From Mytilus trossulus (lineage: Eukaryota): a stretch of 64,000 bases of DNA. The position numbers were made by a program, and so were the translations under genes. The notes beneath the pieces were generated by a model. The model was not told where the DNA came from. It searched no databases and saw only the letters and a program-made list of their open reading frames with translations. Of this stretch, positions 1 to 64,000 are shown piece after piece (the stretch's first letter is position 1; each line of letters opens with the position of its first letter). The stretch spans positions 48,941,216 through 49,005,215 of the forward strand of contig NC_086385.1 of assembly GCF_036588685.1 (NCBI RefSeq). The letters run 5' to 3'.

Positions 1-3000
1 TCAAAACAAGAATTGACTGAAATTAATTGTTTTACGTTGGGCTCTTTTGGTGGGCCGAGGGGGGGGGGGGGGGGGGGGGGGGTCTACAACGTGCAATTTT
101 ATTGCAAATTAAACCGAAAATTATATTAATAAGGACTAACTAAAATGAAACTTTTTGATGGTCATTAAGACTAGATTTTCATCAACTGTTTTTTCAGCTT
201 GAACAGATTAAAATAAAATACAGAGGAAACCTTATGTGTTCTTTATATATATGACTATGCGATCAGGACATTGCTCATTGTTGAAGGCCGTACGGTGACA
301 TATATTTGTTAATGTTTGGCTCTTGTGGAGAGTTGTCTCATGGGCAATCATACCACTTCCTCTTTTTGACATAATATAATAAGGCGTTCCATTTCAATTC
401 GACTCTATTGTTAAGAATATAGCTTTAATTATATTTGCTTGATACTGCTTCCGAATCGTTCCGATTACACTACTGCTTGCTGAGCTATCTATAGAAATGA
501 AATAACGAGATTATTAACAAGTTTAATAAGCTTTTGCATACAGTGAAAATAACGCCACTCAATCATGTCTTAGCCTTTCATACGTGATTAGAAAGATTTT
601 TCCCGTTCTATACATTTCAAAAGTCATAATCGCTGTTGCAATTATCATTATTACAGTAGTAACGTTATGTGCTGCAGGCTATATTCTTTTCTATTCATGA
701 TTGACAGTACTGATCTCACAACAAAATGTCAGCAACAGATGATAATTCTGGAAAATAGGAAACTTTAAACTGGTTTCAATCCCCAATTTTCTACATTTGA
801 AAATGACTTTACCAAAACAGAAACATTGTCTATTCGTTTGATGTGTTTTCTTATATGGTTTTGCCACTTGATGAGGGACATTCCATTTTGAATTTTCTTC
901 GAAGTTCAGTATTTTTGTGATTTTTTTTCTTTCTATACTATGTGGAAGTCGTTGTCTAGGTTGCTTAAGTTTTTGGGTCATTAGTTTCCCTACTCTTACT
1001 AATTTTTATTGCTTTCTTTAAGCTTAATAATTTTGACATACTAAAAAGTAAAATCACCAAAATACTGAACTCCGAGGAATATTCTAAACGGAAAGTCTCT
1101 AATCAAATGACAAAATCAAAAGCTCAAACACAGCAAACAAGTGGATAACAACTATCAAATTTCTGCTTTGACATATGCAATACTTTTAATAGGGAAATAG
1201 TCAATTTAGACTGGTTCTTTATCTAGCTTAACCTCCCACTTGTACCACAAGTATGCAATAAAATAGTTTTGATTTGTCTCTTCTGTAATTTGTTCTTTTC
1301 GAGTTGGTCATTGTAAATCTGTTTGTTGACATTTATCAATAGAGGGATGTTTATGGATTTTATTCAACTTTATTATGTATAATATGAGTGTACACTTGAT
1401 AAGTTTTAGCTATTGTTTATCTTTGTCTACATCTTTGTCGTTGTCTACATCTTTGTCGATAGATGTGACTGGTACTATTAAAATATGTTTTCTTCGCTGT
1501 TTAATTTTTCAATAAATTCAAAGTGGAGTCTGAATACTATATACAATCTCAACTAAACAATTCACAGACACGTTCTACTTAGTAAGTAGTCAATGGTTTT
1601 AAAAGTCTAGATCTTTATTTTTTCGTACTACGTTGTCTTTGATATAATTTGAACAAATATGATTATATATAGAAATGGGAAGATGTTATATGAGTGTCAA
1701 TGAGACAACATTCCATCCAAGTTACAATCTATAAACATTAACCATTATATAGGTCAATGTATGGTCTTCGACATTAAACAACAAGGTATAAAGGGCCCCA
1801 AAAATTACTAGTGTTAAAACATATGTCTGTGTACCAATAAAGTGCATCGTTTAAAAAAGCCGCTAACGATATAACGAAATCATTGAATAGGTCGTGTACA
1901 TACACATATGATTGTTTTACGTAAACACTATGTTTATTTCTATATTAGTTCGACAAAACAACAATCGATTTCTAATCACTTATCTATTATATCTTATATG
2001 ACAAATGTTTAATTCAATAAGGACTGCTATAATATACATAACACAAATTAAACCTTTCAAAATAGTTCTAATAAGAAAATAAGGACTTTTTAGTTTACAA
2101 TAATTTTAGAATTGCAGTGTGGCTTAATCTCGTGGTGATAATCGTACAAAATGTATGGGAAAACTGTTAATCGCTTCTGAATCTATAAGCTATAAAAATG
2201 TGTGATACAGTTGTGTATACATTCGAATATCTACCATTACCATCGTACATGGAAGTAAGAGTTCAGTATAGACAATGTTATATGATTATGTTTAGCCGCA
2301 AAACCATAATTCCAGATTCAACCCACATTTTTTTTAGTTTTGTTTTTATTTGGAACAAAAACAAATATTTGTAATCAATCAAGTCCTGATGTAAATGTAC
2401 CTACGTAACCTAGGTCGCATATGTTTTAATTTTTATTCTTAAAATGCATTATTACGAAGTATGCAATATAGCAGATGAAATGACTAGTCCGATTTTATGA
2501 ATGTTGTTGTTTATTTTTTTTATTTTAGAATTCAATTGTTATGGTTTATTCGTTGTTTCCTCTTTTACGTTTTAAATGCGTTTCCCTCGGTTTTGGTTTG
2601 TTACCTGGATTTGTTTCAGTTATTCAGACTTTTGAACAGTGGTATACTGCTATTGTCTTTATTTATGTTATTAAATGGTTGACTTCAAATGCATTTGTTT
2701 TGGTTTTGTCAATTGTCAATTGTATCGTTAGGTAGCAAACTGATATATATAGTACATTATGTGTAATGAGTAATGAATATATCACAAATAGCCACTACCA
2801 TTTTATTGAATGGCACATAGGCTAGCTAGTCTACGAAGGCGTCATCAACTCAACTGTTTGTGTCTTGGTACTAACATGATTTAAACAACACATTTAGTGA
2901 ACAAGATATTTTGAATTCATTGTTACAGCTTATACTCCCTCGTACAAACAGAACTTCAATGCATTTCCTCAATATTTAAAGTTTCTTTTGAACAATTCTT

Positions 3001-3838
3001 GATTAGGCAGTCTTCTTTTATGCTTAGAGTTTAATCTGTTGACTTCCTGGTGAAGTAAAATCAAATGGAGCGAATCGGACAAACTTCATTTCAAAAGTTG
3101 TTTAATACTGAACAATGGCTTTGATATTCAAGATTTAGTAGGCATACCGTTAATCTTTTCAATCATATTTAGAAAAATGTCATTAAATAAATATAAAATC
3201 AATTATATAAGATAATTAAGCAACTAAATGATAGTAGAAAAAAAACTTGATGTATTTGTGTCGATTTTTTTCTATCCTTTTAGTTCTTATTTTTTTTTTG
3301 GTGAACTGAAACTCTTTTGACTGGGATATATACATTTTTTTTTGCAGTTTTAACTTTATGTGTTTCCTTGATTTAATGCAATTGGCAATCAAATCAATAT
3401 TCATTTTAATAGACTGTTGTTGTATCAATATGACCTTGGAGTATTTGTATACCAATCATTTAATGTTACTTAAAATATTGTATCCTGTGAAATCAGATAG
3501 TCTGCAGGAATGTTGTATTGGTAATTGGGAAATAAATCAGGCACGCTTCTTTGTTCAAATGAAAGTGAACACGGAGGTATCAACCCCTTATTTTTCTACT
3601 TTTCACGATGCATTCTACACAATATATTTTTAGTGGGTCTCATTGAATTCTCTTTCTCATATTGTCAAATGAATGAAAATTGCTGTGTCCGGTATATTGT
3701 CAAGCCTTAAATAGATAGCATTTGGTTTTTATTTCATTTAATATGAACATAAAGAGAAATGACGAAATTGACAATGCAACATTTATCTATCAGAGTAGGA
3801 AATAATAAATATTAATGATGCAAAATTCAAAATATTTA

Positions 3839-4049
3839 CATGTGGAGCAGGATCTGCTTACCCTTCCGAAGCACCTGAGATCACCCCTAGTTTTGGTGGG
3901 GTTTGTGTTGTTTATTTTTTATTTTTCTATGTTGTTTCATATGTACTATTGTTTGTCTGTTTGTCTTTATCATTTTAGCCATGGCGTTGTCAGTTTGTTT
4001 TAGATTTATGAGTTTGACTGTCCCTTTGGTATCTTTCGTCCCTCTTTTA
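3839..4049 (+). mobile_element. 3'-terminal fragment of the same Penelope-like element
   Basis: Near-identical to 52745-52955 (CATGTGGAGCAGGATCTGCTTACCCTTCCG...CTTTCGTCCCTCTTTT). Confidence 0.9.
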
Positions 4050-4625
4050 CGTAGTAAACACTATATATTTACTTGCTTAATGGTAGACTCAAACATTTTA
4101 AATTTAGTTTGTCTAAAATAAATTGATGACGACAACAGTTACTATGTTCAATAGTTGAAATAGAAGTTAATATATTATCCAGAATAACGTGTTTAAGAAT
4201 ATCAGTTTTCGTTTTCGTTTTCATTTGTCACAGAGTGACTACATGGACTAAAGTAATCATTGTTTTGGTTCTTGTTATTACGGCAACATTTATATGGTAC
4301 AGGAAATGAACGTCTACGGTAGCATGCACGATTGACAAGAAATCAATTTAAGTAGACATGCATTTAAAACCATATTTGCTTATCTAATTGTAATGCAAAT
4401 AGTTTAGAGTAATGGAAGTTTAGAACTTTGCGATTTGGTGTCGAGTAATAGAAATAAATCTAGGGAAAAATGGAACAAAAGAAAAATAAACTTTAGTAAA
4501 GGACATATAGTGCACATTTAAATAGATAAACACATTTAGATTGTTATTACAAATTCGGAAAATGTCTATACCAAGGCAGGGATATGACAGTACTTTGTAT
4601 GACCTTTTTGGCTTTTTTTATTCGA

Positions 4626-4669
4626 TCGTTACTGATGAGTCTTTTGAGGACGAAGTGCGCGTCTGGTGT
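4626..4669 (+). ncRNA. Degenerate hammerhead ribozyme motif
   Basis: CGTTA-CTGATGA-GTC-TTTTGAG-GAC-GAAG-TGCGCG-TC-TGGTG; GAAA is mutated to GAAG. Confidence 0.6.
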
Positions 4670-7600
4670 AGGTACAAGGATTTAGTCCTGCTACCTATGA
4701 CGAGTTTTTTGTTTTCCCATCGTTCCGTAGTGACAGGTTTTAACCTCCCCCTTTTTACCTGAATTTACCTTTGAGTTTTAGTTGATAATTGAGGATTATA
4801 AAACGGAAGCGTATTTTTAACAGATATCTACCAACGGTTGATAACAATATGGTTAAAAATTGATTAAAATAAATATGAGTAATAAATACAGACTTAAGAT
4901 AATGTGTTGGAACAAGTAAAAAGGCTTGGTTAAAGACTACGTTTGTCAGATCTATTTAATTTTCATTCCAGTGTCGTATTTAATGTCTGTTGTATATATT
5001 GTATTATTACATATAATAAATGTATAAGTCTGTGGACAAAAAAATACCGTCACAAAGTGCGTAATCCAAATTGTGTGTATGCAATAAAATATGTTTAACT
5101 TGCAGTCTTTTTTTTTTAATGATAATGACAACGACAGTAAGCTGGACTTTTTGAGAGTTTTCTTTAGATAGAAAACCAAATAAGAACAATCAATATAGTC
5201 ACCATTTTTCTAGGTTAATAATTATTTTCATGGTTTTTCAATTTTTTGGCTCGAAGGTTTATAATAAATTCATTAGAGATTTCTGTTTCACGCCAGATGC
5301 ACGTTTCGAATCTAAAACGTCCCACCAGTACTATTCGAATTAAAAACTTTAAAAGTACAGATCAATTAAAAAGTTGAAATGCATTGAGAACCCTTACGTA
5401 AGTTTTATTGTTTTATAGGATCAACATTATATTACATTACAAAACAATCTTCAATATGGTTAGATAGGAAATACAAAACGTTTAGTTGTTTATATCTGTA
5501 AATATCGACCAAAAATCCATTATATCATTCAAGAACAAGTAAGAACAAGTTAAATAGCGATTATCTACTTTAATATGCAGTAATTGTAAATCCTATTCAA
5601 CCGATTGCTAGGCAAATAAATAAATTGTATTATCGATATTCAACACAATCAAATCAAGTTCATAGTGATATGCAATATCGTTAGATATTGACTTTTGGAT
5701 TGCTTCCGTGTGTTAATTAAGATTCAAATAAATTAATAATTTAAAATTTATCCTTTGTTAGTAACGTTGTGTTGTTAATTAAGTGCATGTTTTGCATTCG
5801 TTTCACCATTTAATACATTAAAACTATATGATGATTGATGCTCTATTACATTGACGCACTAGCTGATAACATTGATTCGTTAAAAATCTACATTTCTTTA
5901 TTGTATCAAGGTCATAATGATTTAAATTCTGGTCATCACGATTGCTGAAAAGAAAGTCGAACTTAACATGTAGGATTGATATAAATGTAGACATGCAGTT
6001 ACAGCACTATATGATTCGTTATTACATTGGGTATCATTTTCAATGAGAATCATTATCATCACTGTACTTGATTATGCATAGTAATCGAATTCAAATCAAA
6101 TAGAATGAAATTGGAAAAATATGGTAAGATACTATGCCTGTGATGTTAAGCAGACGAAAACGGTAGAAGTCAGGCGTCTGTGAATCAGTGGTTATCATAT
6201 GTTGCCTGATATCATAGTTGTTATTCGTGTTTTATTAAGCATAACTATTTGTTGGTGTCCTTGTTCGAATTATTTTAACCTTTGTTTATATATATTAGGG
6301 CTTTTAAACAGCTCATTCTACCTTTTATATTATTAAAGCAGAACTATGACCTAAATTTTCTTACATTTACAGCATTTGGTCAAAGGATTTAATGCACTCT
6401 GATTTTTATCAATGCTTAAACTGGTTGCTTCAAATTTTTTTTGTTTTTACGTGCAAAAAGTTTATCAGACAAATATTGACAACAACATAATTATAAAGTC
6501 AATAATTATAGAAAAAAGTCTTTTGTTTATTCATACATGCAGTTATTGAAATATCGTGTTATTGATTGTTGAGCAAATAAATCAAATGACATTTATAACA
6601 GCCAACACCATATAAATACTATTCAAGTTGAATAGATTGGGGTTATAAATAGAAAATGAAGTGGTGTTTACATTTTGGGATTTCCTTCAAACAACAAAAA
6701 AGGCTCCAAAAAGTCGTAAACATCAATAAGGATGGTGTGTGTATAGGTCAATGAGACTTTCTTCAAAGACACGATTTTCTACCTATCAAGATCTACATAA
6801 TTTTGAGATGAAGTAAATTGGAAGCACATAACACAAAAAAATGCAATATTTGTTCATGTCTTAGGCCTGCAAAACACGAAACCACCGATTACATTATCAT
6901 ACAAAAGAAATACATTGTAACAGCAATGAAAATGTTCGATTGGGAACGGTTAAAATTGGTTTAACATTGTTTTACTGAAGATTGCGTTTTGTGATCTTTA
7001 GAAAACTAATGTTACATCACAAAAATAGTAGACTCCGATTAAATTCGACACGAAAATTCTCTTATCAAATGGTAAAATCAAAAGCTAAAACAGAATAAAG
7101 GAATGGCCAACAAATATGATGTATCTGACGACTTGGTTAAGAATTTTCTTACATAGCAAAAGCGGGATTAAAGCCAACCTGGTTTAATAGCTATAAAATG
7201 TACATGTAGCTGTTGCATTTAGCAATTTTTTCAGTAAATCAAAAAAAAGAATGAATCGTGTGAAAACGCACAATGATATGATTATGTTAGTCTTTCATCA
7301 GACATAAATATCAACACGATGTCCTCCTATCAATCTATTGGACTGAAATCTTTTATCTTTCTTGTTTCAACCATTAGCTAAATGGACGAACATGTGATGT
7401 TCTAGATAATCCCTTTGAACTGTTATCCTTATAAGTTTCAATCAAGGCGTCTTTGATTCGAAGACATATATCCGTATTACAAGAATAGCGTTACTTAAAA
7501 ATTATTGTCAGTAATATTTTCTTTGTTTCCCAAATATATCGATATGCGTATCTAACGATTAATATGTTCTGATTGTAAAATTACCTGGACTAGTATTGTG

Positions 7601-9264
7601 CTTGTTGTTTGTTTTTTTTAAATATCAAAATCGTATAAGGGAAATTTGAGAAAATGAAAACAACACGCTATATAAATGTCATGCGTCCGACGTGATTTCC
7701 TGGATTTACCTTCGTTGTGAATGATTAAATCCAAATAAATGAAAGCCAACGATTTAAAAAAACTGAAACAACTGAAGAGGTATATGACCAAAAATAACCT
7801 GATAAAAAGCTAAATCAATCTAAGGCCAACTTTGCCTAAGTGATTTGAAAAACTGAGTTTCTTTGTAATTTCAAAATTTATAAAATTTATAAACGGACAA
7901 TTTTAGAAAGGATTGTTATAAAATCACGTCAGCACCGAAGTTCTGACTACTAAATTTAACCGGGAAATTTTTTAAATCAGATCATGTCCAAATATTCTAA
8001 AATGAAAAAAATAACGCCTGACTTTAATCGTGGCCTTAAAATGATTGTTGTTTAAAAAGAACTTTGTTAATTGCAGATCTTTTCTGTTGAAATGATTCAA
8101 AGTGGTATTGGTTCCAGACAATTTATAGATTATCATTAGATATATTCCATTATTCCTTATATCGGCAACTTGTTTGAACGGTATGTTTTTGGTTGTGAAT
8201 ATGAAGTAAAATTCAAAAAATCAAAAAATTACCTTTTTCGTGTACAACCTGTTGGGATATGTGTTCGGTTGTATAAAGTCACGTGTATTCCATTGCTGTA
8301 TGGACGTATGGTGTTTTGATCACGTGGCAATGCTGCCTGCTACATAATATCATTGCCTAATATTTTTGACTGTCAAGTCCTGTCCATGATGTAAGAATTA
8401 TGAAACAGTGAGATCAAAAAGAAAATGTACAAATACACATAAAATAGTTAACCATCATTATAAATCAATTTTCCTACATGTTCTATCATTGTAAGAAGAT
8501 CAGAAATGACAGTAACTTATTATCAAATTTTCAATTGAGAGAAAAACTAATGTATATGTCATAGTATTATGTATACAAAAAACGATTGTGATTTAATAGC
8601 GTTTGCTATGCAGATATTGATGATTTTAACAATGTATAAAAATTATAATCGAATTAGGAACTTTTCGATAACAGTTGTGTTAATTTGAATTCAACAGTTC
8701 TAAGTTTCAATGTTCAGACCTAGTGCAAAATGAAAAAAAATATATAACACAAAGGCGCAAACTTACATTTATACTTAAACATGTTGAAAGCATTATCTTG
8801 TACTTTTTCATAAAGCACAACGCAACATTTCATTTAATTGATAATATTCAGAAATAAAATAATTCATCTTTAAGATCCAGGTTCTAATGCACTTCGTTTT
8901 ATTGTTTTATGTAAAAGAACTATCCTCATTTGTTTACCGAAGCTACTTTTATAACGTAGTATTTCTTTTACTAATTGCTTAGTAGACCTTGTGAAATAAT
9001 GACAGCGTAAATGTGTTGCGTGATGTTGATCAACCTTCGAGTTTATATAATGGCAGTTCGTAAATGTTTTAACTTAGTGCATTTAGTTTTTAAATTTCAA
9101 ATGCTAGTAATAGTGTAAAAGAATAAACCCTTTATATTTTTGTACCTTAATATTAAGTAATTAAAAGTAAATACATTGTAACTTCTTTCTGATTTGGTCA
9201 GTACAAAATAACTACTGAACAAAACATGTGTTTTGTCAATGCAATAAACGGTACCAATTTTATT

Positions 9265-9308
9265 GCACCAGATGCGCATTTCGACAATACATGTCTCTTC
9301 AGTGATGC
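9265..9308 (-). ncRNA. Minimal type I hammerhead ribozyme (intact core) in a retrozyme-like repeat (~9246-9565)
   Basis: Minus strand reads GCATCA-CTGAAGA-GAC-ATGTATT-GTC-GAAA-TGCGCA-TC-TGGTGC: stem I, CUGANGA, stem II, GAAA, palindromic stem III, AUC cleavage triplet. Confidence 0.85.
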
Positions 9309-11242
9309 TCGTGGCAAAAATATTTGAAATCCAAAGCTTATATAAAAGATAAAGAGCTATAATCCAAAAGTTCAAAAAAGTATAGCCAAATCCGTGAAAG
9401 GAATTAGAGCTTTGCATGAGGGAGATACATTTCTTAATTTATAATAATTTCTAATATTTTGTAACAGCAAATTTAATTACACAAAAAATCCGTATTTTCA
9501 TGGCAGTACCGAAGTACTGGCTACTGGTCTGGTGATACCCTCGGGGACTTATAGTCCACCAGCAGGTATTCAATGACTCATTTGTAATCAAAGTGTTGCT
9601 CTGTTGAATCGTTTGGTAGTACTCTCCAATGGTAAACAGAACACGCAACACAAACAATTTCACTTTGGTTATAACACAACTTATTACAAAGTAAACGACA
9701 AAAAATTATTCGATATTACTTATTGTGTCTTCTTCTTTGTGGTATTATAACATTGCGTTTGAAATTTTGCAATAATTGATAATATGCTAATATAACTGAT
9801 AACTTCATTGCCTTCAAAATAAATTAAAACAATGGCTAATCCTCATTCTTTGGTCAGATAAAAATATTGCGATTTTTCTTCTGCAAATTCTTAATCTTTA
9901 TTAATTCCTTCTTTGTGTCAAAACATCCATAGTCCTCAGGAGAGGATTTAATTTCTTTTGTATCTGACGTAACACGTGACATTAAAGCTCTGTACATGTG
10001 ACATTAAAGCGTGGGTCTGTCTTTGGATTTCTATTCATTCAAGTTTTAACTTCATCTCTCAGAAGAATTAATTGAGGTTTAGGCAAATTAATTCATTGGG
10101 TTTATCTTTACAGCTGATGTTGCATCGTTGTTTTTCTCTTTCCTTACTGAAGTGTTGGTACGCCTTCGCAAGAAACCATTCAAGTATTCATTGAAAGTTG
10201 GTAATCCACGTCGATGTTATTAAGTCACTCAGTGATATGACAATGATAATTCAAACAAGCTGTATTTGTACGTATGTGTTTGTATTGTCGAGAATATCTT
10301 TTTTTTTTTAAATCTAAGTATGTTATTAAGCGTTGAGTAGTATTCGTGTATTATATTCAAACTTTTAATCATATTACGTATAACATTGGGAATAAATTAT
10401 TTTTGTATATATGTTGGTCTGATGACTTATTTCCATTTCTATCCACAAAAAGTAAAATCACAAAAATACTGAACTGAGGAAAATTCAAAACAGAAAGTCC
10501 TTAATCAAAGGCTAAATAAAAAAAAAAGCACAGACTAATCAAACGAATGGACAACAATGTCAAATAGGGAATCAATCTACGACGTCCACTCAGTGTATGG
10601 TCTTATATATCGCTGCTGTTATTTTCTTCGTAGAATGAACAAAACATTGATTTAACGGACAGAAAGCCAATCAAATAATTTAAGAGATTTAGAGTAAATG
10701 TAAGAATAGTTTGAACAAAATAGTTTAATAGTCATCCTTCCCTTAGGAAATAAAAACCTTAGTTTTAGTACTATTTCATGTTTGCGTATAATTTACAATG
10801 TTAATGTATGTTTTATGTCAAGAGTGTACAAAAGCGTCGACAATTGCGTTAATTATTAGTTATAACTAAAACTAAATAAAGGCAATAGTAGTATACTGCT
10901 GTTCAAAACTCATCAATCCATGGACAAAAAACAAAATCTGGGTAACAAACTAAATCTGAGGGAAACACATTAAATATAAGAGGAGAACACCGACACAACC
11001 CTAAAATGTAACACACACAGAAACGGACCAAGCATCAAAAAAAATCCCACGAAATAACAAATATAACATCAAAACCAAATACATGAATTTGAGATAGACA
11101 AGTTCCGTGACACGTCTTAACGCAATGTAAATTCACACTAAAAAATTAGAGAAAACAAACGACGCAACGTTAAAATGTAGCTCACACAGAAACTCACACT
11201 GTAATGTAAGCGTGTGTTATTGTCAATTGAACGACAGTTATA

Positions 11243-11570
11243 TTGACGTTTCGTCCCCGAGGGTATCACCAGCCCAGTAGTCAACACTTCGGTCTTGACA
11301 TGAATATCAATAATGTGGTCATTTTTATAAGTTTCCTGTATACAAAACTTTGAACTTTTTGAAAAACTAAGGATTTTCTTATCCCAGGCATAGCTTACCT
11401 TAGCCGTATTTGGCACAATTTTTTTGAAATTTTGGATCCTCAATGCTTTTCAACTTTGTACTTGTTTGGGTTTATAAATATTTTTGATTTGAGCGTCACT
11501 GATGATTCTATGAAGACGAAACGCGCGTCTGACGTACTAAATTATAATACTGGTACCTTTGATAGCTATT
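11243..11570 (+). mobile_element. Retrozyme-like monomer with hammerhead motif at 11493-11535
   Basis: Matches the units at 55875-56725; motif GCGTCACTGATGATTCTATGAAGACGAAACGCGCGTCTGACGT. Confidence 0.78.
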
Positions 11571-12709
11571 TTTTGACGAGTCATTCTTGAATCATTATGG
11601 CGGTTATTGTAGTCTGTATATTCAGTAAGTGAAAAGAACTCAATTGCTTTATGCCCCAAGCAGGATGTTTTAAACGGTCAACTTCCGTTTTTGAAAGTCA
11701 ATTAGTAAAATCACAATTATATCATTTCACTATCTAAATAATGCGCATATAAAATATTCATGGTTACTGATACAATTATTTATGTGGTATATGTCTAGCA
11801 GAAATCAGTCGAACGACAAAATAAAAACTAATGACATACTGATTGGTTCATATTCACCAACAGTTATTAACACGCTTTGTCAATTTTTAAATCGTCAATT
11901 GGCGAATTAGAGAGGTTTGATACTCAATATTTATCAGATTTTGTAAGATTTTTGGAATTCTCTTGTTTTAATCATCAAAGTGGCTTTAAATTTTATAAAA
12001 TCTTATAATATCATTCTTTTTTTTTTCAATTGTTGTTTTACCAAGGATAGTGGGCAATGTTAAATGATTGAAAAGTCTAGAGAAATTGTTTTCCACCAAA
12101 TTTACAATGACGTATTTTTCAGCTGTTTTATTTTCTTTATTCAGGTTCCATTTTTTTATAACAGTAATTTGAAATCCTTGTTATTTTCAAACTGAGTAGC
12201 GAACCTCCTAAATAGGTTTTAAACTTATATGTTTTCTCTTTTCTCTTTTATTTTGAAATCGGTTTTAAAATTCTTCTTTTCTCAATCATAGTTCCTAGTA
12301 ATTGTATAACCATATCACTCTATCGGACATTCGAGCATTTGAAGGGTTTTGTATATTGACAAGTTAAAGCTTTTAATCAATTCTGTTGTTGATTTATTTC
12401 AAGATTATAGTATTATTACTTAAGTACTTCCGTCAACCGATTATATCAAACATTAAAAACGAGATCAACAGATTGGCTCAGGTTTTTATATCTATTTTTA
12501 AACTTCCGGTTTGGTAATGATTTAAGGGCAACGTTATAATATTGATGACAACCTTAAATGTACTTTTATCTTTGAATTATTATGACAAACGCTTTAGTCA
12601 GTGTTAACAAAAAAACACCCCATATAATATTACTAATCCATTGTTATTTATCAAAGGAAAAACTTATACAATGAAATTAGTTTTTATGGATGTGCAATGA
12701 TTTGATTCA

Positions 12710-14720
12710 TCCATGTTAAATAATTTATTCTGAGTGTGTCAAATGACTAAAAATTTACTTGAGTTGTGTTTTAGTGATTTCAACTTTGTAATGTTGTTTT
12801 CGTCTTCTGTTTTGTGTTTTCTTCCATCTTAAATAATGTATTCTGAGTGTGTCAAATGACTAAAAATTTACTTGAGTTGTGTTTTAGTGATTTCAACTTT
12901 GTAATGTTGTTTTCGTCTTCTGTTTTGTGTTTTCTTCTATCTTAAATAATTTATTCTGAGTGTGTCAAATGACTAAAAATTTACTTGAGTTGTGTTTTAG
13001 TGATTTCAACTTTGTAATGTTGTTTTCGTCTTCTATTTTGTGTTTTCTTCCATCTTAAATAATTTATTCTGAGTGTGTCAAATGACTAAAAATTTACTTG
13101 AGTTGTGTTTTAGTGATTTCAACTTTGTAATGTTGTTTTCGTCTTCTGTTTTGTGTTTTCTTCCATCTTAAATAATGTATTCTGAGTGTGTCAAATGACT
13201 AAAAATTTACTTGAGTTGTGTTTTAGTGATTTCAACTTTGTAATGTTGTTTTCGTCTTCTGTTTTGTGTTTTCTTCTATCTTAAATAATTTATTCTGAGT
13301 GTGTCAAATGACTAAAAATTTACTTGAGTTGTGTTTTAGTGATTTCAACTTTGTAATGTTGTTTTCGTCTTCTGTTTTGTGTTTTCTTCCATCTTAAATA
13401 ATTTATTCTGAGTGTGTCAAATGACTAAAAATTTACTTGAGTTGTGTTTTAGTGATTTCAACTTTGTAATGTTGTTTTCGTCTTCTGTTTTGTGTTTTCT
13501 TCCATCTTGAATAATTTATTCTGAGTGTGTCAAATGACTAAAAATTTACTTGAGTTGTGTTTTAGTGATTTCAACTTTGTAATGTTGTTTTCGTCTTCTG
13601 TTTTGTGTTTTCTTCCATCTTAAATAATTTATTCTGAGTGTGTCAAATGACTAAAAATTTACTGAGTTGTGTTTTAGTGATTTCAACTTTGTAATGTTGT
13701 TTTCGTCTTCTGTTTTTTGTTTTCTTCCATCTTAAATAATTTATTCTGAGTGTGTCAAATGACTAAAAATTTACTTGAGTTGTGTTTTAGTGATTTCAAC
13801 TTTGTAATGTTGTTTTCTTCTTCTGTTTTGTGTTTTCTTCCATCTTAAATAATTTATTCTGAGTGTGTCAAATGACTAAAAATTTACTTGAGTTGTGTTT
13901 TAGTGATTTCAACTTTGTAATGTTGTTTTCGTCTTCTGTTTTGTGTTTTCTGCCATCTTAAATAATTTATTCTGAGTGTGTCAAATGACTAAAAATTTAC
14001 TTGAGTTGTGTTTTAGTGATTTCAACTTTGTAATGTTGTTTTCGTCTTCTGTTTTGTGTTTTCTTCCATCTTAAATAATTTATTCTGAGTGTGTCAAATG
14101 ACTAAACATTTACTTGAGTTGTGTTTTAGTGATTTCAACTTTGTGATGTTGTTTTCGTCTTCTGTTTTGTGTTTTCTTCCATCTTAAATAATTTATTCTG
14201 AGTGTGTCAAATGACTAAAAATTTACTTGAGTTGTGTTTTAGTGATTTCAACTTTGTAATGTTGTTTTCGTCTTCTCTTTTGTGTTTTCTTCCATCTTAA
14301 ATAATTTATTTTGAGTGAGTCAAATGACTAAAAATTTACTTGAGTTGTGTTTTAGTGATTTCAACTTTGTAATGTTGTTTTCGTCTTCTGTTTTGTGTTT
14401 TCTTCCATCTTAAATAATTTATTCTGAGTGTGTCAAATGACTAAACATTTACTTGAGTTGTGTTTTAGTGATTTCAACTTTGTAATGGGTTTTTTTCTTC
14501 TGCTTTGTGTTTTCTTCCATGTTAAAAAAAATATTCTGAGTGTGTCAAATGACTAAACATTTCCGTGAGTTGTGTTTAAGTGATTTCAACTTTGTAATGT
14601 TGTTTTCGTTTTTGTTTTGTGTTTTCTTCCATGTTAAATAATTTATTCTGAGTGTGTCAAATGACTAAACATTTAAGTGAGTTGTGTTTTGATTCTTCTT
14701 CTGTTTCGTGTTTTCTTCCT
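12710..14720. repeat. Tandem satellite, 113-bp unit, ~17-18 copies
   Basis: Unit TAATTTATTCTGAGTGTGTCAAATGACTAAAAATTTACTTGAG...CTTCCATCTTAAA. Copies are nearly identical and decay at the right end. Confidence 0.97.
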
Positions 14721-14996
14721 TTTTGTTTGATTTCCTTTTCTTTAGTTGTGTTCTGTTGTTCCGTCTTTTTTTAAGAGATTTGGAAGTGTGTGTTATGTAA
14801 AGACATTTTCCGAGGAAAATGGTGGGTAATAAATAGTGTCAATACTAGCTTTACAATCTGTTTTCATAATTAAATCAAGTCCAATAAATTAATTGCCATC
14901 AATGTTAAGACACCAGAGAGCCATGTCTAAAACCAATGTCTAGATTTATAACAAACTATTAATTTCATCTCAGTTGTAGAGAATACATCACATATA

Positions 14997-15206
14997 CTGT
15001 AAACCAACTTATTTTCGCGGATACTTTATTTCGCGTTTAACTTGTTCTTGTTCTCTTCGCGGCTATTTAATTTCGCAATATTTTTAGTGTAGTTAAATAA
15101 AAAAAGATCCAAATTTTAAATATTCGCGACGATTTATATTAACTTTTTTTTTCTACTACCGAAATTCGCGAAAATAAATCGCTCTCGAAAATAAGTTGGT
15201 TTACAG
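14997..15206. mobile_element. MITE with TA target duplication (Tc1/mariner-like)
   Basis: TA-CTGTAAACCAACTTATTTTCG...CGAAAATAAGTTGGTTTACAG-TA. Confidence 0.8.
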
Positions 15207-15816
15207 TATATGTGATATACTTTGTTATTGATGACGTTAGTTTATAATCTTGTTTTTGATACAGAATATTATGATACAATGATTAGCAAGCTCAAATTCA
15301 ACCGATCTTTGTTAAACTGTATCTTTGATTTTCCTCGGAGTTGAGTATTTTTGTATTTTTTACTTAATTTTGCATATTAAAATAAGTAAAACAAATGAGC
15401 TTTCAACTGATGTAAAAAGTATATTGTCAGAATAGTTTCTTTTTTGTTTCGAATCGAGGTTGATCTGTCTATACAATAAATAGCTGGACATCCTTTTAGA
15501 TGACATAACTGAATTAGAAAAGAACAGCCATTAATGAACTTCCTTAATGATTGTATATTGTATTTTTATTTTCCCCAAAGAAAAGACCTTTATTGATGTT
15601 TATTATGTAAATAAATTAATTAGCTATTGAACATGTTGAATGAGGCTCGTTGATTACGTTTATTTGGTATGTGTTTAATAAACAATCAACTATCAGTATA
15701 TTTAGATTAGACTTTTAACAATTCAGAGATCAAAATATTTATTGTTAAACACTGTGTGTTCCCTTCTTCATTACCTATAACCCAATATTATTTAGATGAT
15801 GATGACGAACCCCGTA

Positions 15817-16072
15817 CCGCCGATTTCATTGAGTGTAATATCTTTGGTAAGGTTACTTGTTACCTGAACCGGAAGTCATTGTTAGGTCAGGTAACCTACC
15901 CCTCTTTATTAGAGTAGGCTAGTCCAGGAGATAACCAATCTATTTGTCTGTTGGACTAAGCTACATCGAAAGGAGGTTACTATACCGGACCTTATAATGA
16001 AATCACGGTTCAGCTAACAAGCACGCTAACCAAAGATATTACCTTTGTCCACACACTCAATGAAATCGGCTG
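15817..16072. mobile_element. Degenerate foldback MITE
   Basis: GCCGATTTCATTGAGTGT-AATATCTTTGGT...TGAACCG is mirrored by CGGTTCA...ACCAAAGATATT...ACACTCAATGAAATCGGC; TA flanks. Confidence 0.7.
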
Positions 16073-18832
16073 TAAACGGTTTCAACTAATGCGTTCTGAA
16101 AGTGTAGTCTTGTCCCTTTTTAATTGGAAGTTTCTTACAATTAAAATTTAAATGTTATTGTTTTGAATACTGAATATAGAACTTCTTGATTAGACGTTAA
16201 TACGTTTTCTGTTGTTTCCTTTTACCCCTTAAAACACTTTCAAATGAGGAAATGGTTTCTTTAATTGGTTTTCTTATTTTGGTCGAGTTTGAATAATAGC
16301 AATCGCTTTACGAGATTCGTGTACATTAACCTAAATGCTGTCGTGGAAAACCACTACATCAGTATATATCCGCAGCAAATAGCTTCATGTCAAAATCATT
16401 GTTGAAATATTAGAAACGTAGAGATTACAATCGGATTAGTTACTGCTATGTTTAATTTATTTCAATAATCGTGTACTTTCATAGTGCGATGATTACAGTT
16501 GCTATTCATGAGATGATATGCAAACAGAACTAACTATACTGGGATTAAAAAAGTGATGTTCTTAAATGTTGAATGCAGTTTTTTTTTCTATATTTGATAG
16601 GTTGTTAGTGGTTTAAAATTGATGTATAAACATCAGTTTTAAAGCTTATTTGGTTTGATTTGTATCTTTGTAATTGTTTTATAATATTTGAAAATCGATG
16701 TATCTCATGTATGTTTTGTCTTATGTCAAGAATTAAATTGCGGTTAAGAATACATTTAACTTACCACAATTATTTAGTATAATAGTAGCGAAGATACTTG
16801 AGACCTTCAAATTCAAAATTCAAAAACAGATTGACAATGCCAAAGCAAGAACAGAAAAACCAAACAAAAAACACCAGATTATAACAGAATGCAAATCACA
16901 CAATAGAAAAAAAATTACAAATTGAAAAACACAATATGGAAAACTAACGATTACGCAATACGAACCCATTCAAACAGGGTAAGTATATCTATAACGTCCC
17001 TTGTAAACTGGACATCTGTTTAAGTACACATTCATTGAATCCATGATATAAAGGAAAATATTACATATTTGTAACTGTATTTATGGAGGGTTTTATCAAA
17101 TGATGAATGTATTAACTACAATTTAATGCACTACGAGCATTGCATTAAGAATACGATTGACTTCCCTTTTCGGTTCAACTTTTTATAGATTGTGTTTGCA
17201 TTGTTCCGTCTTTTGTTTATAAATGTGTGTCTTGTACGTAATGTAGATTCCCACTTTGCACTACCCCTTTGATATCTTCTGGCTCTCTTTTTATAGAAAA
17301 GTAGAAAACAGCTTTTAAGGTATGACTGCAATATTTATTCGATCTTTGAAGAACATAAAAATGTAGTGCACACTGTAACGTGTTATTTTTAAGTCTAGTC
17401 TACATTATTTATGTTATTTCGAATAGACAGAAAAACTATTAAAGTAATTTCTTATAACTTAATCGAGGGAGTAAATCATGATGGAAACGTTGACGTCGCA
17501 GTCACATGACAAAGTTATGTCTATGAGCTGATAGACAAAACACTTTCAGCCAATCAGAAGATATGTTCCATTCAAAACTGAATCATATCAAAATAGAGAG
17601 AAGATATGTAGACAATTAAAAGAAAATAGAATTCCTTACTGCAACTTACAAATTGAAAAAATCAATTTCAGGGAGAAAAAAACGCTGTGGCGGGGAAAAT
17701 TTTTAAAACTACATAACACTTATAAATATTGATTATTACCATCAAACACAGATCAATTCTATCTTTGGGTAGCGTCACTTTTACCATTCTAGTGTTATGC
17801 TCCTTCATGAATGGAAAAATTGAAGTTGCATATGAATTTAATAAAACGACATGTTTCGATTTGGTAAAAGCAGGCTTGCAAATAAGTTGAATTCCTTTCT
17901 GAAAGCTTTCATATTCCATATCGATTGTTCAATGCCATTTTCAGTTCAAGATAGTGGAAGACATCCGACCTACCTTTCGTTATTGTATTAATGTTTTTGT
18001 GCTCTCAAGGCCTTTTAATGTTTCTTTTTCTGACATGATTTTGCTTATTGTTGAGGGCTACACAGTTACCCGTTAACCCGTGATGGTCAATATTCATATC
18101 CTGTGTTTTTTTAATGGATTGTTGTTTGATAGGCAATCGTAAAACACTTTAAAAATATCCCTTCCATTGTGTGTTTATTCGATTACGTATGTGACATTCA
18201 ATTGATCGTTGCGGATAAAGGTCAAGGATGACATTTAAAAGTCTCATGTTCTTGGAAGAGGAAGTCAGACTGACATTTGATTTTTTCAGATATTCCATCA
18301 ATGACTTTTAAAGCATGATAAAACAAATTGTTGGAAAATAAATAATAAATTATCTCAGAATACGGTCGTGTGTCGTAGAAAACATATCGGAAAATCTAGA
18401 TACCTCCCGGGTAGACTGATTATACTTTCCTTTCCCTCCGATAAACAGGAGACGCATTTTATACGTGATACTGATTTACTTAACATGGTCCAAACACTAA
18501 ATTTCAATCCTGGTATCTGTGATGATTTTATTTAGATGATAAAATCAATTGGCAAACATGTCTAGTACAGTTATTTCTGAAGCACTGTAAAGACATTCAT
18601 TTCAAAGCAGTTTTTAAAAGTGACTGTTCTTTAAAAAATACAAATGCATTGATGCGTGAACTATAGTTATTTGATGAAATACGTTTCATTTTAATTTCAT
18701 TTCTTGATATTTGATTTCAAGAAAGGCATATATGCATATAAATAGATATATTTGTATTTCGTTCTAAAAATTCGAGCACAATTTTAAACATGTCAATACA
18801 TTAGACAATAGATGATAGAATATATATCTATC

Positions 18833-19590
18833 TATGTGTACTCATACAAAATAAGTATAACGACAAAAAATAAATTACTACCCCGGTAAATATGCAAATG
18901 ACAGATTATGGTTTATCCAGTGGCATGAATTTGTAAAAGAAATTCAAAATTAATCATTCGGAAAAAACTAAAAGGGAAATTGTTAAACTGTCAAGCTGTT
19001 CACTTTTTGAAAAACACTTCAACTTAAGTACATCCATACTTGCTAGTACACTTCACCTATAGATAATGGATTAGAAACATAAATAAAAACGACTGTATAT
19101 CAAGAAAATATCACCCGATATGCATAAATTCTTGAGTTTACTTATTGCCTAAAATTATGCTCGGCAATAGGATGAATAATCATAATCAGATTTCAGGCAA
19201 TAAGCTTAATGCCTGAAAATTGCAGGCAATAACTTAATGCCTAGGCGTTAGCTTATTGCTTAGGATTTAAGCTTAATGCCTAATTTCACTTATTGCCGCT
19301 AACATATATATGCATGTGTACTCAAACAAAATAAGTATAAAGACAAAAAATGAATCACTAAATATGCAAAATACAAATTATGGTTTATCCAATGGCATGA
19401 ATTTGTAAACGAAATTCAAAATTAGTCATGCTGAAAAATCTAAAAGGGAAATTGTTAAACTGTCAAGCTGTTAACTTCAACTTAAGTACATCCGTACTTG
19501 CTAGTTCACTTCAACTTAAATACATCTGTACTTGCTAGTACACTTCAACTTAAGTGCATCCATACTTGCTAGTACACTTCAACTTAAGTG
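18833..19590. repeat. Local duplication (~18833-19060 and ~19314-19590) ending in a 34-bp minisatellite
   Basis: Both copies begin ATGTGTACTCA.ACAAAATAAGTATAA; the unit ACTTCAACTTAAGTACATCCATACTTGCTAGTAC is reiterated. Confidence 0.8.
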
Positions 19591-20228
19591 ACCTCTTTGA
19601 TACTGATTGAATAATAATATGTATACTGCTCTCAGCTCCCTATGTACATGTAATTTCTATTGTGTATGTAATTCATGTTTATCATCTAATTGTAACAAGA
19701 CATGTTGTATCAACAGGTTAATTTCATAAACAAATATTTACTCACCATATCTTTGAAATAAAACCTTTTGGAAATCAAAAATCATTAAATAATCCATTTT
19801 TTTTATGAATGAACTACTGTAACACATCCCTTTAACAAATCGCACGTGGTAAATAATCACATGAACAGAATTTAAATGTAATTGAAATTAACATAACAAA
19901 AGACTTGATGTACGGTAACTTTGAAACTGCTTAATAAATACAGGTAGCTTTTGTGAGAAATAAAGATACAAAACAAACTTTATTTAAAAAATTATATATG
20001 GTGAGAGGTAAAGATATATAGATCGATAATGTTTGGTACATGTACATTTGTACAAGGATAGATAATATTTTTACTGAGGGTTGATGTTAATAATTTATAG
20101 TGGGAGTTTTTTTTCTCATTTGATTTTTCCCCGACAAATGAGACTGTAACAATTGGGGCCCCCTTAGTTGCTCCCCTGGGCAACTGAGGGTTGATGTAAC
20201 AGGCGATTGTTAATAAAATATGTTTTAT

Positions 20229-20271
<43 letters not shown>
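19591..20271 (+). mobile_element. Poly(A)-tailed, 5'-truncated retroposed insertion (LINE 3' UTR or retrocopy)
   Basis: AATAAA at 20212 and an A-run at 20233-20271. AAGTG is duplicated at both ends. It interrupts a 34-bp tandem repeat that resumes at 20272. Confidence 0.75.
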
Positions 20272-20273
<2 letters not shown>

Positions 20274-21010
20274 GCATCCATACTTGCTAGTACACTTCAA
20301 CTTAAGTACATCCGTACTTGCTAGTACACTTCACCTATTGAAAATAGCGGGATTACTTAATTATTTTAAACAAGCAGATCCTGTCAGAACTTTTCAATTG
20401 AATTCCATGTTAGCAGCTGTGCGATATTCATAAACGAATTTCCCTTTTATAATTTTCGAAACTTAAAGCTGTGTTTCAAAACTAATGCCAGTTCTCAAAA
20501 GACAACAAAGTCAGATTAAATCATTCAAACCATCATCAAATCTTCATGTTTACACTTTCTAAATCAACACTCATAATACATCATGAGTTATCTATTTCAA
20601 ATACTGGAGGCCAAAGTTCTTTGTGAATAGTTCTTGTGAGAATTTATATCTTGCATATAGATGTGGACTTGAAATAAAGTACTAAAGAGACAAGAAAATT
20701 TACATGTACAGCTGTAGATCGAATGCCAACAATACCACATCTACGTGTTGTTATTTCAATATGTGTCGATATAAATAACATGGATTTTTTTTCACATATG
20801 GTACTGACCATCCATAACTGACATTTGATATCATGTATGAAAAAAATTATTGCGCTACAATTAGTTTTTATCCTGAATCACGTTTTATATGTTATACGTA
20901 AAATCTACACAGATGTGGTTTTTTGTTGTAAAATAAAGCACATTCATATGTGATATGTGAATGGGAAAAAACTTTATTTTTACTTTTTAACACTGAGCAA
21001 AAACGCAGTA

Positions 21011-22111
21011 CAGTGACACCTGGGTAAACCGAATTTTAGTTTAAGCCGAATAATTTTCAAAGGCCAAAAACAATTCCCTGTCTAGCGTTAATCTAACCTT
21101 AAAAAAACGATTCCTGTCAACACCAAATATGGAACGCTTTTTGAAGGCTCGTTAGAAAATTGGTATTTAAAAATTATCTCTCAAAATTGATCAATAGCAA
21201 TCAAACCAAACAAGTATTTTTAATAATTTGCATGATTTAATTAAACAAACACCAGATGACAGAGGTCATTAAATTAACTGGCGAGTTGATATTACAAATT
21301 AATTAGCATGTTTGTGTCTTTGTATGAAGTGTTTTTTTGTTTTCAAGACACGTTGAACTTGTCAGCTACCCTAATCGCCGAAAACGACAAGAAAGAAAAT
21401 TCCCCTCAGATCAATTAAATGCACGTTACTGAAATAACTTCGACCACAAAATCGTAACTGCCATTCTGTAGCTAAGCCGTTTAATTAAATAATAGTTTTA
21501 AAGCTCTTCACTGGATAAAGAAGTCGTGCAACACAACAAGGTAATGGCTTTCGATTGCCGGATACCTTTATGAGGCCCTTTATATTTGATTCGGATGCTC
21601 CCGAAGACTTCTGTTAGATATTTAGCAACGATAAAGTCCGAGAATAAACTGGACGCCTGCTGTTGTTTTACTCTTATCTTGTGGCGAAGTATCAATCAGC
21701 AGGTAGCCAGTTTAGTACGATAACTCGTGTGTTCAATGGCTATCTTTATTCACCTCGGAATCGTCATTTGACAGTGACTGGGAATCTGAACTGGTCAGTG
21801 AATTAACGATTGAGAAAATAATAATAAAAAAGAAAACTCGCAAAGAAAAAAGAAAAAAAGTGGCGTTTGATTTATTAACAAAAATTTAGCAATACGTCTA
21901 TCTTAATCTACTTATATTTTTACATTTACATCTTAATCAACATACAATGTACACAAAAATGGTCGTCTGTTGGATCATCTATCATCCCTTGTCAGAGACT
22001 GCCAAAATTATTTTTGGTGTGGACCTCCGTTTACCTCTGCAATACGAACACCTGTGAAAACCGAACAAAACGCAAAGTCCCGTGGGTGTTCGGTTTGGAC
22101 AGGTTTCACTG
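21011..22111. mobile_element. Possible old non-autonomous Tc1/pogo-like element
   Basis: TA-CAGTGACACCTGGGTAAACCGAA versus the right-end reverse complement TA-CAGTGAAACCTGTCCAAACCGAA; no recognisable transposase inside. Confidence 0.45.
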
Positions 22112-23981
22112 TATAAGCAAATTGAATCCAATCCTGATATTGGAAAGTGACTGATGGTAGCTTTTGCATTCCAGATTGATAAAGCCCTTTTATATGTTAT
22201 GCTTAACATATAAATTGGTTCTGTCACCGCTTAAGCTATAACAAAGGGCTTAATATATCTTCTTAATGTCATTCTGTCCGGGGAAACGATAAAGGAAAAG
22301 AATTTCAAATGTCACCATGAATTTCAGCCAATAAACTTGTTGAATTGTCACCTATAACGAACAAATAAGCTTGTTACTTTATCGTTATTAATTAACTTCG
22401 TACAATTGACATTGACCCAAATCCATTTAAATGTCCCTCAAATAAAGGAGACTACATGATTATAAGTGCACAAGTAATCTACAATCATTTTGTATGTATC
22501 GTTGATAAGGGTTTTGATCTGTAAATTGCCGCTCATAAAACGTATACATCGTTGGAACTATAAATAAAAGGGATATTGAATTATTGTATGTGAGACTATT
22601 CACCAGTAAAAAGTTGGCACATGATGGGAACAAGTAAATGACATCGTTTTGCCTCAAGCAATACAAGTAATTTATATCTTGTAGAAACCTTTTGAAGAAA
22701 TCGGCATGATAATTGTAATTCAGTTCAACAGATAAAATCAAAGACTTTTTTTATCATGCTATGATGAAAAAAATAAACACCAATTGTTAACCCCAGGCAT
22801 ACATGGTCATTACAAGATTTGAAAGTATCCCTTAATTTCAACTTTCGTTATCTCGAATAGCACTTTAAAATAAATTGTTCATTTTTTAAATTGACGTCGT
22901 CAATTTTTTCTGCAATACAAAACTTATAATCACTGAACTTCGAGGAAAATTCAAAACGGAAAGTTCCTAATCAAATGGAAAATTCAAATAATAAAACATT
23001 CGACAACTGTCATATGACAGTTAATTCCTTACTGTTCTGTGGGCTGTACAATTATATGACAGGCTCTGGCAGTTCTACACTATTTACAATTCTTATAGTT
23101 CTACTATGGAACAGGTCCCAACATCTCAATCACAGTATTTACTTTTCAACATTTCTATGCCCGATAATTTTGTAAATCAGTTCTGATTTATCTTGATGCT
23201 ATGTTCTATATTCTTGATGCTATATTGATACTAACTCTTTCTGATGTATCTTGATGCTAAATTCTTCTTTCTGGTATCTTGATGCCATATTATCTTTCCT
23301 ACAATCTTAACTATTATGTATAAAGAACGTAGACCATACAAGGGAATTGATTATTAATGAAACTATAAGAATGTTTCCTGGTAAGAAAATTGAACGGAAA
23401 ACGAAGATTTTATTATTGCGGCATATAAACTATGACATTTCATAGCTTATACCAATTAGACAAACGGAATTTCCTCACCCAGATAACAACGTCAATTTAA
23501 ATAATTATAACTGTCTAGATAAAATAGAAATATTCCCTTAAAGTTTAGGCAAACATTAACATTGACGTTTTTTAAATAACTTTCTTATTCGGTCAGTTCA
23601 GAATTAATCTGTATTTCTCTAATACAAACTACATCTAATGTGTCTGTACATGATTATATATACTTGTCTGAAATATGAAAGAATTCTAGAAAAGAGAATG
23701 GAAATTGGGAATATCACGTCAATGAGACAACAACCTGACCAAATAATAAGTAGTTGAAAGCTGTCCAGGGCCATGTATTGGTCTTTAAAGACTCGTTTAA
23801 ATATCACAGCAGGATGCTGACCTTAGCTGACTCCCAGACAATAATGTATATTACTTCAGTAAAATGGACGCAATACTAACTCCGAAACATATAAAATGAA
23901 CCAAAATGTTAAATAAAAACGAGACTAACATAGACTTGATGTTTCTGGTTTGGTATATGCGCTAAAAATACACGGAATTAA

Positions 23982-24410
23982 ATAAAGGCAACAATAGTAT
24001 ACCGCTGTTCACTACTCATTAATCTATGGACAAAAAAACAAATCGGGGTAACAAACTAAAACTGAGGAAAATGCATTTAATATAAGAGGAGAAAAACGAC
24101 ACAACAAATGTAACACACACAGAAACGGACTAAGCATCAGACAAAATCCTAATAAAATAACAAATAAAACATCAAAACCAAATACATGAATTTGGGATAG
24201 ACAAGTACCGTGACACGTCCACAGCAATGTGAATGCACACTCAAAAATCAGAGAAAACAAACGACACAACACGGAAACACAACGTTAAAATATAACACAT
24301 ACAGAAACGAACTATCATATAACACTGGTCATATTCCTGACTTAGTACAGGACATTTTTAAAGGAACAAATGGTGGGTTGAACCTGGTTTTGTGGCATGC
24401 CAAAACTCCC
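23982..24410 (+). repeat. Dispersed repeat
   Basis: Starts ATAAAGGCAA.A.TAGTATAC.GCTGTTCA. Shared with 10876-11200 (+) and ~2540-2665 (-). Confidence 0.75.
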
Positions 24411-26710
24411 TCTTTAATTACCGTAGAATTTAATTACAAAGAAGTCTGATCTCCATCAAAGAATAGGTAACAGAATAAAGTAAGCATGATAACAAGGGTC
24501 AATATAATTAACAAAGGACTATCAGCTGTTATTACAAAATGTAACATACCAGCTCCAAACCTCAATTAAAATTATCGTGACATTTTGACGTCATCATATG
24601 AAAATCACACACAACCCCTCCCGTTTCCTTTTTTTTATATAATGCCGTCATCAAATAAACAAGCCCTATCGTTTTGGCTTGAGTAGTCTACTGAAAGAAG
24701 AACTCAGTGCGACAGCAAATAGACAATTTATGACAATATTAAACACTTTTTCATCGTAATAAACAAACAACGGTTTTCAAAATGATAGCTTTATCTGTGT
24801 GTTGGCGTTTCATTTTATGACATTTATGACATTTTATTTCAAAGCTTTTTGATAACTCTATCATTAAAGACTGTCATATTTCGCCTGAAGGAAACCGACT
24901 ACCTTAATGGATACCAAGTCATTTAATACAATTACCATAGAGATATCTTACAAATTAAAGATAATTATGCCAATCTATAAACCACCACATCCTTTTTATT
25001 GAGAATGTCGTGATCGTGGTCAGGAATATGGTATTGTTTATCAAGATATATAATATTTCTACCGCCTGTTTGTTACATTATGATATGGCACTTAGACAAG
25101 ACGGCTGATCACTACTACAGATACTTACATGGATTGTGTCAGTATAATCGATGGTCTGAAGGTACATCCTTCAATTTTTTAATTTATTTTATTTTTTTAA
25201 TTTTAAGCCATTTTTCTCTCTTCTTTAAAAAAATGAGTATGACATGTTTCATTATTATTTATCAAATTTGCCAATTTTTCTCTCTTCGTTATATTTCAGA
25301 ATCATCTTACATTTTTCAGTACTACGTAATCGTAAATTTTACGTGTTTCTGAACACTGTTTACTTGGATGGTAATAAGCCTAACGCTGCGTAACACGGTT
25401 GTTTGTCCTTTTTTGTTGAATGAAACAATAACTTAAATGATTAAGATTGTTATCGTCTTTACGCTGCTATATTTAGATTATTAATTGTCTTTTTGCGTTT
25501 TTATAGTCTTACTAATTAACCACATAACAGATTAATTCAATACATGCATGTAAAAAAAAATGAGAAGGTGGTATGATTGACATTAAGACAACTATCAACA
25601 AAGACAAAAATAAAAATGCCAGGCATGTGAAAAATAAGTGGTCACTGTGGGGCTTTCTGTTTTCAACAGTTTGTTAAACCATCATGTATAGTAAACTATA
25701 ATATTCGCGGTGGGAAATTATAAAATGAATCGAAAGAGAAAACCGGACTCCTGATGAATACAGCAATTATCAATAAAACATGTAAAACTGAAACCAACAA
25801 AAAAAAAACCGGAAAACACATGTCTGACTTTGTTGTGGTGTAAGTATACTGTAAGAAGAAATCAATACAGGACACATTTTCATTAGTACGTTAACAAAGT
25901 AACATATCTTTAACATGTATGAATATGTCTCCCAGAAAGGTGCGTGGCTTGAGAAGCAGCTGTATTTACAAAGTGCAACCTACACTCTGTTATCGAATGT
26001 TTAACTTTGACAATGGGCGATACTTTGTTATACACTTGTTTCCTACTGAGTATGTTGACCTCGACCTTCATAACAATTAACAATATATTTTGACATCTGG
26101 TTAAGACACGTGTTTATTACTGAGAATTTTGACCTCGACCTTCTTTACAATGAGCGATATAGATTTTGACACGTGGTAGAGACACGGTTTAATCATTGGG
26201 TATTTTGACCTCTTGTTTCTTGTTAAACAAATCTTTGCAAAAATCGAAAATGGCGGATAAAATAGCAACTAAAGATCACCTTACGGTCTTCAACAGTGAG
26301 GAAAATCTGTATAGTAAGATAAAAGAACATGAAATGACAAAAGTAAAAAAGAAATTATATGCAAATAATAATGTTAATTTTACATCTTTAATCAATGAAC
26401 TAATAAAGTAAATATTTGCAGGTACATTTTCATTAAAGTAGTGAGGTCCGTGTGTAATTCAATGCTTTTCCTATTATTCTTGGATAGCTTAGTACTTCGA
26501 TACTGGAATTAACCTACTGAACCAAATTTATTCATTTATAGTGTATTAATTTACGTTTTTTGATTGAGTTAAGCCTGACATTTGATATTTTATCGTGTGT
26601 TTTTCTATGTTGTGATGTTGTGCTATTGTTTCAGAAAAAGGGAGAAGTTTAATCTTGCTGCAAGTGTTTGCAACTGTCCTAAGTCAGGAAGCTGATGTAC
26701 AGTAGTTGTC

Positions 26711-27391
26711 TATGGAACGCCAAAACTGTCTTATAATGGCCATTTGACATTATATGATGTGATTTTACCCTTATGTGATGTGCATTTGTCAATATATGAT
26801 GTGTACAAACCTTTATATGATGTCCAGTTGACATTATATGCTGTCCAAACATCCTTATATGATGTGCATTAACACTTTTATGATGTGCATATATACTTAT
26901 ATGATGTCCAAATATCATTATATGCTGTGCAAATATCCCTATATGATGTGCATATGTACTTATATGGTGTACAAATATACTTATATGATGTGCATATTTA
27001 CCTATATAATGTGCATATATACTTACATGATGTGCATATATATTTATATGATGTGCATGTATACTTATATGTTGTGCTTACATCCTTATGTGATGTGCAT
27101 TTATACTTATATGTCGTGCATGTATCCTTATATGATATGATTGTGTCCTTATATTATGTACAAAGAGCATTATATGTTGTACAATTGTCTTTATTTTATG
27201 TGCGTTTACCCTTATATTGTGTGCATTAATTTTTATATGATGTGATCTTATCATTATATTATGTGGTTAGACTAACTTCATTATATGGTGTCAGAACGAC
27301 ATTATATGATGTGCTTTCATCGTTGTTATGGTCAATGAACATGATTAAGATTAGAACGATTACTGTCTACGTCAAAACTGATTCCGATCCG
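26711..27391 (+). repeat. Left terminal inverted repeat (~680 bp) with ~21-bp tandem subrepeats
   Basis: Reverse complement of 50805-51894 at both the outer end and the inner end (GTCTACGTCAAAACTGATTCCGATCCG). The interior repeats a TTATATGATGTGCA-like motif at ~21-bp spacing. Confidence 0.92.
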
Positions 27392-27444
27392 CTTCTCTGA
27401 AGTTACGATAAACCCCGCTCAAATCTGTTAGTCTTGTTTGCAAA

Positions 27445-27903
27445 ATGGATGACATTTTGAAAGATTTAAACCTTGGTACGTTAGTATCGCGTTTTAATGA
27501 TGAAAAGATTACACCAGATATAGTTGGAAAATTATCGAAATATGAGTTGCAAAATTTAGGTGTAACTGATGGATCTGCAATAATGAACCTTCGTTTGAAG
27601 TGTTTAAATCATGGTTCTTCGACTATGTACCGAGCTCCTGGAATTAGGCAATTTAATATACCAGAGGATATTCTTCAATTTTTTTTGGAATGCCAGTTTA
27701 CTGTTCGTGAAATAGCAAAGCTCCTATCAGCTTCCGAAAGTACAGTGTATAGAAGAATGAGACAGTGTAATTTAAAAAAAATAAACGTTTCAAACATTTC
27801 GGAGGAAGATTTGGACTTATTGATACAGGAGCTAGTGGTGGAATTTCCTCGCTGTGGCGAAAAGATGATTAAAGAACTTTTAGTCGAAAAGACAGCTATA
27901 CAG
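27445..27903 (+). CDS. Transposase exon 1: SAM-like domain plus helix-turn-helix (153 codons)
   Basis: ORF MDDILKDLNL...ELQNLGVTDGSAIMNLR (SAM-like) and FTVREIAKLLSASESTVYRRMR (HTH). Donor CAG|GTATAT at 27903/27904, phase 0. Confidence 0.85.
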
Positions 27904-29695
27904 GTATATTCATTCTCTCTTACTTTATTGCCACTTCATTTCATTTTGTTACCTATACTAATTAACTCCCAGCCATTTTAAAAAGTATTGCTTTTAAAAC
28001 AATAGATGTAACTTTCTACTTGTGCATACTAGTACCGGAATTAATGAAAGGAGATACAAAATTGACTTCGACTCGTGTCATACATTTGGTCGAATCTTTT
28101 AATATATACTAGGTAAATGTTCTTTTTGGGCGGGAGAGTAATTGTTTTGCCTCCTCTTTTTTCTAATATCTGTAACGTCTTTGCTTTCCCGTAATTTCAA
28201 TTATCTATCACGTTTTTCTATCATGTCTATAGGTGGCACACTTAGGTTAATGATTCTAAGCAGTGTGATTGGACAAAAAAAAACAGTATCAACTGAACAT
28301 ATTTTATCAAACTGAGGGATGAATCAGGCAAAACAAACAAACGGCTATGTTACATATTTTAATTCATTTCTGAAAAGTAAAATTACTCTTCAGTTAACTG
28401 TGAATGTAGAATTTTTTGCCGTGTTAAAAAGTGGTAAAAAATTCTAAAAAGGCCATCATTATCCCTTATGGGCCAGGAAATACTACCGTGCCACCTATAC
28501 GAGTATATCTATGAGCACAAATATACTAGAAATAACTGTACTATTTTCTATCAGTGCAAAGTTAACTATCCACAGCGTTCAGTAATGGTAAGAATGACTA
28601 AAATTTGTGTTCATAAAATACACAAAAGATTTGTCCTGTCCCGAAGTACAAATACTTTTTTCTATCATTCAACTTCAACCAGACAGTAACCCACCCCATA
28701 ACAGGATCATCACACAAAGATCAGAGTACTTTGGTATTCTTAATTTTATTACGGAAGTATTGAAGTGATCTCGTAAAAATCAAGAGTTCAAAATTGATAT
28801 AAAGATAAGAATTGATAAGATAAAAATTGATACTTTAAATCGGATGAGCTTTACTTAATTTAAGGAACAATACCAGTAATAGCTTTTCAAAAAAGGCTAG
28901 CCGTCCCTTAGCTGATGAACATGGAAAGTGTTCTCGCTTTGCAGATATATAATTCATTCGGAATAGCCTTACGTTATATCAATCAACAAATTTTACCACA
29001 CAAGTGAGGTCACACGTTATGAAGTATAATATCGTTTAACGTTGTTTGTGTTTACAAAACTACAGAAGATCCGGCTATTTATAGGTTTAAGTTACCTGTT
29101 TACCAATATCATATAGGTATACGCAAAAAATATTTTAATAGGTTATGGAGCTCCTTTCTGAGATATTTGAGGTTTTTATTTAAATGGCTGGAAAGGGCTA
29201 ATCTAAATTTTAACCTTAAATTTGCATTGGTAATTTTTTGGGGTCTCTTATGGAAAGCAAAGACATCTCGAATCTGCTTAAATCTTAGTAATTCACATAT
29301 AAAGCTATTGAAGTCTTGTACGAAAATAAAAAGAGTTGTTATGGGGCAAAATATTTTGTGAAACAACAAAACAACACAAGGAAAATATTTGGCTGAAAAA
29401 ACAAACTAACAAGAACAAAATCTTTTCACGGTCAAGACGTAACTCTTAATCACAGAAATGAGATATAATTACTTCTGCTAAAATCTCCTCTAAATACATT
29501 CAGTTAACACCGTTTTCGTGAAAACTCGTACTATTATCAAAACTGTTCGAATATTTAATAAAAATTGCACCCATTTGAAGATTGGATTTATCACGACAAA
29601 ACAAAATTTTAATGATGCAAGTTCTCTAACTTATTCTGTTGCAAAATTCCCATTTCAAACTTGTAGTTTTTGAAAAAATGATAGAAATCTTTTAA

Positions 29696-30094
29696 GGATG
29701 TACTTAGGTGAGGTAAGGGGAAAATTAATAAATTAAGAAGTTAAAATTGATACTATAAGCTGGTAGAGCATCAATTAAGGATAGAAATAAGCTAAAAATA
29801 TTGATAGGTCATGGACCTCCTTTTCGAGATATTTGAGATTTAAATTATGGCGGGAAAAGGCTAACTCTGACTTTTACCTTATATTTGCAGTGGTAAAATA
29901 AGGTCTCAAAACAAAAGAAAGAAAATTAAGAATCTTCTAAAATTTTGGTAAATGACCTTTCATGAGCTATTAAGTCTTGTATGAAAAAACAAATGGGTGT
30001 TTTGGAGCAAAGAATTTTACATTGTATTGTATGGGAAAACACCAAGGAGTCCGAACATTTGACACAAATTCCAAAACCTCACCTAAGTACATCC
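29696..30094. mobile_element. MITE with TTAA duplication (Kolobok-like), in the transposase intron
   Basis: TTAA-GGATGTACTTAGGTGAGG...CCTCACCTAAGTACATCC-TTAA. A diverged copy of its interior lies at ~29140-29360. Confidence 0.82.
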
Positions 30095-30888
30095 TTAATG
30101 ATGGCTCTCTATTTAAAAGTATTAATGGGGAATAGTTTTGACACACATCTCTCAAAGAAAGAAAAAAAAACGACCTAATAATATTTGTATTTGAACTTTC
30201 TGTGATTTTTTTCTGCGACTATATTTCCTGACGAGTCATAAAGGCAAGACTATGTTATGTATCAAGTTCAACACATGGTTTTATTTTAAATGTGTAGCTC
30301 ATTAATACTAACACGTTAGTTGTGACCACTGTACTAGCTTAGTGTTTGTCATTTACAGAATTTGATGAAGTATTGCATTTGACCCTAATAAAAGTACGAT
30401 TGATAACATAATTCATTAACATCATCAAATATGACTTTCTTCGTTAATAAACGGGGTGTACTCTGTATGTGCTTTTTAATTTGTCTCGTTTATGATTTTT
30501 GGCTGTTACAGCTAACCGACCTTCGCCATGTGATATAGGGAACACGTCAGATAGGCTCATCTCTTAATAAAAGTATGCACTAGATCGGCACGACAAAATA
30601 TTACTTTAGTTGCTACAATGCATGGTATCTCTTTGGAATCTGAATACTTTAACCATAAATGCTCATTATTGCAATACTTAGTTATTACATGTAGCATACA
30701 TAATTACATTGTAGTTTAACTACTGTCACATGCACATTGGACGTTGTGCATGTACTGGTAGTCTGTCTGTCTCTTCTTCTTTTCTAAATATGCAAAAGAC
30801 TGTCGGTCAAATTGATTATTTAATTTGAAATTAATAATTTCTTCTATTTAATTTTCTATGATCTATCTATATATTCAATTTTTAACAG

Positions 30889-31773
30889 GTGACAAGATCA
30901 CGTATAAGAGAGAGCTTACATCGAATTGATGAAATTGGCATAAAGGACAGAAAGAAGAGACGATTGCATAGACGAATATACAACGTGGATGGTGTTAATC
31001 ACATCTGGCATATTGACAGTAATCACAAGCTAATCCGATGGAATTTCATTGTGTTAGGGGGAATAGATGGTTTTAGCAGATTTTTGACTTTTCTTAATTG
31101 CCGTGACAATAATAAAGCAACAACAGTCCTCGATTCTTTCAAAACTGCTGTTGTAAATTACGGGTTACCTTTACGTGTGCGCTCAGATAAAGGACAGGAA
31201 AACTCATTAGTAGCTGATTTCATGATTAAAGAGCGCGGTCCAAACCGTGGAAGTATGATTACCGGGAAAAGCTGCCACAATCAGAGAATCGAAAGGTTGT
31301 GGAGAGACGTGTTCGAAGGGGTATTGTGCTACTATTATGATCTTTTTCATTTCATGGAAGAAGAGTGTTTTCTTGATATTTCAGATGACAACAAGATGTA
31401 TGCGCTGCATCACGTTTTTTTGCCAAAAATAAATGAGAAATTGAGCGTTTGGGCACAGGCATGGGGAAAACATCGCATAAGGACTGCAAAATCGTCGCCT
31501 CTCCGATTATTTACAGCAGGAATGATAAATAATCCAACAGATTTTGATATTTTGGACATTGGAAATTATGGAACTGAGGGCAATTATGAGGACAATTTTA
31601 ATGACTACGACGGTATACAAGATACAAGGCCAATTCTAGATTCCAGGGCTTTTTCAGTAAATGCAATTTGTCAAGAAGAACTTAACTTACATTGCCCCAG
31701 TAATTGGGCATCTTCATATTATGGAATCGATATTTATCACCAAGCAGTACAAATTATTGAGAGGAATTCTTAA
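30889..31773 (+). CDS. Transposase exon 2: RNase H-like DDE integrase core (IS3/IS481/IS3EU type); spliced product 447 aa
   Basis: Acceptor TTTTTAACAG|GTG at 30888/30889, phase 0, in frame with exon 1. Motifs WHIDSNHKL (D), GIDGFSR, VRSDKGQEN (D), NQRIERLWRD (E). No internal stops. Confidence 0.93.
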   Translation: MTRSRIRESLHRIDEIGIKDRKKRRLHRRIYNVDGVNHIWHIDSNHKLIRWNFIVLGGIDGFSRFLTFLNCRDNNKATTVLDSFKTAVVNYGLPLRVRSDKGQENSLVADFMIKERGPNRGSMITGKSCHNQRIERLWRDVFEGVLCYYYDLFHFMEEECFLDISDDNKMYALHHVFLPKINEKLSVWAQAWGKHRIRTAKSSPLRLFTAGMINNPTDFDILDIGNYGTEGNYEDNFNDYDGIQDTRPILDSRAFSVNAICQEELNLHCPSNWASSYYGIDIYHQAVQIIERNS

Positions 31774-34058
31774 TTGTAAAATCAATGCTTGCAACTTTTC
31801 TGTTTAAGAAACGTGTCGTGCTTCAAATTTGTTTTCAAGTCTTTTAACATTCAGATTGATTAAAAAAAGAAGCACTACTTGAGTTCGTAAAAACAAACTG
31901 AGTAAAACAGTTTACAATTTGTATTTGTATTCTATATTCCTTTTCTTTTACAATTCGGTTCAATATAGAATGTATTAAATAAGGAGATGTGGTTGATTGC
32001 ACATGAGACAAAAATTCAGCCACCGATATGAAAAATGGGAAACAATTCAAACCAGAAATTTACGGTCTACTAAAAAAAGAAAAGTTACGAAAAACAAATA
32101 TGACACACACCAACGACAACCACTGCACCACAGATTGCTGACTTGCGACATGCAAATTAGGTATATGGGTGATTTAAAACAAGTTTATGAGCGCTCTACC
32201 GTCCTCTGACCTGGGACAGTTATTTAACAGTACAATATAAAACAAACTAAAATTTAGTTGCCTTGATTAAACTCAAAACACGTACTCGCAGTTACTGAAA
32301 ACTATCTAAAAGCCAGTTACAAATGAAATAATAATCCATGCGTTTTCTGCAAGTCTTGAGTTTGAAAATAATTTTTTTTAATATTTAACACTTTACAACC
32401 CTAAATTACATACTGAAAATTCAAAATTACACACTTAGATTTTAAAAAGATACACGGAGATGAAATAAATAGAAAAAAGACACACGTAGAAGTATAAATA
32501 GATGTAAATATATTCTGAGGCGAATGCTTCTTGTATACGTTTCTTTTATAGATAGATTTCTCATAAAACCATGCAAGTACAAAGGTTACAGAGAAGTTAT
32601 ATAAGTATAGATAGAACAACCTACTCAAACACGCCTGGGCCTAAAAATGTGTACTCCACTTTCTTTTTTGATGAGATTATCAAGAGTCAGAGATGCAAAC
32701 TGATGTTTTAAGAATAAATCTGGTCTTTCTTTTAAGATTATCGGCGGTATTTATGCAAAAAAAAAATCCACGAGAATCGACTGTTTCTAGGTACCGTACT
32801 ATAGCTTAAAAGTTTACATACACACCAACGCTGAATTTGATAATATATGTAAAAATACATACAATAGATGCATTTACTCCGATATGAGGCACATTCATTA
32901 AACTTTTAAAGCCCACAGTATTAGGTGTAAACAATTCAAATTTACTTATCTCGCCTTTCTTACATTATTCTCTAACAAAGAACTTCTTTTTTTTGTGTTT
33001 TAATTTTAACTGTGTATCCGCCTACAGAAGAGTTTTGTAGCTCAATGACATTGGCCTATTCCTATTGTTACAGTAGTATATATAATAGGCATTAAATGTC
33101 ACTGCATTTTTCTCTTTGAACAGTTTGTTCAAGTGGTTTTTTTTTAAATTTTGATAAAAATGTTCACTATTTGGTTATATTTTGTGAAAGTAAAAGGGTA
33201 TTTTCTTGCTCTTTTAGTCAGGACAGTTTTTTTTCTATACGTTGAATCAATTATTTGTTTTTATTAAACATTTAACGCCATATTAAAAAATTCCGTGCGA
33301 ATTTTTCAGTTACTTCATCTCAGTTTGTAATTTTCAGTTATCAGTGTTTAATTTTTAATTTCATTGCGTAATTTTCAGTCTTTTTAATCGCAGTGTGTTT
33401 TTGTGAAATATTTCCGAGTTCAATGTCTAACTCTCAGCGTGTTTTTAAATCTCAAAATGTCGAAATTTTTCGATAGAATAGTGTTAACATAGTTTTGACG
33501 AGAGTGACTTGCGATAGAATAAGGTAGGAGAATACAAAGTACACCACTAATTCATGGTCCCATTGCTTTCTATGTTAAATTCCTCTGTTTCAAGCAGGCA
33601 CATCTCCTTTGTTTTAAGTTAAAATGAAGTGGCAATCATTGCATTTCAAAGCAATTGCATACTTTATGGTGTCTTGTACTGAAAAAAAATCAACATAATG
33701 GCATATAAGAAAGAACTGGTTCCCGGAACTTCGGATGTACCAAAACAGGTACTTTAGATCTGATAAACAGACAACATTTACCCTCTTTTTTAAATTTAGT
33801 GCAGTTTTTTTAATATTTAAAATTGAAAGTCCAAAAGTGTTCTACAATGATCACCAGTCCTCAAGCTGTCATGTGATAACAAAAATACCTAAATATTCTA
33901 CATATTTCAAAACTTACACTCATGCGTAGGAACTATCTTTGTGTTAAATATGTACTACTTTCTGATATGTGCTTTATGGCCGGGGCCGAATTAGTGGTGT
34001 AACACCTACAGATATAGTTTACAGCAGGGCTTCAAACTTTGTGATGGTTTTGAGCTTA

Positions 34059-34286
34059 CGGGGATTTCGCCTCCTACCCAGAGGTCCTCTGCCCTGGGGT
34101 GGCTGAGACTCGGTGGGGGCATTGGCTTCAAAACTCTCACCGAGTTTGAAGCCAATGACCCCCACCGAGTCTCAGCCACCCCAGGGCAGAGGACCTCTGG
34201 GTAGGACCGAGTTTTGAAGCCAATGCCCCCACCGAGTCTCAGCCACCCCAGGGCAGAGGACCTCTGGGTAGGAGGCGAAATCCCCG
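34059..34286. repeat. GC-rich foldback: one ~70-bp unit followed by two inverted copies
   Basis: TCCTACCCAGAGGTCCTCTGCCCTGGGGTGGCTGAGACTCGGTGGGGGCATTGGCTTCAAAACTC, then its reverse complement twice in tandem. Confidence 0.9.
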
Positions 34287-34364
34287 AAAGATCACGCGAT
34301 GATTGCAGCTTCCCAGTGGTGAATTTTTCATTGCTATGTAGCAAAATTCTAATAAAACCTTCAT

Positions 34365-34700
34365 ATGAGTATATCTCCCAGTTGATGTGATATAATCATT
34401 TTTTTCCATCATGATTTCCTTGAATGAAGTCGCTACTTACAAGGGACCAAGAGTTCAAAGCGGTGAAATTGAAATCATCCCTTTTCAAGCAAATTTCCTA
34501 TAGTCATCACGAGTTAGTTGGTTTCTTTCTACTCATACACGACGGATGTCACATGCGGAATGTTAAATGCTTACTATTCTGTAGACCAGGGTTCGCTTTT
34601 CGCCTTCGTTTTCAGATGGGGTTCAAATTGCCTTCTGTAGTTATCTATGAAGCCTTTCATGTACTGTTTTATAGTTTCGACCATTTTCTTCTTTTGAAAT
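34365..34700 (+). pseudogene. Degenerate fragment of a related Penelope-like RT 3' region
   Basis: TATATCTCCCAGTTGAT, ACCAAGAGTTCAAAGCGGTGAAATTGAAATCATCCCTT and CATCACGAGTTAGTTG resemble 52435-52600. Confidence 0.65.
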
Positions 34701-34708
34701 GGGTTGTC

Positions 34709-35153
34709 TTTTTATGCCCCACCTACGATAGTAGAGGGGCATTATGTTTTCTGGTCTGTGCCTCCGTTCGTTGGTCCGTCCGTCTGTGCGTCCGTCCCCA
34801 TTTAGGTTAAAGTTTTTGGTCAAGGTAGTTTTCGATGAAGTTGAAGTCCAATCAACTTGAAACTTAGTAAACATGTGCCCTATGATAATATGATCTTTTT
34901 AATTTAAATGCCAAATTAGAGTTTTGACCCAAATTTTACGGTTCACTGAACATAGAAAATGATAGTGCAAAGTTCAGGTTAAAGTTTTTGGTCAAGGTAT
35001 TTTTTGATAAAGTAGAAGTCCAATCAACTTGAAACTTAGTGTACATGTTCCCTTTGATAACATCATTCTAATTTTAATGCCAAATTAGAGAATTTATTCC
35101 AATTTGATAGTGCCAGTGGGGCATCCGTGTACTGTGGACACATTCTTGTTTTT
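34709..35153 (+). mobile_element. Non-autonomous Helentron-like (HINE-type) repeat
   Basis: TTTTATGCCCCACC...GGGGCAT sub-terminal IR, (TCCG)n microsatellite, duplicated core and 3' hairpin GTGTACTGTGGACAC, ending CTTGTTTT. Second copy at 53809-54062. Confidence 0.7.
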
Positions 35154-36530
35154 CAAGTGATGAGTTTGTATACAACTTTGAGATTTTCAGTCTCTCATTA
35201 AATTTCTTTTTTCAAGGTGATTTCATTGTCCTGATTTAGAATTTAATTGTCTTTTGATATAGAGAATAATGTCCGAAACCAGATACTTTAGAATATGGTT
35301 AAATGGAGATGATATCATGGTAAATCAATCTATCATAAAAAAATTAATCCAAACCTTATAAAAATAGTGAAAAAGCAAGTTCTTTAACAAGTATTTTAAC
35401 TTCATATAATTTTCACACCTTCATACGAGAACATTTCGATATTGGACGCATGACATAAATTATTTGCATAGATGCACAGGTGCATGTGACATACGAAATA
35501 AAAGCAACACATATTATATCACAGGAGATACTAAATTGCTTTAAAAAGTATTCTAAGTAGAATATTCACTGTAGATTGAAAGTTTGACAAAATGCATGCA
35601 TGTGCCTGTCTGTCCCAAGTCAGGAGCCTTTAATTCAGTGGTTGTCGTTTGTTTATGTGTTACATATTTGTTTTATGTACATTTATTTATTTATATAAGG
35701 CAATAGTTTTTTTCGTTTGAAATGTTTTACATTGTCAGATCCGGGCCTTTTATGGCTGACTATGCGGTGTATGGGTTTTGCTCATGGTTGAAGGCCCGCG
35801 TACGATGACCTATATTTGTTAATTTCTGTGTCATTTTGTTCTCTCGTGGAGAGTTGTCTTATTGGCAATCATACCACATCTTCTTTTTGATATGTGAGGT
35901 AAAACAAGAACATAGATTTCAATGAAACCCCATCTTAAAAAGTTTAATAAAACTCGGTCCACGTGAAGATTCAGAAGAAATAATTCTTTTCTCTCTACAG
36001 TGTTAAGTAAAAACAATCATATGCCTGAAATTTTAGAGTCAAGAGCAATGACTCTATAGTTTAACAAAATATAAGCATGGGAACAAGCTTCATACATGAG
36101 TTACAAAATAATGAAACTAATTGTTCAATCGTCAAAGTAAAACACAAGACTTCATACAATCTTAGACGTCATTAACAAATTTCTAACCATAATTATAGTC
36201 CTGATACAATTATTATATATGAACACTTCCATGCTTTAGATAAATGTCTTAGATAGAACAGTTTTTCATTTACTGCTGTTAAGAACTGATTCAAGGAACT
36301 GTCATTTTTGACATATATATAATATACAATACTGGAATGTATTGACTCCTGTTCAATCAAGCTAAGGGAAATTACAAACACTCAAATCATATTTGAAGTA
36401 CATAAATTTTTAAAATCTGTCTTAATATCTTTCTAATAGTATAAACACATGTTCTATACGAGGAGCAGTGTTTTCTATTTCTGCTAGTAATTAACAAAAT
36501 ACACATAATGTAATTGAACTCAAGATCTGA

Positions 36531-36787
36531 CTACTGCAATCCATAGTAAGCATTGCAGAAAGCGTAATCGAAAAAGTTAAACAAGACATCTTCTTCAGGA
36601 AGCTTCCCTCCATTCTCTGGAACTGTTAGCATTAGTCGGTTGATGCACGTATTGCCTGTGGGTAGATGTGATTTACGCTCTGAAAAATGTAGACTTGGGT
36701 GCAATGTAAACCCTAATATTGGTTCCTCTTCCACACTGGTTGCAAATTTCAGAACTTTGGCTAAGTTAACATCGCCCCTTCTTCCAC
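36531..36787 (-). CDS. SAM-HECT gene exon 6 (HECT C-lobe with catalytic Cys); spliced product 633 aa
   Basis: (S)GRRGDVNLAKVLKFATSVEEEPILGFTLHPSLHFSERKSHLPTGNTCINRLML...NAYYGLQ*. LPTxNTCxNxLxL is the HECT active-site motif. The six exons sum to 1902 nt (634 codons including the stop). Confidence 0.9.
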
Positions 36788-37531
36788 CTAAAACAAAATA
36801 AATTCATATTATGGGAGATGTGAATCGAAAATCTGAAATATAGTAAGGTTCATACAAGCCTATACTAGATGCACAGTACCTCCATAGGATTCATTTAAAA
36901 ATTGTTCTTCGATAGCAAAAGTGGTTGATACTCGGCAACAGATGAACTTAAACCGTGCTTTTTTGGGCCCTACATATTTTGATTCGTACATTGCTCAAAA
37001 TATATATGGGATGATTCGAAAATTGATGTTACAGACACTTTGAAAAGATTGAATTGATACGCCTTTGTGCATGTGTTACATAGCGGTCAAAGGGTTTTGA
37101 TGAAGTAGAATAACCACTGGATTATTCTTTTTGCATGGTATAAAAACTTCATTAGTATGTCTTATGGACTGGACAATCTATTTGTTAAGCTCCTCTCATT
37201 TTTTTATAATCTGATATTATTTTGTTTTTCACAGTAAATTTCGCGTTTTTCTGTGTCATATTAATGTAAATATACCAGATGTACATTGTAACATGTATTT
37301 TCTCTGTGCTATCAAATCCTATTTCACTATCAACAGCGGGTTCTGATAACTTTAAACAAGTATATTGGTTTAGTGATCGACGTGAATAGGTCCTGTACCT
37401 AAGTACCTATGTCAATTATAGGAGTTTAAAAACTACTGAAGCGACGAAAAGACTTGGACTCGTACCAAATGAGTATTCCATTACGTTTACTATAAGTCAT
37501 AAATTCGGATATTATTAAATCTAATACTTAC

Positions 37532-37709
37532 TAGCAGCTTCTCTTAAATATTTAAGAAATTTAGAATAGACTTTTTTTTCGGCTTTCATTCGATTTGACC
37601 CCTCTGCAGCAAACTCAGGCTTCAATAAAGTTGTTATTTTCTTGAAAGTGATCGGGGTTGGTTGAATTGGTGTGAACAAGTGGATTAATGAGGGTAAACT
37701 TCTGACCAA
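37532..37709 (-). CDS. SAM-HECT gene exon 5
   Basis: LVRSLPSLIHLFTP...LLKPEFAAEGSNRMKAEKKVYSKFLKYLREAA. Acceptor TTTTCAG, donor A|GTAAGT, phases 0 and 1. Confidence 0.88.
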
Positions 37710-38507
37710 CTGAAAAGAAAAAAAAAACAAGAGAGTAAATTGGTGCACGCACCACATTTTTGGGCCGGTAATATGGAGGTTTTTGGTATAAAAAAAAGTG
37801 CATAGTATAATCTGTATATTGAGATGACTCAAATCTTAAATTGCCAGAACTGGTTCATTCGAATAACTAGTAGTTATTTGATAATGCTATAAGATGTTAT
37901 TTTATATTGTGCAGTTGATGAAATCGAATATATTTTAATTGAAGCTAATGAAAAGGAATATCATCGAATTCATTTTCACGAGTTGATTTCGAAACTCAGC
38001 ACTATCAAAAATGCATATACTGACAAAATATTTGTATTCCTCATCTCAGATATGGATTTAAACGCAGCCTTTCATCTCATTTGTTCATCCATGAACATTA
38101 TGTGAAAGACAACATATTTTTAGGACCCTCGATTCTGACTATTAAAGACTCATCTCCTGATAAAATATCATTCTTTCTTTACGAGTTGTATCTCAGATAT
38201 GAACCCTATCATAAACCTTTAATCAGTCACTCATTTGTGAAATGTAGGTCAAGACTACCCTATTTTTATCAGTATCTCTTGTTTTTTAAGGCACATCTAT
38301 GAACAAAATATCAAGAACTTATTACTAAGTCTTATACTAGAATATATATTTGCTAAGAGGCCAGTTAAAGGACACCTCCGGGAGCGGGAATTTCTCGCTG
38401 TATTGAAGACCAGTTGGTGACCTTCTGCTCAGTGTTGTCTGCTCTATGGTCGGGTTGCTGTCTCTTTGACACATTCCCCATTTCAATTCTCAATTTTATA
38501 GCTGTAC

Positions 38508-38644
38508 CTGATAAAATCCCAAAGAATCAAGACCCCTGCGAAGGTCTTTTACAAATTGCCTTGGTTCCTCCGTATCAAAAAGTTCTTCTATCAGATCTGT
38601 TGTCATGATTCGTGGTAGAGCTCCATTCTGAAGGATGCTGAGAG
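38508..38644 (-). CDS. SAM-HECT gene exon 4
   Basis: Hand translation (A)LSILQNGALPRIMTTDLIEELFDTEEPRQFVKDLRRGLDSLGFYQ. Acceptor TTCTAG, donor CAG|GTACAG, phases 1 and 0. Confidence 0.85.
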
Positions 38645-39196
38645 CTAGAACAGAAGCATTGTATATTAAAATACAGAGTAGTTGAGACTGTTATTTAAAA
38701 ATAACATTTTTCAATTATTTCGTTATCTTGCTTTATGTTCCAAGCTTAAATATAATACATGATAAGTGTGTTTATACCCTTTAAAATAATACCCAAGAAT
38801 TAAGTAAGAGATATATTGGGTGTTACCATGAGATGTCATACAGGTGTAGTTGCCGCAGAGATTTCTGGACACGTACATTCTGCGTGTGACTGATATCCGA
38901 ACTTATTACGTATAGATACGCAAATATTATCGAGTGCAAAATAACATTACTTACTTATGAAAATATGTTTTAAAAAAACATTTATAAGTAGATCATATAA
39001 AAATGTTTTGTCGAGAAATATATAAATATCTATACGAATGAATGAGAAGACCGCTCTTCCTCCCACAATAAATTTCGACTTACAAAATTTAATCAGTCAG
39101 CAAAAAAAATTGATCCGAAACTAATTACGAGCTAAGTAATCTAGATAATAGATGTAGCGAGAAGAACATATGCATAATCTAGTGAGAAATAATTAC

Positions 39197-39323
39197 CAAA
39201 TATCTTCCCAATAACCTCATAATCTTTTGACCACTCCTTAACTGGATCAAAATACTTCTGTTTGATATCTCTCATTAGAATTGCAAAAAATTCCTTTCGT
39301 GGTCCACCCAAATCAACTGCACC
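39197..39323 (-). CDS. SAM-HECT gene exon 3 (HECT N-lobe)
   Basis: Hand translation GAVDLGGPRKEFFAILMRDIKQKYFDPVKEWSKDYEVIGKIF contains the HECT D-x-GGPxxEFF motif. AG/GT boundaries, phases 0 and 1. Absent from the ORF track. Confidence 0.9.
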
Positions 39324-39428
39324 CTAAAATAGAGATTTTTTTTTTGTAAATATTGCATTGGAAGAGCCCGACATTGAAAACATTAAATGTTACTATCTAA
39401 CCAAATGTTAAGATGTGGTCACATCTAT

Positions 39429-40377
39429 AGCGACGGTCACACCTTACCGGATAGCACGAACGGACGCCTAACGGATGAAAATAAAAGTTGTCCGTTGACA
39501 AAAAAGTTATCCGTAGAGAGTCCGTTAATGGACTGACCGAATAAAACGGACGTGTAACGGATCATGCATAACGGACACACACCGGATATGCAACGTACGA
39601 GAAACGGACACGTTCCGGACTGAACGGATGTCGAACATACATCCAACGGACGAGTAACGCATAAAACGGACACCTAACGGAAGCGTACCGGATAAAATGA
39701 ATGAACAAGATATCCGGAAAAACCAAAGGCGACAATGATAATAAATGTAAATCGCATAAATATTCAAATGTTTCTGGTTATGGTTTATTCTTTAAAATTC
39801 CGCCAAAATGCAGTGTCTGGCCTGAATAAGAACTGCTTGATTGTGAAGACGTGACTTTACTCTAAGATCGATTATGAATGATAAGAATTCATGAACCTTA
39901 AGAAATCTGACATACCAATAATTGGCATTTCAGACGCGAAATTTTTAATTTGCATTTATCCGTTTCATATCCGTTTTATCCGTTAAACGTCCGGTAGAAG
40001 TCCGTTTCTCATCCGTTCGACATCCGTTAAACGTCCGGTAGAAGTCCGTTGGTGAATTAATCTTCCAGACGTCCCACGGACACGTAACGGTTACAAAACG
40101 GAAACGAAACGGACGAGTATCGTATAAAACGAACGCATAACGGATGTTCAACGGACATTTTATCCGTTGGACGTCCGTTCAAAGTTTTGAACATGCTAAA
40201 AAAATTCCAACGGACAGAACGGACGTCGACGGATAAAACGTACGCTTAACGGACATGCAACGGATATGGTCGGACGTCTAACGGATAAAAACGGACGTCT
40301 AACGGACATGAACGGATTGAAAAAAAGTTATCCGTTAGGCGTTCGTTCGAGCTATCCGGTAAGGTGTGACCGAGGCT
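39429..40377. mobile_element. Non-autonomous TIR element rich in AACGGA motifs (Harbinger- or Kolobok-like), in SAM-HECT intron 2
   Basis: CGGTCACACCTTACCGGATAGC...GCTATCCGGTAAGGTGTGACCG with ~45-bp imperfect TIRs; the TSD is ambiguous. Confidence 0.78.
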
Positions 40378-41219
40378 TAACTGGTTTTGGTTTGTTTCTC
40401 AAAATGTCGCCAAAGGGTAAAGTGTCTGGCCTGAAAAAGAGCTACAGGTTAGTATTTGCTAATCATTTTCATAGAAGCAGATGCATATGTGTTTTCCTCG
40501 CATAGGATTTCCATGGATATCTGCCATCTTTACCACTTTATCGACATCATTTTTATAACGTTTCAAAACATTTAATGTGCACAAATCATTTTTAACTAAC
40601 TGTAAAAAAAATTATGTTGTATAGTTCTTAGAAAGAAAGTGAAAAACAGAAGAAGATGAATATAAAAGATTTAATAACGACGACAGATGTAATACATAGT
40701 AGGTTATATATATAAGTGAAAGTGAACAATTGAAAGCCCAGCTCCTGCTGGAGTAGGAAGGGAGTACATCGGTACATGACTAAGTAACATTAATGTTAAC
40801 CATTATTTATCCTGGTATATTGATGATTTGGACAAATTTGATCTGGCGGTCAATGCCACCGTCTTTAATGGTAAACGTTGTGACGTAAATGCCAAAAATA
40901 AGTTAAGAAGTTTAAACGACATATTTTGGTTAAAACATTGTACATGGAATATTCATATCAAGTAAATTTTGAATAATTTCACTGCTACAGAAGAGTGGGT
41001 TCATACTCCGTTCGGGGAAGAACCTAGGATGAACTTTATCAATAGCTGGGGATAAATCTCAGACTAAATACTTTTCTTTTGTGTTTCAAAATTAACAATG
41101 GTATAATTTATAGGCTTTGTTTAATATATTGCCTCATCTTGTCATAAACATTTTGCATGGGCTACATTGCATATGGTATACTAGTAATTGAAATTAATGA
41201 TACAAGTATAAAACTATAC

Positions 41220-42232
41220 CTCCTCATAAAACTGTACTTGCAAAGTCAATCTAAGATCTGTAAGGGCAGTTATCTCTTCAAAAGCCGATTGCAACAAAGT
41301 ATCCCTATCAACCAAAATAAAATTGGTTTCACCATCATTAGTTGTGGCATCATCTGAAAGATCCAGGTCTCGGCCACAAACAATTTTCTCTTGTATGTGC
41401 CGAAGAATGTCAACAGGATCTGTTACCTCATGTTCGGTACAGAAATCTATGCAAGAGTTTATTGTTCGCTTCAATAGATCTTCAGTCTGTCCCGTCATTT
41501 CAGTAGTGGTTTCATTATTATTTCTAGCTAAATGCAAAGGTGGAAGATCTTCATCTGAATTGTCAACCGAATCAAATTCTGTTGGAAGGTTAAAACTAGA
41601 TGTGCTTTGTATTTCTGCAAAAGGTTCTGTTGACTGTACATTTTGTACATTATCATCACAATCCTTCAAATGATCTCTAAGATCTGTTATCAGAATATCT
41701 TTTTCGCAAAATCTGCATTTTTCTTTTATTTCCGATGTATTTGCAATCTGGACAACGGGACTTGCACTCATTGATAAGTTTGCTTGAATTGGTCGAATGT
41801 AAATTTTAGATTGACCACCAATTATTGACCTCAAACTTTCTGGTGTATATTTACTAGATATGATTTCTAGTAATCTGCAATTGCTTTGGCATCGTAGAAG
41901 CTCAAACCCACCACAATCTCGCAACTTGTTGAATCCTTCCTCGCTAAATAGTTTTTTTGTGAAGAGCTCTTCACTATCATCTAAGCAAAATTGTATTTTC
42001 TTGTTTCCCAAGCCTGCTCTTTTCAGCACCACCTTTTCTTCTCCGGTAGGCGTTTTAATGGCGTCTCTGTTGGACAGACAGACGAACTCACAAGTCCATG
42101 TCCTGGGTTTTTTATTCTTCTGTCTGCTACTAGTGGTAGCAGTAAATCTGGACCTAGATGGTCTAAACAATGAAATTCTTTCTTCAAGATTCTGTGCAAT
42201 TCTATCTTCACCTCTCTGTGGGCGAGTATGTG
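41220..42232 (-). CDS. SAM-HECT gene exon 2: conserved globular domain, CxxC-HxxxC zinc finger, acidic linker, start of HECT
   Basis: Acceptor TTTTTTAG|CA. Open frame includes WTCEFVCL...AGLG...GGFELLR...KIYIRPIQ, CRFCEKDILITDLRDHLKDC and ILVDRDTLLQSAFEEI...LQVQFYEE. Donor GAG|GTATAG, phase 0. Confidence 0.88.
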
Positions 42233-42698
42233 CTAAAAAATAATTAAATATCTCACAGTGATACCTATGGCATTTTTTTCTTACCTACAGTATGAAATAA
42301 GTCACAATAAAATTAACAAACGATGAGGTCGATTTGGGGTTCCGTCTTTTTTTTTCTTTTTTTTCTGGAAAACAGCAAAACACAGTCGTTCGAGCTCTCT
42401 GAAGAAATGACGCAAATTTGGAGGCAATCTAGCAACACATTTCTTAAAATTAAAATTCAAATAAAGAATTGTTGATGTTAATATTTGGTTTGTTTGTTTT
42501 GTACAATACGGAATTATTTGCATTGCTATTCCGAAGCCATGACCAATTTCCCCTTGATTCTTTTCATTCGATTAGATAGGCTAATCATGTTTTAAAGAAC
42601 CCGGTAGATGCTCATTATAGTACATGAAATTACGTCACATTATCTATTTGTATACCTTGAACAGGTATTCCTTCAAAAAACAAGGCCAAGGCTATTGC

Positions 42699-43772
42699 TT
42701 TTTGTCGAGCCTGCAACTTTTGTTGCAGAAAGCTCGACATAGGGATAGTGATCCGGCGGCGGCGGCGGTGTTAGCTCACTTCTTAAAAGCTTAATATTTT
42801 AGAAGGTAGAAGACCTGGATGCTTCATACTTTGTATATTGATGCCTCATGTTACGAACTTTCCGTCAGTCAACTGTCCAATGTTCTTGACCTCATTTTCA
42901 TGGTTCAGTAACTACTTGAAAAAAAAGTTCAATTTTTTTGTAATGTTAAATTCTCTCTTATTATAAGTAACTGGATAACTATATTTGGTAAGTGCGTACT
43001 TTGCAAGGTCCTCATGACCGTCAGATAGTTTTCACTTGACCTCGACCTCATTTTATGGATCAGTGAACAAGGTTAAGTTTTCGTGGTCAAGTCCATATCT
43101 CAGATACTATAAGCAATGGGTCTTGTATATTCGGTGTATGGAAGGACCGTAAGGTGTACATGTCCAACTGGCAGGTGACATATGACCTTGACCTCATTTT
43201 CATGGTTCAGTGGTTATAGTTAAGTTTTTGTGTTTTGGTCTGTTTTTCTTAAACTATATGCAATAGGTCTACTATAATTGGTGTATGGAATGATTGTAAG
43301 GTGTACATGTCTAGCTGACAGGTGTCATTTGACTTTGACCTCATTTTCATGGTTCAGTGGTCAAAGTTAAATTTTTTAGTTTTGGTCTATTTTTCTAATA
43401 CTTTATGCATTAGGTCAACCATATTTGGTGTATGGAAATATTTTATGAACTATATGTCAGTTACGCAGGTTTTATTTGACCTTGACTTCATTTTCACGGT
43501 CCATTGCTAAGTTTTAAGTGTTTGTGTTTTGGTCTGTTTTTCTTTATTTATAAGCAATAGTTGTATTGAAAAATTGTTAGCTGTACATGTCTGCCTGGCA
43601 TGGTTCATCTGACCTTGACCTCATTTTCATGGTTCATTGATCAATGTTTCATTTTCTTGGTTAATGTTGAGTTTATGTGACAGTTGTAATAAAGCTTTAT
43701 ATTTAGGTCTATCAAGATAGTATCAAGGATTAGTAAAGAAGGCGAGACATTTCAGTGTGTGCACTCTTGTTT
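42699..43772 (+). mobile_element. Helentron-like repeat with internal ~140-150-bp tandem cores
   Basis: 5' TTTTGTCGAGC...GCTCGACA IR, (GGC)n tract, reiterated TGACCTTGACCTCATTTTCATGGTTCA, 3' ...GCACTCTTGTTTT. Confidence 0.65.
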
Positions 43773-43974
43773 TATATTGATTTTTTTTTAAATTGTCAAT
43801 AAGCCATATAGTATCGAACAAATTCAAATGGGATGCTGTTTTTCTTATTTTGAATATATGTATAAAATTGAGAATGGAAATGGGGAATGTGTCAAAGAGA
43901 CAACAACTCGACCAAATAAAAAACAACATAATTGTATAATTTAGTTACTTTAGAACAAAATCGAAAATTATGAA

Positions 43975-44358
43975 TAAAATTGAGAATGGGAATGGGGAAT
44001 GTATCAAAGAGACAACAACTCGACCATAGAAAAAACAACAGCGGTAGGTCACCAACGGGTCTTCAATCTAACGATAAATTCCCGCACCCGGAGGTGTCCT
44101 TCAGCTGGTACCTAAACAAATATATACTAGTTCAGTGGTAATGAACGCCATACTAATTTCCAAATTGTACACAAGAAACTTAAATTCAAATAATACAAGA
44201 CTGACAAAGGCCAGAGGCTCCTGACTTGGGACAGGCGCAAAAATGCGGCGGGGTTAAACATGTTTGTGAGATCTCAACCCTCCCCTATACCTCTAACCAA
44301 TGTAGAAAAGTAAACGCATAACAATACGCACATTAAAATTCAGTTCAAGAGAAGTCCA
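43975..44358 (+). repeat. Dispersed high-copy SINE-like repeat
   Basis: Begins AAAATTGAGAATGG.AATGGGGAATGT. Other copies at 43863-43928 (+), 38340-38498 (-), 55305-55568 (-) and ~23695 (decayed). Confidence 0.8.
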
Positions 44359-46253
44359 GGGTGTTGTTCAGCTTAGATTTTTTTTAAATCTTGTCCAAAG
44401 TTGGGGTCGGGCACCCTACCCCATCCTTACGGAATAAAAAATGTTCTACAGCAATAATTTTTTCGCCACTAGGTGCAATGTGAAGCTGAATAGCTAAGGT
44501 CTACTTGAGAAAAATCAAGGGTGTAGTTCGGCTTTGATTTTTTTTTAAATTTGGTCCAAAGTTGGGGTCGGGCACCCTACCCCACCCTTACGGAAATATA
44601 AATAAAAAATGTTCTACGGCAATACTTTTTTTGCCACTAGGTGCAATGTGAAGCTGAATAGCTAAGGTCTACTTGAGAAAAATCAAGGGTGTAGTTCGGC
44701 TTTGATTTTTTTAAAATCTGGTCCAAAGTTGGGGTCGGCACCCTACCCCTCCCTTACGGAAATATAAATAAAGAATGTTCTACGGTAATACTTTTTTTGC
44801 CACTAGGTGCGATTTGAAGCTGAATAGCTAAGGTCTACTTGAGAAAAAATCAAGGGTGTGGTTCGGCTTAGATTTTTTTTTTAATTTGGTCCAAAGTTGG
44901 GGTCGGGCACCCTATCCCACCCTTACGGAAATATAAATAAAACATGTTCTACGGCAATACTTTTTTCGCCACTAGGTGAGATGTGAAGCTGAATAGCTAA
45001 GGTCTACTTGAGAAAAAATCAAGGGTGTGGTTCGGCTTAGATTTTTTTTTATTTTGGTTCAAAGTTGGGGTCGGGCACCCTAACCCACCCTAACGGAAAT
45101 GTAAATAAAAATGATCTACGGCAATACTTTTTTCGCCACTAGGTGCGATGTGAAGCTGAATAGCTAAGGTCTACTTGAGAAAAATCCAGGGTGTTGTTCA
45201 GCTTAGTTTTTTTTTTAATCTGGTCCAAAGTTGGGGTCGGGCACCCTACCCAACCCTTACGGAAATGTGAATAAAAAATGTTTTACGGCAATACTTTTTT
45301 CGCCACTAGATGCAATGTGAAGCTGAATAGCTAAGGTCTACTTGAGAAAAAATCAAGGGTGTGGTTCGGCTTAGATTTTTTTTTTAATTTGGTCCAAAGT
45401 TTGGGTCGGGCACCCTATCCCACCCTTACGGAAATGTAAATAAAAAATGTTCTACGGCAATACTTTTTTCGCCACTAGGTGCAATGTGAAGATGAATAGT
45501 TAAGGTCTACTTGAGAAAATTTCAATGGTGTAGTTCGGCTTAGATTTTTTTTTAATTTGGTTCAAAGTTGGGGTCGGGCACCCTACCCCATCCTTACGGA
45601 AATATAAATAAAAAATGTTTTACGGTAATACTTTTTCACAACTAGGTGCAATGTGAAGCTGAATAGCTAAGGTCTACTTGAGAAAAAATCAAGGGTGTGG
45701 TTCGGCTTAGATTTTTTTTAATTTGGTCCAAAGTTGGGGTCGGGCACCATACCCCACCCTTACGGAAATGTAAATAAAAAATGTTCTACGGCAATACTTT
45801 TTTCGCCACTAGGTGCGATGTGAAGCTGAATAGCTAAGTTCTACTTGAGAAAAATCCAGGGTGTTGTTCTGCTTAGATTTTTTTTTAAATCTGGTCCAAA
45901 GTTGGGGTCGGGCACCCTACCCAACCCTAACGGAAATGTAAATAAAAAATGTTCTACGGCAATAATTTTTTCGCCACTAGGTGCGATGTGATGCTGAATA
46001 GCTAAGGTCTACTTGAGAAAAAATCAAGGGTGTAGTTCGGCTTAGATTTTTTTTTAAATTTGGTCCAAAGTTGGGGTCGGGCACCCTACCCCACCCTTAC
46101 GGAAATATAAATAAAAAATGTTCTACGGCAATACTTTTTTTGCCACTAGGTGCAATGTGAAGCTGAATAGCTAAGGTCTACTTGGGAAAAAATCAAGGGT
46201 GTGGTTCGGCTTAATTTTTTTTTAATTTGGTCCAAAGTTGGGGTCGGGCACCC
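44355..46253. repeat. Tandem satellite, ~168-bp unit, ~11 copies, in intron 1 of the SAM-HECT gene
   Basis: GTTGGGGTCGGGCACC-like anchor recurs at 44400, 44561, 44728, 44896, 45064, 45230, 45399, 45567, 45733, 45901, 46070 and 46237. Confidence 0.97.
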
Positions 46254-49200
46254 ATAGAAGATATGGTTTGGTGCCAATGAGACAACTATCTGCAAGAAAC
46301 CAAAAAAACACAGATTTACAAACTATGGGTCGCCGTACGGCCTTCAACAACAGGCAAAGCCTATTTCGCATAGTCGGCTATAAAAGGACCCGAAATGATA
46401 ATGTAAAACAAATAGTCAAAACAGAAAATTAACAAAGTCCGTATCATCGTATGCGTAACTTAGTTGCTCACCAGAGGAACACTACGCAAGCGTTTAAACG
46501 CGCGTTGCATAAGTTTGAAGTACCCCGAAATGCAAAGGTATACGCTTGGTGAACGCTTTTACCTCAGGAAATTTTAATTAAGAATTGAATGCTTTTTTTT
46601 GTAAATTTATTGGGGTGTAAAAGCGTTGACCAAGTACATTTAATATGAAGCGCGGAAGCGCTTCATACTAAAAATGTGCGCACGGTCAACGCTTTTACAA
46701 CCCTATAAAGGTACAAAAAAAAAAACATTCAATACTTATAATTACATTTTTACCTATAGGATCATGAAAACACGCCTTTTATCAAGTTTTTATTTCATTT
46801 TTCTGTGCACTTTATTGTGGGACCTCGTGTCATCATAAATGAAAAGTTGCATTGTGTAATGCAATTGATTAAGGAATATCACGAGGTTGCTAGTTAGCCA
46901 ATCAGAATAACGTACATGTATTATAATGAAACATACATCAAATGCAATTATTGGAACATAAAAAAAAAAATCATTCAGCTGAAGCATTTGTCAAGCGTAT
47001 ACCTGTAAACTGCACGCACATAATATACACGCTACACGAGCGTTGAAAACGCTACAGATAAGTTTGAGACACGTTAAGGGCACATTGCATACAAAAATAC
47101 TCGTCTCCTTAAAGCCTTCATTCAGGAGAAGTCCGATACGGGTGAAACTTCATCAAACCTACAGAAGATATTACACCCTCTCCAACCATGCAGCATGGGA
47201 CAAGACATAGAAGCACTGGAATGCTCCCATTATTTTGAGCTGTACAAGATCTACTAAAATATCCCACCTGCCTCAAAGGTGCATAGGATCGACCATGGTC
47301 CAGCACTAATGATACAAGTATCAATCAGAGTTACAATGACGTGGGAGTAAGTATTCAAAGGCCACCGAGCGGCCTCCAACAATAAAAAAAAAACTATTTA
47401 TAATTAGTCGGCTATTAAATGCCCCGACCATTAAGATTTAAAAACAAAAATCAAACAAAACTAAACAGCCTTATTGATAACGAAATAATTAACGAAATAA
47501 AACTTGACCGACATGAACTATGAACAACAACCACTGTACTCATGTTCCTAGCTTAAGAATGGGCATTGGCACATAAACAATGTGGTGGCCATAAACTCAA
47601 CCCTCCCATATGAACCAAACCTAGGACAGCACATCGCAAGAAAAAACTGTAAAATATCAGTTGCAATTCGCGTCCCTAAAGATATGGGTACGGTGCACAA
47701 TAATCACTTACATAAAACAATAGAAACAAATCACTGGAATAAAAGTACTTGCACTTACCGAAAGCTATTCCAAAGCTAGTGAAAAAGTAGACGAACCAGT
47801 GGACATAGACGGACTGGTAAACATGTAAACAGACGGATGAATGTGACAGACTTATTGACATACATTCACATATAGACAGACCTGCAGTTGGGAATGTAGA
47901 AAGACTAGGGGAAACGCATAGGTACGCTTCACGCACACCCAATACACGCTTTAAGCTCGTTGTGCACACGATACAGATATGATTGACAGGCTGAATGCAT
48001 CAACATTACTAACGTATTGGTAGCGTGCATGATTTTTTTTACCATGGCCGACGTACGTCGGAGCTATATGTTGATGTGTGAAGCCGGTATTACATTAAGT
48101 AAGCAGGCAATGTCAGTTTCTAATTCTTATGCACAACAAAAGTAATATAAAACAATACATCTTTATTAAACAACTATCTAATATATAATGTCAAACAAGC
48201 ATTTGGGTTTACGATTGCATTTCTTTTTAAAAAAAAAGCAACTTGTTTATATATTAAACATTGGTTATATATAGATAAAAGAATTTTGAGTACGTTTGAA
48301 TCTTATTCAATTTTTGGGTTCATAGACACACCCGAAAAGTGGCTGCTAGCGTAGTGACTGCTAGCGAGTGGCTGCTAGCTTGAGCCTGGTAATGATTTAT
48401 ACTCTGTATCATATATTTCAACAGGAGAGTATATATGTGAACTGCTTTCTGATCCCTAGCACCTGGGTTACCTTCATTTCTTCTTTTGTCTTACAGCAGC
48501 CGAGCAGGCTATTTATCAAACTACTGTATTTAATACTACTAAATATATGATTAGTATGGTTATAACCGTATGATAATAGACTGAAATTATCGTAAATTCC
48601 ATAAATTTCGAATTGGTGCTTAGTGGGCTTATATGAAATATTTATCATATGCTTCAAATATTAGCACGTGCCTTTCCGTAGTAACGTTATCGTAGGACAT
48701 TCGGGTGATACACATCACATCAATGATACTTTTCAGTGAAAAAACATTAAAAAGTAGGGTACAAAAGAATTTTTTGGATACAGGAAAGTATATTGTGTAA
48801 AATTCAATAAAAAGAATATCAAGCAATCAATTAGATAAACGAACTAACAAATGATAAAAAAACGCATTCTAAAAAGAATGCAACATATCTCAGAAAATTA
48901 CTTGGATGATTTTTTTTTTGTTGAATGTTTTTTTTTAATCGTTCTCATAAGAATAAGTCATACTGTTGTTTTATTTCTCTGTTGAGGCATTTGATAGACA
49001 TCTCTCATTTTGAATGTATTTCCTTTTGGGTCAGACGTCTGTGAACTTTTCACTCTTTGAACTTCTATTTTTCCATTAATCTGGGTTTTTTTCGCCATTG
49101 TTGGAGCATATATAATAAATCATTTTTCATATCGCATGATTTATCAGCCCTCGGTCAATATCAGCCTTTGAGTCATGCGACCCTTGAGCTGATATTGTAC

Positions 49201-49924
49201 CTAGGACTGATAATTTATACGATATGAAAAATGCCATGCAATAAGCTGATAATTGCAGTTTTTCAGTAAAACGTTGAATAACTGATATACTTTTAATGAA
49301 ATCCGTTTGATTTATGTTCATGGCTCCTATTTTCCACTTACAAATTCAATATTAAAGAAAACTGTGGAAAAATTTGTTCCATTAGCGCAAGCAAACATGT
49401 GCTTTATTTTATTTCATTTTTAAATTACAAATTAAAAATTTAATATGTACTACTTTTACCGGATTCCAGACAAAATAAAGAATTTTTTACAGTGAGTTGC
49501 TCCCCCTCCCCCTTTTATGAATACTTCTAGATCGTCCACTTCTCTTTATTCATTTATTTTTTTCTCTATATAGTAACTATATTGACACTCATCACCTATA
49601 TTTTTTCTTTGACGTTGATTTTTTTATAGTTTATTACGTGAGAGCACCCAACTTGCACATATTTTTACTGCTTTTTTACCTACGTTTTTTTATGATCCAG
49701 ATTGGATAAAAACAAAGCCCTTGTTAGAGAAGGAGTCAGGGAGGGGCAGGGAGGGGCAGGGAGGGGCGGGTCCCTAACGGACCTATGCTAAAACAGTTAC
49801 TTTAACGGTTAATGCAGGCTTTGACTTTTTCAAACTTGTGGCAAAGGAAAACTTCACTTTTATACATATACTCTAGTCGAAATAAAATAGCCTTTCAAGA
49901 CGACAGAAATATTTGGACTAACAT

Positions 49925-50039
49925 CACAGGAGTTTGAAATCCTATCAATAAGGGGGCTATCACAGTAGAGCTTCTCTCGTTTGATAGTCGACTTTGGTAT
50001 ATGTTTACCCCCTTATTTTTAGGATTTCAAACTCCTGTG
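49925..50039. mobile_element. 115-bp MITE with 7-bp TSD (CA..TG ends, P-element-like)
   Basis: CTAACAT-CACAGGAGTTTGAAATCCTA...TAGGATTTCAAACTCCTGTG-CTAACAT. Confidence 0.75.
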
Positions 50040-50075
50040 CTAACATATAGCCCAAGAACGGATTTAGGGGGAGCC

Positions 50076-50281
50076 TAGTCCAAATAATAATGACGTCTTG
50101 AAAGGCTATTATATTATTTTTTTTTGACGCCTTACATATTATATTTTTTTCTTTGACGCCTTAACCAAAGACGTCAAAAGGCGTCAAAGAAAAAAAATAT
50201 AATAGCCTTTCAAGACGTCGATGTAGGGCGTCAAAGAAAAAAAAAGAAAAACCTTTCAAGACGTCATAATTATTTGGACTA
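50076..50281. mobile_element. 206-bp foldback MITE with 9-bp TSD (TAG..CTA ends; Academ- or MULE-like)
   Basis: GGGGGAGCC-TAGTCCAAATAATAATGACGTCTTGAAAGG...CCTTTCAAGACGTCATAATTATTTGGACTA-GGGGGAGCC. Confidence 0.8.
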
Positions 50282-50590
50282 GGGGGAGCCTAGAGGTCCC
50301 GGAACCTTTAAGTTGAAAAAAATTGGTTGGTTATATAGGGAATCACTTTCGCATGACTGGACAGAGGCGGATTTAGGGGTGTGCCCCCCCCCCCCCCCCC
50401 CACTTTTGGGAAAAAAAATTGGTTACTGAAGCGTGACTGGAGCGGGCCCCCTCTTAGGTCAGTAAGTGGGGCCCCACTTATGAAAATTTCTAGATCCGCC
50501 ACTGCTGGAGCCCATTCTCTCCCCTAACAAAAAGTTCTGTATCCGCAAATGTTTATGAATAAATATATATAATTATATGTTGGCTCTTAC

Positions 50591-50780
50591 CTTTATTTAC
50601 CTCTGACCTGAACCGTGTTCGGTCTCCAATTGTCGTAATTCCCAGTCGCGACAAGTCTGCATCTGTTAAGGCACGACACGTTTCTAAATTGTCAACTTTA
50701 CTTTCAATGAAATTGTTTAACAAGTCATTTAAATTAATTTTTGTCAGCACTGCTTCCACGTTTGTTAGCGTCGACGCCAT
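50591..50780 (-). CDS. SAM-HECT gene exon 1: SAM domain
   Basis: MASTLTNVEAVLTKINLNDLLNNFIESKVDNLETCRALTDADLSRLGITTIGDRTRFRSEVNK has a SAM signature (LTDADLxxLGIxxxGDR). Donor AAG|GTAAGA, phase 1, matches the acceptor phase at 42232. Confidence 0.8.
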
Positions 50781-50804
50781 CTTAAGTAAAAATTATTTAA
50801 ACAT

Positions 50805-51894
50805 CGGATCGGAATCAGTTTTGACGTAGACCGTATGATCCACGTGGTATAATCATTCTAATCATAATCATGTTCATTGACCATAACAACGATGAAAGCA
50901 CATCATATAATGACGTTCTGGCATCATATAATGAAGTAAGTCTAACCACATCATATAAAGATGTTTGCACACAATATAATGGAAAACGCACATAATATAA
51001 AGATATTTGTACATAATATAAGGATATTTGTACATAATATAAAGATATTTGTACATAATATAAAGATATTTGTACATAATATAAAGATGTTTGTACATAA
51101 TATAAGTGAAACATCACATAATATAAAGATGTTAGCACATAATATAAGGAAAAAAGCACATAAAGCACATGATATACAGACATGTGGACAGCATATACAA
51201 TCATTCGTGCATAATATAAGGACAAAATCACACCATATAAGGATGTTTGCACATCATATAAGTATATTAACACATTATATAAGTAGATTTGCACATCATA
51301 TAATAAAGTGAATAGAACCACATAATATAATGATAAAATTACATCATATAAAGATCTTTGCATATACTATAAGGGTAAATGCACATAATATAAAGACAAT
51401 TGCACATCATATAATGTAATTTGTACATAATATAAGGACACAATCACATCATATAATGATATTTGAACATCATATAAGGAAACCTGCACCTAGTATAAGT
51501 ATACATGCACATCATGTAAGGATGTATGCACTTCATATAAGTGTATATACACATCATATAAGTAAATATGCACATCATATAAGTATATGTGCACACCATA
51601 TAAGTAAATATGCACATCATATAAGTATATGTGCACACCGTATAAGTAAATATGCACATCATATAGGGATATTTGCACAGCATATACGGATATTTGCACA
51701 TCATATAAGTATATATGCACATCATAAAAGTGTATATGTACATCGTATAAGGATATTTGGACATTACATAATGTCAACAAGATACCATATAAAGGTTTGT
51801 ACACATCATATATTGACAAATGCACATCATATAAGGGTAAACTCACATCATATAATGTCAAATGGCCATAATAAGACAGTTTTGGCGTTCCATA
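50805..51894 (-). repeat. Right terminal inverted repeat (~1090 bp), with more 21-bp subunits than the left
   Basis: Runs from CGGATCGGAATCAGTTTTGACGTAGAC to ...GACAGTTTTGGCGTTCCATA. Units such as AAAGATATTTGTACATAATAT repeat at ~51000-51100. Confidence 0.92.
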
Positions 51895-51946
51895 CTTGTC
51901 GTTTGTATATCTAATTTGTACGTGTTTCTCGTTTCTCGTCTTATAT

Positions 51947-52954
51947 TCTGATTCAAACAAAAAATTCTCTGAAACCGATATTATCAAGATGCTTGATTTC
52001 TTGATTGACAACATATTTGTTACGTTCGGAGGACGTGTTTTTCAACAGACTGTCGGCATCCCAATGGGAACAAACTGTGCCCCTCTACTTGCTGACTTGT
52101 TTCTTTATTATTATGAGGCTGACTTCATGCAGGAACTTCTTAGGAAGAAAGATAAGAAGTTAGCAATATCCTTTAACTCTACTTTCCGCTATATAGATGA
52201 CGTTCTTTCACTAAACAATTCAAAATTTGGTGACTATGTGGATCGCATCTATCCCATCGAATTGGAGATAAAGGATACTACAGATACAGTTATCATATCT
52301 TGACTTACATCTAGAAATTGACAAAGAGGGTCGGTTGAAGACAAAACTTTACGACAAAAGAGATGATTTCAGCTTTCCAATTGTGAACTTTCCATTTCTA
52401 AGTAGCAACATTCCAGCAGCACCTGCATACGGGGTATATATCTCCCAATTGATACGATATTCCCGTGCTTGCATTTCCTATCATGATTTTCTTGATAGAG
52501 GGTTACTGCTCACAAGGAAGCTATTAAACCAAGAGTTCCAAATGGTGAAGTTGAAATCATCCCTTCGTAAATTTTACGGACGCCATCACGAGTTGGTTGA
52601 CCGTTATGGAATAACCGTTTCACAAATGATATCGGATATGTTCCTTACGTCGTAACTACAATCCCCTTCCCTTTCATGAATTTGACCTACCGAATTAGAC
52701 TTTTTACCGGATTTGTAATCACAGAAGCAACACGACGGGTGCCGCATGTGGAGCAGGATCTGCTTACCCTTCCGGAGCACCTGAGATCACCCCTAGTTTT
52801 TGGTGGGGTTCGTGTTGTTTATTCTTTAGTTTTCCATGTTGTGTCATGTGTACTATTGTTTTTCTGTTTGTCTTTTTCATTTTTAGCCATGGCGTTGTCA
52901 GTTTGTTTTAGATTTACGAGTTTGACTGTCCCTTTGGTGTCTTTCGTCCCTCTT
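51947..52954 (+). mobile_element. 5'-truncated Penelope-like retroelement (RT C-terminal half plus 3' UTR), frameshifted
   Basis: RT motifs QQTVGIPMGTNCAPLLADLFLY and FRYIDDVLSLNN, then KLYDKRDDFSFPIVNFP...AYGVYISQLIRYSRAC in another frame (break near 52290). TTATAT lies at both flanks (51941-51946, 52955-52960). Confidence 0.85.
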
Positions 52955-53808
52955 TTATATGGATAAGACCGTTGGTTTACTCCCGTTTGAATGGTTTAAC
53001 ACTAGTAATTTTGATGCCTTTTATATATAGCTTGTTGTTCGGTGTGAGCCTTGGCTCCGTGTTGAAGGCCGTACCTTGACCAATAATGGTTTACTTTATT
53101 TAAATTGTTATTTGGATGGAAAGTTGTCTTATTGGCACTCACACCACATCTTCCTATATCTATAAAACATCTGTATAAAATATTAAAAATATTTTTTTAA
53201 ATCAAAGAATATATCTATCCCATGCACAGCTTTGATTCTATTTCCTGGTTAGACTATTCCTCAAGTCCTTTCCAATCATACAAGCTCTTAAACGTTGCTT
53301 GACTCTTAATATTTTGTCTCGAGCTTCACAACGTGACATTAATTGTCGAAAAATCTTATATGGTGCTATAACCCTATAAATCTGGTACCGTTTGATGCAT
53401 GTGATTAGTATCTAGATCGGCCAACATTAATGGATAATCACTATTATCAATAGGTTTACATGGACATCATACACATTATAGATACTTATTTTGATGTAGA
53501 AAACTTGTATGCTTTATTATCAAAACAATATAAACGTGAATATATAATTTTAGTATGATTTAGCAAGAACTTTTTTTTATATCTGATTCAATTAGAGTCA
53601 ATCTAAACCTCGTTGAACCACCTATCCTATATACTATTATCTCCCCTAAATATAGTATTCTCTCCCCTGACGATTTATGCTGTAACTAATCATTAGTTTC
53701 TTGTCGACTGATTTACCTTTATATATTGGTCATTGCGTACAACATGGATTAACTTTATGTTTCAACATACTGTACGGAGTGACGTCTTGTATTACTGTTT
53801 TTGTTTTG

Positions 53809-54062
53809 TTTTTATGCCCCACCTACGATAGTAGAGGGGCCTTATGTTTTTTTGTCTATGCGTTTGTGCGTCCGTTCGTCCGTCTGTCTGTCTGATTGTC
53901 CGTTCGTTCGTTCGACTGTCCCGCTTCATGTTAAAGTTTTTGGCCAAGGTAGTTTTTGATGAAGTTGAAGTCCAATCAACTTGAAACTTAGTACACATGT
54001 TACCTATGATAGTATCTTTATAATTTTAATGCCTAATTATATTTGATGGACACATTCTTGTT
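53809..54062 (+). mobile_element. Shorter copy of the Helentron-like repeat at 34709-35153
   Basis: Same 5' end TTTATGCCCCACCTACGATAGTAGAGGGGC and 3' end GGACACATTCTTGTT. Confidence 0.7.
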
Positions 54063-54982
54063 GGCTTTGTTTTTTTTTACTTCACTGAAGATTCTGAAAC
54101 AAACATTTGTAAATAATGACAAACAAATAGTACTTTTCACAGTATTACTATTATCTTGATTATACATTTGTATATATATATATATATAAATATATTAATG
54201 TCAACAAGTACATATAAAACAGAATAAAGGGTCACTATTTGTAACACAATGGAAATTTTAAAGAGGTTTTTTTTTTCTTTTAACATGTTTAGCCCTTGTG
54301 TACAAGTTTTACAAATTAACGTAACAACAAAAGACATGATTTAAACAAAAACATTATGAACTTTTAAAGCAAGAGTATTAAATTGAAAAATCTCTTTAAA
54401 AAAATTACTGACACTGGAATTGTGTTGACCGACGGTAATGAATAATTAAAAACATTTGTCAGAGTTGGTAAAGAATATGTTTCTATTTTTGTAGCTTCAT
54501 TTCTACCTTTTTTCTCGTTGATGATTGAATGAATTAGAAAAGTTCACAATGAGAAAAATCGAAATTATTTCTTTCTGTCTATCCATTGTCATGCTTAATT
54601 CAAATCAGGACAGCTGTACATAAGCTGCATACCATTCAAGAGCACTTGATTTCAGTCTGTTTTGTAAAGATCATGTTTCCATATGTGTATGCATATTTTT
54701 TATTGAACTAGTTTTTTCTGTCTTAAACCGATTAATTATACTTCAAGTATACAACCAACCCCCTTTTCTTTTTTCTTTTTCTTTCTCTTATCCTTGATTT
54801 ATTTTATTGACTTTCAAATCAATTCAACAAACATGACATTCTTCGTTTTATAGAAAATAAAAGTGCTAAAAAATTGCATAGGTACACATTTTTATTTCAA
54901 ATTTGATATGTGTGTTTTTTATATGTTATTGTAAAATTATTTAGAAAGAAAAAAATAGAAACAACACGGTTAATAACTTCTT

Positions 54983-55024
54983 GCGTTCGAAGAGCTTTTC
55001 TGGATTTACCTTCATCAGGAACGC
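54983..55024 (-). ncRNA. Hammerhead-like motif of a third family
   Basis: Minus strand reads GCGTTC-CTGATGA-AGGTAAATCCA-GAAA-AGCTCT-TC-GAACGC with a perfect 6-bp stem I. More decayed copies lie near 7683-7720 and 3045-3080. Confidence 0.6.
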
Positions 55025-55874
55025 TATGAGCCAAACATTTGTTATCTGAAGATGTATAAGTACCGAAACCGTTGAAGAGCTATATATGTCAAAAATACCT
55101 AAAATAAACAGAGCTGATGATACCCTCGGGGACTAATAGTACACCAGTAGAAAGGTTATCCATATTAACACATATATTTTATAAGCAGGAGTAAGAGTAA
55201 AGATTTATAAATGTCACCGATACTTAATGTATTGAATCAAAAGGTCTTTTATATAACAAACTATATGAAAAACAAACGCTTCTAATATAGCATTACATAT
55301 TGACATTTTTGCGCCTGTCCCAAGTCAGGAGCCTCTGGCCTTTGTTAGTCTTGTATTATTTTAATTCTAGTTTCTTGTGTACAATTTGGAAATTAGTATG
55401 GCGTTCATTATCACTGAACCAGTATATATTTGTTTAGGGTCCAGCTGAAGGACGCCTCCGGGTGCGGAAATTTCTAGCTACATTGAAGACCTGTTGGTGA
55501 CCTTCTGCTGTTGTTTTTTTATTTGGTCGGGTTGTTGTCTCTTTGACACATTCCCCATTCTCAATTTTATCTATCATAATGATTAAGTTAATGACTGTAT
55601 AGTTAAATTCCACGTTATAAAATAGATTCACAGCTATATTTGCACGTGAACTTTTGGGGTGATATACCTTCAAAGTACTGAACATGTTCCTAGATCGTGA
55701 AGTGATGTTAAAATGTACTTGTAAACAATTGTTCTTTTTAGCTATATAAATGTAATGTATACTATATTTCAATCATTTCATTGAAGAATGTAAATTGCAT
55801 AAAGCAAAGTACAAAATACTGTAAAATTGTTTTAGCATGCCTTAGAGTTTAGTGTAACGTCCATTTTCACAACT

Positions 55875-56725
55875 TTATGGGATTTTAGATCATCAATGCT
55901 CTTCAACTTTGTAATTGTTTGGCTTTATAGATAGTTTGATATGAGCGTCAATGATGAGTCTTGTGTAGACGAAACGCTCGTCTGGCGTACTAAATTATAA
56001 TCCTGATACCTTTAATAACTATTTACGCCACTGAGACGATGCCACAGCTGGTGAACGTTTCGTCCCCAAGAGTACCACAAGCCCAGTTGTCAACACTAAT
56101 TCGGTGTTGACATGAATATCAATATTGTGGTAATTTTTATAATTTCTAGTTTACCAAACTTTGAATTTTTTGAAAAGCTAAGGATTTTCTTCTCCCAGGC
56201 ATGGATTACCTGAACCGTATTTGGCACAAATTTTGGGAATTTTGGATCCTCAATGCTCTTCAATTTTGTACTTGTTAGACTTTATGAATATGTTGATATG
56301 AGCGTCACAGATGAGTCTTATGTCGACGAAATGCGCGTCTGGCGTTCTAAATAATAATCCTGGAACCTTTGATAACTATTTTCACCACTTAGTCGATGCA
56401 ACTGCTGGTGGACGTTTCGTCCCCGAGGGTATCACCAGTCCAGTAGTCAACACTTCGGTGTTTACATAAAAATCAATAATGTGGTCATTTTTATAAATTT
56501 CCTGTTTATCAAACTTTGAATTTTTCGAAAAACTAAGGATTTGTATCCTAGACATTACCTTAACCATATTTGGCACATTTTGTTTTTCGAATTTTGTATC
56601 TTCAATGCTCTTCAACTTTGTACCTATTTGGCTTTATAAATATTTTGATTAAAACGTCACTGATGAGTCTTATGTAGACGAACGCAAGTATGGCGTACTA
56701 AATCATAATCCTGGTACCTTTGATG
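55875..56725 (+). mobile_element. Tandem retrozyme-like array (~352-357 bp period) with three partly mutated hammerhead motifs
   Basis: Consensus GCGTCA-CTGATGA-GTC-TTATGTA-GAC-GAAA-CGCGCG-TC-TGGCGT at 55945, 56302 and 56654. Each copy has at least one core substitution or deletion. Confidence 0.82.
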
Positions 56726-59700
56726 TTATTCAATGAACTGAACTAAGTCCATATTTTTTTACTCTGGCACGGGATATATATATGTATATCCTAATCATAA
56801 TGATAACTATCATGTTAGAAGCATATTCTTATATACTTAATCTTTTTGATTTTGCTTTCAGCATACTAGACTAAGTTTATATAGTGCATTGTATGCATAC
56901 AAGCTTTTATTTCTCTTGGAAATATATCAATTCAATCATTTGAAACAGTTTATGTGACGAAACGTAATTGGTAACACTTTACTACTGAAACTTGATATTT
57001 AAACATGTCTAGACGTCTCGCCTGAGATATGAAATTGCTGAAATTCGAATGCTACCGTTACATGGACAGTGACATGTTAGTGTAAAATATTGAATAAATA
57101 TAACGTATATTCTAATCTTCGTTATGAGTCCTTAAACTGAATTGTTTTCAATCTTAAACACATTATTGATAAACAGAAAACGGATGATTATGTATCAGGA
57201 ACCCCGCCAAAAATTTAAAGTGAACTCGGGTGCTTCAGAAATGTATTTACTATAAGCTATTCCAGCGCCATGGGTAGTACACGTGAGGTTGGTCATGCAC
57301 GCAGATATACGGTGATAAGTCTTACTCTGTAATAACACAATCAAAGACAATTGCAAACTCTTTCAATACTTAAAAGTAAGTGCGCGCACATGTAAAGCGC
57401 TCATTTGATTTATCATTGCTTTGTTACTGTACAGTAGCACTATCTATGACATTTGGAAACAGTTGTTTAGACGTAATTATATACAAAAAGCAACATTATT
57501 CACTAACAAAGCATACAATGTACATGTATAAAAAAAATTAAGAAAAGTGGTATGAGTGCAAATGAAAAAGTTTTGCACCAAAAAATATAAACCGAGGATA
57601 AACGAAACTTTCAATCACCGAAATTCAATGTCTGTAATAAGGTATAATCTAAAAATAATATCTGCATTTTGTCATAGTAACAAGATTACAGCATTGTAAA
57701 GAATAAAGATTTGGATTATTTTTTATAATGGAACTGTGTTCTATAATGCAAATCATATGATTGAAATCATAGGTCAATTACAACAGAAAAACGTGTATTT
57801 GCAAAATAATCGTTTTACTTGTTTTGATGACCTAAAGTCTGTTCTAATCTGACCACCGATATGTAACTTTAAACGATGTCGCTTTAGAAGAATGGTGAAA
57901 ATCCTGCACTTTCGCAACATTTTATATAAAGTCAAAAACGAAAACGAATACATAAACCGACTCTATAATTTTGATTGGTCCCATATCTCGTTTTTGTATA
58001 ATGAATGTTCCCTAGTCTTTACTTCCCCCTCCTCCTCCCCTTTATCGCTTTCTTGTGTGCAAGGAAAAACTTTTACGATCAGAAGCTATTAAAAATGATA
58101 AAACTATAAACTTACGTGCGTACTACATCGAATAAATCGTTTAAAAGAATATAAACTAAATCACCTTCTACATCAAGTTGAATTATTAAAACATGCTTTT
58201 TGCAAATCAATGTAATAATTGAGTCATGTTTTCAGACATTTTAAAGTGCATTTGACATTTCAAATATACGTTTTTTTATAAATCATTTTTTGTAGAAATT
58301 GTTGTTATTTATTAGTTTTGTAGTAAGACGGAAGTACCATACAGAAGGCGTCTTTATTTCAAATCTGTTTCAACATGCGCAGTGGCAAATGTTAGCAGGC
58401 ATACAAATGTAGTCATATTTGAAATTATATACGCATACCTCTGAGGAGCCAAATATTCCCATAATTAAACTTTTTTCTTAGCCTGATTTTTTGGGGGTTT
58501 AAATATGACTTTAAAAAAAGAATTTTTGAAGAAAAAAATCAATTAAACTTTTTGTTCATACGTTCAATAACAATGAAGTGTAACTATCTGTATCAATTTA
58601 ACTTTAGGTAGGTGTCAATAAAAGAAAGGTTTCTCATGCTTTTTCGGGTGAAATTAACCATGCTGTCAAGTATGTAAATTTGTGATCTTTCTCTATTTTA
58701 AGTTAGATCAAAATGCATATTATTTTAACTTATTTGTTATAAAGGATTGAAAAAAAACCAGTTATAAAATAATATGGGATGTATACGTTTCTTGTGAAAT
58801 TATTTCTTGTACCCCTCACCCATTTTCTCAAAATTTTGGATAGAAAGACTGAATTGATTGGCAATACAAATATTACTTAAAAACTACAAATTTTAGATAC
58901 ACCATTTTTTTTCAGAGTTGACTTTGACAATAACATTTTGAAAATTTATCTATATTTTCCACTTCTATCACGTGTTTTGGAAATAATTCCAGGTCGAGAT
59001 TTTAACGAGACTGAAACGTTTAAAGAATACATCCTTAACAAAATTAATTGGACAAGAAGTATAATACTTTAATTGTTTTATCTTGTAGTGTTTCATTTGA
59101 ACGTGTTTCAATGGATGTTTCTTTACGCATAGATACATTTCTCGTAACTTTATAACTTCTAAAAGGAACAAACTTTAATCAAGATTTCAAATTCTGAAAT
59201 TCAAATAAACAACGGTTCAGAAATGAGTTATTTTGTATGAATGACCAGAACTACTCTAACATTCTATCTAAGGGTTTTTGGTCGGTTTTTTTGTCATCAG
59301 TTTCTGTGTAGTGTAGTGTTTTGTTTTTATCTATTCGGGAAGTTGCCTGTTTGTTTAAAAGTTCACGAATGCTTTAACGGCTTATCATGGTTGAGCGACT
59401 ACACTATTGTCTGTCACTCTTACTTGGCTTACATTCAATTAAAATTACAGTATAACATACACAGGTACAATGCATATTATGATTAATTTTCTTATACTGA
59501 ATCTAGCATACCTAATTCGTATGTATTTTAAAAGTATTATTCTATGAAATGTTTTGGTTAATAGTTTTTTTATGAGATTGAAAATTTGTTGTGTTTGTGC
59601 AGGTTTTTTTTATTTGAATTACATGTATACAACTTCGATATCTTTATTCATTAAACTTTCCATCATGAATATTCATGTTTTATGTCTCATTATACTTGAT

Positions 59701-62700
59701 TGTTAATTTTGTTGAGGGAATATAAAGTAGGCTCAAGACCTAGTTTGAACGCTAGGTTCATTTGATAAATTGTCTTCGGTTATAAATTGGTTAATTTACA
59801 AAGGAAATAGGGTTTTTATGATTCCTATAAAGATGATGAGAATTTGTTAAGTTCTAGCAATATCATTTGAACAATTATAAAAATGAAAAAATGAGGAAAA
59901 ACACAAATAATTACGAGTATACATCAATACAATATCAACATTCATTTATAACATGACAAACATCTAAAATAGTTATAAGAAGATATGGTATGAGTGACAA
60001 TGAGAACTCTATCCAGGTCAAAATGCAGGTCATAGTACGTTTTTTTAAATATGGAGCCTTCATGTTTGCTAACCACGAAGAACATGCTGGAAAGGGCTCA
60101 AAACATAACATGTGACAAATCTTTCAAACGGAAAAATCAATAATTTAGCGATCTTAAAGTACATTGAGAATCTAAATATCGCAAAGCGTGTTCAAAAGCG
60201 GACAAATATCTAAAAAGTCTGTATAAATAAATCAAGCAGCGATAACCAAAGGACAGTAATATTCCCATTATGAACAATGAATATCAACGGCAACGGACGT
60301 CATACCAACGGATTAGCATACTATGGTCAAATGGTGGCATTGCATGAATGAGTTTGAAAGGACTTTACGCTTTCCTTGTATTCTTTTATTGGATTAATCA
60401 TACAATCAGTAAAGAGAAACGCATTTAGCACTGTTATTTAGCATATCGGTACAAGAAACACAACAACAAAAAACTTCGATGCATGGAACACTATATGCTA
60501 ACTAATATAGATTCATCAGTATTCGTTGGATACTAATTTTAATGGATTCCGTGGGTACATGTATAGGCGAACCACGAAATTAAATGTTCAAAGAATGAGA
60601 AATTTTTTAAAGGCTTGTATGAAGACATCGGATGATTGATGAGAGTTTTATCTGCATATGAATAAAATGGAGTGATATTACTAGTATTTCAAGTGCGTGT
60701 CTATTTATCAACTGATTTTAATTTAGATTCTCTTATTGTACGTGGTATTGACAAGGTTCATGCCTTCCAGGATATTTCCTCGTAACGTAACGACACATCG
60801 AGTTCGAAGTCCTTCAAAATATAATTGCAGTTTCTGATTTGAATTATTCTTGGCACTGTTGAAAACAAATTCCAATTATATTCAAATGATTTTGTTTGAA
60901 ATAAGGAGAGCTGTCTTTAAAGTCATCAAACATTTCTCAGTTTTAAGTGTGCATATTTTGTGGGGAAAACGCCAAATCCAGTATTTAGATTAATCTGAGT
61001 ACTATATTCGTAATTAGAAAAATTTAGTTCTGTAGGTCTAGGTACGATTGCCGGGTTGACAACTTTCTAACAAATTACAAACAACGTGAAGGTAAGACCT
61101 ATTTTACCATACGGTATTCAATAATGGGCATACACATAACGTATGATGTACCATATAACGTAATGTCAGCTAAAACAAGTCTCTGACATGGCAAACTAAA
61201 TGTTTAACAATTCAAAGTGAAAAACCAACAAACTGATTTAAGACAAATGATTCACGAAAAACGAATAATCAAAATACACACACCAAAGAACTTGATGATT
61301 ATTCCTCCAAAATTGATTTTAACTTGTTTTTCCTAAAGACAAATTAATTTATATTATACATGCAAGATTTATTTATTTGTATTACAAGAGGGTTTCATCC
61401 CAGACACTAGTCAAATCGAGAGATACACATAACTCTTATTATTTAACACAATAAGATTTTGTAAAGAAGTTGATTGTCCGCCTACATTTTAACAATTTTT
61501 TGAAAGACACTGAATCTCATCGGATTAACTGGGATATTCCAGTGAAGAAACATAATGTGTATATCTAAATGCGTATGTAACCAACAATAGTTTAAAAAAT
61601 ATCTGACATTTTAATATAATTTGAGTACACAGTATATTGTATAACATTTGTTAAAAAAACCTGCATTATATAAATTGATATGACAGCAGAAACATGGGAA
61701 ATGTCATTATTGGTGATATCAATTGCAAAAGCAATTACCATGGAATAACATGACATTTCACACAAACAAATTATACTGAAAACATTTGTTTGAAATATAG
61801 CAATCTAGAGTATTCCGCTATTTGTAATAGCTTGTCTGACTACATTCACTCTGGACATTTGTCATACAATGCCATATATTGTTTGCCTATTCACCAACTT
61901 CTCAATTTTATTAATTTTCATTTCTATATAAAATAATAATATCAACTATCGAATAATAGTTATTCAAATATATCTGCAAATGTACACTGAAAATCGGTAT
62001 CAATCTATTTAGATTTCCCTATGTATAAAAGATTTTTGAATTAAACTGATATACCATATAAACATATCAAATACAAATAACCATTTTTTGTCTATATGTA
62101 AGGTGTATTCTAGCCGGCTGGCATTATATAATGTCAGAAGTTTCTTTTTATTTCAAAAAGATAATAACATTTATTTAATTTAATACTTCATTTAGGGTCT
62201 TCCACTTTAAAACAGATTACCTAGGTGACATAAAAATAGTGTACGTTCAAAAACTTATTATTCGTTGCAATGATGTCTTCCAATACTACATTTATATGAA
62301 GAGGCATGTTGGACTTTCCATATCTCCGTTTTGAAGATCATATATATCAAACAACATCGCTCCTCACAATAGTGTAGTGTGCAAACTATATAGTTTGTTA
62401 CACTTTTAGGTGGGTTAATATAGGAATAATATTGAATACAAAAGCAATTTCCGGGTGTTTTCTCCGTCAATAAAACTGTGAATGGAAATTTGGAATGTTG
62501 GGAAGAGACAAACATCCGAGCAAAGAGCAGAAAACAGTTGTAAGATGATCTTAGGCGCCTAAGAAAGATAAGCAGATTCTCCTCCAAACATGCCAAATTT
62601 GGCAAACGTCGTACAAAAAATATAACGAATGAAGTGAGAATGTTACCCAGTACATACATGTTGACGCTATAAGCTTATGCAATCATGGTCATTCCGTTCA

Positions 62701-63358
62701 GCGTAAAATGAACTATGATATATGTTGACAAACAAAATGTCATCGACTTCAATGTATTTGTTGGTAATTTGACATTTTAACTGATCATTATTTAGTTAAC
62801 GTATAGTTCACTGTAGGGGATATGTTGACTGTTATTGATGTATTGTGTATTGAAACAACACCTAATACGTTATTTGAATGAAGTATTGCGAAGGACAATT
62901 AGGTGCTTTGGTGCTTGACTCTTTTTAAATATCGACCAAAATCTAAAATTCACAACCGGTATAATAATTAAGATCGGAAAATATTAATTTTACTGAATGT
63001 AATATTTCATACCAGTGTTCTCGAGCAGGCATTAACCATCTGTTAACATCATAAAGGAGGTGTTAATTTTACGCTTGATAAATATCAAATTCGAAGAAAA
63101 ATCAGTTAAAATCCCTCATCAGTAATTTTAACACTAGGATTTAACTCTAAACCTATCGCCTTAGCAGAACAAAAGACTGTCATTTTTAAACTTGGCATGA
63201 GTACATGGTAGCATTTTTTACAAGATTCGGAAACAAATAAAAAATATTCCTTTTAAGTATGACCTGCGTAAAGTTGAGAATGCAAATGGAGAATGTGTAC
63301 AAGAGTCAAAAACCATTAAAAGAGAGATAATTATAAATTTAACGGTACCAATTTTCTT

Positions 63359-63402
63359 GCACCAGATGCGCATTTCGACAATATATGTCTCTTCAGTGAT
63401 GC
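63359..63402 (-). ncRNA. Minimal type I hammerhead ribozyme, same family as 9265-9308 (repeat ~63340-63522)
   Basis: Minus strand reads GCATCA-CTGAAGA-GAC-ATATATT-GTC-GAAA-TGCGCA-TC-TGGTGC. Confidence 0.85.
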
Positions 63403-64000
63403 TCGTGGCCAAAATATTTGAAATCCAAAGCTTATATAAAAGATGAAGAGCTATAATCCAAAAGATCCAAAAAGTATAGCCAAATCCGTGAAAGGAATCA
63501 GAACTTTACATGAGGGAGATACACGAAACCAAATGAATTTTCAAACCCATCAATCGAATATAAACTAACAATAACAAGGCTAAATAAGAAATATGCGTAT
63601 TAAGGACAAACAATGTTCAAGAATGTAAAAAAAAATATGAGTGGAATTGGTATTGGTTTTAGACCTTTGTTTTTTTAAATCCTGGAAATCAGTGTTGTAC
63701 AAAGCAGAATATAGTGTACAGTTCTTCTGAAATACTTTAATACTTTATACTTTATGCTTTGGAATAACTCAACTGTCTATCTGTCGTCGTTGAGAGTTAT
63801 TATATCAACCATACTAATTTCATGATAACTTGTACTTTTAAATTGATCACAATATTTGTGAATTAATTGCTATACCGTCCATAATGCACCTGTTTGCATT
63901 TTAGCCAATATATGCGAGTCCGAATCATAATTTTGCAAGGCAGAAATTATACCTGGTATCACAGATGCCCGCACACAGAAGGTGTAGCGTAATAAACGTT

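Follow-up and report, generated by a model that had tools for sequence, protein, structure and literature searches.

A 25-kb IS3EU/GingerRoot-type transposon of Mytilus trossulus with a gene for a putative HECT-type ubiquitin ligase between its ends

In the 64,000-nucleotide stretch of Mytilus trossulus DNA analysed here (the window; NC_086385.1), a gene for a putative HECT ubiquitin ligase converges with a transposase gene between two terminal inverted repeats (TIRs). Does the ligase belong to the transposon or to the host, and what could it do for transposition? The initial annotation, made from the sequence alone, took it for a dedicated second gene of the element. Positions 26711-51894 form a single DNA transposon of 25,184 bp of the IS3EU/GingerRoot type (Table 1), and with a probability of about 0.85 we regard it as autonomous and recently active, the conserved set of its clade being two inward-reading genes.

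Table 1. Features of the element, with window coordinates and supporting evidence
Feature	Position	Strand	Evidence
Whole transposon	26711..51894		TIR pair; homology to other copies starts exactly at TATGG, flanks unrelated; empty-site paralogue
Left target site duplication (TSD)	26705..26710		GTTGTC; six-base flank overlap, uninterrupted paralogue C1:70370802-70370807
Left TIR	26711..27159	+	tip TATGGAACGCCAAAACTGTC; array of ~21-bp units at 26750-27265 (24.6 copies)
Transposase exon 1, 153 codons: SAM-like N-terminus and helix-turn-helix (HTH)	27445..27903	+	HTH_23 E=2e-4; SAM_1 E=0.0038, sub-threshold; donor CAG/GTATAT
Transposase exon 2, 294 codons and stop: DDE integrase-type catalytic core	30889..31773	+	Pfam rva_4 (PF24764) E=1e-75; rve E=5e-5; acceptor AACAG/
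HECT exon 6: C-lobe, catalytic Cys (LPTGNTC), stop codon	36531..36787	-	Pfam HECT E=1.1e-6, 28.9 bits against a cut-off of 23.9
HECT exon 5: N-lobe	37532..37709	-	colinear with intronless homologue L062, residues 569-629; splice sites
HECT exon 4: N-lobe	38508..38644	-	colinear with L062, residues 518-570; splice sites
HECT exon 3: N-lobe GGPRKEFF motif	39197..39323	-	motif; splice sites; family profile against AREL1 residues 28-84
HECT exon 2: ubiquitin-like (beta-grasp), C2HC zinc finger, acidic linker, start of HECT N-lobe	41220..42232	-	AF2 model; Foldseek; zf_C2HC_14 E=0.005
169-bp satellite, 11.4 copies	44358..46253		nested within HECT intron 1 as filler, outside the machinery
HECT exon 1: SAM domain	50591..50780	-	SAM_1 E=4.4e-7, 30.6 bits against a cut-off of 23; phase-1 donor AAAG/GTAAGA
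Right TIR	51446..51894	-	21-bp arrays at 51229-51771 (25.6 copies) and, further in, 50948-51147
Right TSD	51895..51900		CTTGTC; 5/6 identical to left TSD

The matching TIRs of the initial annotation are two arms of 449 nt each, 88% complementary and composed of ~21-bp units that are likely to be repeated binding sites of the transposase. The present copy has the tips TATGG...CCATA, and among 30 other ends of the family 28 start with TATGG and one with TACGG; in the last, L009, the tip is mutated. On chromosome C1, an uninterrupted paralogue of the target repeat provides the empty site: the left flank stops at C1:70370802 and the right flank starts at C1:70370807, a position extrapolated from a match beginning at query base 2 (C1:70370806), and the two flanks overlap there by exactly 6 bases. 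The TSD length of 6 bp first proposed is thus independently confirmed; the two TSD copies of the present element are not perfectly identical, differing at one base of six. Tips and TSD length fit the published IS3EU signature of TAYGG..CCRTA tips, as reported for fungal elements, and a 6-bp TSD (PMC12730594, section 3.1.3; PMC10045372, section 3.3), in keeping with the assignment to this superfamily.

Both genes are convergent, intact in frame and predicted to be spliced, with products of 447 and 633 aa, and the six junctions across them are all GT-AG with consistent phases. Their start codons lie 734 bp (transposase) and 1114 bp (HECT gene) in from the respective tips, just beyond the repeat arrays. 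The initial reading of two convergent genes with intact frames was accurate. The transposase displays the motifs HIWHID, RVRSD and HNQRIER, recognized from the start as an IS3/IS481-like DDE core, and this core matches both rva_4 and rve; its exon 1 is colinear with full-length relatives (P0010, P0015 and P0029). A Pfam scan of exon 1 for a zinc-binding integrase (HHCC) domain upstream of the core returned none, only HTH families and a SAM match below threshold, as expected from IS3EU/GingerRoot transposases, which have no such domain (PMC10045372). The description of the protein as a SAM-DDE transposase holds firmly for its DDE part. For the SAM part, the N-terminus reaches 18 bits against the Pfam SAM_1 cut-off of 23, though it does cross-match SAM exons of HECT genes at other loci, with 40-50% identity (E down to 6e-8); between the two SAM regions of the present copy, BLASTP detected no direct similarity.

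The second protein, encoded by six exons on the minus strand, follows its SAM domain with a ubiquitin-like region modelled by AF2 (m924c37aa9b7d) with a block-mean pLDDT above 90 at approximately residues 61-170, and with weak Foldseek matches (E=3e-3) to SAP18 and to USP7 UBL domains. The two motifs on which it had been called a HECT ligase, GGPxxEFF and LPTxxTC, are present as LGGPRKEFF and LPTGNTC. The first belongs to the opening block of the N-lobe, F-x-x-E-x-x-x-D-x-G-G-x-x-[RK]-E-[FW]-F, found as QFYEE / GAVDLGGPRKEFF across the junction of exons 2 and 3. The second aligns with LPTASTC, the catalytic loop of UBE3C. Of the 14 homologues covering the motif, 13 retain the catalytic Cys, as does the query ORF itself; conservation of this LP(T/S)xxTC Cys spans phyla, an aromatic residue is also kept at -4 from the C-terminus, and GGPRKEFF is nearly invariant among the homologues. 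Pfam HECT is matched on exon 6 and on 8/9 full-length relatives, covering the C-lobe part only (profile positions 214-289 of 306).

With cellular HECT E3s (AREL1, E6AP/UBE3A, NEDD4/Rsp5, UBE3C) the mussel protein shares the N-lobe start motif and the catalytic-Cys C-lobe. The family profile matches the HECT domains of AREL1, E6AP and Rsp5, its positions 413-467 aligning to AREL1 residues 28-84 (whole protein E=6e-14). Foldseek agrees: the top matches of the HECT model are all HECT domains (E=2.5e-5), at low TM-scores; the model of the homologue L062 has a mean pLDDT of 58, and the C-lobe of the full-length model is of low confidence. The mussel protein differs from these cellular enzymes in its unique N-terminal architecture of SAM, UBL and C2HC finger, in being multicopy and in residing inside a transposon. 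Moreover, only 136 residues separate the two anchored HECT motifs, versus 228 in AREL1, so that the N-lobe falls short of those of solved HECT domains by ~90 residues; because of this shortening, the putative ligase may lack the E2-binding subdomain of the N-lobe.

The element has moved as a unit. Four copies of ~99% identity (C13, C4, C6 and C11) occupy different sites with unrelated flanks and their own TSDs, matching at 6/6 positions in C11 and C6 and at 5/6 in C4, like the present copy. Their left ends are 99.5-99.7% identical and their right ends 96-98.7%, and the transposase core is intact in all four, as is the big HECT exon, each at 99% identity. At 8 of the 11 loci bearing a transposase relative of 51-62% identity, the big HECT exon lies nearby in convergent orientation. 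Four of these eight loci were examined in full; they belong to three lineages (51-60% transposase identity), and each carries the full exon set of the two genes, in unchanged order, between TIRs of 343-896 bp beginning TATGGAACGCC and perfect 6-bp TSDs (CAATTC, AATCCA, AAATAC and GTATTG). The near-identical copies and these diverged elements alike thus enclose the convergent pair, and the HECT gene starts at the same place, just inside the TIR array, in every copy. Near other IS3EU-like transposase lineages of the same genome the big HECT exon was not found; the ligase is specific to this clade and not required by the superfamily.

The same convergent pair is found on metagenome contigs from other organisms (L051, L077, L082, L083, L085 and L093); for those contigs that were compared, protein identity to any named species sampled is at most 55%. 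The element on one of them, L077, measures 10.2 kb, has perfect TIRs of 57 bp that start with TATGG and shows a 5-bp TSD. Where they are resolved, the trees of the transposase and HECT genes agree, both holding ((C8_55,C10),C8_47) and (L082,L085) with no supported conflict, and the two genes have been inherited together over the long term. Both are under purifying selection: between lineages, pS is 0.72-0.90 (saturated) and pN 0.15-0.47. An identical layout inside TIRs and TSDs in copies and in three lineages, its recurrence on foreign contigs, congruent trees and purifying selection argue strongly that, as the initial annotation had supposed, the HECT gene is no host gene but belongs to the element as a dedicated component.

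Its further suggestion that many invertebrate 'G2E3-like' annotations could be such transposon genes was not supported: a G2E3-like name is absent from ~80 named relatives, which are instead termed 'uncharacterized', 'HECT-type E3 ubiquitin transferase' or, by mislabelling, 'leucine-rich repeat-containing protein DDB_G0290503', and G2E3 naming was likewise not found among the nearest Atlas clusters. Judged by domains and names, the protein itself is not a G2E3-like ligase either: it has no PHD or RING match, and its N-terminus is made of SAM, UBL and C2HC finger.

Several known systems recall this arrangement. In ProtoRAG, TIRs bound two convergent genes, those of a transposase and of its obligatory partner, and RAG1 also bears an E3 ligase (RING) module. 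The mussel element resembles this Transib-type two-gene transposon with its RAG1-like and RAG2-like genes (PMC4411706), which differs by an unrelated transposase superfamily, a 5-bp TSD and a RING fused to the transposase instead of a separate HECT protein. Closer are the IS3EU/GingerRoot elements of corals, sea anemones, fish and plants, with their integrase-type DDE transposase devoid of HHCC finger, TA..TA tips, TIRs longer than 30 bp and 6-bp TSD. The IS3EU/GingerRoot literature searched contains no description of very long TIRs of ~25 tandem 21-bp units like those of the mussel element and makes no mention of a second gene encoding HECT, ubiquitin or SAM domains, and the pairing of IS3EU with a HECT ligase was not found in the searchable literature at large, although Repbase curators may already have noted it.

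Within the same superfamily, fungal TET-positive IS3EU elements also carry accessory enzyme genes inside their TIRs, including an alpha-kinase gene oriented opposite to the transposase, and constitute a precedent for keeping conserved non-transposase enzymes (PMC12730594). These are a dioxygenase and a kinase in rusts and truffles, versus a HECT ligase in marine invertebrates here; and while TET/JBP genes hop between transposon superfamilies (PMC12730594), the mussel ligase appears to co-diverge with its transposase. Ubiquitin-system enzymes are known in other eukaryotic DNA transposons, namely the VTD and OTU deubiquitinases of Helitrons and Helentrons, cnidarian hosts included, for which an effect on the stability of transposition proteins has been proposed (PMC9741609). 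These deubiquitinases strip ubiquitin off, as domains of the RepHel polyprotein that rolling-circle elements encode, whereas the mussel enzyme would add ubiquitin and is encoded by a separate gene alongside a cut-and-paste DDE transposase.

What, then, could the ligase do? The roles first suggested, namely control of how fast the transposase is turned over, modification of target chromatin and countering of host silencing, are speculative. We suppose that the HTH of the transposase would bind the tandem 21-bp units, ~25 of them at each end, that the transposase would oligomerise via its SAM domain and that a SAM-SAM contact would bring the ligase into this assembly, where its substrates at the donor or target site could be the transposase itself or proteins of the chromatin. 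Ubiquitylation might then help the transposition complex to assemble, turn over or be removed, or shield the element from host repression. As a whole this mechanism is tentative, with somewhat less than an even chance of being right. Complex prediction weakly suggests the SAM-SAM contact between the two proteins, with a score of 0.56 against 0.00 for the best control, three runs agreeing in 100% of contacts and partner pLDDT of at least 85. The mark applied was reached by 51/78 solved complexes and 2/108 mismatched pairs; scores of 0.60 or below comprised 5 of the 78 solved complexes and all 4 mismatches that passed. In this range a pass is wrong more often than it is right, and the score may also reflect memory of solved SAM complexes.

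Alternatively, the ligase could be an element gene directed at host factors, an effector tagging repressors for degradation or altering chromatin marks to counter silencing or otherwise manipulate the host. This is suggested by the accessory TET/JBP and alpha-kinase genes of fungal IS3EU, for which a role against methylation silencing was proposed (PMC12730594), and by the Helitron/Helentron deubiquitinases, presumed to work on ubiquitin signalling in the host (PMC9741609); the additional ubiquitin-like and zinc-finger domains could serve as substrate- or ubiquitin-binding modules. The SAM domain common with the transposase and the faintly predicted contact favour action within the transposase assembly instead, and we hold host targets to be rather unlikely.

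Less probable still is a HECT-like domain that no longer transfers ubiquitin, the protein being a structural cofactor of the transposase, comparable to the RAG2-like protein of ProtoRAG, or a ubiquitin- or DNA-binding adaptor. The short N-lobe between conserved anchors and the restriction of the Pfam match to the C-lobe would agree with such a role, but the conservation of the Cys across phyla, of the aromatic residue at -4 and of GGPRKEFF is difficult to explain without catalysis and disfavours it. It is highly improbable that the HECT gene rides along as passive cargo, captured from the host on a single occasion and carried without a role, or that it is a host gene lying between unrelated transposon ends. 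Selaginella GingerRoot elements do capture host gene fragments (PMC6839031), and unrelated repeats are nested within the mussel element, itself of large size; yet the full gene recurs with conserved exon structure in every lineage examined, to ~45-50% transposase identity, and on foreign contigs, with a constant start position, perfect TSDs enclosing both genes, congruent trees and pN far below pS.

Returning to a ligase docked on the transposase, a broader proposal, doubtful at present, is that an ancient IS3EU clade spans molluscs, cnidarians, echinoderms and hemichordates and that its members require a HECT ligase of their own as cofactor of transposition, recruited by SAM-SAM polymerisation onto the array-bound transposase. 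If true, this would be the first DNA transposon known with its own ubiquitin-writing enzyme, and would offer a natural system in which ubiquitylation is tied to how a transposition complex is put together or taken apart.

The 25-kb transposon of the window (C13:48941216-49005215) carries two convergent genes, one for a DDE transposase and one for a HECT ubiquitin ligase, between terminal inverted repeats (TIRs) whose tips read TATGGAACGCC... and ...GGCGTTCCATA. Exon models were guided by full-length relatives and by an intronless homologue. All six introns, read from the DNA, show GT-AG borders with consistent phases, and the models recover the protein lengths (447 and 633 aa) and the six junctions of the initial annotation. 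The transposase exon is 99% identical to the Mytilus galloprovincialis protein P0001. HECT intron 1 contains 11.4 copies of a 169-bp satellite (44358-46253, 91% match) and 3.6 copies of a 147-bp repeat (43032-43560), which account for part of the size of this element; related elements measure 10-28 kb. Between the two gene ends, a GC-richer stretch (34006-34874) with a 67-bp tandem duplication and ORFs overlapping on both strands is probably a nested small repeat.

Ends and genes of the window transposon (window positions)
Feature	Coordinates	Strand	Remarks
Left TIR	26711-27159	plus	paired with right TIR, 449 nt, 88% match
Right TIR	51446-51894	minus	paired with left TIR, 449 nt, 88% match
Transposase	exons 27445-27903, 30889-31773	plus	447 aa; guided by relatives, junctions read directly
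HECT gene	exons 50780-50591, 42232-41220, 39323-39197, 38644-38508, 37709-37532, 36787-36531	minus	633 aa

The 6-bp target-site duplication (TSD) first ascribed to this copy stands as to its length, while the match is imperfect: the left copy, GTTGTC, and the right copy, CTTGTC, are identical at 5 of 6 positions. The element is inserted into a copy of a dispersed repeat, and the empty site was compared by coordinates on an uninterrupted paralogue on contig C1 (minus strand). There the left-flank alignment ends at 70370802 and the right flank is aligned from query base 2 at 70370806, placing its first base at 70370807. Exactly six bases are thus common to both flanks, as is typical where an element has inserted precisely and duplicated 6 bp of its target. 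Only the first 50 bases of the right flank continue the interrupted repeat. That the whole flank does so was ruled out, the sequence from 51945 on being a different and very young retroelement. This fragment (51945-52292; ORFs 51896-52303 and 52335-52655; weak RVT_1 match) starts fifty bases past the right end, and at least 39 other loci of the genome (1.3 Gb, ~32% GC) hold copies 100% identical over 348 bp, which marks a very young and probably active family of retrotransposons.

IS3EU elements are recognized by TA..TA termini (TAYGG..CCRTA), TIRs longer than 30 bp, TSDs of 6 bp and a DDE transposase that resembles integrases but has no HHCC finger, and they have been merged with GingerRoot into one lineage (PMC10045372; PMC12730594; PMC6839031). 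As far as sequence can tell, the window element fits IS3EU/GingerRoot in every feature compared: termini, TIRs, TSD and transposase type. Fungal IS3EU elements carry alpha-kinase and TET/JBP genes (PMC12730594), and Helitrons carry deubiquitinases (PMC9741609). A HECT gene inside a DNA transposon was mentioned nowhere in the literature searched on IS3EU, on GingerRoot and on HECT or ubiquitin ligases together with transposons, a body that does not extend to the Repbase and Dfam entries in which such an ORF could be listed.

For the domain analysis, exons were searched singly, and wherever a full-length sequence was needed, natural proteins (P0282, P0147 and others) and the intronless ORF of a metagenome contig (L062:182-2329) were used. 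Transposase exon 2 matches Pfam rva_4 (E=1e-75) with its D, D and E motifs present, and exon 1 holds a helix-turn-helix and a SAM-like start below the Pfam threshold. The HECT gene begins with a bona fide SAM domain in exon 1. The model of exon 2 has a confident fold (block-mean pLDDT >90 over about residues 61-170), that of a beta-grasp domain, its nearest, weak matches being the ubiquitin-like domains of SAP18 and USP7 (best Foldseek E=3e-3 for this fold). Next come a C2HC zinc finger and an acidic linker, and the HECT domain is spread over exons 2-6. Exon 6 by itself exceeds the Pfam HECT cut-off, with LPTGNTC aligned to the catalytic loop of UBE3C, and the family profile matches AREL1, E6AP, Rsp5 and others at the start of the N-lobe and in the C-lobe. 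The full-length AF2 model of the homologue L062 is poor (mean pLDDT 58) and served for fold class alone; all its top Foldseek matches are HECT domains. Compared with solved HECT domains, the transposon N-lobe is ~90 residues shorter, and E2 binding is putative. In the diverged C8_47 lineage of the Mytilus genome (C8:47345484-47347421; L043:484-2421), the linker has grown into ~330 residues of N/T/G/M-rich low-complexity repeats and keeps its frame in a 645-aa open exon.

Four copies of the window family, on contigs C13, C4, C6 and C11, are 99.5-99.7% identical at their left ends and 96-98.7% at their right ends, and all four have an intact, 99% identical transposase core and big HECT exon (exon 2). 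The family moves as a unit: homology among the copies begins precisely at TATGG, their flanks are unrelated, and every one of them is bordered by a TSD of its own. With four ~99% copies and intact frames, it may still be active in Mytilus.

Two of these copies have an irregular layout. The C11 copy lies in two parts (C11:36236988-36242050, L003, and C11:36380248-36390737, L002), the transposase half and the HECT half being ~140 kb apart. Both ends are on the minus strand and the outer flanks, GGCTGT and ACAGCC, are reverse complements and represent one 6-bp TSD, which points to an inversion with one breakpoint within the element or to an assembly misorientation. The C6 copy has both genes at the usual spacing beside its left end (C6:57955250, L004), and a right end (C6:58211522, L009), with a mutated tip (TACTATGAACG), lies 256 kb off with matching flanks (CACTAG/CTAGTG). 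The layout suggests that HECT intron 1 has received an insertion of ~230 kb or been rearranged, or else that the assembly is wrong here.

Eleven further Mytilus loci encode a transposase 51-62% identical to that of the window, and at eight of them a big HECT exon lies nearby in convergent orientation on the opposite strand. The eight pairs lie on C9, C8 (two), C10, C2, C1, C13 and at a second C6 locus, and the first four, on C9, C8 and C10, were examined in full. Each has all exons of both genes in unchanged order and orientation, TIRs of 343-896 bp starting TATGGAACGCC, and a perfect 6-bp TSD (CAATTC, AATCCA, AAATAC and GTATTG). One of the C8 elements belongs to the same family as that of C10 (97-99% identity), which leaves three diverged lineages among the four. 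The transposase/HECT pairing predates the window family.

The pairing also extends past the Mytilus genome. A profile scan of metagenome contigs with the big exon gave 43 loci, and on six contigs (L051, L077, L082, L083, L085 and L093) a transposase core lies downstream of the HECT gene on the opposite strand. On L051, 4.5 kb accommodate the entire HECT gene plus the 3′ half of the transposase. The element on L077 is complete, measures 10.2 kb and is bounded by perfect TIRs of 57 bp that start TATGG, with a duplication of 5 bp; on a further contig, L070, a TATGGAACGCC tip is found 540 bp upstream of the SAM exon. No protein on the contigs compared exceeds 55% identity to a named relative among those sampled, and the contigs therefore derive from other organisms. 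Two other contigs, Ga0314674_10020809 (L060:357-2117) and Ga0314714_10019543 (L062), have the whole ligase ORF intronless (586 and 715 aa), whereas related elements on genomic contigs are interrupted by introns there. Both are probably transcripts, and as such would indicate expression of the ligase in another organism.

Ligase relatives fall into 1597 representative clusters at E<=0.001. Those with names come from bivalves (more than 15 species), cnidarians (five), a crinoid and a hemichordate, with homologues in Exaiptasia, Antedon and Ptychodera among them, and most of those scanned share the SAM ... C2HC ... HECT layout; one cluster from the oyster Magallana gigas has 106 member sequences. 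Neither the names of relatives nor the domain architecture bear out the link to ‘G2E3-like’ genes drawn in the initial annotation.

On one arm of chromosome C5 of the Mytilus genome (about 49-72 Mb), some 15 fragments of the big HECT exon form a cluster. They are short and riddled with stop codons, and no transposase match was found nearby; either decayed old copies may have gathered there or a fragment may have been amplified. The genome also has a further lineage of IS3EU-like transposases (47% identical), whose 528-aa frame is intact, with the same scores, at 11 loci (e.g. C11:25791591, C2:94644653 and C3:13672269) and shorter at three more. No HECT exon was found near any of these loci, so that the lineage is a young one that lacks the ligase.

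In maximum-likelihood trees, the transposase core and the big HECT exon agree on ((C8_55,C10),C8_47) for the C8 and C10 elements and on (L082,L085) for two metagenome contigs, with no supported conflict, which argues for a common history of the two genes. We prefer this congruence to the correlation of pairwise identities (Pearson 0.91, Spearman 0.40), which is driven by two close pairs and uses non-independent comparisons. Between lineages, the synonymous difference proportion of both genes is saturated (pS 0.72-0.90, given with pN in place of dN/dS for this reason) and pN is 0.15-0.47; both genes are under purifying selection. Mobility as a unit, older pairings inside TIRs and TSDs, the metagenome contigs, congruent trees and purifying selection together strongly support the proposal that the ligase is a dedicated gene of the element. 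Three other explanations of the pairing were considered and rejected: a host gene that chance ends happen to flank, a segmental duplication, and an error of assembly.

How the ligase would serve the element can be sketched. Both proteins start with a SAM or SAM-like domain, SAM domains typically self-associate, and both TIRs are built of ~21-bp tandem units, giving about 25 candidate sites per end. In the reading that we prefer, a transposase oligomer would assemble on these arrays and draw in the ligase by SAM-SAM contact; the substrates of the recruited ligase would be the transposase itself or chromatin proteins close by. Transposase exon 1 cross-matches HECT SAM exons of other loci, and BLASTP gave no alignment between the SAM regions of the two proteins of the window copy. 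Complex prediction scored the SAM-SAM pair 0.56 against 0.00 for the best control, with partner pLDDT >=85 and runs agreeing in 100% of contacts, on a scale where, at 0.60 or less, just 5 of the 78 solved complexes are found together with all 4 of the mismatches that passed; the predicted contact is weakly supported and a tentative lead. Alternatively, the ligase could be an effector directed at the host, which we consider somewhat less likely. It is more doubtful that the HECT protein is a catalytically inert cofactor; its catalytic Cys is conserved in 13 of 14 relatives from four phyla.

A DNA transposon is usually viewed as a transposase and its ends. Conserved second genes are rare and each time informative: Harbinger has a Myb-like partner, ProtoRAG a RAG2-like gene, and fungal elements have TET/JBP. 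If a HECT ligase has stayed beside its transposase through deep divergence and across many marine invertebrate genomes, a cut-and-paste element would be seen to use the host ubiquitin system via its own writer enzyme, and the ubiquitin-writing enzyme of the mussel element would complement the deubiquitinases of Helitrons. Among gene models of bivalves and cnidarians, hundreds labelled ‘uncharacterized’ or ‘HECT-type E3 ubiquitin transferase’ probably belong to transposons and should not be tallied as expansions of the host ubiquitin pathway. The possible present activity in Mytilus would make the family experimentally tractable.

Follow-up and report, generated by a model that had tools for sequence, protein, structure and literature searches.

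A mussel DNA transposon encodes a DDE transposase and a predicted HECT ligase that both begin with a SAM domain, a tentative docking pair

Little is understood about the accessory proteins that eukaryotic DNA transposons encode. In PIF/Harbinger (a transposase and a Myb-like protein) and ProtoRAG (RAG1-like and RAG2-like proteins), a DDE transposase and a second protein are co-inherited between terminal inverted repeats (TIRs), and the Harbinger transposase and its partner protein bind each other. IS3EU/GingerRoot and Ginger elements have an rve-like DDE core and TIRs, with a 6-bp target-site duplication (TSD) reported for GingerRoot and TG...CA termini for Ginger (PMC6839031); the papers on these elements mention neither SAM nor HECT. 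The mussel DNA transposon described here, 25,184 bp long, spans positions 26711-51894 of the window, i.e., the whole stretch of 64,000 nucleotides of Mytilus trossulus DNA that was analysed. It likewise carries a DDE transposase and a second protein between TIRs and has an rve-like core—a likeness to IS3EU/GingerRoot and Ginger judged from their descriptions—while its candidate TSD is also of 6 bp and its termini read TATGG...CCATA.

The left TIR (26711-27391, plus strand; inverted-repeat pairs I1/I2) runs from its outer end at 26711 with the terminus TATGGAACGCC... through an array of about 25 tandem 21-nt units (26750-27265; TRF: period 21 × 24.6 copies) to a unique segment, also present at the right end, which closes at the inner end, 27391. 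The right TIR (50805-51894, minus strand; inverted-repeat pairing and TRF) has its inner end at 50805, two 21-nt arrays (50948-51147 and 51229-51771) and the terminus ...GGCGTTCCATA. The two TIRs are 88% identical across 449 nt, with 190 nt aligned at the extreme ends. They are flanked by a candidate TSD, GTTGTC on the left (26705-26710) and CTTGTC on the right (51895-51900), identical at 5/6 positions in this single copy of the element. Both genes lie inside the TIRs, tail-to-tail, with each ATG just inside a repeat, and the symmetric layout described in the sequence-only reading (TIR, then SAM exon, at both ends) is real, the inner repeat edges lying 53 nt from the ATG on the transposase side and 24 nt on the ligase side.

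The transposase is encoded on the plus strand in two exons. Exon 1 (27445-27903, 153 codons; sequence reading, colinear with residues 1-152 of the relative P0017) encodes the SAM domain, a linker, a helix-turn-helix (HTH) domain (residues 74-107; Pfam HTH_23 and related matches) and a helical region, and is followed by a phase 0 splice donor GT at 27904. Exon 2 (30889-31773, including the stop codon; colinear with P0017 residues 159-442) encodes an rva_4 integrase-type DDE core (254 bits, 1e-75, with rve at 24 bits and the HTLV-2 integrase core matched distantly) and a C-terminal region. The D, D, E motifs are intact (WHIDSNHKL, RSDKGQEN, HNQRIERLW) and coincide with D204, D261 and E296, which are invariant in alignment A3. 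The SAM-HTH-core architecture is present in 65/68 full-length relatives and adds to the known domain repertoire of transposases.

The second gene, on the minus strand, is predicted to encode a divergent HECT E3 ubiquitin ligase. Its exon 1 (50591-50780; colinear with the N-termini of P0159 and P0180) is the SAM exon, the domain itself covering residues ~3-62 (50595-50774), and ends in a phase 1 donor (AAAG/GTAAGA) that fits the phase 1 acceptor of exon 2 at 42232 (TTTTTTAG/CA). Given these phase-compatible sites and the homologues, splicing probably joins the SAM exon to exon 2 across about 8.4 kb: P0180 has SAM, middle region and HECT in a single protein, and P0159, P0170 and P0171 have SAM and middle region in a single open reading frame. 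Exon 2 (41217-42232; homologue comparison and Pfam) encodes a family-specific middle region with a hint of a C2HC-like zinc finger, its 3' limit being set by the start of the HECT domain (LQVQFYEE). The HECT exons are all colinear with P0156 and P0180 (tblastn), and comprise the first exon of the N-lobe (GAVDLGGPRKEFF...; 39186-39323, from tblastn and relatives), two exons with approximate limits (38505-38657 and 37530-37763, the latter matching P0156 residues 415-509 and P0180 residues 430-490), and the last exon (36534-36794, up to the stop codon), which encodes the C-lobe with its catalytic-Cys motif LPTGNTCINRLML and matches Pfam HECT at 28.9 bits (cutoff 23.9). Most ligase exons have no match in the Pfam search; the relative P0180 resembles the HECT N-lobes of AREL1, E6AP, Rsp5 and NEDD4L.

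The claim that both element proteins start with a SAM domain is borne out by Pfam and profile searches, AlphaFold2 (AF2) models and Foldseek. The transposase peptide quoted in the sequence-only reading lies verbatim at 27454-27564 (plus strand) in an open frame from the ATG at 27445, and the ligase peptide at 50637-50750 (minus strand) in an open frame from the ATG at 50780. Alone, the transposase N-terminus of the window (SAM at residues 1-55; 27445-27609) scores 16.3-16.8 bits against Pfam SAM_1, under the cutoff of 23, while 24/57 of its relatives match SAM_1 individually at E <= 0.05 (best 7e-6) and 16 match SAM_2. A profile built from these 57 relatives finds the tankyrase-1 SAM (5kni) as top PDB match (E 2.9e-6), together with TNKS2, CNK2, ANKS6, BICC1, SHANK3 and SARM1. 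The AF2 model has five helices, with pLDDT 94-98 over residues 1-55, and its best Foldseek matches are all SAMs (tankyrase-1, Shank2/3, BICC1, ANKS3/6; TM 0.6-0.74, rmsd 2.0-2.5 A). The ligase N-terminus matches SAM_1 directly (30.6 bits, cutoff 23; E 4.4e-7), and its five-helix model (mean pLDDT 83) fits the SAMs of SAMD5, EphA4, ANKS6, BICC1 and tankyrase best (TM 0.65-0.75, probability 1.00). Both N-termini are thus genuine SAM domains, and neither was found to lack the SAM fold. The pattern said to be shared by the two peptides is weak pairwise and gives no BLASTP match, yet exceeds chance (Smith-Waterman score 45, reached by 4/2000 shuffles), and HHalign comparison of the two SAM families gives 96% probability over 51 columns (E 3e-9).

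In 16/80 related loci, a ligase gene on the opposite strand lies downstream of the transposase, and three of these loci (L059, L060 and L075) are complete two-gene elements bounded by TIR arrays. These three lie outside the clade of SAM-bearing transposases (SH-aLRT 100 in a quick tree) and have SAM on neither protein, showing that transposase and ligase can be partners without SAM, while in the window's clade SAM is present on both; few independent lineages underlie this both-or-neither pattern. The eight ligases with SAM all belong to the main bivalve ligase clade. In L040-type loci, a SAM split over two exons lies upstream of a divergent ligase, inside a repeated unit, and the transposase has no SAM. 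Coupling of SAM between the two proteins is not strict, since this lineage probably has SAM on the ligase side only.

The surfaces of the two domains were mapped by sequence alignment to tankyrase, not from coordinates. The contact residues of the tankyrase mid-loop (ML) surface, E897, I899, D902, V903, M907 and E911 (PMC4980433) align, in that order, to transposase E20, I22, D25, I26, L30 and E34, which are well kept in the family (E20 in 46/55, I22 in 50/57, D25 in 50/56, I26 in 43/54, L30 in 52/57, and E or D at position 34 in 54/57). On the end-helix (EH) side, which maps to the N-terminus of helix 5 in both AF2 models, the family alignment shows neither a hydrophobic residue at position 43, the equivalent of tankyrase Y920 (R in 29, S in 8, K in 5, G in 2; Gly in the window), nor a G-x-R motif. 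The ligase, by contrast, keeps the EH motif T-I/L-G-D-R-x-R where helix 5 begins, with I/L51 (the Y920-equivalent), G52, R/K54 and R/K56 each in 8/8, and keeps ML only in part (E/Q27, I/V29, D/E33 in 6/8, L38, D/E/Q42, with the V903-equivalent variable). The Y920A substitution makes the tankyrase SAM monomeric (PMC4980433). A tankyrase-like homopolymer of the transposase is doubtful, because Y920 is replaced by Arg, Ser, Lys or Gly and the G-H-R motif is missing, and the earlier suggestion that the ligase caps a transposase filament is disfavoured, as polymerisation of tankyrase depends on a hydrophobic EH residue (PMC4980433) that is absent from the transposase family. The complementary conservation instead suggests that the ligase EH surface docks on the transposase ML surface.

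A functional link between transposase and ligase is thus supported indirectly, because the tail-to-tail gene pair is conserved inside TIR-bounded elements, because the window's clade has SAM on both proteins whereas three complete relatives lack it on either, and because the conserved ML and EH surfaces are complementary. As both proteins start with a SAM domain, direct contact between them is plausible. Our tentative reading, held with somewhat less than even confidence, is that this is a cut-and-paste transposon whose proteins most likely acquired their SAMs separately from cellular SAM genes, the two domains now forming a docking pair. For each gene of the convergent pair, rva_4 DDE transposase and HECT ligase, expression would start from an equivalent 5' region that faces inward at the inner TIR edge, and the EH surface of the ligase (T-I/L-G-D-R-x-R) would bind the ML surface of the transposase (E20, I22, D25, I26, L30, E34). 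The transposase would sit on the 21-nt arrays by means of its HTH, and the SAM contact would tether the E3 there, where its substrates could be the transposase itself or host proteins close by. We infer the contact, its polarity and any ubiquitination target. Counting against this reading are the L040-type loci, in which a ligase SAM probably exists with no SAM on the transposase, the SAM-less elements, the small number of independent lineages behind the distribution of SAM, and the two SAMs being no closer to each other than to unrelated cellular SAMs. The broader proposal, that a family of animal DNA transposons encodes a HECT ligase of its own and that one clade within it tethers this ligase to the transposase by a directional SAM(EH)-SAM(ML) contact that brings the E3 to the transpososome, is possible but doubtful.

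It is rather unlikely that the two SAMs are independent self-association modules, with no direct transposase-ligase contact through them. The transposase SAM would then aid multimerisation or synapsis on the 21-nt arrays, TEL/Yan being a multimerising precedent for a SAM joined to a DNA-binding domain, and the ligase SAM would oligomerise the HECT enzyme. The SAMs that the two domains most resemble do self-associate (those of tankyrase, Shank and BICC1 in the case of the transposase, of BICC1 and ANKS in that of the ligase), both domains have kept their ML half acidic and their helix-5 half basic, TIRs made of about 25 21-nt units in phase would lend themselves to cooperative binding, and the probable ligase-only SAM of the L040 type fits as well. 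However, this explanation has to face the missing hydrophobic Y920-equivalent in the transposase family, Y920A tankyrase being monomeric (PMC4980433), and the group-B elements, which have similar TIR arrays and no SAM at all, and it leaves unexplained why the same N-terminal domain stands on both proteins in one clade but is missing from both in three complete relatives.

Less probable still is that one or both SAMs aim at host SAM proteins, e.g., of chromatin or signalling scaffolds, so that the ligase would be led to substrates of the host, or the transposase to certain regions of chromatin. The ligase SAM of the window does score cellular SAMs (ARAP2 25.1, BICC1 24.9 and ANKS6 24.1 bits) above any transposase SAM (at most 20.0 bits), its best structural matches include heterotypic partners (SAMD5 with EphA5, ANKS6 with ANKS3), and in L040-type loci there is no transposase SAM for the SAM on the ligase side to bind; but this reading does not account for SAM on both element proteins, except if a single host polymer is the target of the two.

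Finally, the earlier idea of an ancient inverted duplication of a TIR-plus-SAM module, which would make the likeness of the two SAM exons historical and not functional, finds no support and is very improbable: near-identical inverted copies do precede both ATGs and the profile-profile similarity is significant, but the inverted repeat leaves off before it reaches the ATGs, by 53 and 24 nt, the SAM exon DNA shows no similarity between the genes (a score reached by 266/1000 shuffles), the ligase SAM of the window reaches 8.2 bits with its partner, less than the 24-26 bits with cellular SAMs, the transposase profile ranks ligase SAMs (at most 30.3 bits) no higher than the tankyrase-1 SAM (30.1 bits), and in intronless relatives SAM is no separate exon.

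If the docking reading is true, an E3 would be delivered to the element's own transpososome, which could control transposase turnover or modify host chromatin or repair factors at the insertion site, and its physical coupling to the transposase would be a new route to self-regulation or host manipulation. No transposon-encoded HECT ligase paired with a transposase, nor such a ubiquitination module with built-in docking, is described in the literature searched. The idea is unusually testable, with two domains of ~60 residues, a predicted interface (transposase E20, D25, I26; ligase I51, R54, R56) and natural controls in related elements with SAM on neither protein or, probably, on the ligase only.

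Among known systems, the head-to-tail ML-EH polymer of the tankyrase (TNKS/TNKS2) SAM is the best match of the transposase SAM in both sequence and structure. The six ML contact residues named above have conserved equivalents in the transposase family, but the buried EH Y920 and the G-H-R motif are missing there, and its SAM sits in a PARP rather than in a transposase. ANKS6 binds one end of ANKS3 polymers. ANKS3/ANKS6 and EphA5/SAMD5, heterotypic pairs among the top structural or sequence matches of the ligase SAM, are precedents for the EH surface of one SAM meeting the ML surface of another protein (PDB entry titles); these are cellular scaffolds and receptors, whereas both members of the pair predicted here come from one mobile element. 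With the HECT E3 ligases AREL1, E6AP/UBE3A and Rsp5/NEDD4 the element ligase shares the Pfam HECT match of its last exon and the catalytic-Cys motif, yet it is very divergent and transposon-encoded, with a SAM at its N-terminus and a middle region specific to its family. Unlike the second proteins of PIF/Harbinger and ProtoRAG, the partner of the transposase here is a predicted HECT E3 ubiquitin ligase, and the contact proposed between the two is SAM-SAM.

Both N-terminal peptides that the sequence-only reading had singled out as SAM-like are present in the window as given, and that of the HECT ubiquitin ligase proves to be a SAM domain by every test: it scores 30.6 bits against Pfam SAM_1 (cutoff 23), yields a five-helix AF2 model (pLDDT 83), and has SAMD5, EphA4, ANKS6, BICC1 and tankyrase as its top Foldseek matches. 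For the transposase, the same assignment does not emerge from single-sequence Pfam (16.3 bits, below cutoff) but is borne out by the family profile, the predicted fold and the PDB matches. An exhaustive search with exon 1 retrieved 699 relatives, mostly exon-sized fragments, and a profile from the 57 that cover the N-terminus finds the tankyrase-1 SAM (E 2.9e-6), followed by TNKS2, CNK2, ANKS6, BICC1, SHANK3 and SARM1; 24 of these 57 also match SAM_1 individually. The AF2 model has five helices, with pLDDT 94-98 across residues 1-55, and its best PDB matches are SAM domains throughout. The direct resemblance of the two N-termini is weak yet real, with a Smith-Waterman score of 45 that is reached by 4 of 2000 shuffles and an HHalign value of 96%; BLASTP gives no match between them, and it takes full Smith-Waterman with shuffles, or profiles, to reveal the similarity.

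The transposase gene lies on the + strand and consists of exon 1 (27445-27903; 153 codons, GT donor, phase 0) and exon 2 (30889-31773), which encodes a Pfam rva_4 integrase-type core (1e-75) with intact D, D and E motifs, both being colinear with an uninterrupted 451-aa relative (P0017). The ligase gene, on the - strand, comprises the SAM exon (50780-50591), a middle exon of 338 codons starting at 42232, and four HECT exons reaching down to 36534, the last of which is above the Pfam HECT cutoff and contains the catalytic-Cys motif. All of these exons are colinear with the SAM-HECT protein P0180 of Solemya velum and with P0156 of Mytilus edulis, and phase 1 at both the exon-1 donor (AAAG|GTAAGA) and the exon-2 acceptor (TTTTTTAG|CA) keeps the ligase in frame. 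Eight SAM-bearing ligases were recovered in all, including proteins with the SAM and middle region in a single uninterrupted ORF (P0159, P0170 and P0171) and one that joins SAM, middle region and HECT (P0180); judged from these relatives, the attribution of the SAM exon to the ligase gene is supported. Three database proteins annotated as Mytilus galloprovincialis (P0151, P0152 and P0187) show 97-99% identity. The middle exon (41217-42230, -) gives a weak hint of a C2HC or TRAFD1-XAF1-type zinc finger at residues 168-191 (E 0.005-0.02), and the C-x2-C ... H-x3-C pattern of this region is conserved in relatives. Within a HECT intron, 11-, 21- and 22-nt repeats (TCCGTTAAACG-like) at 39955-40317 are present in both orientations and produce spurious open frames on both strands.

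The two genes are enclosed in an element of 25,184 bp (26711-51894) with long terminal inverted repeats, in a window that contains no N and has a G+C content of ~31%. Its termini are TATGGAACGCC...GGCGTTCCATA, and inward from each lie ~25 tandem 21-nt units (26750-27265 and 50948-51771); the flanks GTTGTC and CTTGTC differ at one position and are a candidate 6-bp target-site duplication. Since 21 nt corresponds to two helical turns, these repeats would present sites on one DNA face, and the arrays are candidate binding-site arrays for the transposase HTH. The inner part of the inverted repeat is a near-identical unique segment whose left copy reaches 27391, 53 nt before an inward-facing ATG at 27445 (+), and whose right copy starts at 50805, 24 nt before one at 50780 (-); the interval 27445-50780 of the sequence-only reading therefore runs from start codon to start codon. 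Lying just 5' of both start codons (27300-27391 and 50805-50912, the right copy with a 16-nt insertion), this segment probably serves the two genes as a common promoter or 5' UTR, each TIR bearing a copy that would drive expression inward. The right TIR is directly adjoined by a reverse-transcriptase fragment (51875-52652; weak RVT_1, E 5e-4), the insertion site of the element apparently lying within or beside a retroelement. Far from the element, positions 12001-16000 show a strong negative AT skew (-0.29 and -0.22) across 4 kb.

Relatives of the transposase core are numerous (3218 at E <= 0.001 among 3491 candidates) and occur in bivalves, one gastropod and one octocoral. The best 120 matches include 68 full-length relatives; the SAM is present in 65 of them (median 87 bits), and the remaining three are N-terminally truncated. 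A scan of metagenome contigs with the tighter core alignment A3, the exon-1 family alignment A1 being too diverse, returned 80 loci. In 16 of these the two genes are convergent, as they are in the window, the ligase being 3' of the transposase and on the other strand; many other loci are contigs of only a few kb. Complete, compact elements (5.3-7.3 kb) are found at three loci, L059, L060 and L075, and share the layout of inverted terminal tandem arrays, transposase and convergent ligase. The two-gene element is thus a family and not an accident of the window locus. The window shares no DNA of at least 150 nt with the WLWD01 loci. Its element is about four times the size of the compact relatives, mainly because of intronic insertions such as those in the first ligase intron (~8.4 kb), where a 169-nt satellite (44358-46253; 11.4 copies, 91% matches) and a 147-nt repeat (43032-43560; 3.6 copies) are found. 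Neither an element that pairs a transposase with a HECT ligase nor a transposase with a SAM turned up in the literature searched, and either may already have been described elsewhere, for instance in Repbase.

The presence of the SAM on one protein appears largely to follow its presence on the other. In a quick tree of the transposase core, SAM-bearing transposases including that of the window form a single clade (SH-aLRT 100), and all eight SAM-bearing ligases fall inside the main bivalve ligase clade. The three compact elements lie outside the SAM transposase clade and have the SAM on neither protein, all profile scores being negative, with no Pfam match; in L059 and L060 the stretch from the ligase ORF to the right TIR likewise conceals no SAM exon, with profile scores of ~1 bit or less throughout. 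The SAM-less ligases of L059, L060, L020, L034 and L057 form a clade of their own (SH-aLRT 97), and the same loci cluster in the transposase tree, so that the two genes have largely diverged together. L040-type loci combine a transposase with a non-SAM N-terminus and a SAM split over two exons by an intron (L040:17469-17591 and 18915-19028, -); the two exons lie within a repeated unit, 5' of a divergent ligase that shares their strand. The second half of this SAM alone reaches 21.8 bits against Pfam SAM_1, and the domain was either gained independently by the ligase or belongs to another gene in the repeated unit. Since the ligase tree may have joined L040 to L075 through a long-branch artefact, direct comparisons were relied on instead. 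The distribution thus appears to be one of "both or neither", with the L040 type as one probable exception and few independent events; among the elements examined, that of the window alone shows both SAM ends. In SAM-less transposases the HTH is preceded by ~100 residues of helical N-terminal sequence (L059:742-1050, L060:605-900, L075:270-600, L040:9671-10000), without a Pfam match, which may be an alternative oligomerisation module. A search for some other N-terminal module common to both proteins of L059, L060 and L075 gave similarity from none to marginal (490/1000 shuffles for L075, 19/1000 for L059 and 37/1000 for L060, with no Pfam matches).

Docking of the ligase on the transposase through their SAMs, as the sequence-only reading proposed, is plausible, if tentatively so, backed by this distribution and by the surface conservation that specifies its polarity. 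Independent self-association of the two SAMs is somewhat unlikely, and their targeting of host proteins is distinctly doubtful. An inverted duplication of a TIR-plus-SAM module as the source of both SAM exons is highly improbable and unsupported: the adjacent 5' regions are near-identical, yet the two SAM exons have no resemblance at the DNA level (score 11 vs a shuffle mean of 9.9), and the window's ligase SAM is nearer to cellular SAMs (24-26 bits vs ARAP2, BICC1 and ANKS6) than to its own partner (8.2 bits) or any transposase SAM (at most 20.0 bits). With the transposase-SAM profile, ligase SAMs reach 30.3, 29.7, 20.3, 16.3 and 9.7 bits, which does not set them above the human tankyrase-1 SAM (30.1 bits), and separate capture of the two SAMs from cellular genes would be the simpler reading.

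The polarity of SAM-SAM docking can be read against tankyrase, whose mid-loop (ML) surface makes contacts through E897, Q898, I899, D902, V903, E906, M907, E911 and I915 and whose end-helix (EH) surface does so through A919, Y920, G921, H922, H924, K928 and R932, the Y920A and V903W mutants being monomeric (Mariotti et al. 2016, PMC4980433). HMMER aligns E-K-I-T-P-D-I-V of the transposase with E-Q-I-T-L-D-V-L of tankyrase, its Asp falling opposite D1055, a residue mutated to break the polymer. The ML equivalents of the transposase family are very highly conserved (E20 46/55, I22 50/57, D25 50/56, I26 43/54, L30 52/57, and E/D at position 34 54/57), and the Y920 equivalent, with which helix 5 begins in the model, is Arg (29), Ser (8), Lys (5) or Gly (2, the window having Gly). 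In the ligase family, T-I/L-G-D-R-x-R is nearly invariant at the start of helix 5 and the V903-equivalent position is variable. As judged from alignment, the retention of ML in the transposase and of EH in the ligase suggests that the ligase EH docks onto the transposase ML. The further proposal that the ligase caps a transposase filament fares less well, a tankyrase-like filament being unlikely in a transposase family without the EH residue and the G-x-R motif. Compared with tankyrase, the transposase SAM family is missing the hydrophobic equivalent of Y920 and G-x-R but has kept the ML residues.
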